Part shown: positions 1 to 53,177 of the stretch, piece after piece | Layout of the letters: each line of letters opens with the position of its first letter | How positions within the stretch are numbered: position 1 is the stretch's first letter | NCBI GenBank assembly: GCA_039679715.1 | Contig: JBDKUM010000235.1 | Location: forward strand, 1-53,177 | Origin: Phycisphaerales bacterium | GTDB taxonomy: Bacteria > Planctomycetota > Phycisphaerae > Sedimentisphaerales > UBA12454 | Direction of reading: 5' to 3' | Length of the DNA: 53,177 nucleotides | Program-made: the position numbers and the translations under genes | Notes under the pieces: generated by a model | What the model saw: only the letters and a program-made list of their open reading frames with translations | Database searches by the model: none | What the model was told of the DNA's origin: nothing

Positions 1-255
1 GTGAAAAAAACGGAAATGGCAGCCGATAGATTTTCAGCAAAAACAATTTTATTAGGCGGGGGAGTTGCCGCAAATACTTTATTGCGAACTGAACTTCAGG
101 AAATGACAAACAGAACCGGCAGAACCTTATTGGTTGCTCCGAAAAAATACTGCACAGATAACGCTGTTATGATTGCGTCATTGGCATATCATAAATTCAA
201 AGCGGGCATGTTCGCTGATATGTCGCTCGAAGCAAAAGCCGGCAGCGACGATTAA
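1..255 (+). CDS. tsaD: tRNA N6-adenosine threonylcarbamoyltransferase TsaD, C-terminal part (5' end outside window)
   Basis: GGGVAAN and YCTDNAVMIA motifs typical of the TsaD/Kae1 C-terminus. Confidence 0.9.
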   Translation: MKKTEMAADRFSAKTILLGGGVAANTLLRTELQEMTNRTGRTLLVAPKKYCTDNAVMIASLAYHKFKAGMFADMSLEAKAGSDD

Positions 256-262
256 ATAAAAA

Positions 263-333
263 AGGGCGAACACATGGGTTCGCCCCTACAAAACACATTC
301 AAGGTATGTAGGGGCAGACCCATGTGTCTGCCC
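263..333. repeat. GTAG-type REP palindrome pair (family A)
   Basis: gggcgaacacatgggttcgcccctaca and tgtaggggcagacccatgtgtctgccc between convergent genes; same units at 4794-4846. Confidence 0.85.
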
Positions 334-344
334 AGTATAATTAT

Positions 345-1874
345 TTAAAACACCGGTTTCCAGCCGAGAACATACGCCGGATTGCTGTAATTTGCGATTA
401 TCCCCGCATCTTTGTCTTTTCCAAGTTGTCTGGAAACAGGACTTCTCTTGCTGACATCCGCTGGTTGTCCATCGCTTAGATTTGTGCTGTTATATTCCCA
501 ATAATGGACTTTTGCTGTATCGCCGCCAACTTCTCCCCATCCTTGCGGACTTATGCCCTGCAATTGGCAATTCAAAAGTACCGCTTCGCAGTTAGGATAA
601 TCTTTGCCATGATTTGTCGGTGCTCTTGCTATTTCAGTTTCGCCATACAAAGTTTTAAATTTGCAGTTTGAAAATACAAAGCCGTGATTTGCCGAAGTAT
701 TGCGAACCCACATATAGCAACCGCCGGTTGAAACCAGCTGGCAATCTTTAAAAAACGCCGGCCCGCGTCCAAGAATAATATCCATATCGCCGGTAATTTT
801 CGTATTCATGATGTACGCCGAGCCGTTCACCTGCAGCGCATCGCCTGAACCTATTATGTTCATATTGCTTAACAGATTTTGCTGTCCCATTAAGAGCAGA
901 CCTTCGGCCTGACCTTTCCTTAAATTTTTGATCGTAAAATTAATCAGCCGAATTCCTTTAGAATTATCGCCCATGAACACGGCTCTGCGGGATGGAAATG
1001 TTCCCGCCATTTCGTTCGTCGCGACATTTACAGGATGTGGATTAAAAACTTCATTATTCGCATAGCATACGATAGTTTTGTTCCTGTCTTCACCGAGAAA
1101 AGTAATGTTCGTTTTATTCCTGAAATAAACTATTTCTTCATAAGTACCGTTTTTTATGAATATAGTCATTCGATTAAGGTTTTTATCCGGCACAAAATCG
1201 ACCGCGCCCTGCACTGTGCTGAAATCACCGCTGCCATCTGAAGCGACTACCAGCTGTTTAAAATTTTTCGAAGGTGGTGACTTTTTTGTTGAGAATGTCC
1301 AGTTTCTTTCTGAAATACCATGAAACCGTTTTTCACCGATTCTAAAAACTTCCGCATCGATTTGTACATAATATGTTTTACCATATTCCAGCAAATTATT
1401 ATGCGGATAAATTGTCGCGGTTCTTCCGCGAATGATTACCGGATAGAAATGAAAACCATCGCTAAAGCCGCCGATAATTGTAAGTTGATAATTGCTCGGC
1501 GTCGCAACTGCGGTGCCTGACGGCGTGCCGGGCTTTGTGTTGGCGTTTGTGCAATGTTTGGCAGAAACATAATTATATGGTTTTGCCGCATACGGCACCC
1601 GCGCATTATTCTTAATAATCGGCCCTGCGGGAATGCTCATATCCAGTACGTCAACAAGCCGGTCATCCGCCGCGTCGTAGATACGAATCAATCCCGATTT
1701 TCCAAGTTTTGGTTTGCCTGCGAATGTAAGGACAAGATGAGTATCGGGATTCACATCGACAGAGTTGCTTTCCGGAAAAAATGAAACGTTTGAAGTCTGC
1801 CGGCCTGCGCTGTCGGCGAAAGAAAATGCGGGAACCAAACTTAACAAAACTACGAACAATCCGATGTGTTTCAT
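345..1874 (-). CDS. Secreted pectinesterase (CE8)-family protein with N-terminal Ig-like domain
   Basis: Signal peptide MKHIGLFVVLL; VASDGSGDFSTVQGAVD, IKNGTYEE, DIILGRG and YWEYNS motifs; start moved to ATG 1874 after RBS AAAGGGAG. Confidence 0.8.
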   Translation of the reverse strand: MKHIGLFVVLLSLVPAFSFADSAGRQTSNVSFFPESNSVDVNPDTHLVLTFAGKPKLGKSGLIRIYDAADDRLVDVLDMSIPAGPIIKNNARVPYAAKPYNYVSAKHCTNANTKPGTPSGTAVATPSNYQLTIIGGFSDGFHFYPVIIRGRTATIYPHNNLLEYGKTYYVQIDAEVFRIGEKRFHGISERNWTFSTKKSPPSKNFKQLVVASDGSGDFSTVQGAVDFVPDKNLNRMTIFIKNGTYEEIVYFRNKTNITFLGEDRNKTIVCYANNEVFNPHPVNVATNEMAGTFPSRRAVFMGDNSKGIRLINFTIKNLRKGQAEGLLLMGQQNLLSNMNIIGSGDALQVNGSAYIMNTKITGDMDIILGRGPAFFKDCQLVSTGGCYMWVRNTSANHGFVFSNCKFKTLYGETEIARAPTNHGKDYPNCEAVLLNCQLQGISPQGWGEVGGDTAKVHYWEYNSTNLSDGQPADVSKRSPVSRQLGKDKDAGIIANYSNPAYVLGWKPVF

Positions 1875-1942
1875 GTTCAAACTCCCTTTAAACATTGTCT
1901 ATATAAATTGTAAATCGCATTTTCCACATGTCAAATCTTTTA

Positions 1943-1971
1943 TTGACCATATCCCGATTGGGCTGTACTAT
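1943..1971 (+). promoter_or_regulatory. Sigma70-type promoter, probably giving a leaderless nnrD-aroF mRNA
   Basis: TTGACC-17-TACTAT, 6 nt before ATG 1978, no SD. Confidence 0.65.
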
Positions 1972-1977
1972 ATTGTT

Positions 1978-2841
1978 ATGAAAGTGATAAAAAATGTACC
2001 AAAACTCAAGGAAAGACTCCCGCAAGCCCACAAAGGCGATTTCGGCAAAATCTGCATTATCGCCGGCAGTCTGGGCTTCAGCGGCGCAGCCGTTCTGGCG
2101 GGCAAAAGCGCTCTTCGCAGCGGTTCGGGGCTTGTCCGCATTGCTGTCCCCGCGGGCATTCTGCCGATAATCGCTTCACTTGAGCCATGCTACACGACCA
2201 TTCCGCTCGCACAGGATTTAGATGGAAAAATTTCCGCCAAAGCGGTCGATACGATTTTAAATGCGATTAGCGAAAATGATTGTTTGGCTTTCGGCCCGGG
2301 CGTTGGTGTTTCAGGTGGAATCAAAACCATACTTGAAGCTTTGCTGCGAATCGAAGGTCTAAGATTGATGATTGATGCCGATGGCTTGAATAATCTTTCG
2401 ATGTTGAAAGATTGGCCGAAGATTAATAAAGCAAATCTGATTCTCACACCGCATCCCGGCGAAATGAAACGGCTTTGGCAAAGTCTTATCAGAACTGAAA
2501 TGACACAAGACCGTCAGCAGACAGCTTCCGATTTCGCAAAAGAAACAAACACGACAATCGTTCTGAAAGGTCACGAAACGATTGTCGCAGATTGCGAAAA
2601 AATATACATCAATACCACCGGCAATCCCGGCATGGCAACCGCCGGCAGCGGCGATGTACTTACTGGAACCATAACATCTCTTTGCGGCCAGGGCTTAAAT
2701 AATTTCGATGCAGCGGTTTTGGGCGTTTATATTCACGGTTTGGCCGGCGATTTAGCCGCCGCGGAAAAAGGCCAGACAAGTCTTATCGCAACAGATATAA
2801 TTGATTTTTTACCTGCCGCTTTTAAAACATCCGGAGTTTAA
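1978..2841 (+). CDS. nnrD: NAD(P)H-hydrate dehydratase
   Basis: HKGDFG, IDADGLN, LTPHPGEM, VLKG and GMATAGSGDVLTG motifs; real start MKVIK at 1978. Confidence 0.92.
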   Translation: MKVIKNVPKLKERLPQAHKGDFGKICIIAGSLGFSGAAVLAGKSALRSGSGLVRIAVPAGILPIIASLEPCYTTIPLAQDLDGKISAKAVDTILNAISENDCLAFGPGVGVSGGIKTILEALLRIEGLRLMIDADGLNNLSMLKDWPKINKANLILTPHPGEMKRLWQSLIRTEMTQDRQQTASDFAKETNTTIVLKGHETIVADCEKIYINTTGNPGMATAGSGDVLTGTITSLCGQGLNNFDAAVLGVYIHGLAGDLAAAEKGQTSLIATDIIDFLPAAFKTSGV

Positions 2842-2843
2842 CA

Positions 2844-3863
2844 ATGATTGTAATTATGAAACAAGGCGCTTCCCAGCAGGATGTTGCCAACGTAGTAAAA
2901 CTTGTAAATGAATATGGCTTGAAAGAGCATGTTATCGTCGGCACCAACCGCACGGTCATCGCATGTCTAGGCGATAAACGCAATGTCGATAAAGGCGCAA
3001 TTGAACATGCGTCGAATGTCGAACGCATAGTTCCGATTCTCGCACCATATAAAATCGCTTCACGCGAAGTAAAAAAAGAAAACACGCAAATAAAAATCGG
3101 CGACAAAGCTTTTCCGCTTGGCGGCCCGAAGGTCGGCATCATTGCAGGCCCATGTTCAGTCGAAAATGAAAAGCAGCTTTTGTACACCGCAGATAAAGTC
3201 GCCGCCGCAGGCTGCATCGGCCTTCGCGCAGGTGCGTTTAAACCTCGAACAAGCCCGTATGCTTTCCAGGGCCTTGGCATTGAAGGTTTGAAGTTGTTAG
3301 CTAAAGCGAAAAAGAACACAGGCCTCGCGGTCGTTACCGAAGTTGTCGCCGTTGAGCATATCGAGATTGTCGCCGAGTACGTCGATGTGCTTCAGGTCGG
3401 CGCACGAAATATGCAGCACTATCCATTGCTTGAAGCTCTGGGCAAAGTCAAAAAACCTGTTCTGCTCAAACGCGGCATGAGCGCCCAGCTCGATGAATTT
3501 CTGCTCGCCGCCGAATATATCATCAACGCCGGCAACACGCAGGTAATTCTCTGCGAACGCGGCATCAGGACTTTCGAAGATTATGTCCGCAACACATTGG
3601 CTCTTGCGATAGTGCCGGAGTTGAAAAGCAAAACACATTTGCCGGTTGTCGTCGACCCTTCGCACGGCACAGGTCATTCGCATTTGATTCCCGCAATGTG
3701 CAGGGCAGCGATTGCCGCCGGTGCAGATGGTCTGCTAATCGAATGCCACCACGATCCGCAGCATGCGTTAAGTGACGGCGCGCAATCGATAACGCCCGAA
3801 GCGCTTGAACAATTAATGAAGCAGATTAAAGCAATTGCAAAAGCAATCGACCGCGACGTGTAA
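2844..3863 (+). CDS. aroF: DAHP synthase (type I-beta, N-terminal regulatory domain)
   Basis: [36 protein letters not shown] and VDPSH motifs. Confidence 0.93.
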
Positions 3864-3865
3864 AA

Positions 3866-3955
3866 AAATAACCAAATTTCAATTTCCAAATTCCAATATT
3901 TATCCTGGTTATTGATTATTAATTGTGATTTGTTTCTTGGTTATTGGTTATTTAT
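3866..3955. repeat. Degenerate 7-bp tandem repeats in inverted arrangement
   Basis: aaataacc/aaatttc/aaattcc arm facing ttggtta-ttggtta arm; similar block at 15203-15277. Confidence 0.6.
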
Positions 3956-4015
3956 TAAACTGTGCCGAATGCACTCCACAATTTTGATTTTTGCATTAAG
4001 ATATTTTTAGTATTA

Positions 4016-4067
4016 CAGTGTAAATCTGTGTTAATCCGTGTCTTAAAAAACCGTGTAAATTTGTGTC
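4016..4067 (-). repeat. 9-bp-period tandem repeat element (ACACGGATT family)
   Basis: Reverse complement closely matches 27098-27148; related copy at 30386-30438. Confidence 0.8.
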
Positions 4068-4703
4068 TTAAGTCAGTTCTACTGACCAGTATGCATGGTC
4101 GAGGAATTGTTTCCAGCTATGATACCTTTCGTGTGAAAGGTGCAGGTGAACAGTAGGATTGCGTTTCGGTTTGACAGGCACTTTAATCAGCGTCATATTC
4201 GCTTCTTTCGGCGTTCTGCCGCCTTTTTTCGCGTTACATTTCGTACACGCGCAAACTAAATTTTCCCATGTCGCAGCGCCGCCGGAACTTTTGGGAATGA
4301 CATGATCGAGAGATAATTCAGAAGTGGGGAATTTTTTACCGCAATATTGACAGCGATTGCTGTCGCGAGCGAAAACATTTCGCCTGTTAAACTTTACATC
4401 ATTGCGGGGAAGTCTGTCATAAAACAGCAGCCGCACGATTCTCGGAACCGCGATATTAAAATTGACCGTCGTAATCCAATCGTGCGCATTAGGCTCAAAC
4501 GTCAGTTTCATTGCGCTGATATCGCGCCAGCTTTCAAAATCGTAATTATAATATTGGCCTTGTTCGTAGGAAATGACTTCGGCAAGATCTCTGCAGAGCA
4601 GGCAAAGCGCCCGCTTGACATTTACAATGCGCAGCGGCATGTAGTGTTTGTTCAGAACAAGCACACTGCACGTTAAACCAAAATTTGGTTCTGCAAGTAA
4701 CAT
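4068..4703 (-). CDS. HNH endonuclease (McrA-like)
   Basis: VLVLN N-terminus; RD..CQYCG, LDHVIPKSSGG, WENLVCACTKCNAKKG. Confidence 0.9.
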   Translation of the reverse strand: MLLAEPNFGLTCSVLVLNKHYMPLRIVNVKRALCLLCRDLAEVISYEQGQYYNYDFESWRDISAMKLTFEPNAHDWITTVNFNIAVPRIVRLLFYDRLPRNDVKFNRRNVFARDSNRCQYCGKKFPTSELSLDHVIPKSSGGAATWENLVCACTKCNAKKGGRTPKEANMTLIKVPVKPKRNPTVHLHLSHERYHSWKQFLDHAYWSVELT

Positions 4704-4793
4704 TATTCCTCTCGCCTGCTTTCGATGATTTAAATACCATAATCAATCGCTTTTATCAAGTAAAATTTATAGTTTTTAAATCTAAAAACCGTT

Positions 4794-4846
4794 GTAGGGG
4801 CAGACCCATGTGTCTGCCCGGGGCGAACACGCAGATTCACCCCTAC
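4794..4846. repeat. GTAG-type REP doublet (family A)
   Basis: tgtaggggcagacccatgtgtctgccc-gggcgaacacgcagattcacccctaca inverted pair. Confidence 0.85.
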
Positions 4847-4946
4847 AATACAACAAAAGTTTTTTTCCTGTGAATGGTTCAATTCTCAATTGCCAATTCT
4901 CTTTTTTTCGTTTATAAATAGCCATCAATCTTAACGGAGTGCACAA

Positions 4947-6053
4947 ATGTTTGATAAAGCGGTAAAAACAGTTTTGTTGTTAGTTTCTTTCCTTACAATC
5001 CAATGCCCGACTGTTCTTGCGGATGATGCAATTGATAATCCTTATATCGTAAATGTGCCGATTGAATCGCGTTCAATTACCGCTGAAAATCCAACCGGCG
5101 AAAAAGGCAAAGGCGGAATGACCGCCAGCAACATCGGCGTTGGCAGAAAAGGCAGAGCATTGCTGAATATCGACCCGGGTGAAAAAATCACGCTTTGTGA
5201 AATAAAAGGGCCCGCCGTCATCCGAAGAATGTGGGTTACTCTGCCATCCAAAAAAGAAAATCTTTTGGGGTTCGTAATCCGCGGCTATTGGGACGGCCAG
5301 AAAACTCCATCAATCGAAGCGCCAATCGGTTATTTCTTCGGCTCCGCTCACGGCATCACAAAAGCATATCAATCCGCCGTGCATTCCATGACCGATACCG
5401 CGGGCATGTCGATTTACTTGCAAATGCCTTTCCTCAAAAAAGCGAAATTCACAATCACAAACGAAGGCCCTGAAAAAAATGTGCCTTTCTATTATCAGGT
5501 CGATTATACGATAAATGAAAAATTATCAAACGATATCGGCCGCCTGCACGTTTCATATCATCGCGAAAATCCGACAACCCTGGGCGAAGATTTTACAATT
5601 TTATCCAAACGCACCGGCATGGGCCGTTTCATGGGTTGCGTACTTGGCATTAACAACGCTGATAACAAATGGTGGGGCGAAGGCGAAGTTAAAATGTACC
5701 TCGATGGCGATGAAAAATTCCCAACCATCTGCGGCACAGGCACCGAAGATTACATCGGCCACGCATGGGGCTTCCACAACAATGCCTTCATGTTTGGCGG
5801 CATGGCTTTTCGCGACGACAAATTATACACACTCTATCGCTGGCATTTGCCCGACCCGATTTATTGGAAAAAAGATATCCGCGTAACTCTCCAGCAAATC
5901 GGCGCCGGCGGCGTTCAGGGCGGCGGATACTACAACAAACAGGAAGACGTTACCGCAGCTGCATTCTGGTATGAACCGATCCCGAGCGCACCTTTGCCCG
6001 AATTTGCCGATTACAAAACCCGCATCGCTCCCGGCTACACGCTCGCGGAATAA
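4947..6053 (+). CDS. DUF2961 / GH172-family glycoside hydrolase, secreted
   Basis: Signal peptide; WWGEGEVKMYLDG, GTGTEDY and YRWHLPDPI motifs. Confidence 0.85.
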   Translation: MFDKAVKTVLLLVSFLTIQCPTVLADDAIDNPYIVNVPIESRSITAENPTGEKGKGGMTASNIGVGRKGRALLNIDPGEKITLCEIKGPAVIRRMWVTLPSKKENLLGFVIRGYWDGQKTPSIEAPIGYFFGSAHGITKAYQSAVHSMTDTAGMSIYLQMPFLKKAKFTITNEGPEKNVPFYYQVDYTINEKLSNDIGRLHVSYHRENPTTLGEDFTILSKRTGMGRFMGCVLGINNADNKWWGEGEVKMYLDGDEKFPTICGTGTEDYIGHAWGFHNNAFMFGGMAFRDDKLYTLYRWHLPDPIYWKKDIRVTLQQIGAGGVQGGGYYNKQEDVTAAAFWYEPIPSAPLPEFADYKTRIAPGYTLAE

Positions 6054-6067
6054 CAAAACGTACTACT

Positions 6068-6103
6068 ATCATTTCGAACGATGTGAAACGAAGTAGAGAA
6101 ATC
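6068..6103 (+). repeat. REP-like element (TCATTTCGA...GAGAAATC subfamily)
   Basis: Same ends as 18702-18748 (+), 13863-13898 (-) and 48593-48647 (-). Confidence 0.6.
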
Positions 6104-6169
6104 ATTTAATTTAGTTTCACGAAGTGAATCTTTATTGGATGTTCATGTTGAGCGTTCGATGTTGAACGT

Positions 6170-7327
6170 TCAAATTTCTCTTTTCACTCCATCTTTACCG
6201 TATTTCTTTTTGATTTTATCGAAAACTTCATCAATTTTTTTCTGCTTATTATCCACCGGCTCTGTAAAGAGTAATTTTTGTCCGCCGCCTTCGTGCGACA
6301 ACCCGCCGACACCGAATCCCAATAATCGCAGCTCTCCGCCTTGGGTTTCGTACCATTGCTCAAAAACTTTTTTTGCTTCCTGCCATAAAACTTTGCTGAT
6401 GTTTGTTGGTATTTCAAACGTATGACTTCTCGTTACCGTCCTGAAATTTTTATAACGTAATTTGAGCGTAATGGTTTTGCCTTCAACCTTATCTTCACGC
6501 AGCCTTGCCGCTACTTCCTCAACCTGATTAAAGAGTACCGAAAGCAGAAACTCTTTATCGCTGATATCGCGTGCAAACGTCTCTTCCGCCGACATTCTTT
6601 TTGCGTCTCTGAAAGGTTCTACTTCTCTGTCGTCGATTCCTTGTGCGAGCAGGAGTAAATCTTCAGCCTGGTTACCCATGACAGTCTGCAAAGTCTTTAA
6701 AGACGTTTTACGAAGCTGCTGTATTGTATTTATGCCGATTTTATTTAAAGCCGCCTCCGTAACTTTCCCGACTCCCCAGATTTTAGAAACGTTCAGAGGG
6801 TCAAGAATCTGCTGCTTGTTTTCCTTTGTGATAATTACAAAACCGTCCGGCTTTTGCAAATCACTGGCGAGCTTTGCCAGAAATTTATTTGGGGCGATCC
6901 CCACCGATGCAGTCAGGCCGGTCTCATTTTTGATTCGTGTTTTTATTTCGCGTCCGATTTTTTCAGCCGAACCGAAAAGAGCCGTAGACCCGCTGACATC
7001 AAGAAAGGCTTCATCCAGTGAAAGCTGCTCGACATCAGGCGTGAAGTCGTGAAAAATGCCCATGATTTGTTTTGATAATTGACTGTATCTTTCCATTCGC
7101 ACCGGAACTAAAATTACATTCGGGTAAAGTTTAAGTGCCTGCGTAGTGGGCATAGCCGAATGAATTCCGAATTTGCGTGCCTCATAAGATGCCGCCGCCA
7201 CAACTCCTCGCTGCTCAACAGTCCCTCCGACAATCACCGGCTTTCCCTTAAGCGATGGATTGTCCATCTGTTCGACAGATGCGTAAAACGCATCCATATC
7301 AACATGCAAAATATATCTTGTCTGCAT
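6170..7327 (-). CDS. dinB: DNA polymerase IV
   Basis: HVDMDAFYASVE, SYEAR, SLDEAFLD and NKFLAKLASD motifs. Confidence 0.95.
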   Translation of the reverse strand: MQTRYILHVDMDAFYASVEQMDNPSLKGKPVIVGGTVEQRGVVAAASYEARKFGIHSAMPTTQALKLYPNVILVPVRMERYSQLSKQIMGIFHDFTPDVEQLSLDEAFLDVSGSTALFGSAEKIGREIKTRIKNETGLTASVGIAPNKFLAKLASDLQKPDGFVIITKENKQQILDPLNVSKIWGVGKVTEAALNKIGINTIQQLRKTSLKTLQTVMGNQAEDLLLLAQGIDDREVEPFRDAKRMSAEETFARDISDKEFLLSVLFNQVEEVAARLREDKVEGKTITLKLRYKNFRTVTRSHTFEIPTNISKVLWQEAKKVFEQWYETQGGELRLLGFGVGGLSHEGGGQKLLFTEPVDNKQKKIDEVFDKIKKKYGKDGVKREI

Positions 7328-7449
7328 GACGGTAATTATACCCCATTGAATTTTTGGACAAAGCTATTTTTACCGAAAAGTGGTAGTATCTTAATGGCTA
7401 TAGAAAAAGCGCGCACTTTATTTGGAGAATAAAATCGGAGGAAATGATT

Positions 7450-7653
7450 TTACTTTATCAGTTGAACGTTTTCAGCGCGTGGGCCTTTGTCGCCTGCACC
7501 TATTTCAAAGCTGACTTTATCGCCTTCGTTGAGAACTTTTAAAGATTTCTCTTTAAAGCCTGTATGGTGAACAAAAATATCCGGCTGACCTTTGCCGTCT
7601 ATAAAACCATAACCCTTTTTAGGGTCAAACCATTTAACAATTCCCTCTGCCAT
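7450..7653 (-). CDS. Cold-shock protein
   Basis: GIVKWFDPKKGYGFI (RNP1), DIFVHH (RNP2), KGPRAENV; start MAEG at 7653. Confidence 0.92.
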   Translation of the reverse strand: MAEGIVKWFDPKKGYGFIDGKGQPDIFVHHTGFKEKSLKVLNEGDKVSFEIGAGDKGPRAENVQLIK

Positions 7654-7715
7654 GGGAAATTCCTTTAAATATATGAGCAATCGACTGACTTTTGTCGATT
7701 GTTACGATAATAAAA

Positions 7716-8039
7716 TTATGCCTGTGTTGCTTCTGAGCCGTTATTGTCGTCATCATCAACGCCAAGCTTTTCTTTCATCAGACGGCCCATTTTAAACTTT
7801 ACTGTACGTTTAGATGGTACTTCAACTCTTTCCAGAGTCTTGGGATTTTGTGCTACGCGTGCTTCGCGAGTTCTTACTTCAAACACTCCGAAGTCACGGA
7901 ATTCCAAACGGTTATTTCCAATAAGCTCGGAAATTATTTCGTCAAGAAACGATTGAACAACACGTTTTACTACAACTCTTTTAGCTTGTGTCTGTTCTGC
8001 TATCCTGTCAATTAATTCTTTCTTCGTTACTGTTCCCAT
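7716..8039 (-). CDS. HU/IHF-family DNA-binding protein
   Basis: TKKEL, EFRDFGVFEVR, AQNPKT and VKFK motifs. Confidence 0.92.
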   Translation of the reverse strand: MGTVTKKELIDRIAEQTQAKRVVVKRVVQSFLDEIISELIGNNRLEFRDFGVFEVRTREARVAQNPKTLERVEVPSKRTVKFKMGRLMKEKLGVDDDDNNGSEATQA

Positions 8040-8343
8040 TAGAGTACCTCGTACAGAGAGTTATAATATTTTTTAAGCTGCATTAGGCTGCAATACACTA
8101 AATTATTTCTATTATTTTTTGCACTTATTCGTCAACAAATTCATCAAAACTAGATACCTTTTTATTCGACAAACCTTATTGCACTTAAGAGCAATTTTAT
8201 TATTAAAAATAAACCGCAAACCACTATACAGCAAAGACTTCTAACCATCAAGTAATTTTTCAATTTTTTTAAGCCAAATACTTAAAATTGCCCTTAATGA
8301 GTTTGAAACTGACAAAAATTCTAAGGTGAAAACGGTATATCCA

Positions 8344-8372
8344 TTGACTAATTTGCGCAAATAGGCCATAAT
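8344..8372 (+). promoter_or_regulatory. Sigma70-type promoter for the NfnAB-like operon
   Basis: TTGACT-17-CATAAT; RBS GAAAGG before TTG 8410. Confidence 0.65.
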
Positions 8373-8409
8373 CCGCTTTCCGAAAAAAAAGATAGAAAGG
8401 CGATGTAAA

Positions 8410-9258
8410 TTGTCACATAAGATATTGTCTAAAAAGAACTTAAGTAAGGATGTCTTTATCGCGGATATTGAAGCCCCGCTGGTCGCTTCGGCAGCTAAAG
8501 CAGGGCAATTTGTAATTGTTTGTCTCAAAACATCTTATAGCGAGCGCATACCTCTTACCATAGCAGGAACTGACCTTAAGAATGGCACAATCCGGCTTGT
8601 CTGGCAGGCGATAGGCAAAAGTACTGTTGAATTAGGCAATATGCAGGTTGGCGATGAAGTTGAAAACATCCTCGGCCCGCTTGGCAAACCGACCCATATT
8701 GAAAAATTCGGTACAGTTCTTTGCGTTGGCGGAGGCATCGGCAACGCTCCTCTGCTTCCAATCGCCAAGGCCATGAAAGAAGCGGGCAATAAAGTTATAA
8801 GTATACTGGGAGCAAGAAATAAAGAGCTTTTGATTCTTGAAGATGATTTCAAAACCATTAGCGATGAACTTATTATAGTAACAGATGATGGCTCTTACGG
8901 TCGTAAAGCAGTCGTTACCGTCCCGCTTGACGAGATTTGCCAGAGAGAGAAAGTCGATCTGGTTGTCGCCATAGGCCCGACAATAATGATGAAATTCGCA
9001 AGTCTGGCAGCAGCCAAACATAACGTTCACGTTGTCGTATCTCTTAATACTATAATGATTGACGGTACAGGTATGTGCGGCGGATGTCGCGTTGAAGTCG
9101 GCGGAAAAACAAAATTCGTTTGCGTTGACGGCCCTGAATTCGACGGCCGGCAGGTCAATTTCGATTTAATGATGAAAAGAATGCAGGCATATAAAAAACA
9201 GGAACAGCAGGCTCTGGAACAATATAAACATAAATGCAAAATTGGACTTGAGAAATAA
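8410..9258 (+). CDS. NfnA/SudB-like FAD- and [2Fe-2S]-binding subunit
   Basis: ERIPLTI, GPLG, GGGIG, MIDGTGMCGGCRV and CVDGPEF motifs. Confidence 0.9.
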   Translation: MSHKILSKKNLSKDVFIADIEAPLVASAAKAGQFVIVCLKTSYSERIPLTIAGTDLKNGTIRLVWQAIGKSTVELGNMQVGDEVENILGPLGKPTHIEKFGTVLCVGGGIGNAPLLPIAKAMKEAGNKVISILGARNKELLILEDDFKTISDELIIVTDDGSYGRKAVVTVPLDEICQREKVDLVVAIGPTIMMKFASLAAAKHNVHVVVSLNTIMIDGTGMCGGCRVEVGGKTKFVCVDGPEFDGRQVNFDLMMKRMQAYKKQEQQALEQYKHKCKIGLEK

Positions 9259-10727
9259 TGAACGACGAACAATTGCTAGAAGAACTTTTGAAAAAACACA
9301 AAGCTGGAACCTTGAAACCAGCAGATAGGTATAACATTCCTCCGCAGGCAATGCCGCAGCAGGATGGCGCTGTTCGCCGTTCTAACGTAAGCGAAGTTGC
9401 GCAAGGTTACTCTGAAACACAAGCAAGGCTGGAAGCTCTCCGCTGCCTCGGCTGCAAAAATGCGCCATGTATGGAAGGCTGCCCGGTAAAAATAAAAATC
9501 AAAGATTTCATCGCCCAGATCGTTAATGGCGATTTCCAGAAAGCTCTGGATATTATTCGTGAAAACTCTCTTTTACCTGCTGTTTGCGGCAGAGTTTGCC
9601 CGCAGGAAGTCCAATGCCAACTGCCTTGCACAGTCGGCAAGAAATTCAAAGATGTGAATATGTCCGTTTCGATTGGCAGACTTGAAAGGTTTGTCGCCGA
9701 TTGGGGCAGAAAGCAAAAAGATAGTTCCGCACCTGCGATCGCGGCTCCAACAGGCAAAAAAGTTGCAATTTTAGGCGCAGGCCCCGGCGGAATTGTCGCC
9801 GCCGCCGATACCCGCAGAGCAGGGCATGATGTAACTGTTTTTGAAGCGTTCCACAAGCCCGGCGGTGTTATGGTCTACGGAATCCCTGAATTTCGTCTCC
9901 CAAAAGCGATAGTACAGGAGGAAATTGAGCAGCTTAAGAAGATGGGCGTTAAAATTATATGCAATTTTGTCGCAGGTCGAACCAAAACCATCAAAGATTT
10001 AATGCAAAAGGACGGTTTTGACGCTGTTTATGTAGGCGTAGGGGCGGGTTTGCCGATGTTTATGAACATCGAAGGCGAACATTTAATTGGCGTTTACAGT
10101 GCCAATGAATATTTAACCCGCGCAAATTTAATGCGTGCATATGACTTCGGTAAAGGCGCCGACACTCCGATTGCGATGTCTAAACGTGTCGCGGTTGTCG
10201 GAGGCGGAAACGTCGCGATGGATGCCGCAAGAACAGCCGTTAGATTAGGCGCAGAAAAGGTTTATCTGATTTATAGACGCAGCGAAAAAGAAATGCCCGC
10301 TCGTATCGAAGAGGTTCACCATGCAAAAGAAGAGGGCATTGAATTCCATCTCTTGCGAAATCCTAAACGAATCATTGGCAATGCGGAAGGCATTGTTACA
10401 GGCATTGAATGTTTGAAATACGAGCTTGGCGAACCGGATGCATCGGGCAGAAGAAGACCTGTCCCGATTGAAGGTTCAGAATTCACAATTGAAGTTGATA
10501 CGGTCGTTGTAGCGATAGGAAATGGCGCAAATCCGCTCATCGGCCAGACCACCCCCGGCCTTGAACTTACAAAGTGGGGTAATATCGTTGTTGATGAAAA
10601 ATGCGCAACTTCTATTAAAGGCGTCTACGCCGGTGGAGACATTGTTCTCGGTGCCGCGACTGTAATCCTTGCAATGGGTCAGGGCCGAACCGCCGCGGCG
10701 GCAATCAACGAATATTTAAAGAAATGA
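9258..10727 (+). CDS. NfnB/SudA-like (GltD-like) NADPH-dependent flavo-iron-sulfur subunit
   Basis: RCLGCKNAPCMEGCP, CGRVCPQEVQC, YGIPEFRLPK, GGGNVAMDAAR; overlaps the stop of the NfnA-like gene. Confidence 0.9.
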   Translation: MNDEQLLEELLKKHKAGTLKPADRYNIPPQAMPQQDGAVRRSNVSEVAQGYSETQARLEALRCLGCKNAPCMEGCPVKIKIKDFIAQIVNGDFQKALDIIRENSLLPAVCGRVCPQEVQCQLPCTVGKKFKDVNMSVSIGRLERFVADWGRKQKDSSAPAIAAPTGKKVAILGAGPGGIVAAADTRRAGHDVTVFEAFHKPGGVMVYGIPEFRLPKAIVQEEIEQLKKMGVKIICNFVAGRTKTIKDLMQKDGFDAVYVGVGAGLPMFMNIEGEHLIGVYSANEYLTRANLMRAYDFGKGADTPIAMSKRVAVVGGGNVAMDAARTAVRLGAEKVYLIYRRSEKEMPARIEEVHHAKEEGIEFHLLRNPKRIIGNAEGIVTGIECLKYELGEPDASGRRRPVPIEGSEFTIEVDTVVVAIGNGANPLIGQTTPGLELTKWGNIVVDEKCATSIKGVYAGGDIVLGAATVILAMGQGRTAAAAINEYLKK

Positions 10728-10769
10728 TTTTCGGATAAAGACTGTTGTTCACATTTTTTATTTCCTTAT

Positions 10770-10864
10770 GGAATCTCTACTAATTTTAAAGCAAGAGATT
10801 GCTTCGTCGTTTTTTGCGCTAAAAGCCCAAAAAACTCCTCGCAATGACATTATTAAAGATTTTC
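10770..10864. repeat. MITE/REP-like element family C (GAGATTGC...CGCAATGAC core with imperfect terminal inverted repeats)
   Basis: Same architecture at 33267, 39038, 49139 and 52993. Confidence 0.8.
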
Positions 10865-10875
10865 TTATATTTAAT

Positions 10876-11305
10876 AGGGTAAAGGTATAAGGTATAAAAA
10901 GGAAAGCTGAACTTCCAAGGTCTCAATGTAAAAAATTTTTAATTACCACAAATCAAACTTATCAAACAAAAATAACAGAGCCGGCAGCACAGCGGCAGAT
11001 AAAAGGAAAAATTAAATATTCCCAGTCGTAAAATACGCCGGGTTATTTAGTTTACTTTTTCCCAATCACGGTAAAAGTGTCGGGTTCTTTAGTTAGTTAA
11101 TTTTTCCCAGCCACGATAAAAAGTGCGGGGTTCTTTACTTAGTTACTTTTGCCGGTCACGATAAAAAGTGCCGGGTTCTTTGCTCTAATAACCCCGCTGA
11201 TTGAATCGCGGGCTAAGTTCTGTCGTTTTTGGGCTCGGCCAAAGACTGCCAGACTCTGTCAAATTTAAACGCGCATTAGATTTATACCCTATGACCTTCT
11301 ACCCT
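10876..11305 (-). ncRNA. Candidate ~430-nt structured non-coding RNA, family not recognised
   Basis: No ORF; nested long-range stems (11281-11305 with 10876-10898; 11246-11260 with 10974-10987) enclose five similar hairpins; G-U pairs favour the minus strand. Confidence 0.6.
11021..11212 (-). repeat. Five tandem bulged hairpins at 40-46 nt spacing
   Basis: Units at 11021-11042, 11061-11084, 11106-11130, 11152-11174 and 11193-11212 with A-rich linkers mostly ending in GAAC. Confidence 0.85.
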
Positions 11306-11321
11306 TAGGCGGAACTTGCGC
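11295..11321 (-). promoter_or_regulatory. Motif GCGCAAGTTC-N4-TAAGGGTAGAAGG shared with the portal-gene upstream region
   Basis: 22/27 identical to 49511-49537 with the same spacing. Confidence 0.5.
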
Positions 11322-11631
11322 GAATTTTAATGAAATTAGTGAAATTTTTTTTCGGATTTTTTGTAAGCGGCTGTCAAATAATACCAATTGGCATTATTAC
11401 TCCGCGTCGAGAGGTTTGTAAGTCATTGAGTTAAGCGGAGCTTAAGCTTCGCTTAAGCCGCGGACAACTTCTCCCCAAGGGACGCTACGCGGAGTATTTT
11501 TGGGATCCGTATAAAAATGAATTTTTTTTTGGAAATTTTGAAATCGCAAGTTTTTACCTGCGCGATTTTGCTAAATCAGATTTTAAGAGGTCGCCTTAAA
11601 TTCAAACCAAAATTAAAAATTCCAATTTACT

Positions 11632-11961
11632 TTATAAATCAGCTGCTTCAGATTTTCGGATCTCACCTTCGATTCGGTTTTTGCGGTCCCAAATTATTAA
11701 ATATGTTGTCAGGCGTATATGCGCCCATATTTTCATCAACGCGATATTTACAACTCCGACGACTGCTAAAAATAATCCCAAAAACAATTTTCTTATTTGA
11801 CTATCATTTGCGTTTAGAATCATACTAAGGCCGTCGAGTGTGATAAAGACTGAAATAATTAAAAAAATCCAATAAGTTATTTCCGTCTTAGTTACTTTTT
11901 TGAGAATGTCTTCGCACGTTGGCTGCTCCTCAAAAGCTTTTGCCCAATTAAAAAATCTCAT
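11632..11961 (-). CDS. Small hypothetical membrane protein (2 TM)
   Basis: Two hydrophobic segments; ATGA overlap with the upstream DUF2089-like gene. Confidence 0.7.
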   Translation of the reverse strand: MRFFNWAKAFEEQPTCEDILKKVTKTEITYWIFLIISVFITLDGLSMILNANDSQIRKLFLGLFLAVVGVVNIALMKIWAHIRLTTYLIIWDRKNRIEGEIRKSEAADL

Positions 11962-12269
11962 ATATTTTTCCCTTCATTATTTAAAGTTTCTTCATGTATT
12001 TTTAATAACGATTTTGCTGTAGCTAAATCAATTTTCCCTTCGATCACGAGCACTTGCAGTTTTTGGTGAAATTTTGATTTAGTTTTTTTTGAATCCAGGA
12101 TTTGTATTTTCTCGATCAGACGATTTAGTTTTATTCTGATAGTAGGATATGTAATAGTATATTGCTGCGCAACGTCCTTAAGCGAACCTGAAGCCAAAAG
12201 CAGCCTTTTTATAAATTGCCAATCTTCTTCATTTAAGCCTTTTGCCCAATCCGGAATTGTATTTTCCAT
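11958..12269 (-). CDS. DUF2089-family HTH protein
   Basis: LNEEDWQFIKRLLLASGSLK..YPTIRIKLNRLIEK pattern. Confidence 0.8.
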   Translation of the reverse strand: MENTIPDWAKGLNEEDWQFIKRLLLASGSLKDVAQQYTITYPTIRIKLNRLIEKIQILDSKKTKSKFHQKLQVLVIEGKIDLATAKSLLKIHEETLNNEGKNI

Positions 12270-12397
12270 CTTACAGCCTTCAATTATATACTTTAATAAT
12301 AGTAAAATACACTTTAATTTTATTAAAGCAAGAGAAATATTAATAAAATTAAAATAAATTTCAATTTTGTTAAAGAAGGGATTATTCGGTAAGCAGC

Positions 12398-13762
12398 TTA
12401 TTTCGTCATTTTCAAATCACTAATTACTATTCGATGATCAGAATTTATGGTCTTTTTTGCGTAAACAGCAATTGGCGAGTATTTATCATTTGCCCAGATT
12501 TGGTCTATTCTGAATAGCGGGACTGTATTTAAAGCGGTATGTCCCCAGCCGGTGCCGGCCTTGTTAAATGTGTCTTTAATGTGAGTTTTCAAAGCTTTAA
12601 GACAGCCATCATTTGAGGAAACATTAAAATCCCCGCCGAGAATTATGGGGGTATTTTTTGGAATGTTTTTAAGCTGTTCTGCAATGATGGCGACTTGTTT
12701 GCGTCGGGATTTCCTGTCATCAGCATGATTATGCCAGCAATCTGGCGAAAATAAATTTATATTAGCAACCGGCGGCTCAAGATGAATCGAAAATATATCA
12801 GTTTCAATTCCATTTTTCAATTTCGCATGAACCTGCGTAACAAACAAACTTTTAGGTTTTGAAAATTCGATTTTTTCAAATTTGCCATTTGCTATTATAG
12901 CTGTGTCTGCATCATAAGCGATTGCTGAATCGGAGCCAAAAAGCTTTGCGGCAAAATTCTCTAAAACTTCTTTTTTGGTTGGTATTTCCTGAAGTAAAAG
13001 GATATCAGGATGCAAGGGGATTACCTCCTGCATTGTTTCTGGATTTCCACCAAGACAATTTAAAGATATGACCCTCAATTTATTTTCCGCAGGTATCGAT
13101 TGCCATTCTTCATTTGAAACAAAAAATTGTCTTATGAAACTTCTCGGCTCATCTGCAAAAATAAAAAAGAAAACAGCCCATAATTGAATCATTAATATGC
13201 AAAATCTTTTGTTTAAAAATCGAATTAAGAGGGAAATAATTATGCCAGCTAAACCCCACGACCACGCAGGGAAAAAGGTCATTGCGGCCAAACTGTCGGG
13301 CTTTAAACTGTAAGCAAATGTCAGAAAAACCATTAACAGAAGAGAGATAGCAAAAGCTGCTTTTCCAATGAAAGGAAATTTTACTGATTTCATTTTTCTT
13401 TTTTGAAGGTAAAGAATTTTGTTGTCCTCAATCAGGAAAAAATCATTTTTCAGTATATTACCATTATATTTTATTCGGGTGAAATCTTTATTTACTTCGC
13501 ACGTTCCTTCATCAACGATTTCAGCGGTGCCGGTGTTTTTGTTGACAGGGCCTTGATACGTGAGGAATTTTTTATCGTGATCCTGGATTGGTGTTGCTTT
13601 GGTTTTTACAGGGTTTAACTTGTCGGAGTCTCCTGCTAATTTTTCAGGCGGATTTTCCAGTCTCCATGTTTTTAAAACATCTCCGTCTTCTATCATCAAA
13701 TCCCAATGAATATCATCTCCGCGGGTGTGTTTGTGAATAACAAACTGTCTCTGATTATGCAT
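12398..13762 (-). CDS. Apparent fusion: LigD-type 3'-phosphoesterase domain + 3 TM + EEP (endonuclease/exonuclease/phosphatase) domain
   Basis: FVIHKH..HWDLMIE..LKTW..DH...LTYQG N-terminus; LLQE, GGDFN, RIDQIW and SDHR in the C-terminus. Confidence 0.75.
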   Translation of the reverse strand: MHNQRQFVIHKHTRGDDIHWDLMIEDGDVLKTWRLENPPEKLAGDSDKLNPVKTKATPIQDHDKKFLTYQGPVNKNTGTAEIVDEGTCEVNKDFTRIKYNGNILKNDFFLIEDNKILYLQKRKMKSVKFPFIGKAAFAISLLLMVFLTFAYSLKPDSLAAMTFFPAWSWGLAGIIISLLIRFLNKRFCILMIQLWAVFFFIFADEPRSFIRQFFVSNEEWQSIPAENKLRVISLNCLGGNPETMQEVIPLHPDILLLQEIPTKKEVLENFAAKLFGSDSAIAYDADTAIIANGKFEKIEFSKPKSLFVTQVHAKLKNGIETDIFSIHLEPPVANINLFSPDCWHNHADDRKSRRKQVAIIAEQLKNIPKNTPIILGGDFNVSSNDGCLKALKTHIKDTFNKAGTGWGHTALNTVPLFRIDQIWANDKYSPIAVYAKKTINSDHRIVISDLKMTK

Positions 13763-13790
13763 ATTGCAAATTTTTAATTGTTAATTCTTA

Positions 13791-13933
13791 AAGGTGCCAC
13801 TAAAAATTATTTTTTTATCATTCGAAAGGTTTGGGCAAGATGGAATAATCACTTTTTTAAAGGATTTCTCCACTGCGCTGCGCTCCGGTCGAAATGACAT
13901 TTTCACGTTTATCCAATTTTTAGATGTTGCCTT
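13791..13933. repeat. MITE-like element with terminal inverted repeats and internal REP
   Basis: aaggtgccactaaaaatt ... aatttttagatgttgcctt enclosing gatttctcc..cggtcgaaatgac. Confidence 0.65.
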
Positions 13934-13972
13934 AATTTTGAATTAATTAAATTTAAAATTCAAAATTTAAAT

Positions 13973-14971
13973 TTATCCGAGCGTCTGAATTGCAGTAATC
14001 GCTACTGCGGCGACGATATCATCGCTGTTACAGCCGCGGGACAAATCGTTTACAGGTTTTGCGATACCCTGAAGAATTGGGCCGTAAGCGGCGTAACCCG
14101 CAAGTCTTTCGGTCATTTTATAACAGATGTTTCCGGCTCCTAAATCAGGGAAGATGAAAACATTGGCCTGACCTTTTACCGGACTGCCGGGAGCTTTTTT
14201 AGCAGCAACCTTTGGTACAAACGCCGCGTCGAATTGCAGTTCTCCGTCAATCGCATACTCGCCATCGAATTCTTTTTCGAGTTTGGCTTTGGCAAGTTCA
14301 GTTGCCTTTATCATTTTATCAGGGCCTGTGCCTTTGGCCGAACCTTTTGTTGAATATGAAAGCATCGCGATTTTCGGAACGAGGCCGAATTGTTTTGCTG
14401 TACGAGCTGTAGTCAATGTTATATCCGCAAGCTGCTCTGCTGTCGGGTCCTGGTTCAATCCAGAATCAGCGTACAGCAGTGTTGTTTCGCCTTTTGTCAT
14501 AAAGAACATGCTCGAGACTGTCTCAAGGCCTTTAGCTGCCTTGATTATTTGCAATGCAGGGCGAACGGTATCTGGTGTAGAATGAACGGCGCCGCTGACA
14601 AGGCCGTCGACTTCGCCAGTCTTGACCATCATTGTGCCGAAATAAACTTCATCTGTAACTATTTTTAGAGCGGCTTCGGGAGTGACTCCTTTGTTTTTGC
14701 GAAGTTCATAAAATTTTTCCGCGTATTCTTTTGTTTTGCTGCTTGTTTTCGGATTGATGATTGTGATGTCTGCTGTGTTTGCCCCCATTTTTTTAAGCTC
14801 GTTAGCGATTTTATTTTCATCGCCAATAATTGTGAGCTTTGCCATTTTTTTATCGGCTATTTTCTTAGCAGCCTCAATTGTCCTGGCATCATCGCCTTCC
14901 GGCAGAACAATATGCTTATAAAGAGAGGCTGCTCTTTCGAGTATCATTTGTGAAAAATCTTTTGTTGTCAT
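13973..14971 (-). CDS. pta: Phosphate acetyltransferase
   Basis: IVLPEG, LSYSTKGS, IDGELQFDAA, FPDLGAGNICYK and NDLSRGC motifs. Confidence 0.95.
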   Translation of the reverse strand: MTTKDFSQMILERAASLYKHIVLPEGDDARTIEAAKKIADKKMAKLTIIGDENKIANELKKMGANTADITIINPKTSSKTKEYAEKFYELRKNKGVTPEAALKIVTDEVYFGTMMVKTGEVDGLVSGAVHSTPDTVRPALQIIKAAKGLETVSSMFFMTKGETTLLYADSGLNQDPTAEQLADITLTTARTAKQFGLVPKIAMLSYSTKGSAKGTGPDKMIKATELAKAKLEKEFDGEYAIDGELQFDAAFVPKVAAKKAPGSPVKGQANVFIFPDLGAGNICYKMTERLAGYAAYGPILQGIAKPVNDLSRGCNSDDIVAAVAITAIQTLG

Positions 14972-14992
14972 AATAATTCCTTGTAAAAAAAA

Positions 14993-15064
14993 TAGCCACT
15001 AAGACACCAAGGCACAAAGAAAATTAAATAACAAAATTTTAGTGTCTTAGTGCCTTTGTGGCTA
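14993..15064. repeat. Inverted repeat of 8-bp-period units; possible terminator of the tRNA transcript
   Basis: tagccactaagacaccaaggcacaaa ... tttagtgtcttagtgcctttgtggcta; a single arm recurs at 28064-28088. Confidence 0.7.
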
Positions 15065-15072
15065 AAAATAAT

Positions 15073-15146
15073 TACGCCCGACAGGAGTCGAACCTGTAAC
15101 CTTCGGCTTCGTAGGCCGGCACTCTATCCAATTGAGCTACGGGCGC
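15073..15146 (-). tRNA. tRNA-Arg (anticodon ACG), CCA not encoded
   Basis: GCGCCCGTAGCTCAATTGGATAGAG...CTACGAA...GGTTCGACTCCTGTCGGGCGTA cloverleaf. Confidence 0.96.
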
Positions 15147-15276
15147 AAGTAAACCAGTATTCTACAGTTAATCTCTTATTTTGCAAGCAGGAAAAAGACT
15201 AAAAAATAACCAATAATCAAGGTACAAATTCCAATTTTGGAAATTGGTATAAACATAGGAACTTGGTTATTGGTGA

Positions 15277-15564
15277 TTACACTCGGTGCATCATTTTGAA
15301 GATGGATTCGTCCTGGAAGTTGATTTTCAGCTTCATTTCCTGGGCTATTTTATCTAATATTTTGTGGATTTGCGGAATAGTAATTGTCGCTTTGGCGATA
15401 TCGCATGCCATTGTCATAACGAAATAGTTTTCCATAATTTTCTGGTTCACATCAACGATGTTGATGTTTGCTTTTGCCATAGCGATCGCAAGGCGGGCGA
15501 TAATACCGACCCTATCTTTTCCAGTAACCGTACAAATGCAAATCTGACTTTTTTTCGCAGCCAT
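15277..15564 (-). CDS. ACT-domain protein (UPF0237-like)
   Basis: TVTGKDRVGIIA, NINIVDVNQ and IFKMMHRV motifs. Confidence 0.88.
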   Translation of the reverse strand: MAAKKSQICICTVTGKDRVGIIARLAIAMAKANINIVDVNQKIMENYFVMTMACDIAKATITIPQIHKILDKIAQEMKLKINFQDESIFKMMHRV

Positions 15565-15575
15565 TTCAAATCCCT

Positions 15576-16322
15576 TTAATCGAATTTATGCTGATGAAGT
15601 TTTTCCAGCGTTTTATAATCGGTCATATCGAAACCAAGCGATGTTATTGTAATGTAGCCGTTCATCAATGCCAGTGTATCTGTGAGTATATCCTTATCGC
15701 GATGTTCGCCGCTGGCAAGCTGATAAAGTGTCTGACCTGTTTCGCTTTGCGTTTTCACATATCGTTCATCGAAGCCCAGCGTTGATTGCGGCACTATTTT
15801 GAATCCTTTGGGCTTGCCTTGCGAAAGTGCGGGTATATTGATGTTTATCACGCCATGATAATTAATCGGCAGTAACTTTTGCAAAACATCGATGGAATGA
15901 ATTGCCGCGTTTTTAAAATCTGTAATCTCTTCATTTACTGTACTCAAGGCCACCGCAGGTATGCGATAAAATGCCGCTTCCATTGCCGCCGCCACGGTTC
16001 CGGAATAATAAACATTTATTCCGACATTTGCGCCGTGATTGATGCCGCTAACAACAATGTCCGGCTTTTTCGTGCAAAGTTCCATTAATGCCAGTTTTAC
16101 ACAATCGGCAGGTGAACCGCTGACGCTGTAACCTGTGAAAAGACCTTCGATTTTGATTTTTTCGCAAATTAGCGGCTCAAATACGGTAATACTGTGTCCT
16201 GCACCGCTCATGCGGTCTGAAGGAGCGACAACCGTAACATCTCCGATTTTAACAAGTTCCTTGTACGCTGCCGCGATGCCCGGAGCTAAAATTCCATCAT
16301 CATTTGTTAATAATATATTCAT
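15576..16322 (-). CDS. surE: 5'/3'-nucleotidase SurE
   Basis: ILLTNDDG, SGINHGAN and YSGTVAAAME motifs. Confidence 0.95.
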   Translation of the reverse strand: MNILLTNDDGILAPGIAAAYKELVKIGDVTVVAPSDRMSGAGHSITVFEPLICEKIKIEGLFTGYSVSGSPADCVKLALMELCTKKPDIVVSGINHGANVGINVYYSGTVAAAMEAAFYRIPAVALSTVNEEITDFKNAAIHSIDVLQKLLPINYHGVININIPALSQGKPKGFKIVPQSTLGFDERYVKTQSETGQTLYQLASGEHRDKDILTDTLALMNGYITITSLGFDMTDYKTLEKLHQHKFD

Positions 16323-16328
16323 GGTTTT

Positions 16329-16399
16329 AGTGTAAACGTAATAAGTTTAATATTCAACACAATTCGCCTGATTGACGCTTTTGCATTGGCAGGTATAAT
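16329..16399. promoter_or_regulatory. Divergent sigma70 promoters for surE and nnrE, both probably leaderless
   Basis: Minus strand TTGAAT-17-TACACT-6-ATG; plus strand TTGACG-16-TATAAT-6-ATG. Confidence 0.65.
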
Positions 16400-16405
16400 T
16401 TAGTC

Positions 16406-17107
16406 ATGATTAAGAAATTCGACATGCAAAATGACCCTGTAATGACGCGTCAGGAAGTCCGTGATTTTGACACCTATGCGATAAATACCCTGGGCATACC
16501 GGGCATTATACTTATGGAAAATGCCGGCAGAGGATGCTCTGAAATCATAATCGAAAAACTCAAAACTCTGCTTGGCTCGAAAGTCTGCATTTTTTGCGGA
16601 ACAGGCAACAACGGCGGCGATGGTTTTGTAATAGCAAGACATCTGGTAAATGCAGGCTTTGATGTTATCGTTGTTTTATGCGGAAATTCTGCGAAAATAA
16701 AAGGAGATGCCGAAGTTAATTACAAAATCGCGGCAAATATGAAAATTAATATCAGGGAATTTTTTAATGTGGAAAGTATTAAAGAACGTCTCCAGGAACT
16801 GGCAGCCGATAGTGATTTGATTGTGGATGCTATTTTCGGAACAGGTTTGTCCGGCGAATTAAAACCTGAATTTGCACAAGTTATTGATGCGATAAATACC
16901 TTAAATAAGCCTGTTGTCGCGGTAGATATTCCATCAGGGCTTGATTGCGATGAGGGAATACCGCTGAATAAAGCGATAAAAGCGACAGCGACAGTAACTT
17001 TCGTTTCTGCCAAAAAAGGCTTTTTAAACCCGCACTCACGGCATTTTACAGGCGAAGTTTATGTCGCTTCGATAGGTATCGAGCCGACGCCAACTAATCG
17101 CTTTTAG
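16406..17107 (+). CDS. nnrE: NAD(P)H-hydrate epimerase
   Basis: LMENAG, CGTGNNGGDG, DAIFGTG and AVDIPSG motifs. Confidence 0.93.
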   Translation: MIKKFDMQNDPVMTRQEVRDFDTYAINTLGIPGIILMENAGRGCSEIIIEKLKTLLGSKVCIFCGTGNNGGDGFVIARHLVNAGFDVIVVLCGNSAKIKGDAEVNYKIAANMKINIREFFNVESIKERLQELAADSDLIVDAIFGTGLSGELKPEFAQVIDAINTLNKPVVAVDIPSGLDCDEGIPLNKAIKATATVTFVSAKKGFLNPHSRHFTGEVYVASIGIEPTPTNRF

Positions 17108-18536
17108 CTGCTAAAGATTCATAACCTGTGAAGTTTAAAAATCTCTTAAGATTGAAAACCGGTATATACAAATCTTTAGCTTGTTCTTTTGTTGCTTTAT
17201 ATTTATCAGCGTTCTTTAACGATGCTTCGTATTTTTCATTTGCCAGCGGATCATTTTCGATATCATCGAGTGTGGGCTTTTTCTTTTGCTGAGGTTCGTT
17301 GCCCAAAACAACGTAATCGGTGTCGATTGTTACAGTATCTTCAACCTTGCCGCCCCAATTTTCGATGAGCTGTGCGATTTTCGTTTGTGCGTCTGAATCA
17401 ATCTGGCCGTCGCCGTTGAAATCAAAATCGCCCGCTATGACGAATCTATTTACCGCTTTGCTGTCCCAAATGAGATTTATTATTACATCACCTTCAGCAA
17501 CGGGATTGCGTTTGCTTGAATTTACGATTCTTGCGGTCGCGGTGTTTTGCGAAACATCGAATATCTCGATTTCACCTTTGCTTGAACCATCAGTTGGAAT
17601 TGGTGCGCTTCTGTCGTAGACCGCGAAAGTCAGGCCCGGATAAACTTTGCTTTCACTGCCGATATCTATGAAAACTATATTCGATTGAATATCAACAGAG
17701 ATAATGTGCCCATCTTGATGATACGCTGCGACGTCTTCTCTAGGCCTTGGTTTATAAACTTCCAGCTTGCTAAGAGCGTCCTGCAATCTGTTTTGTGTGA
17801 TTTGAAGATTGCTCATATTTTCCAGCAATTCCTGCTGGCTTTTATTTTTTGCATCGATAGCTTCATCACGCTGCTGCATAAGAGCCTGAGTCTGTTCATC
17901 TGCTTTCTTGGCCATCAGGTCGCGAAGCTGATTATAACTTTGCTGAACGCTGTTTGCGTCTTGCCTGACTATATTAAGCTGTGCGAGAAGCTCCTGCTCT
18001 CTATTCATTGCGCCTTTTTTAGAAGTATCAAAGTCGTCGTTAAGCTTTGCGATTTGCTCGTCCAACTTTTCAATAGTTGAGTTTTTCTGCTCCAGCTTGT
18101 TGTGATAAATATCGACTATTCTGAAAAGTCCCGGTGCGTTGATATCGTTTGGTGCTGTTGTTATATCGAATTCTTTCGGAAGCTTTGCGAGAATGTCGTT
18201 GAATTTAGATTGCAACTCAATAACCTTTGCCTCAGCGCTGGTTTCCTGTGGTGCAAGGCCGGTTTCCATTCGGTACACATTATCAAGATAACTGATAAGC
18301 TGACGGACTCTGCTGTCCTGACCTGCTTTTTGCCCGACGAGATTCCCAAGATTTGAAACCTCATTGGATTTAGCAACTTCTTCAAGCTGCTGCTGGCTTT
18401 GTGCAAGCTGATCCCTGCTGTCTTCAAATTTGATGTAAAAAATTACAGCCGCTATAGCTGCGATAATAAATAAACCGACAAAAACGATAGCTGTGTATAG
18501 CATGGTGCTGCTTTGATCCTGACGAGCTACTGCCAT
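17094..18536 (-). CDS. Membrane-anchored coiled-coil protein with C-terminal beta domain and BRCT-like domain
   Basis: N-terminal TM; long Q/E/K-rich heptads; IENWGGKVEDTVTIDTDYVVLG resembles BRCT. Confidence 0.7.
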   Translation of the reverse strand: MAVARQDQSSTMLYTAIVFVGLFIIAAIAAVIFYIKFEDSRDQLAQSQQQLEEVAKSNEVSNLGNLVGQKAGQDSRVRQLISYLDNVYRMETGLAPQETSAEAKVIELQSKFNDILAKLPKEFDITTAPNDINAPGLFRIVDIYHNKLEQKNSTIEKLDEQIAKLNDDFDTSKKGAMNREQELLAQLNIVRQDANSVQQSYNQLRDLMAKKADEQTQALMQQRDEAIDAKNKSQQELLENMSNLQITQNRLQDALSKLEVYKPRPREDVAAYHQDGHIISVDIQSNIVFIDIGSESKVYPGLTFAVYDRSAPIPTDGSSKGEIEIFDVSQNTATARIVNSSKRNPVAEGDVIINLIWDSKAVNRFVIAGDFDFNGDGQIDSDAQTKIAQLIENWGGKVEDTVTIDTDYVVLGNEPQQKKKPTLDDIENDPLANEKYEASLKNADKYKATKEQAKDLYIPVFNLKRFLNFTGYESLAAKSD

Positions 18537-18701
18537 TAAAAAATCTCCTGAATATATATTAATATGAGTTCAGTACTTACGTTTCTTCTAAGATAAAGTA
18601 TTATCGGCATATAATGGTATTTAGTCAACAAAATTTTACCCAAATTCTCAAACTTATATTGGCGTAAGTGCTTGAATGTTAGTATAGTTATATACCGATT
18701 C

Positions 18702-18748
18702 GTCATTTCGAGCGAAGTCTTGCAAGTGCAGGACGAAGTCGAGAAATC
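18702..18748 (+). repeat. REP-like element (GTCATTTCGA...GAGAAATC)
   Basis: gtcatttcgagcgaag...gtcgagaaatc. Confidence 0.7.
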
Positions 18749-18787
18749 AAAAAATGAGCAATTTTTCCACTTTTAATAAGGAAATAT

Positions 18788-19582
18788 ATGGCTAATGAAC
18801 GTTTGCAAAGAATTCTCGCTGCTGCGGGTATAGATTCTCGGAGAAGGTGCGAAGAGTTGATCCTTCAAGGCGCAGTTCGCGTAAATGGCAGAATAGTCGA
18901 TACCTTGCCCGCCTTTGCTGATGCCGCTACAGACATCATTACAGTCGATGGCAGAAGAATCCACAAGCCCAACAAGGTTTATTTCCTGCTCAACAAGCCA
19001 AAAGGAGTCATTTGTACCAATGATGACCCGGGCGGCAAAACTAAAGCTATTGATTTAATAGATACCAAAGAACGCATTTTCTGTGCCGGTAGGCTCGATA
19101 CCGAAACCACTGGTGCTATTGTACTTACAAACGATTCCGTACTTGCCGACCGCCTTACTCATCCTCGTTTTGGCATCGAAAAAACATATTTAGTAACAAT
19201 CAAAGGCAGGCTTTCGCATGAAGAGATAGAGAAAATGAAAGGGGGCGTTTGGCTTTCAGAGGGCAAAACAACTCCCGGCAAATTGAAGGTTTTAAAAACA
19301 TCAGAACACGAATCGCAATTGGAAATCAGAATCCGGCTGGGCCTTAATCGAGAAATACAAAGAATCATGGCGAGACTGGGGCACAAAGTTATCTCATTAA
19401 AGAGAACACATATCGGAAAAATCTCACTTGAACGGCTTGCGATCGGCTCTTACCGTTCCCTGACCATATCGGAAATTAAATATTTGACTCAAACTCCTGA
19501 AAGGTCGACAGGATCGCCAAAAAAGCATGGCGCCGGTCAGGAATTTAAATCAAAATATAAAAGTAAACCTCCAAGACGATAA
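18788..19582 (+). CDS. rRNA pseudouridine synthase (RsuA/RluB family)
   Basis: S4 domain RLQRILAAAG.SRR; LNKPKG; GRLD catalytic motif. Confidence 0.92.
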   Translation: MANERLQRILAAAGIDSRRRCEELILQGAVRVNGRIVDTLPAFADAATDIITVDGRRIHKPNKVYFLLNKPKGVICTNDDPGGKTKAIDLIDTKERIFCAGRLDTETTGAIVLTNDSVLADRLTHPRFGIEKTYLVTIKGRLSHEEIEKMKGGVWLSEGKTTPGKLKVLKTSEHESQLEIRIRLGLNREIQRIMARLGHKVISLKRTHIGKISLERLAIGSYRSLTISEIKYLTQTPERSTGSPKKHGAGQEFKSKYKSKPPRR

Positions 19583-19661
19583 AAAATTTATTTTCTCGCT
19601 CGAAAAAACTTATTAAAACTAATTGCTTGTGTCGAAATTATTAAAAGTAAGGGATTTGCTT

Positions 19662-19832
19662 ATGAATACAATTACAGACACACACAAAACAGTTTTTGAC
19701 AGAATAGTTGAGATAATGGCCGATATGAATGTCATTGATCGCAGGCGAAAAGGGGACCGCAGGAAAAACGCATCCGGCTATACAGGCCCCGAACGCAGAA
19801 GCGGAACTGATCGCCGCAACGAAGAAGATTAA
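19662..19832 (+). CDS. 56-aa arginine-rich protein with DRR/ERR repeats (possible c-di-GMP binder)
   Basis: RBS TAAGGGA; DRRRKGDRRK..YTGPERRSGTDRR. Confidence 0.65.
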   Translation: MNTITDTHKTVFDRIVEIMADMNVIDRRRKGDRRKNASGYTGPERRSGTDRRNEED

Positions 19833-20602
19833 AAACTCGCAAATTCGGCCACTACCGGTGTATGGTCGCTGGGCTTTTCAAGCATTCTCGGCTTTTTGTC
19901 AATCACACAGCTAATACAGACATTAGCCATTGCAGGAGTCCCCATTATATAGTCAAGCCTCCAGCCTTTGTTGCGATTTACAGTAGTAGGGTCTCGATAA
20001 TCGAAATATGAATATTGACCTTCATCTGCGCAAAATTTCCTGAATAAATCCACAAACCCCCAATCGATAAAACCTTTGAAAATTTCTGAAAGTTCTTTAT
20101 TAAAACATACATGGCCTTCCATCCGTTTCGGATCATGCACATCTCTCGCTTCGTACGCGATATTCAAATCGCCCATCCACAAAATATTATCCGCAGGTTT
20201 ATAATTTTTCTTAAAATATTCAAGCAGCCTTTTGTACCAGTTGATTTTATATTCGTATTTTGCCGATTCGATCATGAAGCCTTGCGGAATATATGTATTA
20301 ATTATAATAAGATTTTCAAGCTGTGCTTTAACCATCCGAGATTCGTCTTTAGGTTCACTATCAAGCCCGAACTCGACAGCTTCCAGTTTTTTTTGGCTGA
20401 ATATAGCCACACCATTATAGCTTTTCTCGCCTTTATAAACAAAGTCATAGCCGCTGAACGCAAAAGCTTCTACAGGAAAATCCTTATCCTGCACTTTCGT
20501 TTCCTGAACGCAAAGTACATCCGGCTTGTTTTCCTCCAGCCAATCAAGAATTATCTGTGTTCGTGAACGTATCGAATTCGCGTTAAATGTTGCAATTTTC
20601 AT
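19829..20602 (-). CDS. xth: Exodeoxyribonuclease III
   Basis: ATFNANS, CVQETK, YNGVA, MGDLN, GWRLDY and PSDH motifs. Confidence 0.95.
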   Translation of the reverse strand: MKIATFNANSIRSRTQIILDWLEENKPDVLCVQETKVQDKDFPVEAFAFSGYDFVYKGEKSYNGVAIFSQKKLEAVEFGLDSEPKDESRMVKAQLENLIIINTYIPQGFMIESAKYEYKINWYKRLLEYFKKNYKPADNILWMGDLNIAYEARDVHDPKRMEGHVCFNKELSEIFKGFIDWGFVDLFRKFCADEGQYSYFDYRDPTTVNRNKGWRLDYIMGTPAMANVCISCVIDKKPRMLEKPSDHTPVVAEFASF

Positions 20603-23313
20603 AATGACTTGATCAATCTAACAAAGTAATCTGTTTCATCTTCTTTAACATTTTTTTTATCTATCACGCTCAAATTAGCTCTTACTTTCCAGCTTTTATC
20701 ATTTTCGATTTTTGCGATTTGCTGCTGGTTTAATTTATACCCGATTTTCTCAAGTAATGAAAGACACAATGCCCGCAAATTTTCTTTATCGCTTTGAAGA
20801 CCTTTTAAAAGTATCTCTGCTGAATCAGCGTCAATAAAATATTCGATTCCAAAAACTTCAATATGTTCATCTCCATAATAAGCCTTTAAAATCAGACTTA
20901 AAACATTTTTTGCTGTTTTGTTATCCCAGTAAAATCCGCCTGTTTCCCGCAGCGGATAAAGCAACTGCATCTTTCTTAAATCTTCCATGCTGTCAATTTC
21001 TTTTTCCACCTTTTCCAGATATAAATTTAAAACCTTTCTTGCATAAGGGGTCGGCAGCAATGTGATTGCTCGTTTATGGAAATACATGTCGAGTCTCTCG
21101 GCCTTGTGCGATTCAAAATATTCGTTTACCAAATCAACCGTTTCATTCGGTTCAAGAATAACCGTTAAAGCCGTTATAAGCTGATATTCTCTCGGTATTT
21201 CTTCTGATCTTTTACTTTCAAAGGCTGGTTCATCGCCAATGTTTCTTCTTTCCGCTAAAACTTTTAACAACGCATCTTTAATCTGTTTATCGCCAAGCAA
21301 TGCTCTTGCCGTTAAAGTCCTTGGTTTATCAGGGTTGTTGATTGAGCCGACAATGCTTGCAAGCTGATCTTTGCCTGCGAACATTAAATATCCTGTCATA
21401 ATGCGGTCAAAATTCTCTCCTGAAGTTTTATCATTTACATCGTTTATTCTTAAAAATCCAATTGGTTGTAGCTCCGTATATTTTCTTTTTTTGAGGTCCT
21501 GCAATACTGCCGTCAAATCATCTGATTGAACCAGAGGTAGAAAATAAATAAAGGTGTGCTCGGACGAATTTACATCATAAAGTTTCTTTAAGATTTCCTT
21601 ATATCCTTTTTTTGCGTTGCCTGAATACGAATAAATCTGTTTGCCGTTGTATTTTTTTATTTCGCTATTTATTGATTTAAAAGTCGGCGGCGTAAGCAGC
21701 AGAACTATGAACCAGCAGATTAAAAATGAAATACCGGACAAATAAAGCAGCTCTGCCCTAATATCAGCGATTCCTTCTTTGCCGCTGCCTGCTAAGGCTC
21801 TTAATATATTTCTCATTTTAAGTTTGCGGAAAGAATATTTAAATGCATACAGAATGAAGAATACCGCTAAAAAGTATTTAAAATATTTATGCCCCTGTAT
21901 AACACCCGCTAGTAAACCAGCCGGTATAGCAAGCAATATCGCGCCGATGATTCTGGTAACAATATTATCGAAATGCGGTTTAAAGAATTTTACAATGCCC
22001 ATTAAATTAAAGGCAGCAAATGAAATAAAAGGCAGAAAGACGTAAAATGGAGCGTCAGCAATTTCTTTCAAATCTCTCCAGCTTAAGCCGCTTAAAACTT
22101 CCTTGAGAAATGCCGGAAAAAGAAAAATTTCAGAATATGTATAATGAGTATGGCCCATGGCCAGCTCGCCCATTATTTCAGCTGTAAATATAAGCATGCC
22201 TGAAAATACGAAGATAATACTGTAAATCATGTATCTTCCCAGTGCGCCTTTGCTGATTTTAAAGCCGGCAAGTTTTTCTCTTCGTAAAATTATTAAAATA
22301 AAAAGTATTAAGCCGATTGTAAAATATATAAAAGATAACCTTGATAGCAGCAAAAAGGGAAATATCGCTAAAACGTATTTATTGGCGTCTTTCCTTTCGT
22401 CATAAGATTCATGCTGTGATTTAGCGATAGTGTCAAAGCTGAAATATGAGGCCAATTCCATTCTTCTTTCGTCTGCCTCTGCTTTTGTTAAATTTAACCT
22501 CTGCAATTCCAGTTGTTGAGGCAGCTGCCAGCCTCCGAAACCGCCCGGCATACTCCATTGCATACGCTGCAATCTGTCTTCTGTAGTAGTTTGTTTTATG
22601 AGCAGACTTATTTCCTTTTCTTCGTCCAGCCGGTTTTCTGTTATCAGAAAATTCTGATATTTAATTAGTTCCCGCCTTGTATCATAAAGATAAAAATCAT
22701 AATATGCTTCGTAGTTTAATTCTTCTATCAGCCGAAAATGCAAATCCTGCTTTTTTGCCAAAGATATGACTCTCTGCTTATATAACAAGTATGGATTTTT
22801 CCTGCCGGGGCATTGTCCTGCTTTTTTAAGTGTTTCAATTACCTTACTGAAATCATTGCCTTTTCTGCTTTTCAGCAATGCGTAAGCTTTGAGGTTGTAA
22901 TAATTCTCATTTTCACTGTCGAGTTGAATGAGCCGCTCTGCCAGTTTAGATAAGATAAGAGGGCTTAAACCTTCTTCGATTGCTCTGTAGCTGTTTGTTG
23001 CAAGTTCATAGAGGAAATACTGGTTGGCCGGATATTTTAAACAATTTTTTGCAAGTATTTCAAATTTATTTGCGTCATCGCGTTCAAAATAAGAGAGTTT
23101 ATAATTTATGATTGCAGCCGCTTGCGGGTCTGTCTTTTCATTTTTTTTATTGATGGCTGGAATTCTTGGGTTGTACCCGTTAAACATTTTGGGATCAAAA
23201 TTTTTGTGTAGTTTCCAGTATTCAGTCCAGATACTTTTTAAATTATTCCGCTGGAGATATGTGAAGTAAATACATACTGTCAATCCGATTAAAAGCAATT
23301 TCCCTAATCTCAT
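20599..23313 (-). CDS. Large hypothetical membrane protein (helical N-domain, multi-TM core, HEAT-like C-terminus)
   Basis: 904-aa ORF; several hydrophobic segments; LLKGLQSDKENLRA and DKSWKVRA resemble HEAT repeats. Confidence 0.65.
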   Translation of the reverse strand: MRLGKLLLIGLTVCIYFTYLQRNNLKSIWTEYWKLHKNFDPKMFNGYNPRIPAINKKNEKTDPQAAAIINYKLSYFERDDANKFEILAKNCLKYPANQYFLYELATNSYRAIEEGLSPLILSKLAERLIQLDSENENYYNLKAYALLKSRKGNDFSKVIETLKKAGQCPGRKNPYLLYKQRVISLAKKQDLHFRLIEELNYEAYYDFYLYDTRRELIKYQNFLITENRLDEEKEISLLIKQTTTEDRLQRMQWSMPGGFGGWQLPQQLELQRLNLTKAEADERRMELASYFSFDTIAKSQHESYDERKDANKYVLAIFPFLLLSRLSFIYFTIGLILFILIILRREKLAGFKISKGALGRYMIYSIIFVFSGMLIFTAEIMGELAMGHTHYTYSEIFLFPAFLKEVLSGLSWRDLKEIADAPFYVFLPFISFAAFNLMGIVKFFKPHFDNIVTRIIGAILLAIPAGLLAGVIQGHKYFKYFLAVFFILYAFKYSFRKLKMRNILRALAGSGKEGIADIRAELLYLSGISFLICWFIVLLLTPPTFKSINSEIKKYNGKQIYSYSGNAKKGYKEILKKLYDVNSSEHTFIYFLPLVQSDDLTAVLQDLKKRKYTELQPIGFLRINDVNDKTSGENFDRIMTGYLMFAGKDQLASIVGSINNPDKPRTLTARALLGDKQIKDALLKVLAERRNIGDEPAFESKRSEEIPREYQLITALTVILEPNETVDLVNEYFESHKAERLDMYFHKRAITLLPTPYARKVLNLYLEKVEKEIDSMEDLRKMQLLYPLRETGGFYWDNKTAKNVLSLILKAYYGDEHIEVFGIEYFIDADSAEILLKGLQSDKENLRALCLSLLEKIGYKLNQQQIAKIENDKSWKVRANLSVIDKKNVKEDETDYFVRLIKSL

Positions 23314-23579
23314 ATATCAGCCTCTGCCATGAAAGATATGATGCATTATATAGTCATTTCATCCTATAAATATTTAATTCTGATTTACTTTTCAATTACT
23401 TTTATCACACTTTTTATCGCTTTCTGGATACTTATGGACTACTTTTTGACACTTTTTGAACACTTATTTCACACTTTTTTTCGCTTTTTTCACACTTTTT
23501 TGTGTCATTTTACATCGTTTTTTTTCAATTATGCGCAAGTTCCGGCAAAAATGCGCATGATAATAACTGCATCAGTTTG

Positions 23580-24617
23580 CTATGGATTATGTAAGAATAA
23601 TCTGGCCAGTAGATAGCTAAGTGTGCTTTCAGCTCCCTGATTTATATTAACTCCATGTTTGCAGATGCCGTCGCAGCATCCTTTTGTCTTTTCATCATAC
23701 AATGGCAAATTCAAATCGTTAGCTCCTAAAAACCATTCAAAAGCTTTTCTCTGCAAATCGAGATAATCAGTGTTTTCCGTTGTTTCAAAAGCTTTTGCGA
23801 GCATTATAACGGTATATGCCGCTTCGATTGGCTGCTGGTCAAACTGTGCCCGTTCTTTGCCTCTCACATGCCAGCCGTTGGAACCAATGAAGCTGAAATA
23901 ATTTCCGTTATAAGTATGTTTGAGCATGAAGTCGCACGATTTCTTCGCGACATCAAGATACGATTTATCATCTAGAATTTTGGCAGCTTCGAACGTTGCG
24001 GCCGGCAAAATGGCGTTGGCGTAAGAAATCGTATTTTCATACCAGTGCCAATCGGGTGCGGAAGTATCAATAAAATGATTGCAAAGGGTATCAGCGGTTT
24101 GTTTTAATAAATCTTTAGCATACTTGTCTGAAGGAAATTTATGTAAATAATCTGCCAGTCCGAGAATTGAATATGCCTTTGCTCTTGTCGATAAATTTGG
24201 AATGTGATTGGCGGCATCATTAAAAAATTCCGTTATCATTGGGACATAATCCTGGTTAGGACAATCCCTGATGGCAGAACCAAAAGCCCATATTACTCTG
24301 CCAAGCGCATCGGCTGCAGGTTCGCATGTCCGCCATTTGCGGTCATAGTCCAAAAAATTGTAGACTGTTTTTTCGGGTTTTATAGCATGGTATAAAAAAG
24401 ACAAATAAATCTCGAATAATTTCAAAGCCTCTGCGCTGGGGTTATTATTATAATATTTCGTAACTACCAGCAGAGCACGGGCGTTATCATCCGTGCAATA
24501 ACCATGCTTGCGATCAGCGATTATATACTTGGCATGCTGAATTAAACCGGTATCGTCTGTAAGCCTTTGCAGATGCTGCAATGATATATCAGGTATGTTC
24601 TTAGGTTTTATTTCCAT
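23580..24617 (-). CDS. Glycosyltransferase-associated (alpha/alpha)-barrel-like protein
   Basis: HLQRLTDDTGLIQHA, GYCTDDNARAL, FDQQPIE and NQGAESTLS motifs, which I recognise as the C-terminal domain of GT4 fusions. Confidence 0.7.
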   Translation of the reverse strand: MEIKPKNIPDISLQHLQRLTDDTGLIQHAKYIIADRKHGYCTDDNARALLVVTKYYNNNPSAEALKLFEIYLSFLYHAIKPEKTVYNFLDYDRKWRTCEPAADALGRVIWAFGSAIRDCPNQDYVPMITEFFNDAANHIPNLSTRAKAYSILGLADYLHKFPSDKYAKDLLKQTADTLCNHFIDTSAPDWHWYENTISYANAILPAATFEAAKILDDKSYLDVAKKSCDFMLKHTYNGNYFSFIGSNGWHVRGKERAQFDQQPIEAAYTVIMLAKAFETTENTDYLDLQRKAFEWFLGANDLNLPLYDEKTKGCCDGICKHGVNINQGAESTLSYLLARLFLHNP

Positions 24618-24713
24618 ATTTTTAATAAATTTACATGAAGTATCAAGTTACTATTTAATAAAGACTTAAGGAAAAAAATATCAGGATTTTTATGGAAATA
24701 TCTACGCACCTAC

Positions 24714-24764
24714 TTGACAAGTGAGCGTAAAATATATAAGAATACTACTAATTTACTAGGAATT
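24714..24764 (+). promoter_or_regulatory. Operon promoter with probable Rrf2 (IscR/CymR-like) operator
   Basis: TTGACA at 24714; imperfect palindrome AATACTACTAATTTACTAGGAATT at 24741-24764 just before the RBS. Confidence 0.55.
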
Positions 24765-24776
24765 TAGGAGTAAGTT

Positions 24777-25214
24777 ATGAAACTTTCAACAAGAACAAGA
24801 TATGGTATGCGAGCTTTGCTTGAGTTAGCTCTGGCGTACAATTCAGGGCCGTTGCAGATTAAAACGATCGCGCAACATCAAAATATATCCAATAAGTACC
24901 TTGAACAGCTTGTCGCGATGCTGAAAACCGCAGGTTTGGTCCGCAGTATCAGGGGGCCGCATGGCGGGTATGTCCTTTCAAAGGCGCCTAAGGATATAAA
25001 TCTGGTAGATGTTTTCAAAACACTTGAAGGGCCGGTACTTACTGTTGAATGTGTTGATGATGAGACGGTTTGTGAAAATCATGCGGATTGCATCACAAGA
25101 CGGCTGTGGTCAGAAATAAATGAAGCGATTTTGAATGTTTTATCGAATAAGACAATAGGCGACCTGGTTGAAATGAACGACAAAAATAAACAGAAAAACA
25201 GCTACCAAATATAA
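24777..25214 (+). CDS. Rrf2-family regulator (IscR/CymR-like, three Cys)
   Basis: STRTRYG, YLEQL, SIRGPHGGY motifs; C-x5-C-x5-C. Confidence 0.93.
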   Translation: MKLSTRTRYGMRALLELALAYNSGPLQIKTIAQHQNISNKYLEQLVAMLKTAGLVRSIRGPHGGYVLSKAPKDINLVDVFKTLEGPVLTVECVDDETVCENHADCITRRLWSEINEAILNVLSNKTIGDLVEMNDKNKQKNSYQI

Positions 25215-25257
25215 AAGTATCGTGCATAATCTATAAATTCTTCTACAAGGATGAAAT

Positions 25258-26178
25258 ATGGGCAGGATTTTTAACAATTTAATTGAGACCATAGGGAATA
25301 CTCCTCTAGTTCGTATAAACGCATTAAACCAAACTCAAGCACAGGTTCTGGCTAAAGTCGAATTTTTCAATCCATGCGGTTCGGTCAAGGACAGAATCGG
25401 ATTTGCGATGATTGAAGCTGCCGAAAAGCAAGGTAGAATAAATAAAGAAACAACACTTGTAGAGCCTACAAGCGGCAATACAGGTATTGGTCTGGCATTT
25501 GTTTGCGCAGTTAAAGGTTACAAGCTGAAACTCGTAATGCCGGAATCGATGAGCGTTGAACGGCGAAAATTATTGAAAATACTTGGTGCGGAAATTATCC
25601 TGACACCAGCGGCAGATGGTATGAAAGGAGCGGTTGCGGAAGCTCAAAGAATGGTAAGCAATACGGGTAATTCCGTCATGCTTCAGCAATTTGAAAATCC
25701 CGCTAACCCTGAAATACACGTAAAAACCACGGCTGAAGAAATTTGGAATGATACAGACGGTAAGATAGATATATTTGTTGCCGGTGTAGGAACTGGAGGT
25801 ACAATAACCGGTTGCGGTAAATTTTTAAAAGAGCGCAAGTCCGGAGTGAAAATAATCGCTGTTGAACCTGCCGATTCCGCCGTCCTTTCAGGCGGAAAAC
25901 CCGGGCCGCACAAGATACAAGGAATTGGCGCAGGTTTTGTACCCAAAGTATTGGATACATCGATGCTTGATGAAGTTATTTGCGTTAAAAATGATGACGC
26001 GATTGATATGGCAAGAAAGCTGGCAATGAAAGAGGGGATGCTTTGCGGTATAAGTTCCGGAGCGAATGTATTTGCGGCATTGCAGGTGGCAGCCAGGCCG
26101 GAGAATAAAGGAAAAACTATCGTTACAATTATTTGCGATACAGGTGAACGTTATATTTCAACGGAATTGTTTCAATAA
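25258..26178 (+). CDS. cysK: Cysteine synthase A
   Basis: [22 protein letters not shown] and [10 protein letters not shown] motifs. Confidence 0.96.
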
Positions 26179-26205
26179 GCTTAAAGTTTTAATGCGGGAT
26201 TTTAC

Positions 26206-27099
26206 ATGGAAAATCACATAAAGCAGTATGTCAGGGAAATCCTTGAAACTTACAAGGACGAGTCTGGAATTAATTTTATTGATACAACAAACCTTCCTTT
26301 GCGGGACAAAATTCTGGAGGCTTTGGGCTTGTTGATGGAAGTGGTTTTTCCGGGATATACCGGTCTTCGAGATGTAACGAGTTCAAATGTAAGTTTTGTA
26401 ATCGGAGATCTTCTTTATAAAATACAGAGCATTCTTGATGAACAGATACAAAGAGCATTGCTTCATCAGTGCAGGCTAAAAAAAGCCGATTGCACGAGCT
26501 GCCAGGAAATGGCAAAGGAAGTGACGGCTTGTTTATTATGCGAACTGCCGAAGATACGAAGACTGCTTAAAACCGATATTATAGCGGCATTCGAGGGCGA
26601 CCCGGCGGCTTCGAGTTATGAAGAAATTGTATTGAGTTATCCCGGCCTGAAAGCAATAGCGGTGCACAGAATTGCGCATGAATTATATTTAAAGGGTGTT
26701 CCGCTGATTCCGCGCATAATGGCAGAGCACGCTCATCACGAGACAGGTATTGATATTAATCCTGGGGCTCGAATCGGTGAAAGATTCTTCATAGACCATG
26801 GCACAGGAATCGTAATCGGCGAAACTGCAATAATTGGAAATAACGTCAAGATATATCAGGGAGTAACGCTTGGGGCGCTTGCGCCTGCGAAAGGGCAGAG
26901 TCTTCGCGGAGTAAAAAGACATCCAACAATTGAAGATGACGTAACAATTTACGCAGCGGCGACGATTCTTGGTGATATTATAATCGGCAAAGGGGCTACT
27001 ATCGGCGGCAACGTTTGGATTAAAGATTCAGTGCCTGCAGGTGTAATGGTAACAATGACAAGGCCTGAACCTGTTTTTATTCAGAAGAATAAGAAATAG
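26206..27099 (+). CDS. cysE: Serine O-acetyltransferase
   Basis: [20 protein letters not shown] and KRHPT motifs. Confidence 0.92.
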
Positions 27100-27148
27100 A
27101 CACAGACATACACGGTTTTTAAGACACTGATTTACACGGATTAACACT
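27098..27148 (+). repeat. 9-bp-period tandem repeat element
   Basis: gacacagacatacacgg...acactgatttacacggattaacactg. Confidence 0.8.
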
Positions 27149-27153
27149 GTATA

Positions 27154-28065
27154 ATGAATTTAATAGAGAAAATTAATAAACTGCGAAAAGAAAGAAACGC
27201 AATAATACTTGCGCATAATTATCAAAGTGGTGAAATTCAGGATATAGCCGATTTTACAGGCGATTCGCTGGAATTGAGCAGGAAGGCGGCTGAAACAAAA
27301 GCTGATGTGATTGTTTTCTGCGGGGTTTTATTTATGGCGGAAACGGCATCTATTTTATCTCCTGATAAAACTGTTTTACTGCCTGATAAAACCGCCGGTT
27401 GTCCAATGGCGGATATGATTACGGCCGGGCAGCTTGCGGAGCTGAAGGGCAAATACCCTGACGCGGTTGTTGTTTGTTATGTAAATAGTTCGGCAGAGGT
27501 AAAAGCTATAAGCGATTATTGCTGCACAAGCTCGAATGCGGCGGAAGTTGTAAAGTCGATCGAAGCGGATAAAAAAATAATTTTTGTGCCTGATAAAAAT
27601 CTGGGACAGGTTGTTAAGGAAAGAACGGGCAGAGATTTGGTGCTTTGGCCGGGATATTGCCCGACACATCATTTTGCTTCAGCAAAAACAGTAACGGAAA
27701 CCAGAAATGCGCATCCGGAAGCGATGATTTTAGCACATCCGGAATGCCCGAAGGAAGTAAGGGATATAGCTGATATTCTTCTTAGTACTGGTCAAATGTT
27801 GAAATATGTTAAAACAAGCGATAAAAAAGAATTCATAATTGCTACGGAGATTGGAATTATTCATACGCTGAAAAAACAAAATCCAGAAAAGATATTTTAT
27901 CCGGCGAGCGAGCGTTTTGTTTGTCCGAATATGAAAAAGGTCACACTGGAAAAAGTTTTATTTTCGCTTGAAGATAACAAGTATGTTATTAAGGTGCCGG
28001 ATGAAATCACATCTAAGGCAAGAAGGGCATTAGAGCGAATGGTAGCGGTATTACCAAGAACGTAG
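27154..28065 (+). CDS. nadA: Quinolinate synthase
   Basis: LAHNYQ, GDSLELS, CGVLFMAE, YVNS, AHPEC and CPNMK motifs. Confidence 0.96.
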   Translation: MNLIEKINKLRKERNAIILAHNYQSGEIQDIADFTGDSLELSRKAAETKADVIVFCGVLFMAETASILSPDKTVLLPDKTAGCPMADMITAGQLAELKGKYPDAVVVCYVNSSAEVKAISDYCCTSSNAAEVVKSIEADKKIIFVPDKNLGQVVKERTGRDLVLWPGYCPTHHFASAKTVTETRNAHPEAMILAHPECPKEVRDIADILLSTGQMLKYVKTSDKKEFIIATEIGIIHTLKKQNPEKIFYPASERFVCPNMKKVTLEKVLFSLEDNKYVIKVPDEITSKARRALERMVAVLPRT

Positions 28066-28115
28066 CCACAAAGGCACAAAGACACTAAATAAATTAGATA
28101 TTGTAAAAGGTTTAG

Positions 28116-29402
<1,287 letters not shown>

Positions 29403-29427
29403 GCAATGTTAATGAAGGCTTTCACTT

Positions 29428-29500
29428 AAATGGGTACAGGCACATATAAATTATTTATCACCTATTGGCGACAAATAATTTAATGAGCCAGTCCCCATTT
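29428..29500. repeat. REP-like palindromic element family B (GGGTACAGGCAC...GAGCCAGTCCCC)
   Basis: Copies at 38120-38184, 41752-41864 and 49244-49307. Confidence 0.85.
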
Positions 29501-29542
29501 CAAAAACTTAAAACTAAAAACTCAAAACTAAGGACTAAAACT

Positions 29543-30385
29543 ATGTGGGATTATAATAAAAAAGTTATGGATTATTTTTTGAATCCTAAAAACGCGGGTG
29601 AAATTGAAAATCCAGACGGCGTGGGCGAAGAAGGTTCGCTTGCATGCGGCGATGCGTTGAAGCTGACTTTCAAACTGGACAAAGAAGGCAAAATCGCAGA
29701 TGCGAAATTCAAAACATTCGGCTGCGCAAGCGCGATTGCTTCGGCATCGATAATGACAGAAATGATAATCGGTCTGACGCTGGATGAGGCTTCGAAAATA
29801 ACCAATAAAGATATTGTTGATAAACTCGGGGGTCTGCCGGAACAGAAAATGCACTGTTCGGTTATGGGTATGGAAGCATTGCAGGCAGCGATTGCGAATT
29901 ATCATGGTAAAGGCAAACAAGTGAAAAAGCAGGAAGGCAAAATTGTTTGTACCTGCTTTGGCGTTACCGATAAGGAAATTGAAAAAGTTGTGCTGGAAAA
30001 TAACCTTGATTCAGTAGAGCAGGTTACGAATTACTGCAAGGCCGGCGGCGGATGCGGTTCATGCAGAGGCGAAATCCAGATGATAATCGATAGAGTCCGC
30101 GGCAAGGAAGGCAAAGGTACAATTCCGGCCGAAAAGCCAAAGAAATTAACGAATATTCAGAAGATTGGGCTTGTTCAAAAAACAATAAGTGAACAAATTC
30201 GGCCATTGCTTAAAGCTCACGGCGGTGATATCGATTTGATCGATGTCGACGGAAATAGAGTATTGGTCGCTTTTCGCGGAATGTGTTCGCAATGCCCGAC
30301 GGCGGAATTTACAATGAAGGACGTTGTTGAAGCCAGACTGCATGAGTTTGTCAGTGAAGATTTGATTGTTGAAGAACAAATGTGA
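29543..30385 (+). CDS. nifU: Three-domain Fe-S scaffold NifU
   Basis: IscU domain (CGD, FGC, KMHC), BFD-like domain (CTCF..CGSC), Nfu domain (GMCSQC); start MWDY at 29543. Confidence 0.95.
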   Translation: MWDYNKKVMDYFLNPKNAGEIENPDGVGEEGSLACGDALKLTFKLDKEGKIADAKFKTFGCASAIASASIMTEMIIGLTLDEASKITNKDIVDKLGGLPEQKMHCSVMGMEALQAAIANYHGKGKQVKKQEGKIVCTCFGVTDKEIEKVVLENNLDSVEQVTNYCKAGGGCGSCRGEIQMIIDRVRGKEGKGTIPAEKPKKLTNIQKIGLVQKTISEQIRPLLKAHGGDIDLIDVDGNRVLVAFRGMCSQCPTAEFTMKDVVEARLHEFVSEDLIVEEQM

Positions 30386-30438
30386 GACACGGATTTACGC
30401 TGTATTTTTTAGACACGGATTAACACGGATTTACACTG
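30386..30438 (+). repeat. 9-bp-period tandem repeat element
   Basis: gacacggatttac...gacacggattaacacggatttacactg. Confidence 0.8.
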
Positions 30439-30462
30439 TTAGTTTTTTTATTGGAGTAACGA

Positions 30463-31623
30463 ATGTCCAAAGTTATATATTTTGATAACAACGCGACAAC
30501 GAGGGTGGCACCGGAAGTATTCGAAGAGATGAGACCTTTTTTGACTGACCTTTACGGCAATCCTTCGAGCATGCATACTTTCGGCGGACAGGTTGAAAAA
30601 TATATCAGGCAAAGCAGGGAAATGGTTGCTAATCTTCTCGGGTGCGACAGCTCGGAAATTATCTTCACAAGCTGCGGAACTGAAAGTGATAATGCGGCTA
30701 TAAAGGGAATATTGGCCAGTTATCCAGAAAAAAGAAAAATTATAACTACACGTGTCGAGCATCCGGCTGTTCTTGGGGTTTGCAGAGAATTGCAGGGGAT
30801 GGGATATAAAGTAGTCGAATTGGGAGTAAACAAGGAAGGGCAATTAGACCTTAACGAACTTGAATCACAAGTAGATGAAGAAACCGCGATTGTTACGGTA
30901 ATGTATGCTAATAACGAGACGGGCGTGATTTTTCCAATAGATAAAATCGCTGAAATTGTAAAATCCAAAGGAAGCGTTTTTCATACAGACGCTGTTCAGG
31001 CAGTTGGAAAAATTCCGTTAAATCTCAATAAGAGCCATATCGACCTGCTTAGTTTGAGCGGGCATAAACTGCATGCACCTAAAGGTGTGGGAGTTTTATA
31101 TGTTCGTAAGGGCACGAGAATTACACCATTTCTTATAGGCGGTCATCAGGAAAAAAGCAGAAGAGCCGGTACGGAAAATGTCGCCGGGATTGTCGGATTA
31201 GGTAAAGCCGCTGAACTGGCGCAGAAATTCATAGGGGAAGAGAATACGACAGTTAAGAAATTACGAGATAAACTTGAGAATGCAATTTTAAAGACATGCA
31301 AAGACGCGAAATTAAATGGCGATAAAATCAACAGACTGCCGAACACGACGAACATCAGCTTTGAATTTATCGAAGGTGAAGCGATTTTGCTGCTGCTTGA
31401 CCAATTTGGAATTTGTGCGAGCAGCGGAAGCGCATGTACGTCCGGTGCGCTTGAGCCAAGTCATGTTATGCGTGCTATGGGCGTTCCTTTTACAGCGGCT
31501 CACGGGTCTACCCGCTTTAGTCTAAGCAGGTATAATACCGAAGAGGAAGTCGATTTCCTGATTGAAAAAATGCCGATTATTGTAAATCGTTTGAGAGAGC
31601 TAAGTCCGTTTGTTCCTAAATAA
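30463..31623 (+). CDS. nifS: Cysteine desulfurase NifS
   Basis: YFDNNATT, HTDAVQ, SGHK and SSGSACTS motifs. Confidence 0.95.
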   Translation: MSKVIYFDNNATTRVAPEVFEEMRPFLTDLYGNPSSMHTFGGQVEKYIRQSREMVANLLGCDSSEIIFTSCGTESDNAAIKGILASYPEKRKIITTRVEHPAVLGVCRELQGMGYKVVELGVNKEGQLDLNELESQVDEETAIVTVMYANNETGVIFPIDKIAEIVKSKGSVFHTDAVQAVGKIPLNLNKSHIDLLSLSGHKLHAPKGVGVLYVRKGTRITPFLIGGHQEKSRRAGTENVAGIVGLGKAAELAQKFIGEENTTVKKLRDKLENAILKTCKDAKLNGDKINRLPNTTNISFEFIEGEAILLLLDQFGICASSGSACTSGALEPSHVMRAMGVPFTAAHGSTRFSLSRYNTEEEVDFLIEKMPIIVNRLRELSPFVPK

Positions 31624-31883
31624 ACTGGCGCGGCATAGCCGCAACTAAAAGGGAACCACGAATCTACGCTTCGCTCCGACGCGAATAAACACAATTAATT
31701 ATTGGTAATTGGTATTGGTAAGGGTAACGTTGCGGTGTTGGTATTGTATTTGGTGTTTTGTTACGGCTGAACAAAAACCGAATAACAAAAACGAGACCTT
31801 AACGATACCCAAACCTATAACAGGTTGAATATAAACGTGCAGAAAAAAACAAGAAGTTTTTGGATAGTAGTATAGAGGGAAAA

Positions 31884-33239
31884 ATGAAATATGTTCTGCA
31901 ATTCATGATTGCGGCAATATTGCCGGCAAATTTTTGTTTTGCTGCGCAATCCAATGAGGAGATAATTAACCATAAGCTAAGTAATGGCTTGCAAGTCCTT
32001 ATCTTTGAAAAACATTCAATGCCTGTGGTTTCTGTGCAGGTCTGGTATCATGTGGGGAGCGTTGACGAACCTAACGGTTTGAAAGGTATCGCGCATTTAT
32101 TCGAGCATATGATGTTTAGGGGTTCAAGAAATTACGGACCTGAAGAACATTTCAAATTAATTAAGGCGGCAGGAGGCGAATGCAACGCATATACAAGCGA
32201 TGAAACAACCGTTTATTATGAAAGACTGCCAGCCGATAAGCTTGACCTGGCTTTAAATCTTGAGGCAGACAGAATGGGGTGGCTGAAACTTGATCAGCAG
32301 GTGCTCGATACTGAACGGCAGGTTGTGATGGAAGAATATCGAATGCGAATCGATAACGACCCGATTGGCTCGATTACACAGGATATCCGCGGATTTTTAT
32401 TTCCCAACAGCCCTTTTGAATACGGGCCGATTGGAAAAATGGCGGATATAAGGAATTTTACAGTTACAGAGTGCCAGGATTTTTACAATAAATATTATGC
32501 TCCGAATAATGCAACCTTGGTTATTACGGGCAGTGTTGATGCGGACAAAACAATTAAAATGGTTGAGGAAAAATTTGGGGATTTAAAGCCAAGTGAATTA
32601 ATACCCAAAGCGAAATTTGAAGTTGCACACAATATAGTAAAAAAAATAAACAAGGGGCGAACCGATTTTCCTATACCAGTTACAATTTTATCATTTTATA
32701 CCGATGGTGCGCGTGATAAAGACAGGGCGGCTCTTAGTGTATTATTGAACAGCCTGGCAGAAGGGCGTAGCTCAAGACTCTGGAAGTCTTTGGTTATTGA
32801 TAAAAAAATCGCTGAATATTTTCTTGGGGCAAATATTGAAGCTTCGGAAAATGGTGTAGTATTCCTTGCGGCGGCTCATTTGCCGGGGCTTTCGAAAAAA
32901 GTTGAAAGGGATATTTGGAAGCATGTGGAGCAAATCAAAACAAAAGGTCTCAATGAAGATGAATTTACAAAATCGCGCAATCAGGTAAAAGCGGCGAATT
33001 TGTTTGAGAAATATTATGTTAACGCGCTTGCAAGCGATATTGGCTATTGTGAAGTTGTACGCGGGGATTATGAGCTTTTTTATAAGCAAGACCAGGAGAT
33101 TGAAAACGTAACGCAGGAGGATGTGATTCGTGCGGCCAACAGGTATTTAACAAAAGAAAATGTGAAAAAGCTTTATTTCGAGCCGCGTGAGGGAATATTC
33201 CTTGCGGGAGTAGCGGGATTTTTAAAATCCATTTTTTAA
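31884..33239 (+). CDS. M16 family zinc peptidase, catalytic subunit, secreted
   Basis: HLFEH (HxxEH), NAYTS and YYAPNNA motifs; signal peptide. Confidence 0.9.
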   Translation: MKYVLQFMIAAILPANFCFAAQSNEEIINHKLSNGLQVLIFEKHSMPVVSVQVWYHVGSVDEPNGLKGIAHLFEHMMFRGSRNYGPEEHFKLIKAAGGECNAYTSDETTVYYERLPADKLDLALNLEADRMGWLKLDQQVLDTERQVVMEEYRMRIDNDPIGSITQDIRGFLFPNSPFEYGPIGKMADIRNFTVTECQDFYNKYYAPNNATLVITGSVDADKTIKMVEEKFGDLKPSELIPKAKFEVAHNIVKKINKGRTDFPIPVTILSFYTDGARDKDRAALSVLLNSLAEGRSSRLWKSLVIDKKIAEYFLGANIEASENGVVFLAAAHLPGLSKKVERDIWKHVEQIKTKGLNEDEFTKSRNQVKAANLFEKYYVNALASDIGYCEVVRGDYELFYKQDQEIENVTQEDVIRAANRYLTKENVKKLYFEPREGIFLAGVAGFLKSIF

Positions 33240-33251
33240 AACAGGTGAGTT

Positions 33252-34745
33252 GTGAAAAAAATAATAAGGGAGCCTTTAAAAATTCGAAAAATTGAGATTG
33301 CTTTGTCATTTCTGCACGGCCAAGGCCGTTTGAAACTCCGCGCAATGACATTTTTAGAGGTAGCTATATATTTTATTGCTGTTGTAATGATGTTTGCAGG
33401 AGGGGCGGGGGCAGAAGTTAATGAAAAACTTGATTATCCGCCTATGAAAGATGTTTATCTTGCCAACGGCTTACGTGTGATTTTGATAGAACATCATGAA
33501 CAAAGTACTATATCGTATAGAATGCTTGTAAAAGCTGCCAAAGCGGATGAACCCAGGGGCAAAGAGGGAATTGCTAATTATACATCACGATTTTTGCAGG
33601 AAGGTGCAGATTCAAAAAATTCTGACGAAATAGCCGCTGAAATTGCGAGCATGGGCAGTCAATTTAATATTACACATAATCCAAGTTATCTTATTTTTGG
33701 AATGGATTTGCTCAAAGCGTATTCTCAAAAAGGACTTGATTTGTTCTCGGATATAATTTTAAATCCATCTTTTCCGGCTGATGGAATGAAACGTGTTAAA
33801 AAGGAAATGCTCAATGCGGTAGATTTGGAGCAAACAGAGAATGAAACAATTGCTTTCAATTACGGCAGGGCATTGTTGTTCGGATGCATTGACCCGCTTG
33901 GCAGAACAAAATCCAAAAAAAGTATAAGGTCTATTTCTATTAAGGATATACGCAAGTTCTATAATAGCCATTATTATCCTGTTAATTCGATACTTCTTGT
34001 TATCGGAGATTTTTCTAATGATGAAATGCTTAGTGAGATAAAACAAAAGTTCGAGGGCTGGACGCAAAAAGCAAGTGCTCAATGGGTGAAAACAAAAGCC
34101 GATTACGCCAGGCAGGGACGAGGCATTGTGGTAAACAAGCCAAGAATGACACAGGCATTTATTTATATGAACCAATGGGGCCCTGCAAGTCATGATGAAG
34201 GGTACTATGAATATCTTATCGCAAATTATATTTTAGGGGGCGGCGATTTTTCGTCGCGGCTGCTGAACGCTGTTCGCGCAAAAGGGGGCATGACTTATCA
34301 TATAGGCAGTAAAACATATATCGGCAGCGATTATGGTGTATTGCATATAACTACTTCGACAAGAAATGACGAGCTTTATAACGCTTACAAGATGATTAAT
34401 GCAGAAATTGAACGACTTAATAACGAAGGAATAACCGAAGAAGAATTACGCAAGGCCAAAGATTATGTTTCGGGGGCGATACCGCTGCAAATGGAAGCGC
34501 CTTCACAAATCGCAAATAAAATCCTAAATGGTATTATGCAGGGCTTTACAGTTAATGATTTGCGGAATGAAGTTCTTAACTTTAATAAGGTAACCGTCTC
34601 GGGGGTTAATAATATTATCAGGAAATATATAAAAATCAGAAATTTAAATGTTGTTATTGTTTGCGATTCGAAAAAAGTCAAACAGCAATTAAAACAAATA
34701 GGCGATTACGATATTGTCAGCTATAAGGCAGTACCGTGTAAGTAA
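33252..34745 (+). CDS. M16 family peptidase, non-catalytic partner, with a repeat inserted in frame near the N-terminus
   Basis: LANGL, ILGGGDFSSRL..VRAKGGMTY; no HxxEH; RBS AGGTGAG before GTG. Confidence 0.85.
   Translation: MKKIIREPLKIRKIEIALSFLHGQGRLKLRAMTFLEVAIYFIAVVMMFAGGAGAEVNEKLDYPPMKDVYLANGLRVILIEHHEQSTISYRMLVKAAKADEPRGKEGIANYTSRFLQEGADSKNSDEIAAEIASMGSQFNITHNPSYLIFGMDLLKAYSQKGLDLFSDIILNPSFPADGMKRVKKEMLNAVDLEQTENETIAFNYGRALLFGCIDPLGRTKSKKSIRSISIKDIRKFYNSHYYPVNSILLVIGDFSNDEMLSEIKQKFEGWTQKASAQWVKTKADYARQGRGIVVNKPRMTQAFIYMNQWGPASHDEGYYEYLIANYILGGGDFSSRLLNAVRAKGGMTYHIGSKTYIGSDYGVLHITTSTRNDELYNAYKMINAEIERLNNEGITEEELRKAKDYVSGAIPLQMEAPSQIANKILNGIMQGFTVNDLRNEVLNFNKVTVSGVNNIIRKYIKIRNLNVVIVCDSKKVKQQLKQIGDYDIVSYKAVPCK
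33267..33366. mobile_element. Family C MITE-like element inside a CDS
   Basis: gagattgc...cgcaatgacatttttagagg core flanked by TA dinucleotides. Confidence 0.75.
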
Positions 34746-34752
34746 AAATCTT

Positions 34753-35695
34753 TTAGAATATTTTTTTGTACATGTGGCAATAAGGCGTTTTGCCGGTTTT
34801 TGTGTAATAATCCTGATGATATTGTTCAGCAGGCCAGAATGTTTTGGCAGGTGAAATTTCAGTTTTTACGCTATATCCTTTTTCTTTTAAAATTTTCACA
34901 AGTTTTTCAGCGGTCTTTTTTTGCGATTTATCCAAAAAGAAAATTGCGCTGCGATACTGTTTTCCTATATCGGGTCCCTGACGGTCGAATTGCGTGAAAT
35001 CATGTATTTCAAAAAATAATTTCGCCAAGGTTTCATAATTGGTTTTATTCGGGTCAAAGACGATTTCGACAGCCTCGGCATGTCCGGTATTTCCGCTGCA
35101 AACCTGTTCATACGTTGGTTTTTCTGTTTTGCCGCCTGTGTAGCCCGATGTTACGGAGATAATGCCGGGGGTGTTTTTGAAAAGATGTTCGACACCCCAG
35201 AAACAGCCGCCCGCGAAGATGGCTCGTTGGCCGTTTGGAATAAAATCCATTGAAATTGAATTAACACAATATCTTACGTTTTTTTTGGTGTAACCTTCTC
35301 CTTTGAAAACATGGCCGAGGTGAGCGCCGCAATTTGCACATAAATTTTCAGTCCTGAAACCATCAGCATCTCGCTGGGAGATTACTGCGGCCGGGAATTT
35401 GCTCATCAAAACTGGGCCAGCCACATTCGGATTTGAATTTAGAGTATGATTCGAAAAGAGGAAATTCGCAGCGTTTGCAGATATAAAGCCCTGTTTCGTT
35501 GAAATCATTGTATTTACCTGTAAACGGCCTTTCTGTGCCTTTGTGGACGATTACATTCTCTTCTTCTGGAGTTAGTTTCTTATACATGCTATTATCCTCT
35601 ATAACTTTAGCATTACCTTTTGAATTAGCAAATTTAATGAGAAAAATTGTTATTAATAAAAGAACACAAACAAATAGAAAATGAGAATACTTCAT
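34753..35695 (-). pseudogene. msrAB: Bifunctional methionine sulfoxide reductase MsrB-MsrA with a 1-nt frameshift near 35390 (or a sequencing error)
   Basis: GTERPF..CGWPSF in one frame; [22 protein letters not shown] and FAGGCFWG in another. Confidence 0.85.
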
Positions 35696-35741
35696 TTTTT
35701 ATCCCTTAATACAGTACTTATATTTATACCATTTAGGGTTT

Positions 35742-37838
35742 CTATTTGTTTTTAGTTTTGTCCGCAAATTCTTTATGCTGAAGCTTTTTTAGATTTGGCT
35801 TTTTGGAAGCGATTTTGAGCGATTCCCTATAAAGCTTATTGAGATTGCCGAGGTCTATATTTGATCCTTGTCGAATAAAGATTGGTATTTTATATTCTGG
35901 AGCATCGACGGTTATATTTTGGCCGCCTTCGTAGGTTTTCTTTTTGTCCCATGCGTCAATCCATTTTTCACCTGCGGGAAGATATAACGTATGTTCGGTT
36001 TTATCTTTTTCCCAAATCGCAGAAACCAGAATGTCTGGGCCGTACATGTATGTTTGCCAATCCTTCCATGCCTGTTCTTGCTGGGGGTACATTAAAAATA
36101 ATGGTCTGGCGATAGGCATACCGGTTGAATGCGCATCGATTGCGAGATTATACGAATAATCTATGAGCGATGTATGAATTTTTGAATATAGCCGCCAGAT
36201 TGCGATTAGCTGCTTGTCGTAATGCGGCGGTTGGATCAAATCCCAGAAGCCTTTATTTTCTGTCGGGCCTACTTCCATAATTGGGCAAAAACAACTGAAA
36301 GCGAGCCAGCGGGCGGTGATTTCGTGGTCAGTAATATTTGTATATCCGCCGGTGTCTGAACCCCAGATTGGGAAACCGATAATCGCAGACCTTTGCAGAG
36401 CGATTATTGCGGAACGAAGAGCCTGGGGTACTGTTTTGCCGTTTTGAGTTCCGGCGCCAGTATCTCCGCCCCAGAACACGGCATATCTGCTGCTGTTTGT
36501 GTAACCAGCACGAGGCATTGTTATGAAATCATCGCCATGAATTAATTTTGAAATGTCGTGAGCGGCTTTGGCATACATTACGGGATAATCGTTATGATAT
36601 TGCCTGGCGAGTCTGCCATCAAATGCTTTGTTGTTGTAATCATTGGGGACGATTTCCTCTGCGCGATCCATTTTGAAACCTTTAACACCTTGTGTCAAAA
36701 TCTTTTCTAGGCCTTTCTGCTGCCACCATTGCACGGCGGCAGGATTCGTAAAATCAATTAGGGATTTATCAAGCTTGTCTTTAGGTGTAAGCTGACCTTG
36801 AAGATTATAGCCTTTGGCAATAGCTTCATTATGCATGTCGCCCATGACCCAGGGAGCTATCCAGAGCATAAATTTTATATCTTTGCTGTCGAGCCATTCG
36901 ATCATTTTGGCTGCGTTCGGGAATCTGTTTGGATCCCACTGGAAATCATCATAACCATTGGGGCCTTTTGCCCATGGTCTATCAACGAGGTAAACGCTAA
37001 GTGGAATATCGAATGCTTTCATCATTAGTATATCTTCTACAACTTCGCTGTTGTAAGGCGCGGTTACTGGCGTGTTATCATAAAAATTTTGCCTGTGTGT
37101 GTGATCGTCTCGCCATCGGTAAGTACCAAATGCCCATCTTGGCGGGATTATAGTTGGGCCTACACGAAGAGAATGTGTTTTGACAAGCTGGGCGGGATTT
37201 GCGGAATCGATAATAACAGAAGTGAAGGGGCCTTCGAAGCTGATTTGAACTTGTCTGGGATTTGAACGGCAGAAATCAAATGTGCCGGGCCAAGTGCCTT
37301 CTACGAAAAGGCTGTAGTTTTTCGATGAAATATAAAAAGGGCAGTAGAGCGAGACAGTAGGTTTTACAACTGTTGTAATAATCTGGCCGCGAAGATCCAT
37401 TGCCTCTTTGATGCCTTGCTGCCAGGAGAGAGTTTGGGGGCCATCGACGACTCTTTCCATAATGCCTGTGAAAAATTCGTCTTTTTGGGCTTCAATCGAA
37501 AACCCCCATTTTGTTATAGTGTCAATTCCTGTGGTTTGCAGCTCTATTCTATATGAGTCTGATTCTTTGTTGAAAATGAGTTTTATCTGCTTATCGTTTT
37601 CTAAAGACCATTCGAATGAATAAACATTTTCAGATGAAAATGTTGTGGCGGGGTTGTCTTTCAGGATATATTTTTGGGTTGCGGTTTCAAAATAAAATGG
37701 GGAAGCGGGGTTTGATATCTTTAAAACTTTTTTATCAGGCATGCTTATGGAAAAAGTGGAATTTGAATAATCAACGGAAGCAAAAATTAATGATGATAAG
37801 AATATGGTTATGAAAAAACAAAATGCAATGCGTTTCAT
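35742..37838 (-). CDS. GH31 glycoside hydrolase, secreted
   Basis: WDPNRFP, GFKMD, WGGD, WGSDTGGY and YMYGPDILV motifs. Confidence 0.9.
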   Translation of the reverse strand: MKRIAFCFFITIFLSSLIFASVDYSNSTFSISMPDKKVLKISNPASPFYFETATQKYILKDNPATTFSSENVYSFEWSLENDKQIKLIFNKESDSYRIELQTTGIDTITKWGFSIEAQKDEFFTGIMERVVDGPQTLSWQQGIKEAMDLRGQIITTVVKPTVSLYCPFYISSKNYSLFVEGTWPGTFDFCRSNPRQVQISFEGPFTSVIIDSANPAQLVKTHSLRVGPTIIPPRWAFGTYRWRDDHTHRQNFYDNTPVTAPYNSEVVEDILMMKAFDIPLSVYLVDRPWAKGPNGYDDFQWDPNRFPNAAKMIEWLDSKDIKFMLWIAPWVMGDMHNEAIAKGYNLQGQLTPKDKLDKSLIDFTNPAAVQWWQQKGLEKILTQGVKGFKMDRAEEIVPNDYNNKAFDGRLARQYHNDYPVMYAKAAHDISKLIHGDDFITMPRAGYTNSSRYAVFWGGDTGAGTQNGKTVPQALRSAIIALQRSAIIGFPIWGSDTGGYTNITDHEITARWLAFSCFCPIMEVGPTENKGFWDLIQPPHYDKQLIAIWRLYSKIHTSLIDYSYNLAIDAHSTGMPIARPLFLMYPQQEQAWKDWQTYMYGPDILVSAIWEKDKTEHTLYLPAGEKWIDAWDKKKTYEGGQNITVDAPEYKIPIFIRQGSNIDLGNLNKLYRESLKIASKKPNLKKLQHKEFADKTKNK

Positions 37839-38119
37839 TTTCTACGTTCCCATGCGAAAAAATTATGTTAAATTATGCTGCAAAACGGTTACTTATTGTC
37901 GCTTCGATGTCAAATTATGTCGCAACTGTGTTATTTCTTGTCTAAAACACTTTAAAAAACAGCTCTAAATAAAAAAACAGACACAAAAAGCAATCATTTT
38001 ACTTTGATTTTTCAGATTTAAGCTCAAAAGATTCACAAAGATACTTAAAAGATTTTAAAAAATACGAAAAAAACAAACGCTTGTCAGAATTAGAAAGTCG
38101 ACGAAGAATGTTTGGTTAA

Positions 38120-38184
38120 GGGTACAGGCACATATAAATTATTAGTCCACTTTGTGCACGAATAATTTAATGTGCCAGTCCCCA
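38120..38184. repeat. Family B REP-like element
   Basis: gggtacaggcacatataaattatt...aataatttaatgtgccagtcccca. Confidence 0.85.
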
Positions 38185-38328
38185 TATTATACCATGTTTT
38201 CAGTCTGGAATCTAATGGAATCAAATTGAACTCATTAGTTTTTTATAAATATTTTTTTAATTCTTGCGCGTAATTTTAAATTCGGACCTATCAGACATGT
38301 TGGACTGGTCGGACATGGGTCAGTGCCT

Positions 38329-38982
38329 TTACCAGTTGATAGCGTTATGGGGCACATTTGCCAAATCAGGGGCAAAGAAATCAGCACCGGTTAATTGCGC
38401 AGGGGTAAAGCTGGAGGTAATCGCGAGGCATTTGCAGCCTGCGGCTTTGCCGGCTTTAATGCCATTTGGCGCATCTTCTATAACAAGGCAGTCTTTCGGA
38501 TCCAGGTTGATTTTTTTTGCGGCAAGCAGAAATATTTCAGGGTCGGGCTTTTTATGCATCACGTCATTGCCGGCGATAACGGCATCGAAAGTTTCAGCGG
38601 GGATTTGCAGCTCCGCGAGATTGCCTTTGACTTTTACCCAGTCTGCACTTGAGGCGACGGCAAGTTTCTTTTTCATCTTTCTGCATTTTGCGATAAAATC
38701 ATTTGTGCCATTGAGAGGTTTTAAAACGCCTTTGATAATATCAAGGTAAATGTCATAAGTGCGTTTCTTATCCTTTTCTAAATCGAAGGGGAAATTATAC
38801 AGCTCGGCGACGCCGCCAAGGAATCGCGCTTCGCCAGCGCCGGTGAAGGGATGGAAATCCTGCGGTTTGACTTTCAAACCTTTTTCAGCGAACATCTGCA
38901 TGGCGGCTTTTATAATGAATGGTTCGGAATCTAACAAGACTCCATCCATATCGAAGATTATTCCATAAGGTAATTGAGGCAT
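38329..38982 (-). CDS. HAD-family phosphatase (subfamily IA)
   Basis: FDMDGVL, ASS, KKPDPEIF and IEDA motifs. Confidence 0.92.
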   Translation of the reverse strand: MPQLPYGIIFDMDGVLLDSEPFIIKAAMQMFAEKGLKVKPQDFHPFTGAGEARFLGGVAELYNFPFDLEKDKKRTYDIYLDIIKGVLKPLNGTNDFIAKCRKMKKKLAVASSADWVKVKGNLAELQIPAETFDAVIAGNDVMHKKPDPEIFLLAAKKINLDPKDCLVIEDAPNGIKAGKAAGCKCLAITSSFTPAQLTGADFFAPDLANVPHNAINW

Positions 38983-39037
38983 ATATTTCCTAATAAAAAA
39001 ATGAATTTAAGATTTTACGATAAAAAAAATAAAATCA

Positions 39038-39125
39038 AGGGAGCTTAATAATTCCAAAATTTGAGATTGCTTCGCTACGTCCATAAAGGGACTGCGCTCG
39101 CAATGACATTTTTAGAGCAAGACCC
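39038..39125. repeat. Family C MITE/REP-like element
   Basis: gagattgcttcg...ctcgcaatgacatttttagag. Confidence 0.8.
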
Positions 39126-39167
39126 AAAACAAAAAGGGTCGCTTACGCTCGCGGCTCTGAAGGCACT

Positions 39168-40211
39168 TTACTGTTCTTCTTTTTTCGGTAATCTGTCTGC
39201 TCCGAGTTGGCCGCAGGCGGCTTTAATGCTTTGGCCTCGGCGGAAACGAATTATAGTTTCAAAACCTGCCTGCATGAGCATATCCTTGAAAGTTTTAATC
39301 TGGTCACGGTCTGAAGGCTGGAAATCGGAGCCTGGGTGCGGATTGTATTCGATTAGATTAATGCCGACCTTTAACGGTCTGACGAATTGGATGAGTTTAC
39401 GTGCTAAATCGAAGCCATCGTTTACGCCATTGATCATGCAATATTCAATCGTGATCCTTCGGCCTGTTTTTTCGTTATAATATTTCATTGCGGCGAGCAA
39501 TTCTTTCAGCGGATATTTATTTGCGGCGGGGACGATTTCTTTTCTGATGTTTTCGTCTGCGGAATGAAGTGAGACAGCAAGGCGCGGAAAGATATCTTCA
39601 TCGGCTAATTTTTTTATACCTTCGGGAATGCCGACGGTTGAGATTGTCTGTCTGCGGAAACCAATTTGTTTGCCGATATCGGAGGCGAAAATCCGGACAG
39701 CACGCAGTGTGTTATCGTAATTTTCAAGAGGTTCGCCCATGCCCATGTAAACGATATTGTTTACTTTGCATTGAGCGTCGACGCAAATTGCGGAAACTTC
39801 ATCAATAATTTCGCCGGCATCGAGATTTCGTACGAAGCCAAGGGCGCCTGTAGCGCAGAATTTGCAGCCAAGGCGGCAGCCTACCTGGGTTGAGACGCAG
39901 ATAGTTTTTCTGCCATTCTCATCGAGAAGCACTGATTCAATTTTATTGCCATCGGGAGTTTCAAAGAGGTATTTAATGGTGCCGTCAGGGTCGGAAAGTT
40001 TGTCTTCAATTTTGAGCCTGGTTATGTAATAGCCATCGTCAATGAGCCTTTTACGCATATCCTTTGAGAGGGTGGTCATCTGGTTGATGTCGTAGATATC
40101 ATGCTGATGGAGGTAGGTAAATACGTACTTTGCAACGTATGCCTTGCCGCCATATTCGGCGATTAGCTCTTTAATTTCTTCCGGTGTCTTTGTTTTTAAA
40201 TCTTTGTCCAT
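39168..40211 (-). CDS. rlmN: 23S rRNA/tRNA methyltransferase RlmN
   Basis: STQVGCRLGCKFC, MGMGEP, SLH and AACGQL motifs; start MDKD at 40211. Confidence 0.93.
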   Translation of the reverse strand: MDKDLKTKTPEEIKELIAEYGGKAYVAKYVFTYLHQHDIYDINQMTTLSKDMRKRLIDDGYYITRLKIEDKLSDPDGTIKYLFETPDGNKIESVLLDENGRKTICVSTQVGCRLGCKFCATGALGFVRNLDAGEIIDEVSAICVDAQCKVNNIVYMGMGEPLENYDNTLRAVRIFASDIGKQIGFRRQTISTVGIPEGIKKLADEDIFPRLAVSLHSADENIRKEIVPAANKYPLKELLAAMKYYNEKTGRRITIEYCMINGVNDGFDLARKLIQFVRPLKVGINLIEYNPHPGSDFQPSDRDQIKTFKDMLMQAGFETIIRFRRGQSIKAACGQLGADRLPKKEEQ

Positions 40212-40217
40212 CAATAT

Positions 40218-40246
40218 AATATAGCGATTAAAAGCCGAATGTTCAA
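40218..40246 (-). promoter_or_regulatory. Sigma70 promoter, probably giving a leaderless rlmN mRNA
   Basis: TTGAAC-17-TATATT-6-ATG, no SD. Confidence 0.6.
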
Positions 40247-40347
40247 AGAAAAAACCCTTGAGCAATTAAGTAAAATAGCATTTGACTATATGCAAATGAT
40301 AAGTACAATTTTGAGATAATTTTACTTATTTAATGGAGTATTACGTA

Positions 40348-41724
40348 ATGGATCCGAAGATTTTTAAAGCGTATGATATTAGAGGCATTTATCCAGACCA
40401 ACTGAATGAGGATGCGGCATGGAAGATTGGTAACGCGACAGCATCTTTTTTGCGGTCAATGCTAAGAGGTTACGACAGGGGGCTGGCTAACAGGCAGAGC
40501 CTTGTGGTTGGCTATGATATGAGATCGCACAGCAAGGGTTTGGCTGAAGCGTTGATAAAAGGCATGAATGCGGCAGGTGCGAATGTTATCGATATCGGCA
40601 TGATTGATACTCCACAAATTTATTTCGCGATTAATCACCTGGGGACATGCGGGGGCGTACAGGTTACAGCTTCACATAACCCGGCGCAATATAACGGTTT
40701 TAAAATTTCGGGGCTTGAGGCAAAACCAGTCGGTGAAGATACGGGCTTGAAAGAAATCAAGCACATAGCAACGGCTCTGCTTCATACTTTGGGCAATGCG
40801 GAAGGGCCGGTTGAGAAAACTGATTTAACAAAGGCTTATAAAGAACATATCCTGAAATTCATAGATGGAAAAGTTAAACCTATGAAATTCGCGATTGACG
40901 CCTCCAACGGCATGGCGGGCAAGATGGTACCATTGATTTTCGAAAATTTAGGGATAGAAATTATAAAATTGAATTTTGAACATAAGGGTGTGTTCAAGCA
41001 TGATCCTAATCCTTTGGTTGAAAAAAACCTTGATCAACTCAAGAGTACAATAAAGAAACGCAAAGCGGATGTCGGAATTTGTTTCGACGGGGACGCTGAC
41101 CGGTTAATAATGGTCGATGAAAAAGGACAGACGATAGGGTGTGACATTCTTACATCGCTAATGGTTCCTTACTTTTTGAAAAAATCGCCTGGTGCGGCGA
41201 TAGTTTATGATTTGAGAAGCAGTTGGGTTGTTCGGGAAGAGATATTAAAATACGGCGGTGTGCCCAGACGCGAGAGAGTAGGGCATTCATTCATGAAAAA
41301 GACACTGCGGACGGCAAGGGCTATTTTCGGGGGCGAATTGAGCGGCCATTTCTATTATCGCGATAATTTCTTCGCAGATTCAGGAATGATTACTTTCGCT
41401 CACATGATAAATATTTTAAGTTCTTCGGATGTGCCGGTAAGCGAACTGGTAAAGCCGCTGAGAAGATATTTTGCAAGCGGTGAAAAGAATTTCGCGGTCG
41501 AAGATAAAGAAGCGATGATGACCGAATTGAAACGTAAATTCAGCCAGGGAGATACGGACGACCTCGATGGTATTACGGTGCAATTCAAAGACTGGTGGTT
41601 CAATTGCAGGCCGAGTAATACGGAACCTTTCTTAAGGCTAAATATTGAGGCAAAGACAGAAGAACTTTTGGAAAAACAGGTTGCTGAAATGGAAAATATT
41701 CTGGGCAAACCTGTAGAACACTAG
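40348..41724 (+). CDS. Phosphomannomutase/phosphoglucomutase
   Basis: FKAYDIRG, TASHNP, FDGDADR, GELSGH and RPSNTEP motifs. Confidence 0.93.
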   Translation: MDPKIFKAYDIRGIYPDQLNEDAAWKIGNATASFLRSMLRGYDRGLANRQSLVVGYDMRSHSKGLAEALIKGMNAAGANVIDIGMIDTPQIYFAINHLGTCGGVQVTASHNPAQYNGFKISGLEAKPVGEDTGLKEIKHIATALLHTLGNAEGPVEKTDLTKAYKEHILKFIDGKVKPMKFAIDASNGMAGKMVPLIFENLGIEIIKLNFEHKGVFKHDPNPLVEKNLDQLKSTIKKRKADVGICFDGDADRLIMVDEKGQTIGCDILTSLMVPYFLKKSPGAAIVYDLRSSWVVREEILKYGGVPRRERVGHSFMKKTLRTARAIFGGELSGHFYYRDNFFADSGMITFAHMINILSSSDVPVSELVKPLRRYFASGEKNFAVEDKEAMMTELKRKFSQGDTDDLDGITVQFKDWWFNCRPSNTEPFLRLNIEAKTEELLEKQVAEMENILGKPVEH

Positions 41725-41751
41725 TCAGCTGTTTTTTAATGCATGTATGCA

Positions 41752-41864
41752 GAAAAATGGGTACCCCGCTTCGCTTATGGGTTTCTGCTACGCTACAACA
41801 GGCACATATAAATTATTCGCTAAGTGCGTTGAACGAATAATTTAATGAGCCAGTCCCCATTTTT
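41752..41864. repeat. Family B element carrying a ~33-bp insert
   Basis: gggtac[cccgcttcgcttatgggtttctgctacgctaca]acaggcac...gagccagtcccca. Confidence 0.75.
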
Positions 41865-41923
41865 CCTCGATGCGCGGCCGTCTTGGCGGCGGCTAAACGA
41901 TGTGGAATGCACGCCCAATTTTC

Positions 41924-43294
41924 TTACTTATCAAAAGGCATTTTTACTCCGCCTGTAGGTGTAACTACAGTATCGGTTTTGTTGGCCGGCGGCTGTGGCT
42001 GCTCAAGTTCCATTCTACGGCAAATAAGGCCTTCGGTTAATCGTGACCTGTCTCCTTCGATTACCATAGCATACGAGAAATTTGATAAAACTCTTGTAAT
42101 TTTTATTTGCGCAACGTGCTCTTCGATATTTCCGAGCGATTCTTTTGTGTCATAGTCAAAAAGTTCAGTTCCGCTGCTTAAGACCTCAAAAGTTTCCAGG
42201 TTATTTATTTCTGCGGAACCTTTGTTTATTATCAACATCCCATTTGGCAGAATTTTAGTGATTTTTGCGGGATAAAGACCTTCGGCGATGGTTTCCACAA
42301 TCGGTGAAACAGCCAAATTGATCAATTGTTCGGTGATCTCTGAATAGTCAACCCTGTCATTTCTCCATTGCGGCACCAGCCGCTGGACATCAGCATTGTA
42401 TTCCAGCCAGATATTTACAGAATCTGAATACTTGATTTGTCCTGAAGCGGCGACAATCAAGGAATAATCCAATTTGATTTTCGCCTCATGTTCACAACTG
42501 CATTGGCCGATAGACTGCAAATATTTTATATCAACGGGTATTTGCGCTTCATTAAGGGTAATGGTAAGAAGGTAATCGGCACCGAGGAGATTTCCAATCT
42601 TTGCTTTGTCTTCAAGTGAGCCATCGGCACACCAAATTAATTCTTTTTCAAGCAAAAGTTTGTCAACGTACTGTCTATCAAGAATAGCGAATTTATTTGC
42701 GGCATTAAGTTTTGAATTTAAGGCCTGTGTAATGAGATGGCCTATTTTCTTATCTTTAAGCTTTATTCCTCGCTGATGAGTTTTTTTCTCAAGTTCTTTG
42801 CATTCAGGGGCGGTGTATTCAATATTTCCAAAATAAAATTCATGCTGATCAATTTCGGGGGGCATGACTGCAATTCTTATTCTGTTGTTTTTTTCGGGGG
42901 TCTGATAATCGTAAATCCAGGCTTTAACTTTCACCTGCCAGGTGTTTGGATCTATTTTCGATTCCTCAAGAATCTCGTAAGTTTTTATCAAAGCCCTGAT
43001 TTCAGTTTGCGGGGCGGTATGGTTTGCTCTTATTGAAACCACATCGAGGCCGACTTCTTTGCCTCCGGATGGTGTCTTTTCAACATCGGCTATGACGGAT
43101 TCATAGCGGAAAGATAATTCTTTTGAGTTGACGTTAATGCCTTTTGCTCTTGCCACAGCCTCAAAGATGGCTTTTTTTATTGCTTCTTCCCTTGTGGAAG
43201 CAACGCCTTTGCCTTCCTGAATAATCTCTTTTGTTTCAGCATAAACCTGAAGAGAAAATACGATACTCAACAATAATATAGTTAATTTTTTCAT
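41924..43294 (-). CDS. Secreted CsgG/HfaB-like protein with FlgT-like flanking domains
   Basis: GKGVASTREEA N-domain; KFAILDRQ..E and GNLLGADYLL; DTKESLG C-domain. Confidence 0.7.
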   Translation of the reverse strand: MKKLTILLLSIVFSLQVYAETKEIIQEGKGVASTREEAIKKAIFEAVARAKGINVNSKELSFRYESVIADVEKTPSGGKEVGLDVVSIRANHTAPQTEIRALIKTYEILEESKIDPNTWQVKVKAWIYDYQTPEKNNRIRIAVMPPEIDQHEFYFGNIEYTAPECKELEKKTHQRGIKLKDKKIGHLITQALNSKLNAANKFAILDRQYVDKLLLEKELIWCADGSLEDKAKIGNLLGADYLLTITLNEAQIPVDIKYLQSIGQCSCEHEAKIKLDYSLIVAASGQIKYSDSVNIWLEYNADVQRLVPQWRNDRVDYSEITEQLINLAVSPIVETIAEGLYPAKITKILPNGMLIINKGSAEINNLETFEVLSSGTELFDYDTKESLGNIEEHVAQIKITRVLSNFSYAMVIEGDRSRLTEGLICRRMELEQPQPPANKTDTVVTPTGGVKMPFDK

Positions 43295-43313
43295 AATATG
43301 TTCCTAATATCAT

Positions 43314-43925
43314 TTACCATGCGACAGTTTTGTTAGAACCTCGTTTGCCAATCAGCACTTCATTTTGCCAGAATCTAAGACCTGTTTTAAGGTTTGTAAC
43401 TTTCAACTCAAAATAATATTCAACCTGTTGTTTGTGTTTATCATAAGTTAGATTTCGCTGGAAAATTTTACCAGTCATACTTAATTCAGGAGCAATAATT
43501 TGTCCTTGTTTCGGAAGAGTGTCCTGGTTAAATTCCTCCCCCCTTGAAGAGTCGCGAACATCCCTCAATCCATAAACAGTATCATCGCGGTTAGAAGCTG
43601 TGCCTCCGACAGCGGAAGTCATGACAACAAGGCCGCTATTCATAAGGTCTTTTTCGATTTTTGCTGTGAGCTGCTCTGTATCGATTCGCTGCATTGTGTC
43701 GTTAATAATAACGCCAGTGGAAAGCACATATCTACTGCCATCGGTTTTGGCAAGTACTCCCGATTCAATCAGTGATTGTATGCATTGACTGGCTGCCTGG
43801 TCGAAATCCCTGTAATCAAGCGACATGACCTGTTTGCCCTGATCGTTGACGGTGTCGATTCTCTGGACATCATTACAACCGGTTACCATAAGAGGTATAA
43901 CAAACAGAAAAAAAAGTTTTTTCAT
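43314..43925 (-). CDS. lpoB: Penicillin-binding protein activator LpoB-family lipoprotein
   Basis: Lipobox VTGC; INDTMQRIDT; YYFELKVTNLKTGLRFW. Confidence 0.75.
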   Translation of the reverse strand: MKKLFFLFVIPLMVTGCNDVQRIDTVNDQGKQVMSLDYRDFDQAASQCIQSLIESGVLAKTDGSRYVLSTGVIINDTMQRIDTEQLTAKIEKDLMNSGLVVMTSAVGGTASNRDDTVYGLRDVRDSSRGEEFNQDTLPKQGQIIAPELSMTGKIFQRNLTYDKHKQQVEYYFELKVTNLKTGLRFWQNEVLIGKRGSNKTVAW

Positions 43926-43940
43926 TTTACAATCCTTTCA

Positions 43941-44384
43941 TTAATTTGGTGTTGGTCTTGTATTCATTCTGAAATCGACAGCATCCCGTGATGGGGCAAC
44001 GGTTTTGAAGCTGAAAATGCTTCTTGATTTTGCGAAAATCGTATTCCAAACGGCTGCCTTGGAATCAACGCTAATTCCATTTGCATCAATCCAATCGACT
44101 TTGTAATCGAAGCTTTTATTGTAGACAGCACGGTTGTGGCCTGTTACCTGTATTTCGAGAAAACCGGCTTCATTTTTGAAAACTTTGACATCTTTCAAAT
44201 CTATTCCATACCCGACTAATAAGGTAAATGCGCCGTAAACAGGACGTGTTAAAATATTATCAGCGAGGGTGCTTCTGGATACGCCGCTTGATACGGTTAC
44301 CCTGTCATCTTTGTATGGTTCGTTGCAACCATTAAGAAGAAAGACAGAGGTGGTATAAAATAATAGCAGAAAATACTTTTTCAT
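43941..44384 (-). CDS. YcfL/DUF1425-family lipoprotein
   Basis: Lipobox LNGC; YKVDWIDANG; APSRDAVDFR. Confidence 0.75.
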   Translation of the reverse strand: MKKYFLLLFYTTSVFLLNGCNEPYKDDRVTVSSGVSRSTLADNILTRPVYGAFTLLVGYGIDLKDVKVFKNEAGFLEIQVTGHNRAVYNKSFDYKVDWIDANGISVDSKAAVWNTIFAKSRSIFSFKTVAPSRDAVDFRMNTRPTPN

Positions 44385-44408
44385 ACAGATACTCCTTAAA
44401 AACGTTTT

Positions 44409-45794
44409 TTATAATGGGATTACATTGTAAATTGGTTTTGTATTTTTGTTAATAATTTTTATATAAATAATAGTTTTTTCCGAATCGGGCAACTCGATAT
44501 CGAAAGGCTGGCCATTAAAGGGCGTTATTGTAATTGTTTTATTCTGTGGTATGTCAAATTGGGCAATCTGGAATTCTTTGGGTAGTGCAGTCCAAATCCT
44601 TACATCAGCGGCAGTTGTAACAAATGAATATGCCGCAATCATGATAGTGCCAACTGTGGCGGCGGTAGAATCCTGCTGTGAGACGGCATATTGAGCAACG
44701 GCTTTTGCTGTCGCTGAAATAATTGTTCTTATCAGTATAATTTCAAAATCCTTTTTGAATTCACTTTGTATGATTTTTTCCATATCACAAACAACAGCTG
44801 TCTCGTACATATTTGCATCAGCATTGATTTGTAAACAGGAAAATGCAATATCTCTGTTTGTAAGCTTTGGCAGAGCTATACCAGCATAAAGAACTCTGGA
44901 AGTAGCAATAAAAAGCGGTAAATCAATTCTGAATTCATCCTTTACAGGGCCTAATCCATTTTCATATATAACCCAAACAGAATTTTTCAAAACATCCTGT
45001 TGCGAGAGTAATTCATCAGTTTTCTTAAATTCTTCTTCTACATATTTATTTGCGGGGACAAGGCCATGGGTTTCTTTTAACAAATCCCTGGCAATTGCCG
45101 GTTCTCCAACAGAATTAAAATAAATAGAGGCGACGTAGGTGACAAAAGGATTGATGTAATCTTTGTAAGGCTGATATTCGTTAAGCTGCGGGTAATTCTG
45201 ACACAAAGCTTTTTGAAAATTGTTGCTATCGATGCTTTTTTGAGCCAGGTTACTATATGTCGCTTTGTTGATGTTTTCCTTTTGCTTGCTAATTTCATTT
45301 TCAAATTTTTCTTTTGTTCTTCGAAGGCGGTCGATTGCCCTGTTGAATTCGACGCGTGCTAAATCAGATTTTTTTTCACAAAGAAAATTGAGGGCTTTGT
45401 ATGTATTTGTCATGACTCCATCGTATTCGGCGCCTTTATAAGGCATGATATTATCGTTTACAGCGACAGCAGAGATTTCATCTCCAATGGATGATCGGGT
45501 ATCGTAGTATTTCAAATGATTTTCGGCATTGTCAAAGAATTGGGTGCTGGCATTGTAATCCTGTAAATCTCTTTTTATGGAAGCTGCCTGCAAAGCCCAA
45601 AGCAAGTCTTCTCCTGAAGGATTTTTGCCTTTTTTGATTTTTGTTTCGGCGAAAATAAGAGCTGAATTAAAATCCGAGGCCTCGTAGTACTTGTTGAAAG
45701 CTATAAGCTGTTCTTTGGGGATATTGCATCCGCAAATTGCCGGCAACCATGCGGCCGCAAGCAAAATCATAAATCTCCTAAGCATTCTGCTCAT
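44409..45794 (-). CDS. COG3014-type helical lipoprotein
   Basis: Lipobox ICGC; Y.GAEYD, ARVEFNRA and ADVRIWTALP motifs; usual neighbour of ycfL-lpoB. Confidence 0.75.
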   Translation of the reverse strand: MSRMLRRFMILLAAAWLPAICGCNIPKEQLIAFNKYYEASDFNSALIFAETKIKKGKNPSGEDLLWALQAASIKRDLQDYNASTQFFDNAENHLKYYDTRSSIGDEISAVAVNDNIMPYKGAEYDGVMTNTYKALNFLCEKKSDLARVEFNRAIDRLRRTKEKFENEISKQKENINKATYSNLAQKSIDSNNFQKALCQNYPQLNEYQPYKDYINPFVTYVASIYFNSVGEPAIARDLLKETHGLVPANKYVEEEFKKTDELLSQQDVLKNSVWVIYENGLGPVKDEFRIDLPLFIATSRVLYAGIALPKLTNRDIAFSCLQINADANMYETAVVCDMEKIIQSEFKKDFEIILIRTIISATAKAVAQYAVSQQDSTAATVGTIMIAAYSFVTTAADVRIWTALPKEFQIAQFDIPQNKTITITPFNGQPFDIELPDSEKTIIYIKIINKNTKPIYNVIPL

Positions 45795-45930
45795 TTAAAT
45801 CCATCCTCCATAATATAGTAGAGGTATAATATCATAAAATATATGAATATCAAGGGAAAATCCTCTTGAATATTTTAAAATTTTATATCTAATTTCTAAA
45901 GTAAGCCAAGGTTTGTTTGAAGGATAAATT

Positions 45931-46761
45931 ATGAGATTTTTATTTTTATTGTCGATTGGAATGATGGCTGCGTTTATTTCCGGCGGATGTTCTGTAAATC
46001 CTGTAACGGGTGAGCATCAATTAATACTAGTAAGTCCCGAAGAAGAGAAAAAGATGGGACTGGATTATTCCAAAGAAGTTGAAAAAGAACTCGGAGCAAG
46101 TTTTAAAGATGAGCAACTGCAAAGTTATATCAATTCAGTGGGGCAGAAAATCGCGGCTGTAAGCCATGTGCCGGATTATGGTTTTAACTATAAGGCGATT
46201 GATTCGAATACGGTAAATGCATTTGCGATTCCGGGCGGATATATTTATATAACAACGGGATTGCTGGCGCAGTTGAATAGCGAGGCGCAAATGGCCGGTG
46301 TCTTGGCACATGAGACTGCGCATGTTACAGCGAGGCACATTGCAAATCAAATTACAAGGAGTACTTTGATTAATATAGGCTTAACGGCAGCGAGCTATAA
46401 AGTTCCTACCGGCGGAGTGAAAATCGCGGGTATAGTTGCGCAATTGGAAAGCATGTCTTTTTCGAGGTCACAGGAAAAGCAGGCAGATGAAGTTGGGCTT
46501 GGTTATCTTGTTAAAGCAGGATACACGCCTAACGGAATGGTAGAGACAATGGAAGTTTTGGAACGTCAAAGCCAATCAAGGTCGATAGAATTTTTCTCGA
46601 CGCATCCCAATCCTGAAAATCGTGTAGCTTTATTGAAAGAACAGATATTTAATAATAGGTATCCGACAACGGGCAAGTCGGGCAATGAAGAATATGCGGC
46701 TAATGTAACAGGGAGGCTTAAATCATTAAAGCCGCAATTATTTGAGAAAAACACGCAATAG
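45931..46761 (+). CDS. M48 metalloprotease lipoprotein (BepA/LoiP-like)
   Basis: GCSVNPVTG, NAFAIPGG, HETAH, EKQAD and STHP motifs. Confidence 0.92.
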   Translation: MRFLFLLSIGMMAAFISGGCSVNPVTGEHQLILVSPEEEKKMGLDYSKEVEKELGASFKDEQLQSYINSVGQKIAAVSHVPDYGFNYKAIDSNTVNAFAIPGGYIYITTGLLAQLNSEAQMAGVLAHETAHVTARHIANQITRSTLINIGLTAASYKVPTGGVKIAGIVAQLESMSFSRSQEKQADEVGLGYLVKAGYTPNGMVETMEVLERQSQSRSIEFFSTHPNPENRVALLKEQIFNNRYPTTGKSGNEEYAANVTGRLKSLKPQLFEKNTQ

Positions 46762-47614
46762 TGTGGAGCAGAATGGTCGATTTGCTTAAAGTGAAATAGC
46801 CGTTTTGAGTCAGTTTGTCAGGGTTGGAATCAACGAAGCATTTTAAGCAGGTCAGCATGATTATTACATTCAGGATATAAGATTTAATAAGAATAAAACT
46901 CAAAACGATAATGAATACCAAAGCGGTCTTGTAAAGTAAGGCCGCTTTTTTTATGCCCAGAGTGACAACCAGTGTTCTTTTGTTGACGGCTTTATCCGCT
47001 TTGTAATCAGGGAATTCATTTGCGAAGATTACCTGGAAAATTAAAAGTGCAACTAATAGTGAAGGCAACAAAGGAATCAAATTAATTGTTCCTGTTTGAA
47101 TATAATAAGCACCGTAGACAGGCAGAATGCCGAAGAGAAATCCGATGGTAATTTCACCTGCGGTACGGTAGCCAAGTTTTAGGGGCGGGGCGGTGTAGAA
47201 CATGCCGCCAAGCAGGCCGATGAAACCTAATAATAAAATTAAAATGCTTTTGGTAATTATTACGATAATTAAACCGAGGAGCGAACCACATGCGAAAAGG
47301 ATTAATGAGCCGGTTAAAACTTCTTTTTCGGATAAAAGTTTTTTTTGGATCATCTGGCTGCCGCCAGAATAGGATGAAGGATTCTGGTTGTACCAATCAT
47401 TTTTTGAAAGGCTGTCAAAATAATCATTAATTACGTTTGAGGCCATTTGGAAAAAGGACATTGAAACGGCTGCGAGGATGAATAAGAACATATTGAAATT
47501 ATGGGTGTGCGAATAAGCCAGGGAGGTGCCGAGAGCAATCGGCAAAATACTTGCGGTACAGAATTGTATTCTGACTTCTTTTAGCCACAGAGAAAATTTA
47601 TTTATTTTAGCCAC
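46718..47614 (-). CDS. menA: 1,4-dihydroxy-2-naphthoate prenyltransferase (UbiA family)
   Basis: NVINDYFD, YTAPP.KLGYR..GE and NEFPDYKADKAVNKRTL motifs. Confidence 0.8.
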   Translation of the reverse strand: MAKINKFSLWLKEVRIQFCTASILPIALGTSLAYSHTHNFNMFLFILAAVSMSFFQMASNVINDYFDSLSKNDWYNQNPSSYSGGSQMIQKKLLSEKEVLTGSLILFACGSLLGLIIVIITKSILILLLGFIGLLGGMFYTAPPLKLGYRTAGEITIGFLFGILPVYGAYYIQTGTINLIPLLPSLLVALLIFQVIFANEFPDYKADKAVNKRTLVVTLGIKKAALLYKTALVFIIVLSFILIKSYILNVIIMLTCLKCFVDSNPDKLTQNGYFTLSKSTILLHTIACFSQIIAALMI

Positions 47615-47740
47615 AGAGACCTAAACCTATGAAACCACGAATGAACTCGAATTAACACGAATATAAAATACGAGATAAGCAATGCATGCAGTTTAACAAG
47701 GTGACGCAAAATACAAAACTATATTCTTTTAAATATGAAA

Positions 47741-48085
47741 TCAATATGAGCCGCCGATAATACTATGAAATCCTATCATGAGAAATATAAAGGTAATTAG
47801 CCACCAAATTCCGCCAAGTAAAAAGCCTAATAAAATATTTATTGTGATTTCTTTGAATAACTTCAGTTTGTACAAAGCGGCTATAAAAATAGATGACGCA
47901 AACCAGAATGTAAGACCCATAGAATAGCAATGGATATCGAATACAAGACTATCTCGACTAATTGTCTTTACTCCAATAATATCGATAATAGCAATAATAA
48001 GCAAGAGTATGAACGCAATTGCCAAAAGGACAAATAGAGAATGTTTTATTTTATATTTTTTGTCATTTATGTGGTCGTTTGTCAT
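47741..48085 (-). CDS. Hypothetical membrane protein (3 TM)
   Basis: Hydrophobic ORF with ATGA overlap to the cupin gene. Confidence 0.6.
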   Translation of the reverse strand: MTNDHINDKKYKIKHSLFVLLAIAFILLLIIAIIDIIGVKTISRDSLVFDIHCYSMGLTFWFASSIFIAALYKLKLFKEITINILLGFLLGGIWWLITFIFLMIGFHSIIGGSY

Positions 48086-48573
48086 AGATATTTTTCTATT
48101 AATGCTTTTGCGTCTGGAAATTGCATTATAATCTTATCTTTATCAGCATGCTGGTAATCTGCAAATTCAAATCCGGGGGCGACGGTACAGCCAAGGAGAG
48201 CGAAATTACCGCCGGGAAGGAGTTTTGCAGCCTGCCAGGTGTCTTTAGGGACGATGGCCTGGGGTTTCTGGTTTTCAAGAAAATTTGTTCCAAGGATTAA
48301 TGTTTGCACTTGTCCTGTTTCGGTTATTTGTAACATTTCAACGGGGTCGCCAAAGTGGAAATGGAATATTTCATCACTTTTGACCTTATGCAATTTGGAA
48401 AAGCTTGCAGGCGTAATTAAATAAAGAATCGAGGTGGAAAAACAGCGTTGGCCTTGGTACCTTTGAGGTAGATTGTTTAATAATTCATGGGATCTGTATG
48501 TTTCAATGTAATAGCCGCCTTCGTTTGGAAGGGGAATCATGTTGAAAAATTTAATTATATCTTCTGGAGTCAT
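48082..48573 (-). CDS. Cupin_5 (DUF985) protein
   Basis: EGGYY.ETYRS, TSILYL, SDEIFHFH.G and CTVAPGFEFAD motifs. Confidence 0.9.
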   Translation of the reverse strand: MTPEDIIKFFNMIPLPNEGGYYIETYRSHELLNNLPQRYQGQRCFSTSILYLITPASFSKLHKVKSDEIFHFHFGDPVEMLQITETGQVQTLILGTNFLENQKPQAIVPKDTWQAAKLLPGGNFALLGCTVAPGFEFADYQHADKDKIIMQFPDAKALIEKYL

Positions 48574-48592
48574 TGGAATTACTTGTTTTTAA

Positions 48593-48647
48593 GATTTCTC
48601 GACTTCTTCTGCTTCGCTGAAGCTACGCAGAATCCGGTCGGAATGAC
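48593..48647 (-). repeat. REP-like element
   Basis: gatttctcgact...cggtcggaatgac. Confidence 0.65.
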
Positions 48648-48657
48648 AGGTGGACGG

Positions 48658-49113
48658 TTAATCTTCTTTCAAAACAATGTTATCATATTCGAGTTCGAAA
48701 CGCAGTTTATGTTTGGCTTCCTGTTGGGCGAGAGCGGTAAAAAGTTTTTTAGCTTCAGGGTCGGGAGACTGATTTGCGAGGTCTGTATATAAAGCGAAGG
48801 ATGCTTTTTCTTTTTTCATAGCAAGAGTGATGATGTCCTGATAACTCATATCATCAGAAGGCTTTATATCAACAACATAATCCGCGATCTTTAGATCTAC
48901 TATTTTTCCACCAGTTACAATTGGATTTTTACCTTTCTTTACGTCTTCCAGAATTTTTCTATGTCCCCGCTCTTCAGCAGCGAAATTTAAAAGCACTTCT
49001 TTCATTTCTTTATTTTTAGATTTTGAAGCCAAGGACTTGTAAAAATTAGATGCGTCTATTTCATTGCCTATAGCGAAATCGAGAATTTCATCGAGAATGT
49101 TAATTTTGCTCAT
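48658..49113 (-). CDS. Ferritin-like / rubrerythrin-family diiron protein
   Basis: Duplicated E..A..FY..LA / EERGH and E.AS..LY / QEAKH motifs. Confidence 0.9.
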   Translation of the reverse strand: MSKINILDEILDFAIGNEIDASNFYKSLASKSKNKEMKEVLLNFAAEERGHRKILEDVKKGKNPIVTGGKIVDLKIADYVVDIKPSDDMSYQDIITLAMKKEKASFALYTDLANQSPDPEAKKLFTALAQQEAKHKLRFELEYDNIVLKED

Positions 49114-49138
49114 TTTTGTGCCTTTAAAAAAAATAAGT

Positions 49139-49323
49139 GAACCACTAATAATTCGAAGAATTGAGATTGCCCACCTGAGGCGGGTAATCTTCTTTCTTGC
49201 AAATACCAGAAATTACTGCTCTGTAGAAAAATATATCAAACTGAAAAATGGGTACAGGCACAATTAGCCGCTAAAGACCGCGTCTAATTGAGTCAGTCCC
49301 CATTTTTTCATGACATTTCTACA
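49139..49323. repeat. Family C element with nested family B element (49244-49307)
   Basis: ccactaataattcgaagaattgagattgcc ... gggtacaggcac..gagtcagtcccca ... tgacatttct. Confidence 0.65.
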
Positions 49324-49510
49324 AAACAGAATAATTGTACAATAAAATGGATAAAAATCCAACATTATTATCATTGATTCAAATAAGGCAATTTCTCTAA
49401 ATGCGCAAGAAAATACCCTCACGTAAATTATTCTAAATTATTTTTCATTCTTATTCTACAAGCACTTACGTTCCGAAAGCAAAAATAACCTGCTCTGATT
49501 GATTATTTAT

Positions 49511-49537
49511 GCGCAAGTTCATTGTAAGGGTGGAAGG
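49511..49537 (+). promoter_or_regulatory. Motif GCGCAAGTTC-N4-TAAGGGTGGAAGG, 30 nt upstream of the portal gene
   Basis: Matches 11295-11321 (minus strand). Confidence 0.5.
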
Positions 49538-49566
49538 CAACATAAAACACTAATCGGAGATTATAA

Positions 49567-51090
49567 ATGGGATTCGATTTTACAAACTTTGAAACCACTG
49601 GTCTTAGCTCAAATTATATCGACTGGCTTGTTGATGAACAATGGGTCGATATGCAGAATCATTTCGGGAGATTATGGGATTATTATCAAAATCCAATGTA
49701 TTGTCCTGCGGGATTGTCGGCAGCGGACGCGAAAATGAATGAATCTGCTAAAACATACATTCAGGCGCAGGAGATAGGATTGCCGGCACGAATCACGGGT
49801 ATTAAGCGGACAACGAAAAGCGGTGTTGTCGGCGGGAAAGCGGCGGCGGATATAGAGAGAAAAGAAGTTGTTATTGAAAATGATATCGGCTGGCGAATAA
49901 ACGCGATGGTAGATTTTTTGTTTGGTAAAGGTGTGGATATCGTCAGCAGAGCGGAAGATACAAGCAGAAGAAAAGAAATTGATAAAATCATCAAATCTGT
50001 ATTTGACGCAAATGGGGGAGTAAGATTTTTCCAGGATATGGCAGTGCTGGGAGCTGTTTACGGGTTTGTCGACTGTATAGTACGGCCGGGGCAAAAAATA
50101 GCGGATTATTTACAAATGCCCAACATGAATTTAGGTGCTAACGAGTTAATGGAACTTATTAGTGACTGCAACATAGAATTGATTGAGGCTCAAAGAGCAT
50201 TGCCTATTCTAGACGAAAGAGATTATCGTAAAATTAATTTTTATGTTCAGCATTTTATTGAGCAGAAAAACGACATTGCATCAGAAGGAAATTTTTTAAG
50301 AAAATTACTTTCGCCGGGAAATGGTAATTCAGGGCGAAAATCGATAGCAGTTACGGAAATCATTTCTTCGGATTGGTGGCAGAGATATGAAGATAAAGAA
50401 CTTACCGCGGAAGGACCCAATATAATCGGCATACTGCCGGTGGTTCACATTCAAAATATAGCACAGCCATTATATTATGAGGGAATAAGTGATGTTGAGG
50501 CTCTCATTCCTTTGCAGGATGAATTGAATACGAGATTGAGCGACAGAGCAAGCAGGATAACTTTCCAGGCATTTAAGATGTATCTGGCGAAAGGAATCGA
50601 AGGGGTTGAGAACAGGGCTGTATCGCCGGGCAGAATGTGGTGTACGGATAACCCGGAAGCAAGTATTCAACAGTTCGGGGGAGATGGTAATTCGCCAAGT
50701 GAAGATTCGCATATAGCTGAAATACGTGAAGCATTGGATAAGACGAGCGGTGTAACGCCAGTTGCGGCGGGGGTCTTGAAAGACAAAATCGGAAATCTCA
50801 CAAGTGCGATCGCTTTGAAAATGACTTTGATGGGAATGCTCGCCAAGACTGAACGGAAGCATTACGCATACGGACAAGGCATTAAGGAAATCGCAGCAAT
50901 GATCATGCATGTGCTGGATGTGACGAAGATTTATCCAAATTCCAAAGATGAGAGGAATTTCGATGTGATTTTCCCAAGCCCATTGCCGGAGAATATGGCT
51001 GAAAAGCTTGAGGAGGCGAAAATGAAATTAGAGATTGGTGTTCGACAGGAACAGGTATTACGAGAGCTTGGATACGAGATGAAAGTGTAA
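49567..51090 (+). CDS. Phage portal protein (SPP1 gp6-like)
   Basis: 507 aa; VDFLFGKGV, N.IGILPVVHI.N, GISDVE.LI.LQDELN..LS and TSAIALK patterns of SPP1-type portals; RBS GGAG. Confidence 0.8.
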   Translation: MGFDFTNFETTGLSSNYIDWLVDEQWVDMQNHFGRLWDYYQNPMYCPAGLSAADAKMNESAKTYIQAQEIGLPARITGIKRTTKSGVVGGKAAADIERKEVVIENDIGWRINAMVDFLFGKGVDIVSRAEDTSRRKEIDKIIKSVFDANGGVRFFQDMAVLGAVYGFVDCIVRPGQKIADYLQMPNMNLGANELMELISDCNIELIEAQRALPILDERDYRKINFYVQHFIEQKNDIASEGNFLRKLLSPGNGNSGRKSIAVTEIISSDWWQRYEDKELTAEGPNIIGILPVVHIQNIAQPLYYEGISDVEALIPLQDELNTRLSDRASRITFQAFKMYLAKGIEGVENRAVSPGRMWCTDNPEASIQQFGGDGNSPSEDSHIAEIREALDKTSGVTPVAAGVLKDKIGNLTSAIALKMTLMGMLAKTERKHYAYGQGIKEIAAMIMHVLDVTKIYPNSKDERNFDVIFPSPLPENMAEKLEEAKMKLEIGVRQEQVLRELGYEMKV

Positions 51091-51172
51091 AGTAATAAGT
51101 TTAAAGTGAAAAGTGAAAAGTTGTGGACGCTTTTGCGAGAATGATAATGAAACATTTGTAGAAAGGTTTTTA

Positions 51173-51712
51173 ATGAGTCAGAATGACGCAGAAAATTTGA
51201 GTTCAGAAGAACAAGAACAAAGCAGCGATTCGGCAGCAGAACGAATTGAAGCCGGAAAACTCGTTGATGTGAGTGAAGCAATTCGTTATCGGAAAAGAGC
51301 ACAGCTTGCTGAACAAAAGAAAACAATTCTGGAACAGGAACTTGTCAGTAAAAAAAGTGAAATTGAGAAATTAAATAAAAATATTTCACAAATGAAAATT
51401 GAGAGAGAATTGATTGATAAGTTTGTTTCGGCAGGTGTACGAGATTTAGAAGCTGCTGTAATAATCGGCAGAAGCAAACTCGAAAAAGATTCAGAAACAA
51501 GTGCCAGCGAAGTGGTTGAACAGATGAGGAAAGAAAAGGGTTATCTTTTTAATGAGCCTTCATCTGTAAAAGTCAGTTCTAAGACAAGCGGTGTCAAAGA
51601 TAAGTTGTCGGGGACGACAGGAACTCTGGAACGTGCGGCGAAAAAGGCAAGTCAAAGCAGTTCAAGAGCGGCTTTGCAGGAGTACCTGCGAACGAGAAGA
51701 AATTTGGTGTAG
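51173..51712 (+). CDS. Putative capsid scaffolding protein
   Basis: Acidic N-terminus, coiled coil, K.YLF motif, basic C-terminal helix; lies between portal and capsid; start at ATG 51173 after GAAAGG. Confidence 0.65.
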   Translation: MSQNDAENLSSEEQEQSSDSAAERIEAGKLVDVSEAIRYRKRAQLAEQKKTILEQELVSKKSEIEKLNKNISQMKIERELIDKFVSAGVRDLEAAVIIGRSKLEKDSETSASEVVEQMRKEKGYLFNEPSSVKVSSKTSGVKDKLSGTTGTLERAAKKASQSSSRAALQEYLRTRRNLV

Positions 51713-51714
51713 CC

Positions 51715-51766
51715 ACCCCCTCTGAATTTTATATTGAGGAATAAAATTCCTGAAAAAATTCGGGGG
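51715..51766 (+). other. Intercistronic hairpin before the capsid gene
   Basis: ccccc.ctgaatttt ... aaaattcggggg; no U-tract. Confidence 0.45.
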
Positions 51767-51827
51767 CTTGCGCGTTGCTTCAGCAAAGGCACAAAGATAA
51801 TTTTGAAATAAAGAAAGGGAATAAATT

Positions 51828-52982
51828 ATGGCATTTACAGGTAAAGCAACATATTCAGCGGGCGTAACATTGCCCGAAATAGCAGAAGACGTTTCTGATA
51901 TTGTGGGAATCATATCGCCAGTGGAAACTTTTTTGCTTGACGCTTTAGGCGACCCTATGCGTGAGGCGAAAAGCACATATCATGAATGGCTTGAGGATTC
52001 ACTGATTCCGAATAAAGATAATATCAATGACGCTTCTATAAGCGATCCGGATGGCGAGACGAGTTTCAACGTTGCAAACGGAAACCGATTCAGAACCGGA
52101 GACCAAATCCAAGCGGCAGAAAGTGAAGAACTCATGCTGGTAACGGGTGTTTCGGATAATACAATTACAGTTGTTCGAGGATACGCGGGTACAACGCCTG
52201 AAAATATTACAAACGGACAAGTGATATTTATTTTAGGCAACGCGGCTCTTGAAGGTGATGATAAGCCTGCGACGAGATTTACAAACCGGGTTCGCTACGG
52301 AAACTACACGCAGATATTTACGGCCGGTGTTGAAGTCAGCGGAACGAATATCGCAGCAAGTCATTTGGGCATTTCGGATGAGATGGATTATCAGAAATCG
52401 GAAAGACTGCGCGAGCTTATTCGTGATTTGGAAAATACAGTAATTAACGGCGGTCAGGCTGCGGCTAATCCGCAAGGTTCAGGAACTGTTCGAAGGAGCA
52501 TGAAGGGTCTGGTTCAAAGCATTGCAACAAATGTTTTCAGGCCTGGCGATACAGGATTTCCGAGCGGTACAGGTCTGGATGAAGCAAAGCTTAATTACGT
52601 TCTTCGTCAGATTTGGGAGAACAGCTGCGGCAATGTTGATTTGATAGTTGTCGGAGGCTATCAGAAACGAAAGATTAATTCATTCCTCACTGCAAGCAGA
52701 AGCTTTGGTCCTGCTGATAAAGCTTACACTGATATGGTGAGCGTTTATGAAAGCGATTTCGGAGTATGCAGGATAATCACAAGCAGATGGGTTCCGCAAG
52801 ATGCTGTATTGCTCCTTGACACCTCACGTATAAGCGTTTTGCCTTTGGCAGGCAGAAGCTTCCATTTCAAACCACTTGCGAGCAGCGGCGATTATGAATG
52901 CGGACAGCTAATTGGCGAATACACGCTGGAATTCAAGAACGAAGCTGCACACGGGATTATCAGAGACCTGGCAATCAGCTAA
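51828..52982 (+). CDS. Major capsid protein (DUF5309/SU10-like, HK97 fold) with inserted beta domain
   Basis: EDVSDIV..ISP.ETF, HEWLED.L, NYTQIF, RRSM.GL, YESDFG, R.VP.D, GEYTLE..NE.AHG.I motifs. Confidence 0.82.
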   Translation: MAFTGKATYSAGVTLPEIAEDVSDIVGIISPVETFLLDALGDPMREAKSTYHEWLEDSLIPNKDNINDASISDPDGETSFNVANGNRFRTGDQIQAAESEELMLVTGVSDNTITVVRGYAGTTPENITNGQVIFILGNAALEGDDKPATRFTNRVRYGNYTQIFTAGVEVSGTNIAASHLGISDEMDYQKSERLRELIRDLENTVINGGQAAANPQGSGTVRRSMKGLVQSIATNVFRPGDTGFPSGTGLDEAKLNYVLRQIWENSCGNVDLIVVGGYQKRKINSFLTASRSFGPADKAYTDMVSVYESDFGVCRIITSRWVPQDAVLLLDTSRISVLPLAGRSFHFKPLASSGDYECGQLIGEYTLEFKNEAAHGIIRDLAIS

Positions 52983-52992
52983 CTGACATCCA

Positions 52993-53087
52993 GGAATCTC
53001 TAAATTCCAAGAATTGAGATTGCCGCGGTCGTCCAAAAGACTCCCTCCCTAAAGGGATTGAAATCGCAATGACATTTTTGGAGATAC
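52993..53087. repeat. Family C MITE/REP-like element directly after the capsid gene
   Basis: ggaatctctaaattccaagaattgagattgcc...cgcaatgacatttttggagat. Confidence 0.8.
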
Positions 53088-53095
53088 GTTCAGGA

Positions 53096-53170
53096 TTTTT
53101 CGGCCGGGTATGTATATCTACAAAACATCCATTTGCGTAAAGGGTAGATATTCGCCCGGCTGAAATTTTT
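53096..53170 (+). terminator. Long hairpin followed by a T-run; possible terminator of the head operon
   Basis: tttcggccggg pairs with cccggctgaaa and tatctac with gtagata, followed by ttttttt. Confidence 0.5.
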
Positions 53171-53177
53171 TTACCAT

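What the first reader, a model, noticed from the sequence alone, without database searches (positions are those of the whole stretch)
10876..11305. Unannotated ~430-nt highly structured RNA candidate on the minus strand
Seen: an ORF-free region with nested complementarity. The 5' end AGGGUAGAAGGUCAUAGGGUAUAAA (11305-11281) pairs with the 3' end UUUAUACCUUAUACCUUUACCCU (10898-10876) over about 23 bp with 2 bulges. UCUAAUG (11280-11274) pairs with CAUUGAGA (10928-10921). GACAGAGUCUGGCAG (11260-11246) pairs with CUGCCGGCUCUGUU (10987-10974) over 14 bp. These stems enclose a hairpin array. Several positions are G-U pairs on the minus strand but A-C mismatches on the plus strand, which suggests selection at the RNA level. 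It does not resemble tmRNA, RNase P, 6S or SRP to my eye. Inference: a novel large ncRNA.
Basis: partly seen in the sequence, partly recalled or inferred. Interest (0 to 1): 0.85.

Follow-up and report, generated by a model that had tools for sequence, protein, structure and literature searches.

The report
Two-copy structured hairpin-array RNA candidate
A 430-base gene-free stretch folds into a nested stem-and-hairpin-array shape, has one diverged sister copy in the same genome and none found elsewhere, and is probably a lineage-specific non-coding RNA whose role is still a guess.

Summary
Window 10876-11305 (minus strand) folds at -127.3 kcal/mol, z = -4.8 against shuffles; the plus strand gives z = -3.5. 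They enclose four 45-46-nt units, each a hairpin with a bulged base.

No Rfam family matches. It is not a MITE: the genome holds only this copy and one diverged paralogue on contig C183. The paralogue has one hairpin unit, the same architecture, and also folds better in the sense strand (z -3.1 against -1.5).

I found no relative in 150 other genomes of the order, in two large contig collections, in viral contigs, phages or plasmids.

New context: the 5' end abuts a dispersed, family-specific ~160-nt element ('E'). In sister genera E's outward end sits 115-160 nt upstream of multi-copy HNH-AP2 endonuclease genes. The candidate therefore occupies a 'gene' position behind a promoter-like module.

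A metatranscriptome from the probable source study holds three exact contigs inside it; their strand is unknown.

Best reading (about 0.4): a stand-alone structured ncRNA acting as a multivalent hairpin scaffold. The function is inferred, and covariation support is thin. The main rival is a by-product mosaic of intergenic repeats.

The parts
10876..11305 (-). X: the candidate structured RNA (430 nt as delimited by the outer stem P1)
   Evidence: MFE -127.3 kcal/mol, z -4.80. Single copy plus one paralogue, C183:1870-2200.
11281..11305 (-). P1 5' strand (AGGGUAGAAGGUCAUAGGGUAUAAA). Its first ~12 nt are also the outer end of element E, read on the other strand.
   Evidence: Pair probabilities. 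Overlap with the E left end in alignments A4 and A5.
10876..10898 (-). P1 3' strand: a pyrimidine-rich heptamer-type repeat (ACCUUAU x 3.6)
   Evidence: TRF period 7; pairs. Similar heptamer repeats occur elsewhere in the genome without a partner arm in the 600-700 nt printed around each.
11246..11259 (-). P3 5' strand (ACAGAGUCUGGCAG)
   Evidence: 13 pairs with 10975-10987, probability 1.00 for 11 of them. ACAGAG / CUCUGU is conserved in the paralogue.
10975..10987 (-). P3 3' strand (CUGCCGGCUCUGU), followed by the conserved UAUUUU
   Evidence: The 14-mer GGCTCTGTTATTTT is identical in both paralogues.
11193..11212 (-). Hb: a GC-rich hairpin (CCCGC...GCGGG) between the conserved CAGAAC and UAGAGC blocks
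   Evidence: Folded alone: -10.0 kcal/mol. The paralogue has a hairpin of different sequence at the same place (UUUUGCCGU/GCGGCAAAA, probability 0.66-1.00). In the full-length fold of the window copy, Hb is replaced by a swap with unit U2 (probability 0.00).
11009..11184 (-). Array of four 45-46-nt units. Each is AAAGAA + an 8-9-bp hairpin with one bulged base (A in U1, U3 and U4; G in U2) and a U-rich loop + an A-rich linker.
   Evidence: TRF, alignment A3, R1 hits of 51.9-65.8 bits. 94.9% of cells paired and 2 pairs with double changes.
11302..11322 (-). Promoter-like module: the box CGCGCAAGTTC (11322-11312) and a -10-like hexamer TAAGGG (11307-11302; degenerate here, TAAATA in the paralogue)
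   Evidence: Conserved in both paralogues. The homologous module lies 115-160 nt upstream of HNH-AP2 genes in G014 and G015.
11292..11575 (+). Element E: a dispersed, family-specific ~160-nt element, here split by a ~140-nt inserted repeat. It lies on the strand opposite to X, and its left end abuts X.
   Evidence: Alignments A4 and A5, blastn, nhmmer. Distribution: 17 of 25 family genomes and 0 of 35 from other families.
10766..10875 (-). REP-like dispersed hairpin repeat directly 3' of X; a possible 3' end or stabiliser
   Evidence: More than 20 matches in the genome. The paralogue is also followed by a REP-like repeat.

Best explanation
X (10876-11305, minus strand) is a lineage-specific, stand-alone structured non-coding RNA of roughly 400 nt. 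It is one of two paralogues in this genome.

Transcription (inferred): it starts at a promoter-like module, the box CGCGCAAGTTC plus a -10-like hexamer. This module forms the outward-facing end of a dispersed element, E. In sister genera the same module precedes multi-copy HNH-AP2 endonuclease genes.

Structure (shown): the transcript's two ends pair in P1, which would shield them. A second long-range stem, P3, closes a multi-branch domain. That domain carries a small hairpin, a GC-rich hairpin (Hb), and one (C183) to four (window) copies of a module: AAAGAA, then an 8-9-bp stem with a bulged base (A in four of the five units) and a U-rich loop, then an A-rich linker.

Mechanism (inferred): each module is a binding site for one RNA-binding protein, so the RNA acts as a multivalent scaffold or decoy. 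Its valency changes by tandem duplication, in the manner of CsrB/RsmZ-type RNAs but with a different, unknown partner.

Shown: the structure, the strand bias, the paralogue, the conserved upstream module, and presence in an RNA library. Inferred: the transcription start, the strand of the transcript, protein binding, and any function.
For: Fold: z -4.80 in sense against -3.49 in antisense. The paralogue gives z -3.12 in sense against -1.53 in antisense.

P1 and P3 have high pairing probability in both paralogues, although the partner strands differ. In the P1 core, UAGA-A-GGU pairs with ACC-UUUA in the window and with AAUC-UCUA in C183. These are one-sided G.U/G-C changes, with the same bulged A.

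Hb is a hairpin of different sequence at the same place in both copies.

In the hairpin unit, 94.9% of 39 cells are paired. Two pairs show double changes (G-C to A-U; A-U to G-C), against 0.4 expected; 21 of 500 shuffles reach this. Slid controls give 15-40% paired.

Sense-strand G.U pairs make U3, U4 and the C183 unit 3-5 kcal/mol more stable than their antisense versions.

The longest identical block between the paralogues (20 nt, TAGAGCAAAGAACCCGGCAC) is the start of the first unit.

Copy number is 2, so it is not a dispersed repeat.

Upstream module: it is homologous to the outward end of E. In G014 and G015, 7 of 7 loci have an ORF 20-240 nt away on the outward strand. Five of 6 ORFs scanned carry HNH_3. 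Four complete genes start 115-160 nt from the box, behind a start-proximal hairpin or purine-rich repeats.

RNA library X2, from the same study as the probable source sample, holds three exact contigs at 11082-11251. It holds only one other exact piece in the 5 kb laid (10043-10260).

No ORF of 60 aa or more lies in X, and no ORF is conserved between the two copies.
Against: There are only two sequences, from one metagenome-assembled genome.

No relative of the unit or of the whole element was found in any of these searches:
- 60 relatives by blastn (best non-self E 0.013)
- 60 relatives by model R1 (best 25.6 bits)
- 150 other genomes of the order (0 of 150 at E <= 0.05)
- Genome contigs (10 hits) and metagenome contigs (8 hits), none with the hairpin or other X features, most inside apparent coding sequence
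- viral contigs, phages and plasmids

Most conserved pairs between the paralogues never vary: 22 the same, 2 one-sided, 0 double in the anchored two-sequence alifold. The unit hairpin statistic is weak (21 of 500 shuffles), and the units are copies of each other.

U1 and U2 fold slightly better in antisense.

The -10-like hexamer of the window copy (TAAGGG) is degenerate, and no sigma-70-like promoter was found just upstream.

The RNA evidence is contigs only: no strand, no ends, DNA carry-over possible, and roughly a 1-in-10 chance of landing in X at random. A second RNA run (X4) shows nothing there.

A near-identical strain in another study carries a change that breaks one pair of U4 (plus-strand C11023A).

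P1 is assembled from pieces that exist for other reasons: the E end and a heptamer repeat.

No partner protein is identified. No further copy of the unit motif exists in the genome (5 hits, all in the two loci), which argues against a decoy for a regulator with many like targets.
Confidence: 0.4

Rival explanations
1. By-product mosaic. The region is non-functional intergenic DNA assembled from this lineage's abundant repeat modules: the end of element E, heptamer repeats, REP-like hairpins and A-rich linkers. To these is added a locally amplified quasi-palindromic unit. The 'structure' follows from inverted and tandem repeats, and the C183 copy is a segmental duplicate of E+X.
For: X is flanked on both sides by dispersed repeats. 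Its 5' end is the end of E. Its 3' arm is a heptamer-type repeat, a sequence class found at other loci and in relatives.

The linkers (AAAAGUAA) resemble the purine-rich arrays that follow other E copies.

The homologous block between the two loci includes E itself, as expected for a duplicated segment.

The closest relative by the gltD-like protein (G001, 92% identity) has no X within the 674 nt downstream of that gene that its contig holds. The family is confined to one species among those searched.

Quasi-palindromes can acquire 'compensatory' changes by templated repair (established knowledge, not tested here).
Against: The two copies have diverged to about 60% identity overall. Yet they keep P1, P3, Hb and the unit hairpin as helices, with different partner sequences. 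They also keep a 20-nt and a 14-nt block intact.

The strand bias of folding appears in both copies.

Three other heptamer-repeat loci show no complementary arm in the 600-700 nt printed around each, so P1 is not a generic by-product.

X is present in an RNA library.
Confidence: 0.28
2. DNA-level array. The four inverted-repeat units are binding sites on double-stranded DNA for a regulator, or for a partition or replication protein. They would act as an operator or iteron array upstream of E's own promoter, or as a sopC-like centromere.
For: There are tandem 45-46-bp units, each with an inverted repeat. This resembles the 43-bp repeats of F-plasmid sopC (recalled). The array lies upstream of E, which has a terminator-like right end and may be its own transcription unit. 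An HTH gene (DUF2089) lies nearby.
Against: The half-sites are asymmetric (one bulged base). Three of the five units keep pairing only through G.U, which means A.C mismatches on the other strand; a double-stranded site would not select for this.

The 45-46-bp spacing is not a whole number of helical turns (inference).

The paralogue has a single unit, and its neighbours are unrelated: mraZ, rsmH and an acetyltransferase. No par or rep genes lie beside either copy. The context is chromosomal housekeeping genes.
Confidence: 0.1
3. Plus-strand reading. The region is the long 3' UTR of the gltD-like operon (9258-10727, plus strand). The hairpins would act as tandem weak terminators or RNA-stability elements.
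For: On the plus strand each hairpin is followed by UUCUUU(A/G). The plus strand also folds better than shuffles (z -3.49). U1 and U2 are slightly more stable on that strand. The RNA library also covers part of the gltD-like gene.
Against: The terminator scan found none of them. The array starts about 280 nt after the stop codon, behind a REP hairpin.

The paralogue's antisense strand folds no better than chance (z -1.53, with 6 of 100 shuffles as good). There is no gene upstream of it in that orientation.

G.U pairs favour the minus strand.
Confidence: 0.08
4. Processed repeat RNA. The array is an orphan type-III-antitoxin-like or CRISPR-like precursor that an endoribonuclease cuts into 46-nt units.
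For: There are tandem direct repeats of 45-46 nt, within the size range recalled for type III antitoxin repeats. Each has a hairpin that could be a processing signal.
Against: No ORF of 60 aa or more follows the repeats on either strand before the neighbouring genes. No ToxN family match exists in the genome, though the control genomes did not ring either.

The units are only 63-86% identical. The variable part is about 10 nt, too short for spacers. The paralogue has one unit. The genome's CRISPR-like arrays have other repeats and periods of 65-71.
Confidence: 0.04

Closest known systems
CsrB/RsmZ-type protein-sequestering sRNAs (features recalled)
   Same: A stand-alone non-coding RNA made of repeated hairpin modules. 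The number of modules differs between paralogues, and the modules are separated by single-stranded linkers. The genome encodes CsrA: two genes.
   Different: No sequence or Rfam match. GGA is not enriched (4 observed against 5.05 expected) and never lies in a loop. The loops are U-rich, and the conserved part is the stem with its bulged base. The modules are enclosed by two long-range stems.
Type III toxin-antitoxin antitoxin RNAs (ToxI/AntiQ/CptI; recalled)
   Same: A tandem direct-repeat array of similar unit length in a non-coding transcript.
   Different: There is no adjacent toxin gene and no ToxN match. The repeats have diverged. The array is embedded in a larger closed structure.
Large 'ornate' bacterial RNAs of unknown function (OLE, GOLLD, ROOL, raiA; recalled, all in Rfam)
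   Same: Several hundred nucleotides, multi-branch, closed by long-range stems, with no obvious cis target.
   Different: None of those models matches, even at E <= 10. Those families are widespread and supported by covariation. This one has two members in one species.
MITEs / REP-BIME clusters
   Same: Terminal inverted arms (P1), hairpin units, and a position between convergent genes amid other dispersed repeats.
   Different: Two copies only. The paralogue lacks matching terminal inverted repeats. The unit occurs 5 times, at two loci only.
F-plasmid sopC-type centromere repeats (recalled)
   Same: Tandem units of about 43-46 bp, each holding an inverted repeat.
   Different: Chromosomal context without partition genes. 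The arms are asymmetric and G.U-dependent. The paralogue has a single unit.

Membership tests
Any Rfam 15 family | Score at or above the family's gathering threshold | tested here: not met
   The whole window gave only a tRNA at 15073-15146. With E <= 10 on 10600-12500, only chance hits to eukaryotic lncRNA/snoRNA models at 7.5-21.9 bits. The paralogue locus gave nothing.
MITE | Many dispersed copies in the genome | tested here: not met
   blastn with word size 7 and an nhmmer profile find only C235 and C183.
MITE | Terminal inverted repeats shared by copies, with target-site duplication | tested here: inconclusive
   The window copy has 23-bp arms. The C183 copy closes with different, short sequences. 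A 2-bp TA duplication cannot be judged.
Type III TA antitoxin RNA | Tandem direct repeats of about 35-45 nt | tested here: met
   Four units with period 45-46.
Type III TA antitoxin RNA | Toxin endoribonuclease gene directly downstream on the same strand | tested here: not met
   No ORF of 60 aa or more lies between the array and the neighbouring genes. PF13958 gave no match in G000, but the control genomes did not ring either.
CsrB/RsmZ-type sponge | Many GGA motifs, mostly in hairpin loops | tested here: not met
   4 GGA in 430 nt against 5.05 +/- 2.0 in shuffles. Three sit at the 3' foot of stems and none in a loop.
CsrB/RsmZ-type sponge | CsrA present in the genome | tested here: met
   Two matches, at 89.9 and 80.4 bits.
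CrcZ-type Hfq decoy | Hfq present in the genome | tested here: not met
   PF17209 gave no match in G000 (96.95% complete). The control rang in 5 of 14 genomes.
CRISPR array | Conserved repeats alternating with unique spacers of about 30 nt or more | tested here: not met
   The period is 45-46, and only about 10 nt vary between units. The genome's CRISPR-like arrays have periods of 65-71.
REP/BIME | Unit present at tens to hundreds of loci | tested here: not met
   Model R1 gave 5 hits in G000, all in the two loci.
Structured ncRNA (generic claim) | Helices supported by covariation across homologues | tested here: inconclusive
   Unit hairpin: 2 of 8 pairs show double changes, reached by 21 of 500 shuffles. 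Two-paralogue alifold: 22 invariant pairs, 2 one-sided, 0 double. No further homologues were found to test.
Structured ncRNA (generic claim) | A discrete transcript on the predicted strand | not testable with these tools
   Only unstranded contigs of one RNA library are available: 11082-11251 at 100% identity.

The most novel reading that the evidence does not exclude
E is the promoter and leader cassette of a family-specific, multi-copy HNH-AP2 endonuclease gene. In this species, which seems to have lost those genes, the cassette drives RNA-only cargoes instead. X would then be a new class of modular, end-sealed scaffold RNA. Its bulged hairpins would titrate or assemble a so far unknown protein, and the array would grow by tandem duplication (one module at C183, four here).
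Probability: 0.2. Interest if true: 0.6.

Novelty: new variant of a known kind. Interest (0 to 1): 0.4.

Why it matters
If real, this is a structured RNA of about 400 nt with no relative in Rfam. It comes from an uncultured wastewater bacterium and is built from an expandable array of one protein-sized binding module. It is wired to the promoter cassette of a selfish endonuclease gene family.

That would give a concrete case of how new regulatory RNAs arise from repeat-rich intergenic DNA and from mobile promoters. It would also give a defined hairpin to use as bait for a new RNA-binding protein.

If it is only a repeat mosaic, it is a useful warning. Inverted heptamer repeats and tandem quasi-palindromes can produce z-scores near -5 and apparent compensatory changes without any function.

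Tried and rejected
Known RNA families: Rfam at gathering and at E <= 10 gave nothing relevant.

MITE: rejected on copy number.

Homologue hunts that found nothing usable:
- blastn of X in 60 relatives. All 'matches' were 16-46-nt chance hits, the best at E 0.013.
- A 19-mer with up to 3 mismatches in the 26 family genomes. Ten of the 18 non-self hits were inspected and all lay in apparent coding sequence; the reversed-pattern control also hit.
- Model R1 in 60 relatives and in 150 other genomes of the order.
- The 20-mer TAGAGCAAAGAACCCNNCAC in genome contigs (10 hits) and metagenome contigs (8 hits). None has the hairpin or other X features, and most lie inside apparent coding sequence.
- An 18-mer in viral contigs: 22 hits, with R1 at 23.8 bits or below.
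- Phages and plasmids by blastn: no match.
- blastn of the whole C183 intergenic region in 30 relatives: only REP, AT-rich and E matches.

Synteny: gltD-like orthologues occur in 11 of 11 genus relatives, but the downstream DNA differs in each. One relative (G002) has purine heptamer repeats and four unrelated hairpins there. One of these shares an 11-mer with unit U2, but blastn does not support homology, so I treat it as a lead only.

CsrB-like, CrcZ-like and type III antitoxin readings were rejected on the tests listed under membership.

X as the decayed remains of an HNH-AP2 unit: the 5' UTRs and 3' flanks of four complete units in G014 and G015 share nothing with X beyond the E end.

E as an invertible promoter: all 12 aligned copies have the body in the same orientation relative to the flanks. 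No support.

Sigma-70 promoter scan: only weak, non-homologous candidates upstream of the two copies.

RNA runs: X4 has nothing in X, and the parts of X outside 11082-11251 are uncovered in X2. Contigs cannot show absence.

Taxonomy of the genome was not determined. An Atlas search with the neighbouring 109-aa ORF gave no clear relatives.

Papers: two searches, of which I saw the listings only and read no paper. The box 10-mers occur only in unrelated papers, apparently as oligonucleotide sequences. The search for tandem stem-loops and protein sequestration returned general reviews. Supplements were not consulted.

Full report
**What is there.**
The minus strand of 10876-11305 was read.

In the partition function, P1 (11305-11281 with 10898-10876) forms 23 pairs with two bulges. 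P3 (11259-11246 with 10987-10975) forms 13 pairs with one bulge. Both have probabilities near 1 for most pairs.

Between the strands of P3 lie three things:
- a short hairpin;
- a GC-rich hairpin, Hb;
- four tandem units of 45-46 nt (TRF; alignment A3).

Each unit reads AAAGAA, then an 8-9-bp stem with one bulged base (A in three of the four) and a U-rich loop, then an A-rich linker.

The whole 430 nt folds at -127.3 kcal/mol, z -4.80, with 0 of 100 shuffles as good. The plus strand gives -114.9 and z -3.49. No ORF of 60 aa or more lies inside.

**Known families and the MITE test.**
Rfam finds only a tRNA elsewhere in the window at gathering scores. It finds nothing credible at E <= 10 around the region.

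In the window's own genome (G000: 4.05 Mb, 425 contigs, 41% G+C, 96.95% complete) the 430 nt are single copy. The DNA on both sides belongs to dispersed repeat families: 11376-11524 and 10766-10875.

**A paralogue.**
A weak hit on contig C183 led to a second, diverged copy at C183:1870-2200, plus strand. The significant local alignment (window 11361-11149 with C183 1813-2039, running from about 40 nt upstream of the box through the first unit) is about 60% identical. These blocks are kept:
- the upstream box CGCGCAAGTTC;
- UAGAAGGU;
- ACAGAG ... GGCUCUGUUAUUUU (P3);
- CAGAAC;
- a 20-nt block, UAGAGCAAAGAACCCGGCAC, that begins the hairpin unit.

C183 has one unit instead of four. Its fold has the same plan:
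- An outer stem uses the same 5' strand, UAGA-A-GGU, with the same bulged A, but a different 3' partner (AAUC-UCUA against ACC-UUUA).
- P3 has 9 pairs at probability 0.97-1.00.
- Hb sits at the same place but with a different sequence (UUUUGCCGU/GCGGCAAAA against CCCGC/GCGGG).
- The bulged-A unit is present at probability 0.99-1.00.

The sense strand folds at z -3.12 and the antisense at z -1.53. An nhmmer profile of the two copies finds no third.

The neighbours of the two copies have nothing in common:
- Window: a gltD-like oxidoreductase pair (convergent), and a DUF2089 gene plus a small membrane ORF (upstream on the same strand).
- C183: mraZ/rsmH (divergent) and a 140-aa ORF.

This speaks for a trans-acting or self-contained element rather than a cis-regulator.

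**Structure-level evidence.**
Across the five units, 94.9% of 39 cells are standard pairs, against 15-40% when the partner is slid. Two of eight pairs show double changes (G-C to A-U in U3; A-U to G-C in U4), and one pair is G.U in three units. The covariation measures are reached by 16-21 of 500 shuffles. That is suggestive, not strong, and the units are kin.

Energies by strand favour the sense strand for:
- U3 (-8.5/-5.6);
- U4 (-10.8/-6.4);
- the C183 unit (-13.6/-8.3);
- P1 (-26.5/-22.5);
- P3 (-21.6/-17.0).

U1 and U2 lean slightly the other way.

An anchored two-sequence alifold keeps P3, Hb and U1, but with 22 invariant pairs, 2 one-sided changes and none double. The RNA reading is therefore supported by architecture and strand bias, not by statistics of covariation.

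**No relatives elsewhere.**
All of the following searches were negative.
- X by blastn in 60 relatives: only chance matches.
- Unit model R1 in the same 60: best 25.6 bits, against 51.9-65.8 for the five true units.
- R1 in 150 other genomes of the order: 0 at E <= 0.05.
- The conserved 20-mer in the 185,579-species contig set (10 hits) and in the JGI metagenome set (8 hits): none has the hairpin or other X features, and most lie inside apparent coding sequence.
- Viral contigs (22 hits, R1 at 23.8 bits or below), phages and plasmids.

The gltD-like gene has orthologues in all 11 other species of the genus, but the DNA after it differs in each. The closest relative (92% identity) has no X within the 674 nt that its contig holds.

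**The surroundings change the picture of the 5' end.**
The box and UAGAAGG are not private to X. They are the outer left end of a dispersed element of about 160 nt, which I call E. E lies on the opposite strand: window plus 11292-11575, split by the ~140-nt repeat at about 11367-11505; and C183 minus 1884-1728.

E has 13-nt inverted ends (AAAAACUUGCGCG / CGCGCAAGUUUUU), a T-rich tract and a terminator-like right end. Its only consensus helix joins the two ends and never varies.

E occurs in 17 of 25 genomes of the family, with at least 14 matches in some (at most 14 candidates per genome were scored). It occurs in 0 of 35 genomes of the other families searched.

In G014 and G015, the side of E that faces X here faces an ORF on the outward strand in 7 of 7 loci. 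Five of 6 ORFs scanned carry HNH_3 and two also carry AP2. Four complete genes of 196-207 aa start 115-160 nt from the box. They lie behind a -10-like hexamer (TATATA or TAATAC) at a fixed distance, followed in most of them by a start-proximal hairpin and purine-rich short repeats.

G000 itself has no HNH_3 match and no homologue of that protein. Its other four E copies face purine-rich GAAAAGUG arrays.

By analogy, which is an inference, the E end is an outward promoter/leader cassette, and X sits where the gene would be. X would then be transcribed in the sense predicted by the fold, starting within a few bases of 11300. P1 would play the part of the start-proximal hairpin.

Against this, the window's hexamer is degenerate (TAAGGG; TAAATA in C183), and no sigma-70-type site is shared by the two copies.

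**Expression.**
One DNA run holds 97% of the sampled words and is probably the source sample. A metatranscriptome of the same study holds three exact contigs covering 11082-11251, one of them a 112-nt insert between adapters. It holds one exact contig in the gltD-like gene (10043-10260) and nothing else exact in 8500-13500.

These are contigs, so there is no strand, no ends and no measure of level, and DNA carry-over cannot be excluded. I count this as a weak hint.

A DNA run of another study holds 10950-11090 with two changes. One of them breaks a pair of U4.

**How it most likely works.**
I commit to a stand-alone, end-sealed structured RNA whose repeated bulged hairpins are binding modules for one protein. 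It would be a scaffold or decoy whose valency changes by tandem duplication. My confidence is about 0.4 that X is a functional RNA of this general kind. Confidence in the binding mechanism itself is lower.

The reasons:
- The most conserved stretch of the family is the first module.
- The stem sequence and the bulge are conserved, rather than the loop.
- Module number varies between paralogues.
- Neither copy has a cis target.

The partner is not CsrA-like in the usual sense: GGA is not enriched and is absent from loops, although two csrA genes exist. It is not Hfq, which was not found. No ToxN-like toxin is adjacent or detected.

**Rivals.**
- By-product mosaic of repeats (0.28). The locus is plainly built in a repeat-rich context, and the family is young.
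- DNA-level binding array (0.10). The asymmetric, G.U-dependent arms and the single-unit paralogue speak against it.
- Plus-strand 3' UTR or terminator array (0.08). The paralogue and the strand bias speak against it.
- Processed repeat RNA (0.04).

**Novelty and score.**
Nothing like X is in Rfam. I found no paper on it, in two text searches of which I saw the listings only.

It works, if at all, like known modular sRNAs, but it is a member of none of them. I rate it a new variant of a known kind.

Interest is 0.4. It is a well-formed and unusual candidate with a paralogue and an interesting link to a selfish-gene promoter cassette. It is confined to one uncultured species, it is unstranded in the only RNA data, and it is beyond statistical test for now.

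Noticed in passing
window 11292-11575 (+); L029 1728-1884 (-); L102-L109, L134-L141: Element E: a ~160-nt dispersed element with 13-nt inverted ends (AAAAACTTGCGCG / CGCGCAAGTTTTT), a T-rich tract and a terminator-like right end. It was found in 17 of 25 genomes of the family and in 0 of 35 from other families. In G014 and G015 it lies directly upstream of multi-copy HNH_3-AP2 genes of about 200 aa. It could be their promoter/leader cassette, a MITE or a small RNA gene.
   Followed up: partly
window 23398-23501; G000 C176 ~500-640, C363, C130, C300 1746-1848: Purine-rich arrays of a GAAAAGTG-like motif (TRF period ~32), behind a conserved GATGTAAAATGACAC (-10-like). In the window they lie in the upstream region of the 904-aa gene at 20599-23313 (-). 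Elsewhere they follow E's outward end.
   Followed up: partly
window 11376-11524: A dispersed repeat with more than 20 matches in the genome, inserted into the window's copy of E. It contains a perfect AT-rich palindrome (AATAATGCCAATTGGTATTATT).
   Followed up: no
window 10766-10875 and L029 ~2196-2260: REP-like hairpin repeats (GTCATTGCGAGG...GAAGCAATC type) directly 3' of both X copies. Related REPs are found across the genus.
   Followed up: no
G000 genome-wide: The 10-mer CGCGCAAGTT occurs 36 times, against 6-12 for rearranged controls, mostly in intergenic DNA. About 10 copies lie ~75 nt upstream of a conserved cassette ending in TGGTATAAT, which looks like a strong extended -10 promoter.
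   Followed up: partly
L062 ~3095-3295 (G002, downstream of the gltD-like orthologue): At the syntenic place, a sister species has purine heptamer repeats and four different hairpins. On the strand corresponding to X-sense, each hairpin is followed by a U-run. One hairpin shares CCCAGCCACGA...GTG.CGGGG with unit U2. blastn does not support homology.
   Followed up: partly
G000 C169 10440-10740, C404 3435-3613, C143 7891-8120: Three tandem arrays with periods of 68, 71 and 65 nt that look like CRISPR arrays.
   Followed up: no
G000 C155 21559-21717 and C367 2495-2638: Two csrA homologues (89.9 and 80.4 bits). No Hfq, ToxN or HNH_3 family match was found in the genome.
   Followed up: no
window 11023 and 11006: A DNA run from another study holds 10950-11090 with two changes (plus-strand C11023A and G11006A). 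The first turns a C-G pair of unit U4 into C.U.
   Followed up: no
window 11632-12269 (-): A two-gene operon: DUF2089 (HTH plus a SHOCT-like tail) and a 109-aa two-helix membrane ORF with no Pfam family. Its Atlas model's structural neighbours include DUF6768-like and DUF202-like clusters.
   Followed up: partly

Follow-up and report, generated by a model that had tools for sequence, protein, structure and literature searches.

A conserved, putatively regulatory DNA module is shared by a structured RNA locus and a phage-derived head-tail cluster in Phycisphaerae

A 27-nt motif that occurs twice in a 53,177-nt stretch of DNA from a Phycisphaerales bacterium (the window, meaning the whole stretch analysed) is probably the promoter-proximal core of a composite cis-regulatory module, which marks the regulated, "late" transcription units of a phage-derived element of Phycisphaerae that is ancient, passed on vertically and similar to a gene transfer agent (GTA). 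According to this proposal, the GCGCAAG elements of the module would be operator sites for a dedicated HTH regulator, the candidate being a tandem sigma-region-4-like protein whose gene lies close to those for the terminase and the portal, and RNA polymerase would initiate at the core or just downstream of it. Because they carry the module, an operator/promoter in this proposal, the portal–scaffold–capsid–tail cluster, HNH endonuclease genes, an ABC-like ATPase operon, small-terminase-like paralogs and some ORF-less leaders would be switched on jointly, and particles might be produced. RNA1, the structured RNA of the window, would be one such unit, in which the module comes first and is succeeded by a structured leader containing repeated bulged hairpins and a stem with a U-run, with no ORF.

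The two copies of the motif lie upstream of RNA1 and of the portal gene:

11295-11321, minus strand: 27-nt core, copy 1, GCGCAAGTTCCGCCTAAGGGTAGAAGG (reads 11321-11295)
49511-49537, plus strand: 27-nt core, copy 2, GCGCAAGTTCATTGTAAGGGTGGAAGG

They are identical at 22 of 27 positions with equal spacing, in agreement with an earlier note on this DNA. Copy 2 stops 29 nt short of the portal ATG at 49567. The degenerate pattern, with at most three mismatches, matches exactly twice in the window, compared with a mean of 0.00 in 100 dinucleotide-preserving shuffles, and three times in the whole genome, where the reversed-pattern control gives no match. The third copy (contig C183:1853-1879) lies 5' of RNA2, the one paralog of RNA1. 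The pattern is also found in 8 of 41 related genomes, with a single match of the reversed-pattern control across all 41, indicating a frequency far above background. The 5' half of the copy 1 core, GCGCAAGTTC, may be read as a putative operator half-site, and its 3' half, TAAGGGTAGAAGG, resembles a -10 element and also a Shine-Dalgarno sequence.

A larger module of about 100-190 nt, with blocks at fixed spacing, has the motif as its 3' core. Read from 5' to 3', this module comprises a GC-rich inverted repeat (GCGCGCAAG-N5-CTTGCGCGC), which precedes the core by about 110 nt; next an A/T tract and block A ((TTG)ACAAGCACTTAC); then AATTTTCGnCAAAAAC; and finally the core (GCGCAAGTTC-N3-4-TAAGGGTrGAGGG-ACA). 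The window contains the following full, partial and remnant copies:

11290-11381, minus strand: module copy 1, with block A (TTGACAGCCGCTTAC), an A/T tract and the core (profile R1, E 1.1e-15)
49451-49545, plus strand: module copy 2, 5' of the portal gene (profile R1, E 9.7e-12)
49401-49409, plus strand: ATGCGCAAG, a degenerate remnant of the upstream GCGCAAG element of the extended module
23507-23552, plus strand: weak partial copy with GCGCAAGTTC only, not a full module (profile E 0.074)

Both partial copies listed in the earlier note, at 23529-23542 and 49401-49409, are present; as a module, the former is a weak partial match covering model positions 37-83. The partial copy at 23507-23552 aims into the 3' end of a gene on the minus strand. 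The remnant at 49401-49409 represents a second GCGCAAG element that stands at a set distance upstream in most modules: 39 of 65 modules, compared with 7 of 65 control windows, have a GCGCAAG-like half-site at the constant position -48/-35 relative to the model start, and it is paired as an inverted repeat in 17. The upstream GCGCAAG palindrome is missing from module copy 1. Upstream of the portal gene of locus L201, which belongs to another order of the class, there are two near-perfect palindromes of 24-26 bp of the same kind, about 125 nt apart. The 5' half of the core therefore appears to behave like an operator. An alignment of 34 copies shows conserved blocks with fixed spacing and variable sequence between them, the invariant positions being TT, G.GCA, A and T.GA, and RNAalifold predicts 0 base pairs on this alignment. 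Because the conserved blocks are held at fixed spacing and no base pairs are predicted, the module looks like DNA that is recognised by protein.

A simple -35/-10 scan bears out the earlier impression that neither site has a well-spaced sigma-70 promoter: neither core is covered by a pair separated by 16-18 nt, and the numbers of pairs detected match those in shuffled sequence (2 found versus 1.9 expected, and 3 versus 2.0). If TAAGGGT is taken as a -10 element, the closest -35-like sequence, TTCGACA, is about 19-20 nt away. Housekeeping promoters of this lineage are canonical, as seen for the large terminase gene with TTGATT-N17-TGGTATAAT. The sigma-54 consensus consists of GG and GC doublets about 10 nt apart (-24/-12); a conserved GG...GC pair at such spacing is absent from both strands of the 34-copy alignment. 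A search of this 97%-complete genome for a single-subunit T7-like RNA polymerase (PF00940) gave no match, a weak negative because none of 14 control genomes was matched either. The best reading of the sequence is that the module would be a dedicated promoter/operator of a gene-transfer-agent-like regulon.

The portal gene is the first gene of a 13-gene head-tail cluster, the start of which lies in the window:

49567-51090, plus strand: portal protein (SPP1_portal, E 2.7e-18)
51113-51712, plus strand: scaffold-like protein (Pfam match below the curated cut-off; position conserved)
51828-52982, plus strand: major capsid protein (SU10_MCP, E 4.2e-85)

The tail genes known from relatives are missing here because the contig ends at 53177. 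Among 151 genomes of the order Sedimentisphaerales, 121 have the portal gene in a single copy (100 of the 118 high-quality ones), as do 118 of 201 genomes of the class, and the identity of its product drops with taxonomic distance from 85% to 42%. The cluster is colinear: in the 24 loci whose downstream sequence extends for at least 10.4 kb, g01-g04 are present in 24, g05-07 in 21 and g10-11 in 21. The upstream flank is made of cellular genes, and the neighbours M48, UbiA and rubrerythrin are shared by 12 of the 29 loci that have 4 kb or more of upstream sequence. The head-tail cluster is thus ancient, phage-derived and vertically inherited, being single-copy and syntenic as a GTA cluster would be, and the phage-derived genes look domesticated. 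One cluster protein resembles a gpD/VgrG-type hub. The large terminase gene stands alone, 10-47 kb from the portal gene; it occurs once per genome in 135 of the 151 (114 of 118 high-quality) and adjoins the RNase P RNA gene in this genome.

The orthologous portal gene is directly preceded by the module, as detected by the profile, in 31 of 39 loci, where the core is always in the sense orientation and 22-140 nt from the start codon; several of the 8 loci lacking a profile match show diverged cores by eye. Profile R1 finds four strong copies (E 1e-15 to 4e-9) and two weaker full-length ones in this genome, 11, 1, 11, 7 and 14 copies in five relatives, and matches in 81 of the 151 Sedimentisphaerales genomes. 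In this genome, module copies precede the two RNAs, the portal gene and a small-terminase-like ORF of 137 aa (PHROG 2538, E 5e-5); RNA2 itself stands before a 140-aa paralog of this ORF. The genes 3' of the best 30 copies in the five relatives comprise 21 of the HNH_3 family, 3 portal genes, 1 gene for an ABC-like ATPase and 5 short or absent ORFs. The large terminase gene, the candidate regulator gene and the syntenic small-terminase-like gene were examined, and all are without the module. HNH homologs were not found in this genome; such absences are weak because the assembly is fragmented into 425 contigs. The earlier suggestion of a dedicated element common to the RNA locus and the head genes is supported, as far as a conserved cis-regulatory element is concerned, by its conservation 5' of orthologous portals, its above-background frequency and its presence 5' of other phage-derived genes, namely those for HNH endonucleases, small-terminase-like proteins and an ATPase.

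The RNA locus of the window shows a different pattern of conservation from the module:

10962-11294, minus strand: RNA1, about 300-330 nt, no ORF, 5' end predicted (dG -97.5 kcal/mol, z -3.97)

A long closing stem (11259-11246 with 10986-10973) is followed by a U-run (10972-10966). Inside the stem lie a single hairpin (11212-11192) and a tandem array of four bulged hairpins at intervals of about 46 nt (11175-11152, 11130-11106, 11084-11061 and 11042-11021). The few RNA-library contigs inside RNA1 cover 11082-11251, with carried-over DNA as a possible source. Both RNA1 and RNA2 finish in a stem and U-run; the overall build of RNA1 matches that of leaders of HNH and small-terminase-like genes elsewhere, and the hairpin array resembles the HNH-gene leaders of genomes G005 and G009. 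A signature 19-mer of RNA1 is exact in this genome only; its matches in relatives with two mismatches are barely above the control level, none being near a module. The RNA1 locus is missing from the syntenic site in five of five congeners, and a comparison with Rfam families, that of phage pRNA among them, gave no match over the locus, whether at the gathering threshold or at E <= 10. RNA1 is structured yet not conserved, and appears to be a young, lineage-specific local insertion. The proposal that it is a particle component, either pRNA-like or cargo, fits poorly with these results, since the head genes are distributed order- and class-wide and RNA1 is not co-distributed with them across genomes.

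A tentative alternative, rated as rather unlikely, is that the module chiefly represents the conserved 5' end of a cassette, mobile or duplicating, made of a free-standing HNH homing-endonuclease gene and its leader, so that the copies would be alike through recent spread, not through co-regulation with the head genes, and RNA1 would be a decayed cassette minus its ORF. In agreement with this, up to 27 scored copies are found per genome at non-syntenic places, often at contig ends, the best copies are mostly followed by HNH_3 paralogs (21 of 30), RNA1 is missing at the syntenic site of all five congeners, and its hairpin array is like the HNH leaders of G005 and G009. However, the single-copy syntenic portal gene carries the module in most loci of the order, and the module is recognisable in other orders, suggesting that the portal's copy is ancient and under selection. 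Furthermore, conservation is by blocks with variable spacers of fixed length, whereas uniform similarity is expected of recent copies; terminal repeats and target duplications were looked for and none could be defined, and a search 3' of RNA1 found no HNH ORF remnant. Spread of a cassette would be compatible with the promoter/operator reading because the cassette could bring the same promoter.

It is unlikely that the motif acts at the RNA level, with transcription beginning upstream and the purine-rich 3' half (UAAGGGUGGAGG) being a shared 5'-leader element, such as a ribosome-binding or standby site, a protein-binding site, or a segment pairing with other RNA segments. In at least three portal loci that fall outside the order or at its edge (L201, L207 and L055), a homologous sequence, CCAAG(G)GTGAGGAG, lies at Shine-Dalgarno distance, 8-9 nt before the start codon, and appears to behave as a ribosome-binding site, suggesting that the 3' half is therefore transcribed, at least there. 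A few module copies have long hairpins across the core (L128 with 15 bp, L116 and L104), and an imperfect inverted repeat is seen by eye between 11307-11280 and 10905-10876. In contrast, the 34 copies have neither consensus structure nor covariation, the Sedimentisphaerales core lies 22-140 nt from the start codon with a separate GGAG adjoining the ATG, and inspection found no consistent upstream ORF after the core. Conservation also reaches a further 60-140 nt upstream, taking in A/T tracts and palindromes, as would suit recognition of the DNA. The earlier idea that the 3' strand of the RNA pairs with the portal leader is unsupported, since the CCUUUACCCU segment (10885-10876) lies beyond the predicted 3' end of RNA1, about 80 nt past the U-run, and has no counterpart at the paralog.

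Small-terminase-like and HNH proteins are terminase partners in some phages. The association of the module with such genes and its many dispersed copies would suit a pac- or cos-like DNA site for packaging, or a site used to replicate the phage-derived element, but this is very improbable given that all copies examined are in the sense orientation shortly 5' of a gene or structured transcript and that the terminase genes themselves lack the module. Chance likeness of the two window sites, a caveat raised in the earlier note on account of its all-versus-all comparison, is already refuted by the shuffles, the reversed-pattern controls, the profile R1 copies, the 81 of 151 genomes and the 31 of 39 portal loci.

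The best candidate for the proposed regulator is the conserved tandem-HTH protein of 125-140 aa (sigma-region-4-like). A tandem-HTH protein of 142 aa is single-copy in 107 of 151 genomes, and in many of them its gene shares a contig with the terminase and portal genes, lying between them or close by. It matches Sigma70_r4, Sigma70_r4_2 and phage antiterminator Q, all below the curated cut-offs, as are all domain matches of the protein of this genome itself, the Q match through its C-terminal HTH (PF06530, 18-21 bits against a cut-off of 26), and Foldseek gives no match at E <= 1e-3. Among the 151 genomes, 73 have both module and protein, 8 the module only, 34 the protein only and 36 neither. 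Linkage and co-distribution, the latter confounded by phylogeny and detection limits, are consistent with this candidacy.

The promoter PgtaT of the Caulobacter crescentus GTA cluster, with the activators GafY/GafZ and IHF, has been dissected experimentally: activator binding takes place upstream, at -123 to -113, an IHF site is present, and the stretch between -35 and -10 contains a GC-rich palindrome (PMC11150451). PgtaT resembles the present system in that a domesticated head-tail cluster is placed, here putatively, under a long composite promoter region with an activator site more than 100 nt upstream, a bendable or IHF stretch between, weak core elements and a GC-rich palindromic element adjoining the core; in that a regulator with a sigma-factor-like HTH, here a candidate, is encoded elsewhere; and in that accessory loci are, or here would be, coordinated with the main cluster (PMC11150451). 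The motifs of the two systems are unrelated in sequence, as are the proteins as far as tested, and here 4-27 or more copies of the element occur per genome, mostly before HNH endonuclease genes. The present host belongs to Planctomycetota, not Alphaproteobacteria.

At the lambdoid late promoter PR', antiterminator Q binds an element in the promoter, and a short terminated leader RNA precedes the late genes. The module likewise has a putative regulator-binding element within the promoter; the terminated leader before late packaging and head genes is comparable to RNA2 before the small-terminase-like gene, RNA1 would be a similar terminated transcript, and Q itself is weakly similar to the candidate regulator in the C-terminal HTH (compared through Pfam PF06530 and PHROG 79). 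Unlike PR', terminator-like sites are not enriched in module leaders (8 of 62 versus 5.1 expected), and the portal leader of the window is without a terminator.

RNA1 and the phi29-type pRNA are both structured non-coding RNAs, and the genome also has portal and capsid genes, whereas RNA1 is 38 kb from the portal gene, is not adjacent to packaging genes, and measures about 300 nt, with hairpins repeated in tandem. Identity with a phi29-type pRNA was rejected on the basis of the Rfam result and of its lack of co-distribution with packaging and head genes.

Protein-sponge sRNAs of the CsrB/RsmZ type carry repeated hairpin binding sites with GGA loops. In contrast to these, the hairpins of RNA1 have CCC/GGG bases, a CAC/GUG top, a bulged purine and U-rich loops, and the RNA1 family is confined to single genomes. 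Like them, RNA1 has several near-identical tandem hairpins in one transcript, and the same hairpin type is found in mRNA leaders (the RNA2 leader and the HNH leaders of G005 and G009). RNA1 would be an orphan leader that might serve as a regulatory or decoy RNA.

Two sites in the window match the degenerate 27-nt core pattern with up to three mismatches, and none is expected from 100 shuffles. The two copies agree at 22 of 27 positions with equal spacing, and the portal ATG lies 29 nt past the end of the plus-strand copy. The pair of copies described in the earlier note is confirmed, with much stronger support than its author knew. A scan for sigma-70-type hexamer pairs gave totals equal to the shuffle expectation and no pair over either core, in agreement with the view that neither site has a well-spaced sigma70 promoter. 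The partial copy that had been reported at 49401-49409 is present on the plus strand, and is read instead as a decayed upstream GCGCAAG element. A third 27-nt copy is found at C183:1853-1879 of the genome under study, G000 (4.05 Mb, 425 contigs, 97% complete). The pattern occurs in 8 of 41 related genomes and its reversed control gave one match across all of them, confirming the expectation that the motif exceeds background frequency.

Comparison of the flanks has shown that every true motif copy shares about 60 nt of extra upstream sequence. A search of G000 with R1, a sequence-only covariance model of an alignment (A1) of 34 copies of this composite element, hereafter the module, gave six full-length copies.

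Core motifs and modules in G000 (C235 is the contig of the window)
11321-11295, minus strand, 27-nt core, copy 1 (degenerate-pattern match)
49511-49537, plus strand, 27-nt core, copy 2 (degenerate-pattern match)
C235:11290-11381, minus strand, module copy 1 (R1, E 1e-15)
C235:49451-49545, plus strand, module copy 2 (R1, E 1e-11)
C183:1807-1886, module copy (R1, E 7e-11)
C363:1443-1529, module copy (R1, E 4e-9)
C176:357-438, module copy (R1, E 1e-5)
C300:1622-1702, module copy (R1, E 1.5e-3)

Five better-assembled relatives carry 11, 1, 11, 7 and 14 copies (E <= 1e-3). Of the 151 Sedimentisphaerales genomes, 81 have R1 matches (E <= 1e-4), distributed by family as 23/25 (f1), 35/43 (f7), 17/44 (f6), 3/25 (f2) and 0/7 (f8), and the number per genome in this order-wide search reaches at least 27. 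The main test proposed in the earlier note was conservation of the motif upstream of orthologous portals, and this is what is seen: R1 places the module directly upstream of the portal in 31 of 39 loci from different species with upstream sequence, and diverged cores are visible by eye in the portal loci L038, L041, L048 and L058. The proposed co-regulation of the RNA and the head genes is probable on comparative grounds.

The A1 consensus reads CTTATnnnACAAGCACTTACG - ~20 variable nt - AATTTTCGnnAAAAAC - GCGCAAGTTC - N3-4 - TAAGGGTAGAGGG - nCA, with TT, G.GCA, A and T.GA invariant. About 110 nt upstream of the core, at constant spacing, is an extra element, GCGCGCAAG-N5-CTTGCGCGC with an A/T tract after it. 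The upstream element contains a GCGCAAG-like half-site in 39 of 65 modules compared with 7 of 65 control windows, and such half-sites form an inverted pair in 17 of the 65. RNAalifold finds no base pairs in the 98-nt alignment A1. Since the blocks keep a fixed spacing while the spacers vary freely, the conservation pattern is that of a DNA element presumably read by proteins. A recognisable version of the module persists in other orders of the class: L201 has a pair of near-perfect GCGCAAA-type palindromes, 24-26 bp long and separated by about 125 nt, which flank a block-A-like CAAGGACTTA, and L202 and L205 contain CCAAGGGTGGAGGG-like sequences.

On the preferred reading the module is probably a dedicated promoter/operator. 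The 5' half of the core (GCGCAAG) would be an operator half-site, because it occurs in inverted-repeat form upstream and as full palindromes in another order, and because the Caulobacter GTA promoter, as described in PMC11150451, has a parallel GC-rich palindrome between its -35 and -10. The 3' half consists of a -10-like TAAnnnT, a G-rich stretch and a conserved ACA. The -10-like reading would place the transcription start just 3' of the motif, a position compatible with the shortest distance to a start codon, about 22 nt, and with 5' hairpins in some leaders, which start a few nucleotides later. In L201, L207 and L055, however, sequence homologous to the 3' half lies at ribosome-binding distance from the portal ATG and must be part of the transcript there.

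Among other readings, antitermination is kept as a minor possibility for RNA1, the structured RNA after module copy 1, and its paralog RNA2 on C183; as a general function it is disfavoured, terminator-like sites occurring in 8 of 62 leaders where shuffles lead one to expect 5.1. Pairing at the RNA level of block A (CUUAC/CUUGG) with the core (GUAAG/CCAAG) is rejected: RNAalifold gives 0 pairs, and L031-L037, L033, L036 and L046 speak, by eye, against the two seemingly compensatory changes of the L042 group. The earlier suggestion that the RNA pairs with the portal leader is not supported. A promoter for a single-subunit RNA polymerase, prompted by the core end ...GTAA followed by GGG, is set aside: PF00940 has no match in G000, a weak negative since the 14 control genomes gave no match either. 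Sigma-54 and ECF readings on either strand are rejected by inspection of A1.

Among the best 30 module loci of the five relatives, the first downstream sense ORF encodes an HNH_3-family protein in 21, many with an AP2 domain, the portal in 3 and an ABC-like ATPase in 1, and is short or absent in 5. Of the six G000 copies, one precedes RNA1 and one the portal. A third stands before RNA2 and the 140-aa ORF behind it, a fourth before an A-rich repetitive leader and a 137-aa paralog of that ORF that matches a small-terminase PHROG (E 5e-5), and the other two before further A-rich leaders. The G000 ATPase gene, split between C185 and C99, has a variant core. HNH(-AP2) proteins dominate the module units of congeners, and tblastn finds no homologs of them in the 425-contig G000 assembly; either lineage loss has left orphan leaders, or repeats broke the assembly. 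No R1 match at 14 large-terminase loci and 16 loci of the candidate regulator is assignable to the terminase or regulator gene, the single match in a regulator locus (L154) lying upstream of the neighbouring ATPase gene, and among nine small-terminase-like loci R1 matches only the L173 paralog.

Some further features accompany these units. The gene after the module-driven ABC-like ATPase (L106:2185-2937, plus strand) matches a phage 'ABC transporter ATP-binding subunit' PHROG (E 1e-15), and the pair adjoins the candidate regulator in that genome and in G003. On C363 (~900-1440, minus strand), C176 (440-700, plus strand) and C300 (1700-1950, plus strand), the module is followed by a second GCGCAAGTTTTTTTTGATGTAAAATGACA element and then by a stretch of roughly 150 nt made of A-rich, GAAAAGTG-type repeats with no Rfam match; one of these leaders precedes the 137-aa small-terminase-like ORF, one is ORF-less and the third has a SIR2_2 gene 450 nt downstream. 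A long hairpin of 8-nt periodic CACnAAGn units (GCCACCAAGACACGAAGGCAC ... and its complement) occurs in leaders of L107, L109, L010, L114, L125, L171 and C363; besides module leaders it also follows some genes, in the manner of a common terminator or a repeat bound by a protein.

Contig C235 ends with the genes for the portal (SPP1_portal), a scaffold-like protein and an SU10-type capsid protein, which in relatives head 13 colinear plus-strand genes spanning about 10.4 kb. The ten genes past the capsid gene, tested in L018, have no significant Pfam or PHROG match, and the 576-aa product of one of them resembles gpD/VgrG-type tail hubs in an ESM Atlas structure search. In three species (L028, L029, L059) the cluster is shortened to portal, scaffold, capsid, g04 and g13 and lacks g05-g12, the presumed tail genes. 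A single portal copy is present in 121 of 151 order genomes (100/118 of high quality) and 118 of 201 class genomes, and its identity falls from 77-85% within the genus to 49-62% across the order and 42-52% in other orders. Portal and terminase are both carried by several single-contig genomes, among them G031, G037, G042 and G192. The large terminase (PF03237), single-copy in 135 of 151 genomes (114/118 of high quality), lies 10-47 kb from the portal on shared contigs and has a canonical promoter (TTGATT-N17-TGGTATAAT). In G000 the RNase P RNA (RF00010, 288 bits; L134:868-1284, minus strand, C99 ~27529-27945) is directly upstream of it, and the same conserved sequence precedes the terminase, by eye, in congeners L135, L136, L138 and L143. 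On a 2.8-kb contig, G000 has another large-terminase-like frame, distinct from the first (C90:534-1046, minus strand; TerL_ATPase, E 1.4e-30), which may come from an ordinary prophage or a contaminant.

Between the large terminase and the portal, relatives encode a small-terminase-like gene and a 125-140-aa protein of two sigma-region-4-like HTH units, the candidate regulator, which is single-copy in 107 of 151 genomes. Most of its Pfam/PHROG matches, which are to sigma region 4 and antiterminator Q, fall short of curated cut-offs. Searches with its sequence and AlphaFold2 model (mean pLDDT 81) gave nothing at E <= 1e-3 and no significant PDB neighbour, the top rows being ECF sigma factors and KorA-type HTH proteins. 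Across the 151 genomes, module and regulator are both present in 73, the module only in 8, the regulator only in 34 and neither in 36, counts uncorrected for kinship and detection limits. The family distribution of the regulator parallels that of the module, uncorrected for phylogeny and detection limits. Together, the colinear cluster, the single-copy portal and terminase and the linked small-terminase-like and regulator genes bear the signature of a putative GTA-like element.

It is conceivable, if rather doubtful as a whole, that Phycisphaerae carry an ancient class-wide GTA-like element in which the head-tail cluster, the expanded HNH(-AP2) nuclease family, the ATPase operon and the small-terminase paralogs would form one regulon. 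This regulon would be defined by the ~190-nt composite promoter/operator and switched by the linked tandem sigma-region-4-like protein; the many co-induced HNH-AP2 nucleases would cut the chromosome and so feed packaging, and ORF-less module transcripts such as RNA1, through their arrays of bulged hairpins, would titrate an RNA-binding factor of the system. GTA regulation has been worked out mainly in Alphaproteobacteria and, to our knowledge, only a handful of GTA families are known. No published description of a GTA-like or domesticated-phage element in Planctomycetota was found in literature searched mostly at title level, and none of the multi-copy control module in the literature searched; the phage of PMC10945688 is extrachromosomal and unrelated. 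More broadly, one short motif leads to a testable regulon, a linked candidate regulator and, in Planctomycetota, a domesticated phage of class-wide range to which a multi-copy control module is tied. The module offers a direct experimental handle in cultured members of the class with complete genomes, and for annotation it accounts for an intergenic element that is repeated up to at least 27 times per genome.

No ORF follows module copy 1. RNA1 is predicted to fold (dG -97.5 kcal/mol, z -3.97) so that a long stem, ACAGAGUCUGGCAG with CUGCCGGCUCUGU, closes the structure just ahead of a U-run. Within this stem lie a single hairpin and a tandem array of four more at intervals of about 46 nt; these have in common CCC/GGG at the base, CAC/GUG at the top, a bulged purine and U-rich loops. 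RNA2 (z -4.1), which lies before the 140-aa ORF, shares with RNA1 the closing stem, one hairpin of this type and an identical 19-mer. Neither RNA matches an Rfam family, and BLAST of RNA1 against 150 order genomes gave short motif pieces only. The 19-mer is exact in G000 only; 60 relatives gave only two-mismatch matches (about 22 against about 13 for the reversed-pattern control), and no module lies near them in the 19 loci examined. The RNA1 locus is missing from the syntenic intergenic region downstream of a gltD-like gene in all five congeners, and in an alignment of G001 with G000 the flanks diverge right after that gene, giving no insertion boundaries. The idea that the RNA is a particle component is not borne out by this distribution, and annotation of the 'ncRNA' should treat it as what is apparently a young, genome-specific transcript, not a conserved particle RNA. 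HNH leaders in G005 and G009 contain analogous hairpin arrays (AACCCCC-arm-loop-arm-GGGGGCUAA) with arms that are different yet complementary, and therefore RNA1 is best seen as an orphan module-plus-leader unit.

A metatranscriptome (X2) from the study that also yielded the probable source sample contains contigs over 11082-11169 and 11140-11251, and also over 10043-10260 of the neighbouring gene, and sequencing runs X3 and X4 gave short unlike pieces only. The X2 contigs over 11082-11251 are compatible with transcription of RNA1, no proof of it; coverage is from contigs only, and the module (11278-11411) and the region 3' of 11082 fall outside them, a gap that should not be read as absence. 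Next to the RNA1 locus are a gene for a DUF2089 HTH protein and an ORF of 109 aa (11632-12269, minus strand); both may be part of its lineage-specific insertion, since in G001 the corresponding place is taken by another ORF, small and membrane-like. The sole Rfam/ARAGORN match in the window is a tRNA-Arg (ACG) gene at 15072-15147 on the minus strand.

Follow-up and report, generated by a model that had tools for sequence, protein, structure and literature searches.

The window analysed here is a stretch of 53,177 nt on contig C235 of a draft bacterial genome (4.05 Mb in 425 contigs). It contains a row of five short hairpins on the minus strand (11021-11212), which lies within a 904-nt intergenic region of the bacterial chromosome whose flanking genes are convergent. 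On one side is a gltD-like oxidoreductase gene (9258-10727, plus strand), and in the plus-strand view the array starts 294 nt past the stop codon of this gene. On the other side is a minus-strand operon (11632-12269) encoding a DUF2089 helix-turn-helix protein and a 109-aa ORF. The ORF at 11632-11961, to which no family was assigned, is upstream of the array in the minus sense. No ORF of at least 40 aa overlaps the array, and none was found on the minus strand from 11020 to 10728, the interval that separates the array from the gltD-like gene. Elsewhere the window is occupied by housekeeping genes (cysK, cysE, nadA, nifU/nifS, rlmN, pta, surE, a Y-family polymerase, HU and a tRNA-Arg), and no transposase was found near the array. 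The intergenic region is rich in other repeats, since it also holds heptamer repeats and two dispersed repeat families (10766-10875 and 11375-11468) that have more copies in the genome and in the genus.

In the closest relatives the gltD-like orthologue is 88-92% identical, and nothing resembling the array is found downstream of it. In two genomes (G005 and G011) the orthologue is followed directly by a LigD_N-like ORF and pta, and judged by that gene order the window holds approximately 1.6 kb of extra DNA after the gltD-like gene. Additionally, the relatives G002 and G004 have DUF2089 homologues that are not followed by a hairpin array.

The five hairpins had been described in an earlier note from the letters of the DNA, and the sequence at 11021-11212 matches that transcription, including the linker AAAAGUAACUAAGUAAAGAAC. 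Their common shape is a GC-rich lower stem of 4-5 bp that starts with CC, a single bulged purine on the 3' side and an upper stem of 3 bp, and the loops are U-rich. The first hairpin, H1 (11193-11212, minus strand), reads CCCGC-GAU-uca-AUC-A-GCGGG, that is, 5 bp, a bulged A, 3 bp and the loop UCA, and has a folding energy of -8.6 kcal/mol on either strand. H1 has the shape of the others but it is not homologous to the repeat unit, with which it fails to align. The remaining four, H2 to H5, are copies of one 45-nt tandem unit. The first copy, H2 (11152-11174, minus strand; CCGG-CAC-uuuuuauc-GUG-A-CCGG), scores 57.3 bits with the unit covariance model and is preceded by UAGAGCAAAGAAC, which is identical in a paralogue on contig C183. 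The second copy, H3 (11106-11130, minus strand), has one C.U mismatch and a bulged G; it scores 58.9 bits and, at -5.9 kcal/mol, is the weakest of the five hairpins. H4 (11061-11084, minus strand), the third copy, has one G.U pair, scores 55.6 bits and folds at -7.4 kcal/mol on the minus strand versus -4.9 on the plus strand. H5 (11021-11042, minus strand) is the fourth and most diverged copy (47.2 bits), with an upper stem of CGU/ACG as opposed to CAC/GUG; it also has one G.U pair, and its energy is -9.7 kcal/mol on the minus strand versus -5.7 on the plus strand. Tandem Repeats Finder reported a period of 45 nt at 11043-11181 (3.0 copies, 83% matches, score 178), and direct-repeat families spaced 45-46 nt apart agree with this period. 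The linkers between the hairpins are 19-22 nt long, A-rich and similar to one another.

A descriptor search for the hairpin elsewhere in the genome, which the earlier note had proposed, was performed on both strands of the 4.05-Mb genome with a strict definition (CC start, lower stem of 4-5 bp, upper stem of 3 bp, loop of 3-9 nt and one bulged purine on the 3' side). This returned 573 rows genome-wide, with the 4- and 5-bp versions of one hairpin counted twice, and the sole cluster of at least three hits within 250 nt was this array. Four of the five hairpins pass the descriptor, and H3 fails because of its C.U mismatch. When Tandem Repeats Finder was applied to the whole genome, 15 arrays with a period of 25-90 and at least 2.5 copies were found, and this was the sole one built of a hairpin plus a linker. 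Two others have units that fold below -15 kcal/mol: a CRISPR-like array at C143:7891-8120 and a 68-nt repeat at C169:10440-10740. A generic sliding-window hairpin scan of the genome was unspecific, yielding 17152 loci with 439 clusters of at least four and 1167 of at least three. Because both the descriptor cluster and the hairpin-plus-linker tandem repeat are unique in the genome, the hairpin array is real and not a chance event.

The hairpins are part of a larger structured element, a candidate noncoding RNA of 289 nt (10973-11261, minus strand) in which a closing helix surrounds all five. The 5' arm of this helix begins with UGACAGAGUCUGGCAGUC (11235-11261, minus strand) and forms 23 pairs with the 3' arm at 10973-10999, which was placed by the fold and the helix pairing and ends with CUGCCGGCUCUGUUA. 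After the 3' arm comes a U-rich tail, UUUUUGUUUGA, at 10972-10962. The closing helix duplex has an energy of -30.2 kcal/mol versus -22.2 for the opposite strand, and 0 of 2000 shuffled arms reached the observed value. A 301-nt fold of the element gave -92.8 kcal/mol with a z-score of -4.44, and none of 100 shuffles was as good. Among the 40 matches listed out of 92 (up to 2 mismatches), GGCTCTGTTATTTT was found in three places, namely this locus, the paralogue on C183 and a different context on C169. Immediately upstream of the 5' arm is a box of the form CGCGCAAGTTC..CTAA..TAGAAGGT..TATAAA..GCGCG..TAAATTTG (11262-11330, minus strand), which by alignment is conserved with the C183 paralogue and represents a putative promoter-like sequence. 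No convincing sigma-70 -35/-10 pair was found upstream of the element, and no promoter or terminator was confidently called. In G004 the upstream box is located approximately 75 nt before a protein gene whose product has no family. There are 92 occurrences of the motif CGCGCA[AG]GT, which often makes up one half of a hairpin. A strict inverted-repeat search for further closing-helix elements returned none, though it should be noted that this search missed both known loci as well.

Outside the array the genome has no match to the unit except the paralogue on C183 (2003-2042 for its unit), which contains a single copy. When the genome was searched with the unit covariance model (R1; 150 of 993 candidates scored), only the five training sequences at these two loci were recovered. 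The window and C183 loci are colinear over approximately 210 alignment columns, in which the upstream box is followed by an ACAGAG(Y)C arm, a hairpin at the H1 position, an identical TAGAGCAAAGAAC together with the unit, and GGCUCUGUUAUUUU at the 3' end. The hairpin at the H1 position of C183 has a different sequence and is an unbulged stem of 9 bp. At each locus the closing helix is formed by the ACAGAG segment and the GGCUCUGU segment. The closing helix of the C183 copy has 19 pairs and an energy of -25.4 kcal/mol versus -19.2 for the other strand, with 0 of 2000 shuffled arms reaching the observed value, and the whole C183 element folds with a z-score of -5.65. In exact form TAGAGCAAAGAAC and the box motif are found in the genome at these two loci only. 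The C183 copy holds one module and the window copy four. No neighbouring gene family is common to the two copies, as the C183 copy sits between mraZ and an N-acetyltransferase gene and the window copy between the gltD-like gene and the DUF2089 operon. This is a two-member family and not a multi-copy mobile element.

The stems had been described in the earlier note as covarying, and as evidence this is weaker than it was presented there. In the alignment of the five homologous units 94.9% of cells pair and two pairs with double changes were counted, a result that was reached by 23 of 500 shuffles. A third double change, in the upper stem of H5, was hidden by a gap that MAFFT introduced. In H4 an A-U pair replaces a G-C pair by changes on both sides, and in H5 two pairs are changed on both sides. 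Pairing has been kept through double changes, but three of the hairpins are tandem copies that hardly differ from one another, and H1 has no homology to the rest. Since H2, H3 and H4 are recent tandem copies, their shared CAC/GUG stems are not independent covariation. The pairing of the units is kept better than by chance, but from very few and closely related sequences, and the covariation is statistically weak. Much of the likeness of the units is inheritance, the copies being young at 83% identity.

Several measurements bear on which strand is read. The fold of the 221-nt array had a z-score of -4.39 on the minus strand, with 0 of 200 shuffles as good, versus -2.09 on the plus strand, with 4 of 200. 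The minimum-energy folds contain H2, H4 and H5 as drawn, and a long-range H1:H3 pairing in place of H1 and H3. All ten G.U pairs are on the minus sense of the window and none is on the opposite strand; the closing helices have four in the window and three in C183, and H4, H5 and the C183 unit contribute one apiece. Read from the opposite strand these pairs become A.C mismatches, and six of them are in the window element. H4, H5 and the C183 unit lose 2.5-4.9 kcal/mol on the other strand (2.5-4.0 for H4 and H5), and the closing helices are 6-8 kcal/mol better on the minus sense at both loci. The plus strand gives slightly better energies for H2 and H3, and for H1 the two strands do not differ. 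Taken together, the G.U bias, the helix energies, the losses in H4, H5 and the C183 unit and the z-scores of the folds favour an RNA read from the minus strand.

A search of RNA runs found one wastewater metatranscriptome (X1) that contains a small share of the stretch, and its Logan contigs were compared with 10400-12300. The only contigs with zero differences in this interval cover 11082-11169 (88 nt) and 11140-11251 (112 nt), both of which are within the element. Adapters flank the 112-nt fragment on either side, and it may derive from one amplified molecule. There was no cover at 10461-11081, and a 33-nt piece at 10428-10460 had three differences and continued into unlike sequence. Both flanking genes were without cover, and the uncovered parts are no evidence of silence. 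It should also be noted that this evidence consists of strandless contigs from one run with a depth of 2-4.6, for which carry-over of DNA is possible. The contigs fit an abundant short RNA, with the thin support that such strandless contigs give, and the RNA element is probably transcribed.

Relatives of the element were sought in several collections. When 25 other genomes of the family were searched with R1 (150 candidates scored per genome), none had a match, and a blastn search of the C183 locus against the family matched only an AT-rich low-complexity stretch. Rfam at gathering thresholds found only a tRNA in the whole window, and at E-values up to 10 the region 10650-11700 and the C183 locus gave chance hits only, with no Csr/Rsm model among them. 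A pattern scan of public genomes, for which the pattern was loose, returned 119 stretches without any array, mostly a conserved Collinsella site and ordinary terminators. Scoring 30 of the listed loci with R1 gave two weak hits of 27.8 and 21.7 bits, and a match in Fibrobacter was an ordinary terminator. In metagenomes a two-unit pattern had no hits, and a 19-mer common to both paralogues was found at 15 loci, all of which scored at most 19.9 bits versus 47-59 bits for true units. A pattern scan of viral contigs returned 48 single sites, of which 14 scored 22-28 bits, values that are inflated by the pattern itself; two sites that were inspected were unrelated. Blastn against phage and plasmid records gave no match. 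Because no relative of the unit was found in the family genomes or among the matches returned from public genomes, metagenomes and viral contigs, the array has neither deep conservation nor independent covariation to its name. In a full-text literature search, within the parts of the texts that it reached, no description of such a hairpin array was found.

One observation among the relatives concerns G002, in which a row of four hairpins with perfect stems of 7-9 bp is found at the same position after the gltD-like orthologue. One of these hairpins has CCCAGCCACGA in common with H3, and the linkers are A-rich on the other strand. This row may be a hint of a connection to the array, and it was not treated as homology.

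The best explanation for these data, held tentatively at a little under even likelihood, is that the element is a young, lineage-restricted structured small RNA of approximately 290 nt whose hairpin module was amplified from one copy to four. The data show the structure, the strand bias, the paralogy and the presence of the sequence in an RNA library, and for the transcript ends, promoter, protein partner and regulatory role we infer the following scheme. The RNA would be read from the minus strand over 10973-11261, starting downstream of the promoter-like box, and its 5' and 3' ends would pair as a long helix that is then followed by the U-rich tail. This closing helix would surround H1, which is unique, together with a module in which a bulged hairpin is joined to an A-rich linker. 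The genome would have two such genes, one of which, on C183, carries a single module, and tandem duplication would have produced the four modules of the window copy. Each bulged hairpin may bind one species of RNA-binding protein or one subunit of an oligomer, so that the RNA would be a multivalent sponge or scaffold, and each gain in copy number would have raised its capacity. Identical bulged hairpins that recur on a closed scaffold suggest recurrent sites for a single protein, and multivalent protein binding by the hairpins is plausible, though on the unlikely side.

The alternative that survives best, unlikely but still to be taken seriously, is that the element is a selfish or neutral DNA repeat, a minisatellite within a MITE-like element that is transcribed incidentally, would do nothing as an RNA, and whose hairpins persist through the youth of the copies. 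The element resembles REP/BIME and MITE sequences in being made of GC-rich imperfect intergenic palindromes in tandem, in being bounded by inverted repeats, here an imperfect 23-pair terminal repeat, and in lying in a repeat-rich region, with at least two other dispersed multi-copy families and heptamer repeats in the same intergenic space. Its confinement to one genome and its absence after the orthologous gene of the closest relatives are in keeping with this, as are copies just 83% alike and a mismatch in H3 that disrupts the stem. However, REP/BIME families have tens to hundreds of members and this one has five units at two loci, and so it does not constitute a multi-copy family. Unlike in a MITE, the motifs are found at two loci only and the flanks show no target-site duplication. 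Additionally, the inverted repeats differ between the two loci except for a short core, while the upstream box, which lies outside them, is conserved. The 10-to-0 strand bias of the G.U pairs is unexpected for palindromes that act at the DNA level, and the pairing survives three double changes.

A less probable alternative is that the hairpins work on the plus strand as weak intrinsic terminators, or as hairpins that stabilise the 3' end, after the gltD-like gene (9258-10727). UUCUUUA/G comes after each of the hairpins on the plus strand, a GC hairpin with UUCUUUG is found downstream of a tRNA-Arg gene on contig C70, H2 and H3 are slightly more stable in this orientation, and in G002 the orthologue is followed at the corresponding position by four hairpins in a different row. 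A scan with the intrinsic-terminator consensus did not call the plus-strand hairpins, whose tail is UUCUUU and not an unbroken run of U, and among the terminators that can be seen after the 52 tRNA genes, several differ from the array in having long stems without mismatches and uninterrupted runs of U. The array also begins 294 nt beyond the stop codon, and reading it from the plus strand introduces six A.C mismatches, costs H4 and H5 2.5-4.0 kcal/mol each and leaves a fold z-score of just -2.09. The X1 contigs are not connected to the gene, there being no cover at 10461-11081.

A base-pairing sRNA with repeated seeds is more doubtful still. According to this explanation the pairing target of CACUUUUU, which spans the upper stem and loop of H2 to H4, would be AAAAAGUG, which recurs every 11 nt in an intergenic element dispersed over the genome. 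H2 and H3 contain CACUUUUU itself and H4 contains CACUUUU, and the genome has 23 close clusters of at least three AAAAGTG, most of them in one dispersed element and one of them in the window at 23450-23499. However, the exact word is absent from H5 and from the C183 unit, and a match of 7-8 bases to a common A/T-rich word is easily due to chance, as there are 488 occurrences of AAAAGTG and 437 of CACTTTT.

The phage frame of the earlier note, with its portal, scaffold and capsid proteins, packaging and coat-protein operators, was abandoned: a phage packaging signal or coat-protein operator array has next to no probability, as the general likeness of a bulged-purine hairpin is set against double-stranded chromosomal DNA with housekeeping neighbours and no phage genes around, no blastn match to phage records, viral contigs with single unrelated sites and no related arrays, and a bulge on the 3' side. 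None of four proteins matched PHROGs (three window ORFs at 11632-13762, on the upstream side in the minus sense, and one ORF from the locus of a relative). The operators of MS2 and PP7 have a bulged adenine on the 5' side of the stem and a specific loop, and they are single sites in the genomes of ssRNA phages. The hairpins described here are like them in being short and having a single bulged purine that a protein could possibly read, but they make up five sites on a bacterial chromosome, each of them bulged on the 3' side, with G as the bulged base in H3.

To return to the small RNA that is preferred here, its architecture can be compared with that of other RNAs built from repeats. Like CsrB and RsmZ, it would be a stand-alone noncoding RNA with many similar short hairpins and single-stranded linkers, in which valency scales with the number of repeats. 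The earlier note had named CsrB-type sponges as a parallel, and the genome does encode two CsrA homologues above the Pfam cut-off (C155:21559-21717 and C367:2495-2638). However, GGA is found in none of the five loops and is exposed in none of the four linkers; the only form in which it appears is GGGAA, with its Gs paired, at the 3' base of H3, H4 and H5. The loops are U-rich and the stems carry the 3' bulged purine, which also differs from CsrB and RsmZ. A CsrB-type sponge is therefore unlikely, as no loop or linker exposes GGA. Hfq was not found in the genome.

In ToxI-type antitoxin RNAs of type III toxin-antitoxin systems, each repeat unit is thought to bind one protein. The array resembles these RNAs in being a tandem direct repeat of a short unit (approximately 36-45 nt) in a noncoding transcript, but there is no toxin gene after its repeats, no ToxN-like family was found in the flanking ORFs, and its units are simple hairpins. 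It differs from a CRISPR in that its "spacers" resemble one another and that no cas family was found among the neighbouring ORFs scanned. It shares a closing helix with retron msr-msd RNAs, but none of the flanking ORFs encodes a reverse transcriptase. No known family includes the element, and its likeness to repeat-built regulatory RNAs is in architecture only.

A broader reading, which we regard as rather improbable, is that the two loci record the birth of a multivalent sponge or scaffold. A one-site sRNA would have been duplicated and its module amplified to four in one of the copies, selection would have preserved the pairing by way of G.U pairs and compensatory changes, and the partner would be an RNA-binding protein that is neither CsrA-like nor Hfq-like; alternatively, the CACUUUUU loops would serve as multiple seeds against the dispersed AAAAGUG elements. 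At present the element stands as a credible and well-supported small-RNA candidate confined to one genome and not as a new principle. Should the RNA be real and bind a protein by way of its recurrent bulged hairpins, a poorly studied, uncultured lineage would have a regulatory RNA with multiple sites that does not belong to the Csr/Rsm family. The two paralogues of one genome, with one versus four sites, would then also show directly how valency rises through tandem duplication, which is seldom seen.

In two relatives (G005 and G011), the gltD-like gene is followed by a LigD_N-like ORF and then by pta. When window positions 10728-12397 were compared with the corresponding loci of these relatives (L147 and L148), the window was found to carry approximately 1.6 kb of extra DNA. 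This includes the intergenic region, which is rich in repeats, and makes up the rest with the DUF2089 gene and a 109-aa ORF. In the window, the ORF at 12398-13762 encodes a LigD_N domain fused to an endonuclease/exonuclease/phosphatase domain, and the GC content falls to 0.345 over positions 12001-14000.

Two dispersed repeats lie in this intergenic region. The first, at 11375-11468, is about 90 nt long with inverted ends (TACTCCGCG/CGCGGAGTA), and nine further copies (81-95% identical) were present among the 12 matches scored in the genome. Shorter matches to it were found in relatives G001, G003, G006 and G018, and the repeat resembles a small element of the MITE or REP type. The second, at 10766-10875, reads GTCATTGCGAGGAG...CGACGAAGCAATC on the minus strand. 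Copies of this repeat were detected on contigs C379 and C419 of the same genome, and many were detected in G001, G006 and G007. Hairpin elements related to it (GTCATTCCCGCGAAAGCGGGAATC) lie 3' of the orthologous gltD-like gene in G002, G010 and G004.

Repeats of other kinds were found elsewhere in the window and the genome. An intergenic element of AAAAGTG/AAAAGCG words repeated with an 11-nt period is dispersed over the genome, with one occurrence at window positions 23398-23511 and 22 elsewhere (23 clusters with at least three AAAAGTG words), and it often starts immediately 3' of ACTTGCGCGTTCTTTGAA. The genome also contains a CRISPR-like array (C143:7891-8120), whose period is 65 nt and whose hairpin repeat is GTCACGCCCTTCGCGGGCGTGTGGATTGAAAC, as well as a 68-nt tandem repeat of 4.4 copies with 94% identity (C169:10440-10740). 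Short direct repeats of intergenic heptamers were found in the window at 10874-10897 (ATAAGGT), 13949-13975 (AAATTTA), 29502-29540 (AAAAACT) and 51082-51121 (AAAGTGA). The AAAAACT repeat falls inside the NifU ORF as listed (29465-30385, TTG start). Because the NifU profile match begins only at residue 27 of that ORF, translation probably starts at a codon 3' of the repeat.

The 211-aa minus-strand ORF at 4068-4703 contains an HNH endonuclease domain. Its top NCBIfam match was the HNH region of IscB, with a score of 56.7 bits that is far under the cut-off of 175 bits. The product is a stand-alone HNH protein and not an IscB.

The locus after the gltD-like orthologue of G002 (L144) carries the heptamer CAGTTAT four times at about 3045-3072. 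Its reverse complement is TAACTGA, and one account describes intergenic TAACTGA repeats in Beggiatoaceae and others (PMC4679880). At 3147-3249 of the same locus, four perfect hairpins of 7-9 bp stand in a row, with linkers that are A-rich on the sense strand of the gene. This row has the same relative position as the array of five bulged hairpins in the window, and a compensatory pair distinguishes its first hairpin from its third.

What the first reader, a model, noticed from the sequence alone, without database searches (positions are those of the whole stretch)
49567..52982. Stand-alone portal-scaffold-capsid operon among housekeeping genes: candidate domesticated capsid or GTA-like system
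Seen: three intact ORFs with clear RBSs. Upstream lies only a divergent ferritin-like gene and housekeeping genes, with no integrase, repressor, replication or terminase gene. The host's own family B/C repeats sit immediately on both sides (49139-49323 and 52993-53087), and a terminator-like hairpin follows. Known: prophage head modules normally run terS-terL-portal inside a larger element, whereas gene transfer agents are host-regulated, often split across loci and vertically inherited. Inference: this is a host-maintained, phage-derived particle locus in a probable Planctomycete. Limit: the window ends about 200 nt after the capsid gene, so later genes are unseen.
Basis: partly seen in the sequence, partly recalled or inferred. 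Interest (0 to 1): 0.88.

Follow-up and report, generated by a model that had tools for sequence, protein, structure and literature searches.

The report
Host-inherited phage-derived particle genes in Phycisphaerae
These three genes begin a set of about twelve phage-derived head and tail genes that planctomycete bacteria of the class Phycisphaerae seem to have inherited from parent to offspring and kept intact for a very long time, much as known gene transfer agents are kept.

Summary
Window 49567-52982 has three intact genes: an SPP1-type portal, a weak scaffold match and an SU10-type major capsid protein.

"Stand-alone" does not hold. The window is a whole contig, and the operon continues on three other contigs of the same assembly. 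These add a head-tail adaptor, neck/tail genes, a variable fibre/spike cassette, a baseplate-hub protein and two small membrane proteins, about 10.5 kb in all.

The only large terminase lies on another contig, between the RNase P RNA gene and a PAS-LuxR regulator.

- **Distribution:** the capsid gene is single-copy in 36 of 41 Sedimentisphaerales genomes and TerL is in 41 of 41. TerL is always unlinked, by 13-66 kb, or about 326-982 kb in closed genomes.
- **Inheritance:** both trees follow host families, and their distances correlate (r=0.89).
- **Selection:** dN/dS is 0.08-0.19 for most genes, like the flanking host genes.
- **Phage relatives:** the nearest are only 32-39% identical.
- **Mobility:** none of the five contigs carries an integrase.

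Best reading: a vertically inherited, GTA-like particle system not reported in the paper library searched. Particles and DNA transfer are untested. Some lineages keep the head genes and TerL but lack the tail module.

The parts
49219..49308 (.). Interspersed host repeat copy in the 453-nt spacer between the rubrerythrin and portal genes
   Evidence: blastn against the own genome finds up to 8 other copies. A depth spike in the DNA run sits here.
49567..51090 (+). Portal protein gene (507 aa), first gene of the cluster
   Evidence: PF05133 2.7e-18; phrog_64 4.6e-24. It is the only SPP1_portal match in the genome. Orthologues occur in 78 of 86 related loci. dN/dS median is 0.114 over 16 pairs.
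51173..51712 (+). Putative scaffolding protein gene (179 aa from the ATG at 51173; the ORF could start at the GTG at 51113)
   Evidence: PF06810 gives 1.9e-5, below its cut-off, and no PHROG matches. Orthologues occur in 79 of 86 loci, always between portal and capsid. Relatives align from 51173. dN/dS is 0.166.
51710..51791 (.). Interspersed host repeat copy inserted between the scaffold and capsid genes
   Evidence: 19 other copies on 17 contigs. It is absent from the 50-nt spacer of the same-genus relative G011.
51828..52982 (+). Major capsid protein gene (384 aa), SU10 type
   Evidence: PF17236 4.2e-85; phrog_1328 8.9e-76. It is the only copy in the genome. It is found in 36 of 41 relatives at 59-89% identity for full-length matches. 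dN/dS is 0.077 over 22 pairs. RNA-library contigs match 52298-53065 with 0 differences.
53013..53083 (.). Interspersed host repeat copy after the capsid gene
   Evidence: 19 other copies on 18 contigs.
53092..53173 (+). Long hairpin followed by a U run (terminator-like) between the capsid gene and the adaptor gene on the next contig
   Evidence: RNA fold of -29.4 kcal/mol, z=-4.57, with 0 of 200 shuffles as stable. The last 15 nt of the contig equal the first 15 nt of contig C418, where the adaptor gene starts.

Best explanation
The three genes are the 5' end of a phage-derived head-and-tail gene cluster of about 10.5 kb. The cluster has become a vertically inherited, selectively maintained part of the chromosome of Sedimentisphaerales and of other Phycisphaerae sampled. 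Its large terminase is kept as a lone gene at a different chromosomal site. It is a candidate gene-transfer-agent-like element (viriform).

**Gene order in this genome**
- C235: portal, scaffold, SU10-type capsid.
- C418: head-tail adaptor (g220), g122, g238.
- C133, minus strand: g152 (fibre-like), g376 (beta-helix/DUF5123) with g147, g111, and the baseplate hub (g230), which runs on into the start of C206.
- C206: f10, g93 (one transmembrane helix plus a coiled coil), and further on f33 (lipoprotein signal plus a transmembrane helix).

**Likely mechanism** (inferred from these families, not observed)
1. On a host signal the operon is transcribed. The hairpin after the capsid gene may lower read-through into the later genes.
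2. Capsid protein assembles with scaffold on a portal ring. There is no protease gene, so maturation would resemble P22 or SPP1.
3. The unlinked TerL, whose ATPase and nuclease motifs are invariant, fills the heads with DNA.
4. The adaptor, neck, fibres and hub are added.
5. The small membrane proteins help release.

TerL lies 13-66 kb from the head genes in this family, and about 326-982 kb away in closed genomes. No integrase or replication genes accompany either locus. The system therefore cannot move as a unit and must be passed on with the chromosome.

**Shown here:** gene identities, the split architecture, single copy, trees that follow host families, and purifying selection.

**Inferred only:** that particles are made, that they carry host DNA, and that they deliver it.
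For: **Identities**
- Portal, capsid and a weak scaffold match.
- TerL: Terminase_6N 1.6e-7 plus Terminase_6C 1.3e-5.
- g220: AF2 model at pLDDT 86. Its best structural matches are head-tail adaptor/neck proteins: Mu neck 5ydn Z 8.4, phage 812 neck, JBD30 connector, SU10 tail 7z47_A Z 7.3, VP1, KHP30 and N4.
- g230: AF2 model at pLDDT 78. Foldseek gives 59 matches at E<=1e-3, all listed ones baseplate hub/spike proteins: eCIS hub 1.3e-11, HFTV1 tail, Mu gp44, VgrG, T4 gp27 and siphophage Tal.
- Variable cassette in relatives: PF23140 podophage GP4 fibre protein (2.7e-41), beta-helix/DUF5123, polysaccharide deacetylase and Laminin_G_3.

**Continuation in the own genome:** tblastn with the G011 proteins maps the rest of the cluster to C418, C133 and C206 in order. 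C235 and C418 overlap by 15 nt.

**Endogenised and split**
- One capsid, one portal and one Terminase_6N match in the genome.
- TerL sits between rnpB and a PAS-LuxR gene. Its neighbours differ among ten genomes.
- None of the 20 PF00589 matches is on C235, C418, C133, C206 or C99.
- Host flanks of the head locus change between lineages while the cluster stays: flank families occur in 8-16 of 86 loci, core families in 42-83 of 86.

**Vertical inheritance**
- Capsid gene in 36 of 41 relatives, 19 of 21 genera. Identity falls with rank: 85-89% within the genus, 77-85% within the family for full-length matches, 59-75% within the order.
- TerL in 41 of 41.
- Capsid tree: own family and own genus each form one clade (support 93). 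Family labels need 11 changes (minimum 9; 0 of 200 shuffles as low).
- TerL tree: 7 changes, the minimum possible.
- Capsid and TerL patristic distances: r=0.89, Mantel 0 of 2000, 30 shared genomes.

**Selection**
- NG86 dN/dS medians on 22 non-overlapping close pairs: capsid 0.077, portal 0.114, scaffold 0.166, g220 0.148, g122 0.158, g238 0.172, g152 0.119, g230 0.185. Flanking host genes give 0.13-0.30.
- TerL 0.094 over 31 pairs, with 80 of 487 positions invariant, including Walker A, Walker B and nuclease motifs.

**No close free phage**
- Best isolate-phage capsid is 32.4% identical; all 228 matching records are below 60%.
- Best IMG/VR contig is 39%.
- Best phage TerL is 22%.
- By contrast, 252 host-genome loci were found.

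**Weak hint of expression:** RNA-library contigs match the scaffold and capsid genes exactly, and none lie on the upstream housekeeping genes.
Against: - **No experiment:** no particles, packaged DNA or transfer have been observed.
- **The tail module is not universal.** 5 of 50 loci with at least 8 kb after the capsid gene lack it.
- **The hub is missing from several genomes.** The hub profile found nothing in 3 of 3 genomes of genus g2 of the same family, in 2 of 2 closed f8 genomes, in G025, or in 2 of 2 closed f10 genomes. Only G038 has a distant homologue, 209 kb from its capsid gene.
- **Head genes stay under selection without the tail** in those lineages (omega 0.07-0.12). A tail-dependent delivery role cannot explain that.
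- **Head locus and TerL are not always together.** The capsid gene was not found in 5 of 41 relatives (88-96% complete) that still have TerL. Four of these five also lack the portal, and one has an 83-aa portal piece with a stop.
- **Possible pseudogenes:** G005's TerL shows an in-frame stop, TerL matches in two pieces in five further assemblies (G014, G024, G028, G035, G275), and G021's capsid match has a stop. These are either pseudogenes or assembly errors.
- **Missing parts:** no small terminase, endolysin, tape-measure protein or dedicated regulator was identified. g122, g238, g152, g111 and f10 have no significant family or PDB match.
- **Limits of the phylogeny:** host phylogeny was represented only by coded family and genus labels, and the trees used the quick search.
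- **dS is saturated** between this genome and its genus relatives, so rates come from other, closer pairs.
- **RNA contigs** cannot exclude DNA carry-over.
Confidence: 0.6

Rival explanations
1. A domesticated capsid system whose selected role is not tail-mediated gene transfer. Examples are DNA-filled tailless heads released for some other purpose, a PBSX-like killer or defective particle, or a role in defence. The tail module would be an accessory that lineages can lose.
For: The head core and TerL persist under purifying selection where the tail module is missing. TerL is more widely kept (41 of 41) than the capsid gene (36 of 41). The fibre/spike cassette turns over quickly, and g376 pairs reach only 34-48% identity.
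Against: 45 of 50 sufficiently long loci keep a complete tail module with hub and fibres under purifying selection. The architecture meets every GTA criterion that can be checked on sequence. No toxin, cargo or defence gene was recognised in the cluster.
Confidence: 0.22
2. Decaying remnants of an ancient prophage that persist by chance and have no function.
For: No lysogeny, replication or integrase genes. A few interrupted copies exist in relatives. Host repeats have been inserted into the spacers.
Against: Reading frames are intact in nearly all of 36 to 41 genomes across eight families. dN/dS is 0.08-0.19 while synonymous sites are saturated. TerL catalytic motifs are invariant. Two unlinked loci diverge together. 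Neutral remnants would not survive order-level divergence.
Confidence: 0.05
3. A still-mobile element, either a temperate phage or a capsid-forming satellite, that repeatedly integrates at similar sites.
For: A D5-like primase-helicase lies just after the cluster in 3 of 86 loci, for example in G011. Capsid-encoding satellites exist (recalled, not tested here).
Against: The primase is absent from this genome and from 83 of 86 loci. No integrase lies on the five contigs. TerL is unlinked, by up to about 982 kb. Copies are single and the trees follow host families. No relative above 39% identity was found in 2.9 million viral contigs.
Confidence: 0.04
4. An encapsulin-like nanocompartment that uses the neighbouring rubrerythrin as cargo.
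For: A divergent rubrerythrin gene with a sub-threshold EncFtn-like match (2.8e-4, 21.1 bits against a cut-off of 27) lies next to the portal gene.
Against: Portal, adaptor, hub and terminase genes have no place in an encapsulin. The rubrerythrin is on the opposite strand and neighbours the cluster in only 14 of 86 loci.
Confidence: 0.02

Closest known systems
RcGTA-type gene transfer agents of Alphaproteobacteria (Rhodogtaviriformidae)
   Same: Phage-derived head-tail cluster of similar size with no integrase or replication genes. Components sit at more than one chromosomal locus. Inheritance is vertical with co-diversification, under purifying selection. These are the criteria read in passages of PMC9662315.
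   Different: A different ancestor. The capsid is SU10 type (PF17236), with a scaffold and no protease gene recognised. TerL is not in the cluster but is a lone gene elsewhere. The host phylum is different. No regulator is known. That RcGTA keeps terL at the head of its cluster and uses an HK97/PF05065-type capsid with a protease is recalled, not tested here.
Brachyspira VSH-1/BhGTA and Bartonella BaGTA
   Same: Independent exaptations of tailed phages. The BhGTA 'genome' is described as probably dispersed over several loci (passage in PMC9662315).
   Different: No sequence comparison with them was made here. Their hosts are spirochaetes and alphaproteobacteria.
PBSX-like defective prophages of Bacillus (recalled from general knowledge)
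   Same: Chromosomally fixed phage-like particle genes that cannot propagate themselves.
   Different: PBSX is one contiguous prophage-like region with its own regulators and lysis genes, and it acts as a killing particle. Here the terminase is unlinked and conservation reaches order or class level.
Phage SU10 and other phages with PF17236 capsids
   Same: Capsid family (286 bits). The adaptor model aligns with the SU10 tail adaptor chain (Z 7.3, rmsd 3.3 over 91 residues). A GP4-type fibre protein occurs in the cassette of relatives.
   Different: Identity to any isolate-phage capsid is at most 32%. The tail tip has a gp27/VgrG-like hub as in long-tailed phages. There are no replication or lysis modules.
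Encapsulins
   Same: A host-kept shell protein of phage descent next to a ferritin-like gene.
   Different: Portal, scaffold, adaptor, hub and terminase are present, and the ferritin-like neighbour is not conserved.

Membership tests
Gene transfer agent / viriform (criteria of Kogay et al. 2022, PMC9662315, passages read) | Proteins derived from tailed phages | tested here: met
   Portal, capsid and TerL pass Pfam cut-offs. Adaptor and hub are supported by fold.
Gene transfer agent / viriform | Genes fully endogenised in the host genome, often across several loci | tested here: met
   Flanked by host genes, with no integrase on the contigs. TerL is unlinked in every genome where both genes could be placed on one contig.
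Gene transfer agent / viriform | Mostly vertical inheritance and co-diversification with hosts | tested here: met
   Capsid and TerL trees follow host family labels, and their distances correlate at r=0.89. The host tree was represented by taxonomy codes only.
Gene transfer agent / viriform | Its own genes cannot all be packaged in one particle | tested here: inconclusive
   Head size is unknown. TerL lies about 326-982 kb from the head locus in three closed genomes, but only 13-66 kb away in this family.
Gene transfer agent / viriform | Particles carry mostly random host DNA | not testable with these tools
   Needs purified particles and sequencing of protected DNA.
Gene transfer agent / viriform | Packaged DNA is delivered to other cells | not testable with these tools
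   Needs a transfer assay.
RcGTA-like cluster (Rhodogtaviriformidae) | Homology to the RcGTA head-tail genes, with terL inside the cluster (feature recalled) | tested here: not met
   The capsid matches only PF17236 at E<=1. TerL is on another contig. No direct comparison with RcGTA sequences was made.
Intact or recently integrated prophage | Integrase/att sites, lysogeny and replication modules, and contiguous terminase-portal genes | tested here: not met
   No PF00589 match on the five contigs. Neighbours are host genes. TerL is unlinked. att sites were not searched for.
Pfam SU10_MCP (PF17236) | Score above the gathering cut-off over the full profile | tested here: met
   286.2 bits against a cut-off of 24.1, covering profile positions 11-292 of 292.
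Pfam SPP1_portal (PF05133) | Score above the gathering cut-off | tested here: met
   66.6 bits against a cut-off of 25.5.
Pfam Phage_scaffold (PF06810) | Score above the gathering cut-off | tested here: not met
   25.1 bits against a cut-off of 35. The scaffold role is inferred from position and size.
Encapsulin system | A shell gene without portal or packaging genes, plus a co-oriented cargo gene | tested here: not met
   Portal, adaptor and TerL are present. The rubrerythrin is divergent and neighbours only 14 of 86 loci.

The most novel reading that the evidence does not exclude
This is a previously unrecognised, independently domesticated gene-transfer-agent lineage, the first in Planctomycetota. 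It derives from a phage with an SU10-type capsid and is old enough to be shared by Sedimentisphaerales, by other Phycisphaerae sampled, and perhaps by further planctomycete clades. Its terminase is kept as a lone chromosomal gene. Its head-plus-terminase core outlives the loss of the tail in some lineages, which hints at a second, tail-independent use of DNA-filled capsids.
Probability: 0.45. Interest if true: 0.88.

Novelty: new variant of a known kind. Interest (0 to 1): 0.8.

Why it matters
Experimentally supported gene transfer agents are few. The review passages read here treat three independently exapted groups, in Alphaproteobacteria and spirochaetes.

A class-wide, vertically inherited particle system in Phycisphaerae would add an independent domestication in a phylum with unusual cell biology. 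Phycisphaerae are abundant in sediments, wastewater and anoxic habitats, so the system would offer a route of gene exchange there.

It would also give a natural comparison of lineages with and without the tail module, which could show what keeps such systems under selection.

It is testable.

The locus is also a practical warning: virus-prediction tools will probably call it a prophage.

Tried and rejected
**Searches that gave nothing**
- PDB profile searches for g220, g122, g238, g152, g230 and g111 gave no significant match; the best E-values were 0.065-0.43.
- tblastn of g230 and g238 against isolate phages found no match.
- Single-protein Pfam and PHROG scans of eight G011 proteins downstream of the capsid gene, and of 10 proteins from L098/L053, gave no structural assignment for g220, g122, g238, g147, f10, f18, f29, f20 or f33.
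- PF23140 (Gp80) is not in the own genome. It belongs to a cassette variant of other lineages.
- No paper in the held library links gene transfer agents with Phycisphaerae, Sedimentisphaerales or Planctomycetota. The one GTA-like/Planctomycetota hit concerns alphaproteobacterial GTAs only (passages). Subscription journals and supplementary files were not searched.

**Weak leads only**
- ESM Atlas: g238 resembles Ig-like domains of tail tip protein J (0.90), and g152 resembles a phage tail fibre C-terminal domain (0.94).
- The idea that g111 is a Dit-like protein rests on its position before the hub. One unassigned weak Sipho_tail hit (0.0077) appeared among 143 proteins scanned. I do not claim it.
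- The G038 second locus has a phrog_442 head-tail adaptor, a hub homologue, and glycosyltransferase-like and methyltransferase genes. It was not resolved as either a relocated tail module or an unrelated prophage piece.
- PMC10945688 (passages read) reports hexagonal particles released without lysis from a cultured member of Phycisphaerae. The authors attribute them to an extrachromosomal 21.9-kb phage. Any link to this locus is speculation.

**Analyses with limits**
- Foldseek alone gave no match at E<=1e-3 for g220. The adaptor reading comes from the VIA re-alignment at middling Z of 7-8, which the tool warns can be a common arrangement.
- dN/dS between this genome and its genus relatives failed or was unreliable because dS is saturated.
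- A first ORF map of G194 and G207 missed genes because my overlap filter kept spurious long ORFs in 66% GC DNA. This was corrected. The neighbours of the G207 capsid gene remain unannotated.
- RNA contigs leave the portal gene and 47600-49087 uncovered. Absence of cover is not evidence.

**Rows left out**
- Capsid tree: G013 (partial, at a contig end) and G021 (stop, partial).
- TerL tree: G005 (stop), G014 and G024 (split), G016 (partial).

Full report
**What is in the window**

Three intact + strand ORFs lie at 49567-51090, 51113-51712 and 51828-52982.
- The first is an SPP1-type portal: PF05133, 2.7e-18, 66.6 bits against a cut-off of 25.5; phrog_64, 4.6e-24.
- The third is an SU10-type major capsid protein: PF17236, 4.2e-85; phrog_1328, 8.9e-76.
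- The middle one only brushes the scaffold family: PF06810, 25.1 bits against a cut-off of 35, with no PHROG. I call it a scaffold from its position, its size and its presence between portal and capsid in 79 of 86 related loci. Orthologues align from the ATG at 51173.

Each start is preceded by a purine-rich RBS-like run. Upstream lie a divergent rubrerythrin and a Cupin_5 gene.

Interspersed host repeats sit at 49219-49308, 51710-51791 (inside the operon) and 53013-53083, with 8, 19 and 19 other copies in the genome. A stable hairpin with a U run follows the capsid gene (-29.4 kcal/mol, z=-4.6). No Rfam family matches 48900-53177.

**The operon does not stop at the window's end**

The window is the whole of contig C235 of a 425-contig assembly (4.05 Mb, 97% complete).

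In the same-genus genome G011 the capsid gene is followed on the same strand by nine more genes. tblastn places their homologues in this genome, in the same order, on three small contigs:
- C418: g220, g122, g238.
- C133, minus strand: g152, g376, g147, g111 and most of g230.
- C206: the end of g230, then f10, g93 and f33.

The last 15 nt of C235 equal the first 15 nt of C418. The cluster is therefore about 10.5 kb and 12-13 genes, not three.

**What the further genes are**

- **g220.** An AlphaFold model built on 36 orthologues reached pLDDT 86. Foldseek found nothing at E<=1e-3. The VIA re-alignment put head-to-tail adaptor and neck proteins on top: Mu neck subunit Z 8.4, phage 812 neck, JBD30 connector, SU10 tail chain 7z47_A Z 7.3, VP1, KHP30, N4 and Carin-1. 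All span the helical part of the model around an inserted beta-barrel. The Z-scores are middling, so I rate this as probable, helped by the gene's position right after the capsid gene.
- **g230** (about 610 aa in relatives). The model reached pLDDT 78 and gave 59 Foldseek matches at E<=1e-3. All listed ones are baseplate hub or central spike proteins: eCIS hub 1.3e-11, HFTV1 tail, Mu gp44, MuSo2 43-kDa protein, VgrG, T4 gp27 and siphophage Tal proteins.
- **The variable cassette** lies between g152 and g111. This genus has g376, whose relatives show beta-helix/DUF5123 matches, plus g147. Other lineages have f11-f15-f18-f29, where f15 is PF23140 (podophage GP4 fibre protein gp80, 2.7e-41), or f35, a polysaccharide deacetylase. 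Long forms of g111 carry a Laminin_G_3 lectin domain. These are the kinds of proteins found in phage receptor-binding regions.
- **g93 and f20/f33.** g93 has one transmembrane helix followed by a coiled coil. f20/f33 have a lipoprotein signal and a transmembrane helix (sequences read). A release or spanin-like role is my inference only.
- **Unassigned.** g122, g238, g152, g111 and f10 remain without a significant match. The Atlas leads are weak. No tape-measure protein, protease, small terminase or endolysin was recognised.

**The terminase is elsewhere**

The genome has exactly one match each to SU10_MCP, SPP1_portal and Terminase_6N. The terminase (487 aa; Terminase_6N 1.6e-7, Terminase_6C 1.3e-5) is on contig C99. 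Its neighbours on the upstream side are a MatE transporter gene and the RNase P RNA gene (288 bits), and a PAS-LuxR regulator gene lies downstream. Citrate synthase and thioredoxin-reductase-like genes are nearby.

TerL's neighbours differ across ten genomes. In G037 they are RpiB and a sulfatase. None of the 20 tyrosine-integrase matches in the genome lies on C235, C418, C133, C206 or C99.

**Distribution and inheritance**

The nearest genome records are titled Planctomycetota, Phycisphaerae or Sedimentisphaerales. A few bins carry other labels.

Among G000 and its 40 relatives:
- The capsid gene is present once in 36 of 41 genomes (28 of 32 high-quality genomes; 19 of 21 genera).
- Identity is 85-89% within the genus, 77-85% within the family for full-length matches, and 59-75% within the order.
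- TerL is present in 41 of 41.

Where both genes lie on one contig they are 13-66 kb apart. In the closed genomes G031, G037 and G038 they are about 982, 689 and 326 kb apart.

In a sample of 301 genomes of the phylum, 41 have the capsid gene:
- Nearly all sampled members of the own class have it. One is G194, of another family of the class, where portal-scaffold-capsid-adaptor is intact and TerL lies 68 kb away.
- Some other clades also have it: f63, f46 and three single genomes of other families at 46-53% identity, one genome at 41%, and f27 at 33-37%.
- Four large families have none: 0 of 15, 0 of 15, 0 of 10 and 0 of 10.

Trees (quick IQ-TREE searches):
- Capsid, 36 rows: the own family and the own genus each form one clade (support 93). 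Family labels need 11 changes, where the minimum is 9 and 0 of 200 shuffles are as low.
- TerL, 37 rows: 7 changes, the minimum possible.
- Patristic distances of the two unlinked genes correlate over 30 shared genomes at r=0.89, Mantel 0 of 2000.

Host flanks of the head locus change between lineages while the cluster stays. Flank families occur in 8-16 of 86 loci, and core families in 42-83 of 86.

**Selection**

Against its genus relatives this genome's synonymous sites are saturated (dS 1.6-3). Even so, capsid and portal stay 88% and 81% identical in protein, more than the adjacent host genes at 56-77%.

On 22 non-overlapping close pairs of loci, median NG86 dN/dS values are:

| Gene | dN/dS |
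|---|---|
| capsid | 0.077 |
| portal | 0.114 |
| g152 | 0.119 |
| g220 | 0.148 |
| g122 | 0.158 |
| scaffold | 0.166 |
| g238 | 0.172 |
| g230 | 0.185 |
| g111 | 0.347 |
| flanking host genes | 0.13-0.30 |

TerL gives 0.094 over 31 pairs. 80 of its 487 positions are invariant in 37 genomes, including the Walker A, Walker B and nuclease motifs.

**Relation to free phages**

- The best isolate-phage capsid is 32.4% identical (Sporosarcina phage Lietuvens). All 228 matching records are below 60%.
- The best of the 80 IMG/VR loci kept is 39% identical.
- The best phage TerL is 22% identical.
- Host genomes gave 252 confirmed loci.

**Expression hint**

One metatranscriptome run, from the same study as the best DNA holder, contains small contigs identical to 51441-51604 (scaffold) and to 52298-53065 (capsid). 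It has none on the upstream genes at 47600-49087 or on the portal. Contigs cannot exclude DNA carry-over, so this is only a weak hint.

**Interpretation**

Every criterion for gene transfer agents that can be judged from sequence is met: phage-derived proteins, endogenisation across loci, and vertical co-diversification. These criteria come from passages of PMC9662315. The experimental criteria are untested.

A conserved, catalytically intact terminase argues that DNA packaging is the selected activity. I therefore favour a GTA-like viriform (confidence 0.6), of independent origin from RcGTA. The capsid family differs, there is a scaffold and no recognised protease, and terL is unlinked. The RcGTA features in this comparison are recalled, not tested here.

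**What does not fit**

- 5 of 50 long loci lack the whole tail module.
- The hub profile finds nothing in 3 of 3 genomes of genus g2 of this family, nor in G031, G037, G025, G194 or G228.
- Head genes in two tail-less pairs still show omega of 0.07-0.12.
- Five relatives have TerL but no detectable capsid gene. Four of them also lack the portal, and one has an 83-aa portal fragment with a stop.

The head-plus-terminase core therefore seems to be the unit under selection. The tail may be replaceable or dispensable. This keeps open a role that does not depend on a tail.

**Literature**

Six full-text searches found no report of a GTA or domesticated capsid system in Phycisphaerae or Planctomycetota.

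**Verdict**

The "stand-alone three-gene" reading is wrong, and the "host-maintained GTA-like system" reading is well supported by comparative evidence. I rate it a new variant of a known kind, with interest 0.8.

Noticed in passing
G000 contig C99 (locus L007 13530-13946, minus strand; TerL at L007 14163-15626): The lone TerL gene lies directly beside the RNase P RNA gene (RF00010, 288 bits). A PAS-LuxR regulator gene follows it. That regulator is also TerL's close neighbour in G003 and lies within a few genes of it in G011, but is not a neighbour in more distant genomes.
   Followed up: partly
TerL protein, residues about 236-252 (L007 14163-15623): A cluster of cysteines (C, R.C, C, C) is invariant in all 37 aligned TerL proteins, which suggests a metal-binding insertion. 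I did not check whether other Terminase_6 proteins have it.
   Followed up: no
L021 15862-17361 (G011), also L034 and L047: A D5-like primase-helicase gene (PF19263, PF08706, PF03288; phrog_864 8.5e-78) sits between g93 and f33 in G011 and just after g93 in L034, and lies near the cluster in L047. That is 3 of 86 loci. It is absent from this genome by tblastn. It may be a separate mobile element that uses the site.
   Followed up: partly
window 49219-49308, 51710-51791, 53013-53083: Short interspersed repeats of about 70-90 nt have 8 to 19 further copies across the genome. One copy was inserted inside the operon in this lineage only. The related genome G011 has a 50-nt spacer there.
   Followed up: partly
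L117 (G038:C1:4181000-4200999), 608-11433 + strand: A second phage-like gene run in a closed relative holds a phrog_442 head-tail adaptor, a 765-aa protein, glycosyltransferase-like and methyltransferase genes, and a distant homologue of the hub g230. It lies 209 kb from that genome's capsid gene.
   Followed up: partly
L175, L176, L177 (G031, G037, G038 around TerL): A P-loop ATPase gene and a GNAT-like gene are conserved a few genes upstream of TerL in three distant genomes; RpiB is also there in G031 and G037. In G037 a 138-aa protein with two sigma-70 region-4-like HTH motifs precedes them. Whether any of these belongs to the system is unknown.
   Followed up: no
G015:C15:22014-22262: In a genus where the capsid gene was not found (0 of 2 genomes), only an 83-residue N-terminal piece of the portal with an in-frame stop remains, while TerL is intact. 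This is either loss of the head locus or an assembly gap.
   Followed up: no
capsid protein residues about 80-145 (window 52065-52262): The capsid protein is about 90 residues longer than the 292-position SU10_MCP profile. This stretch gives weak PHROG matches to tail fibre proteins (phrog_8469, 4.2e-4), which suggests an inserted surface domain.
   Followed up: no
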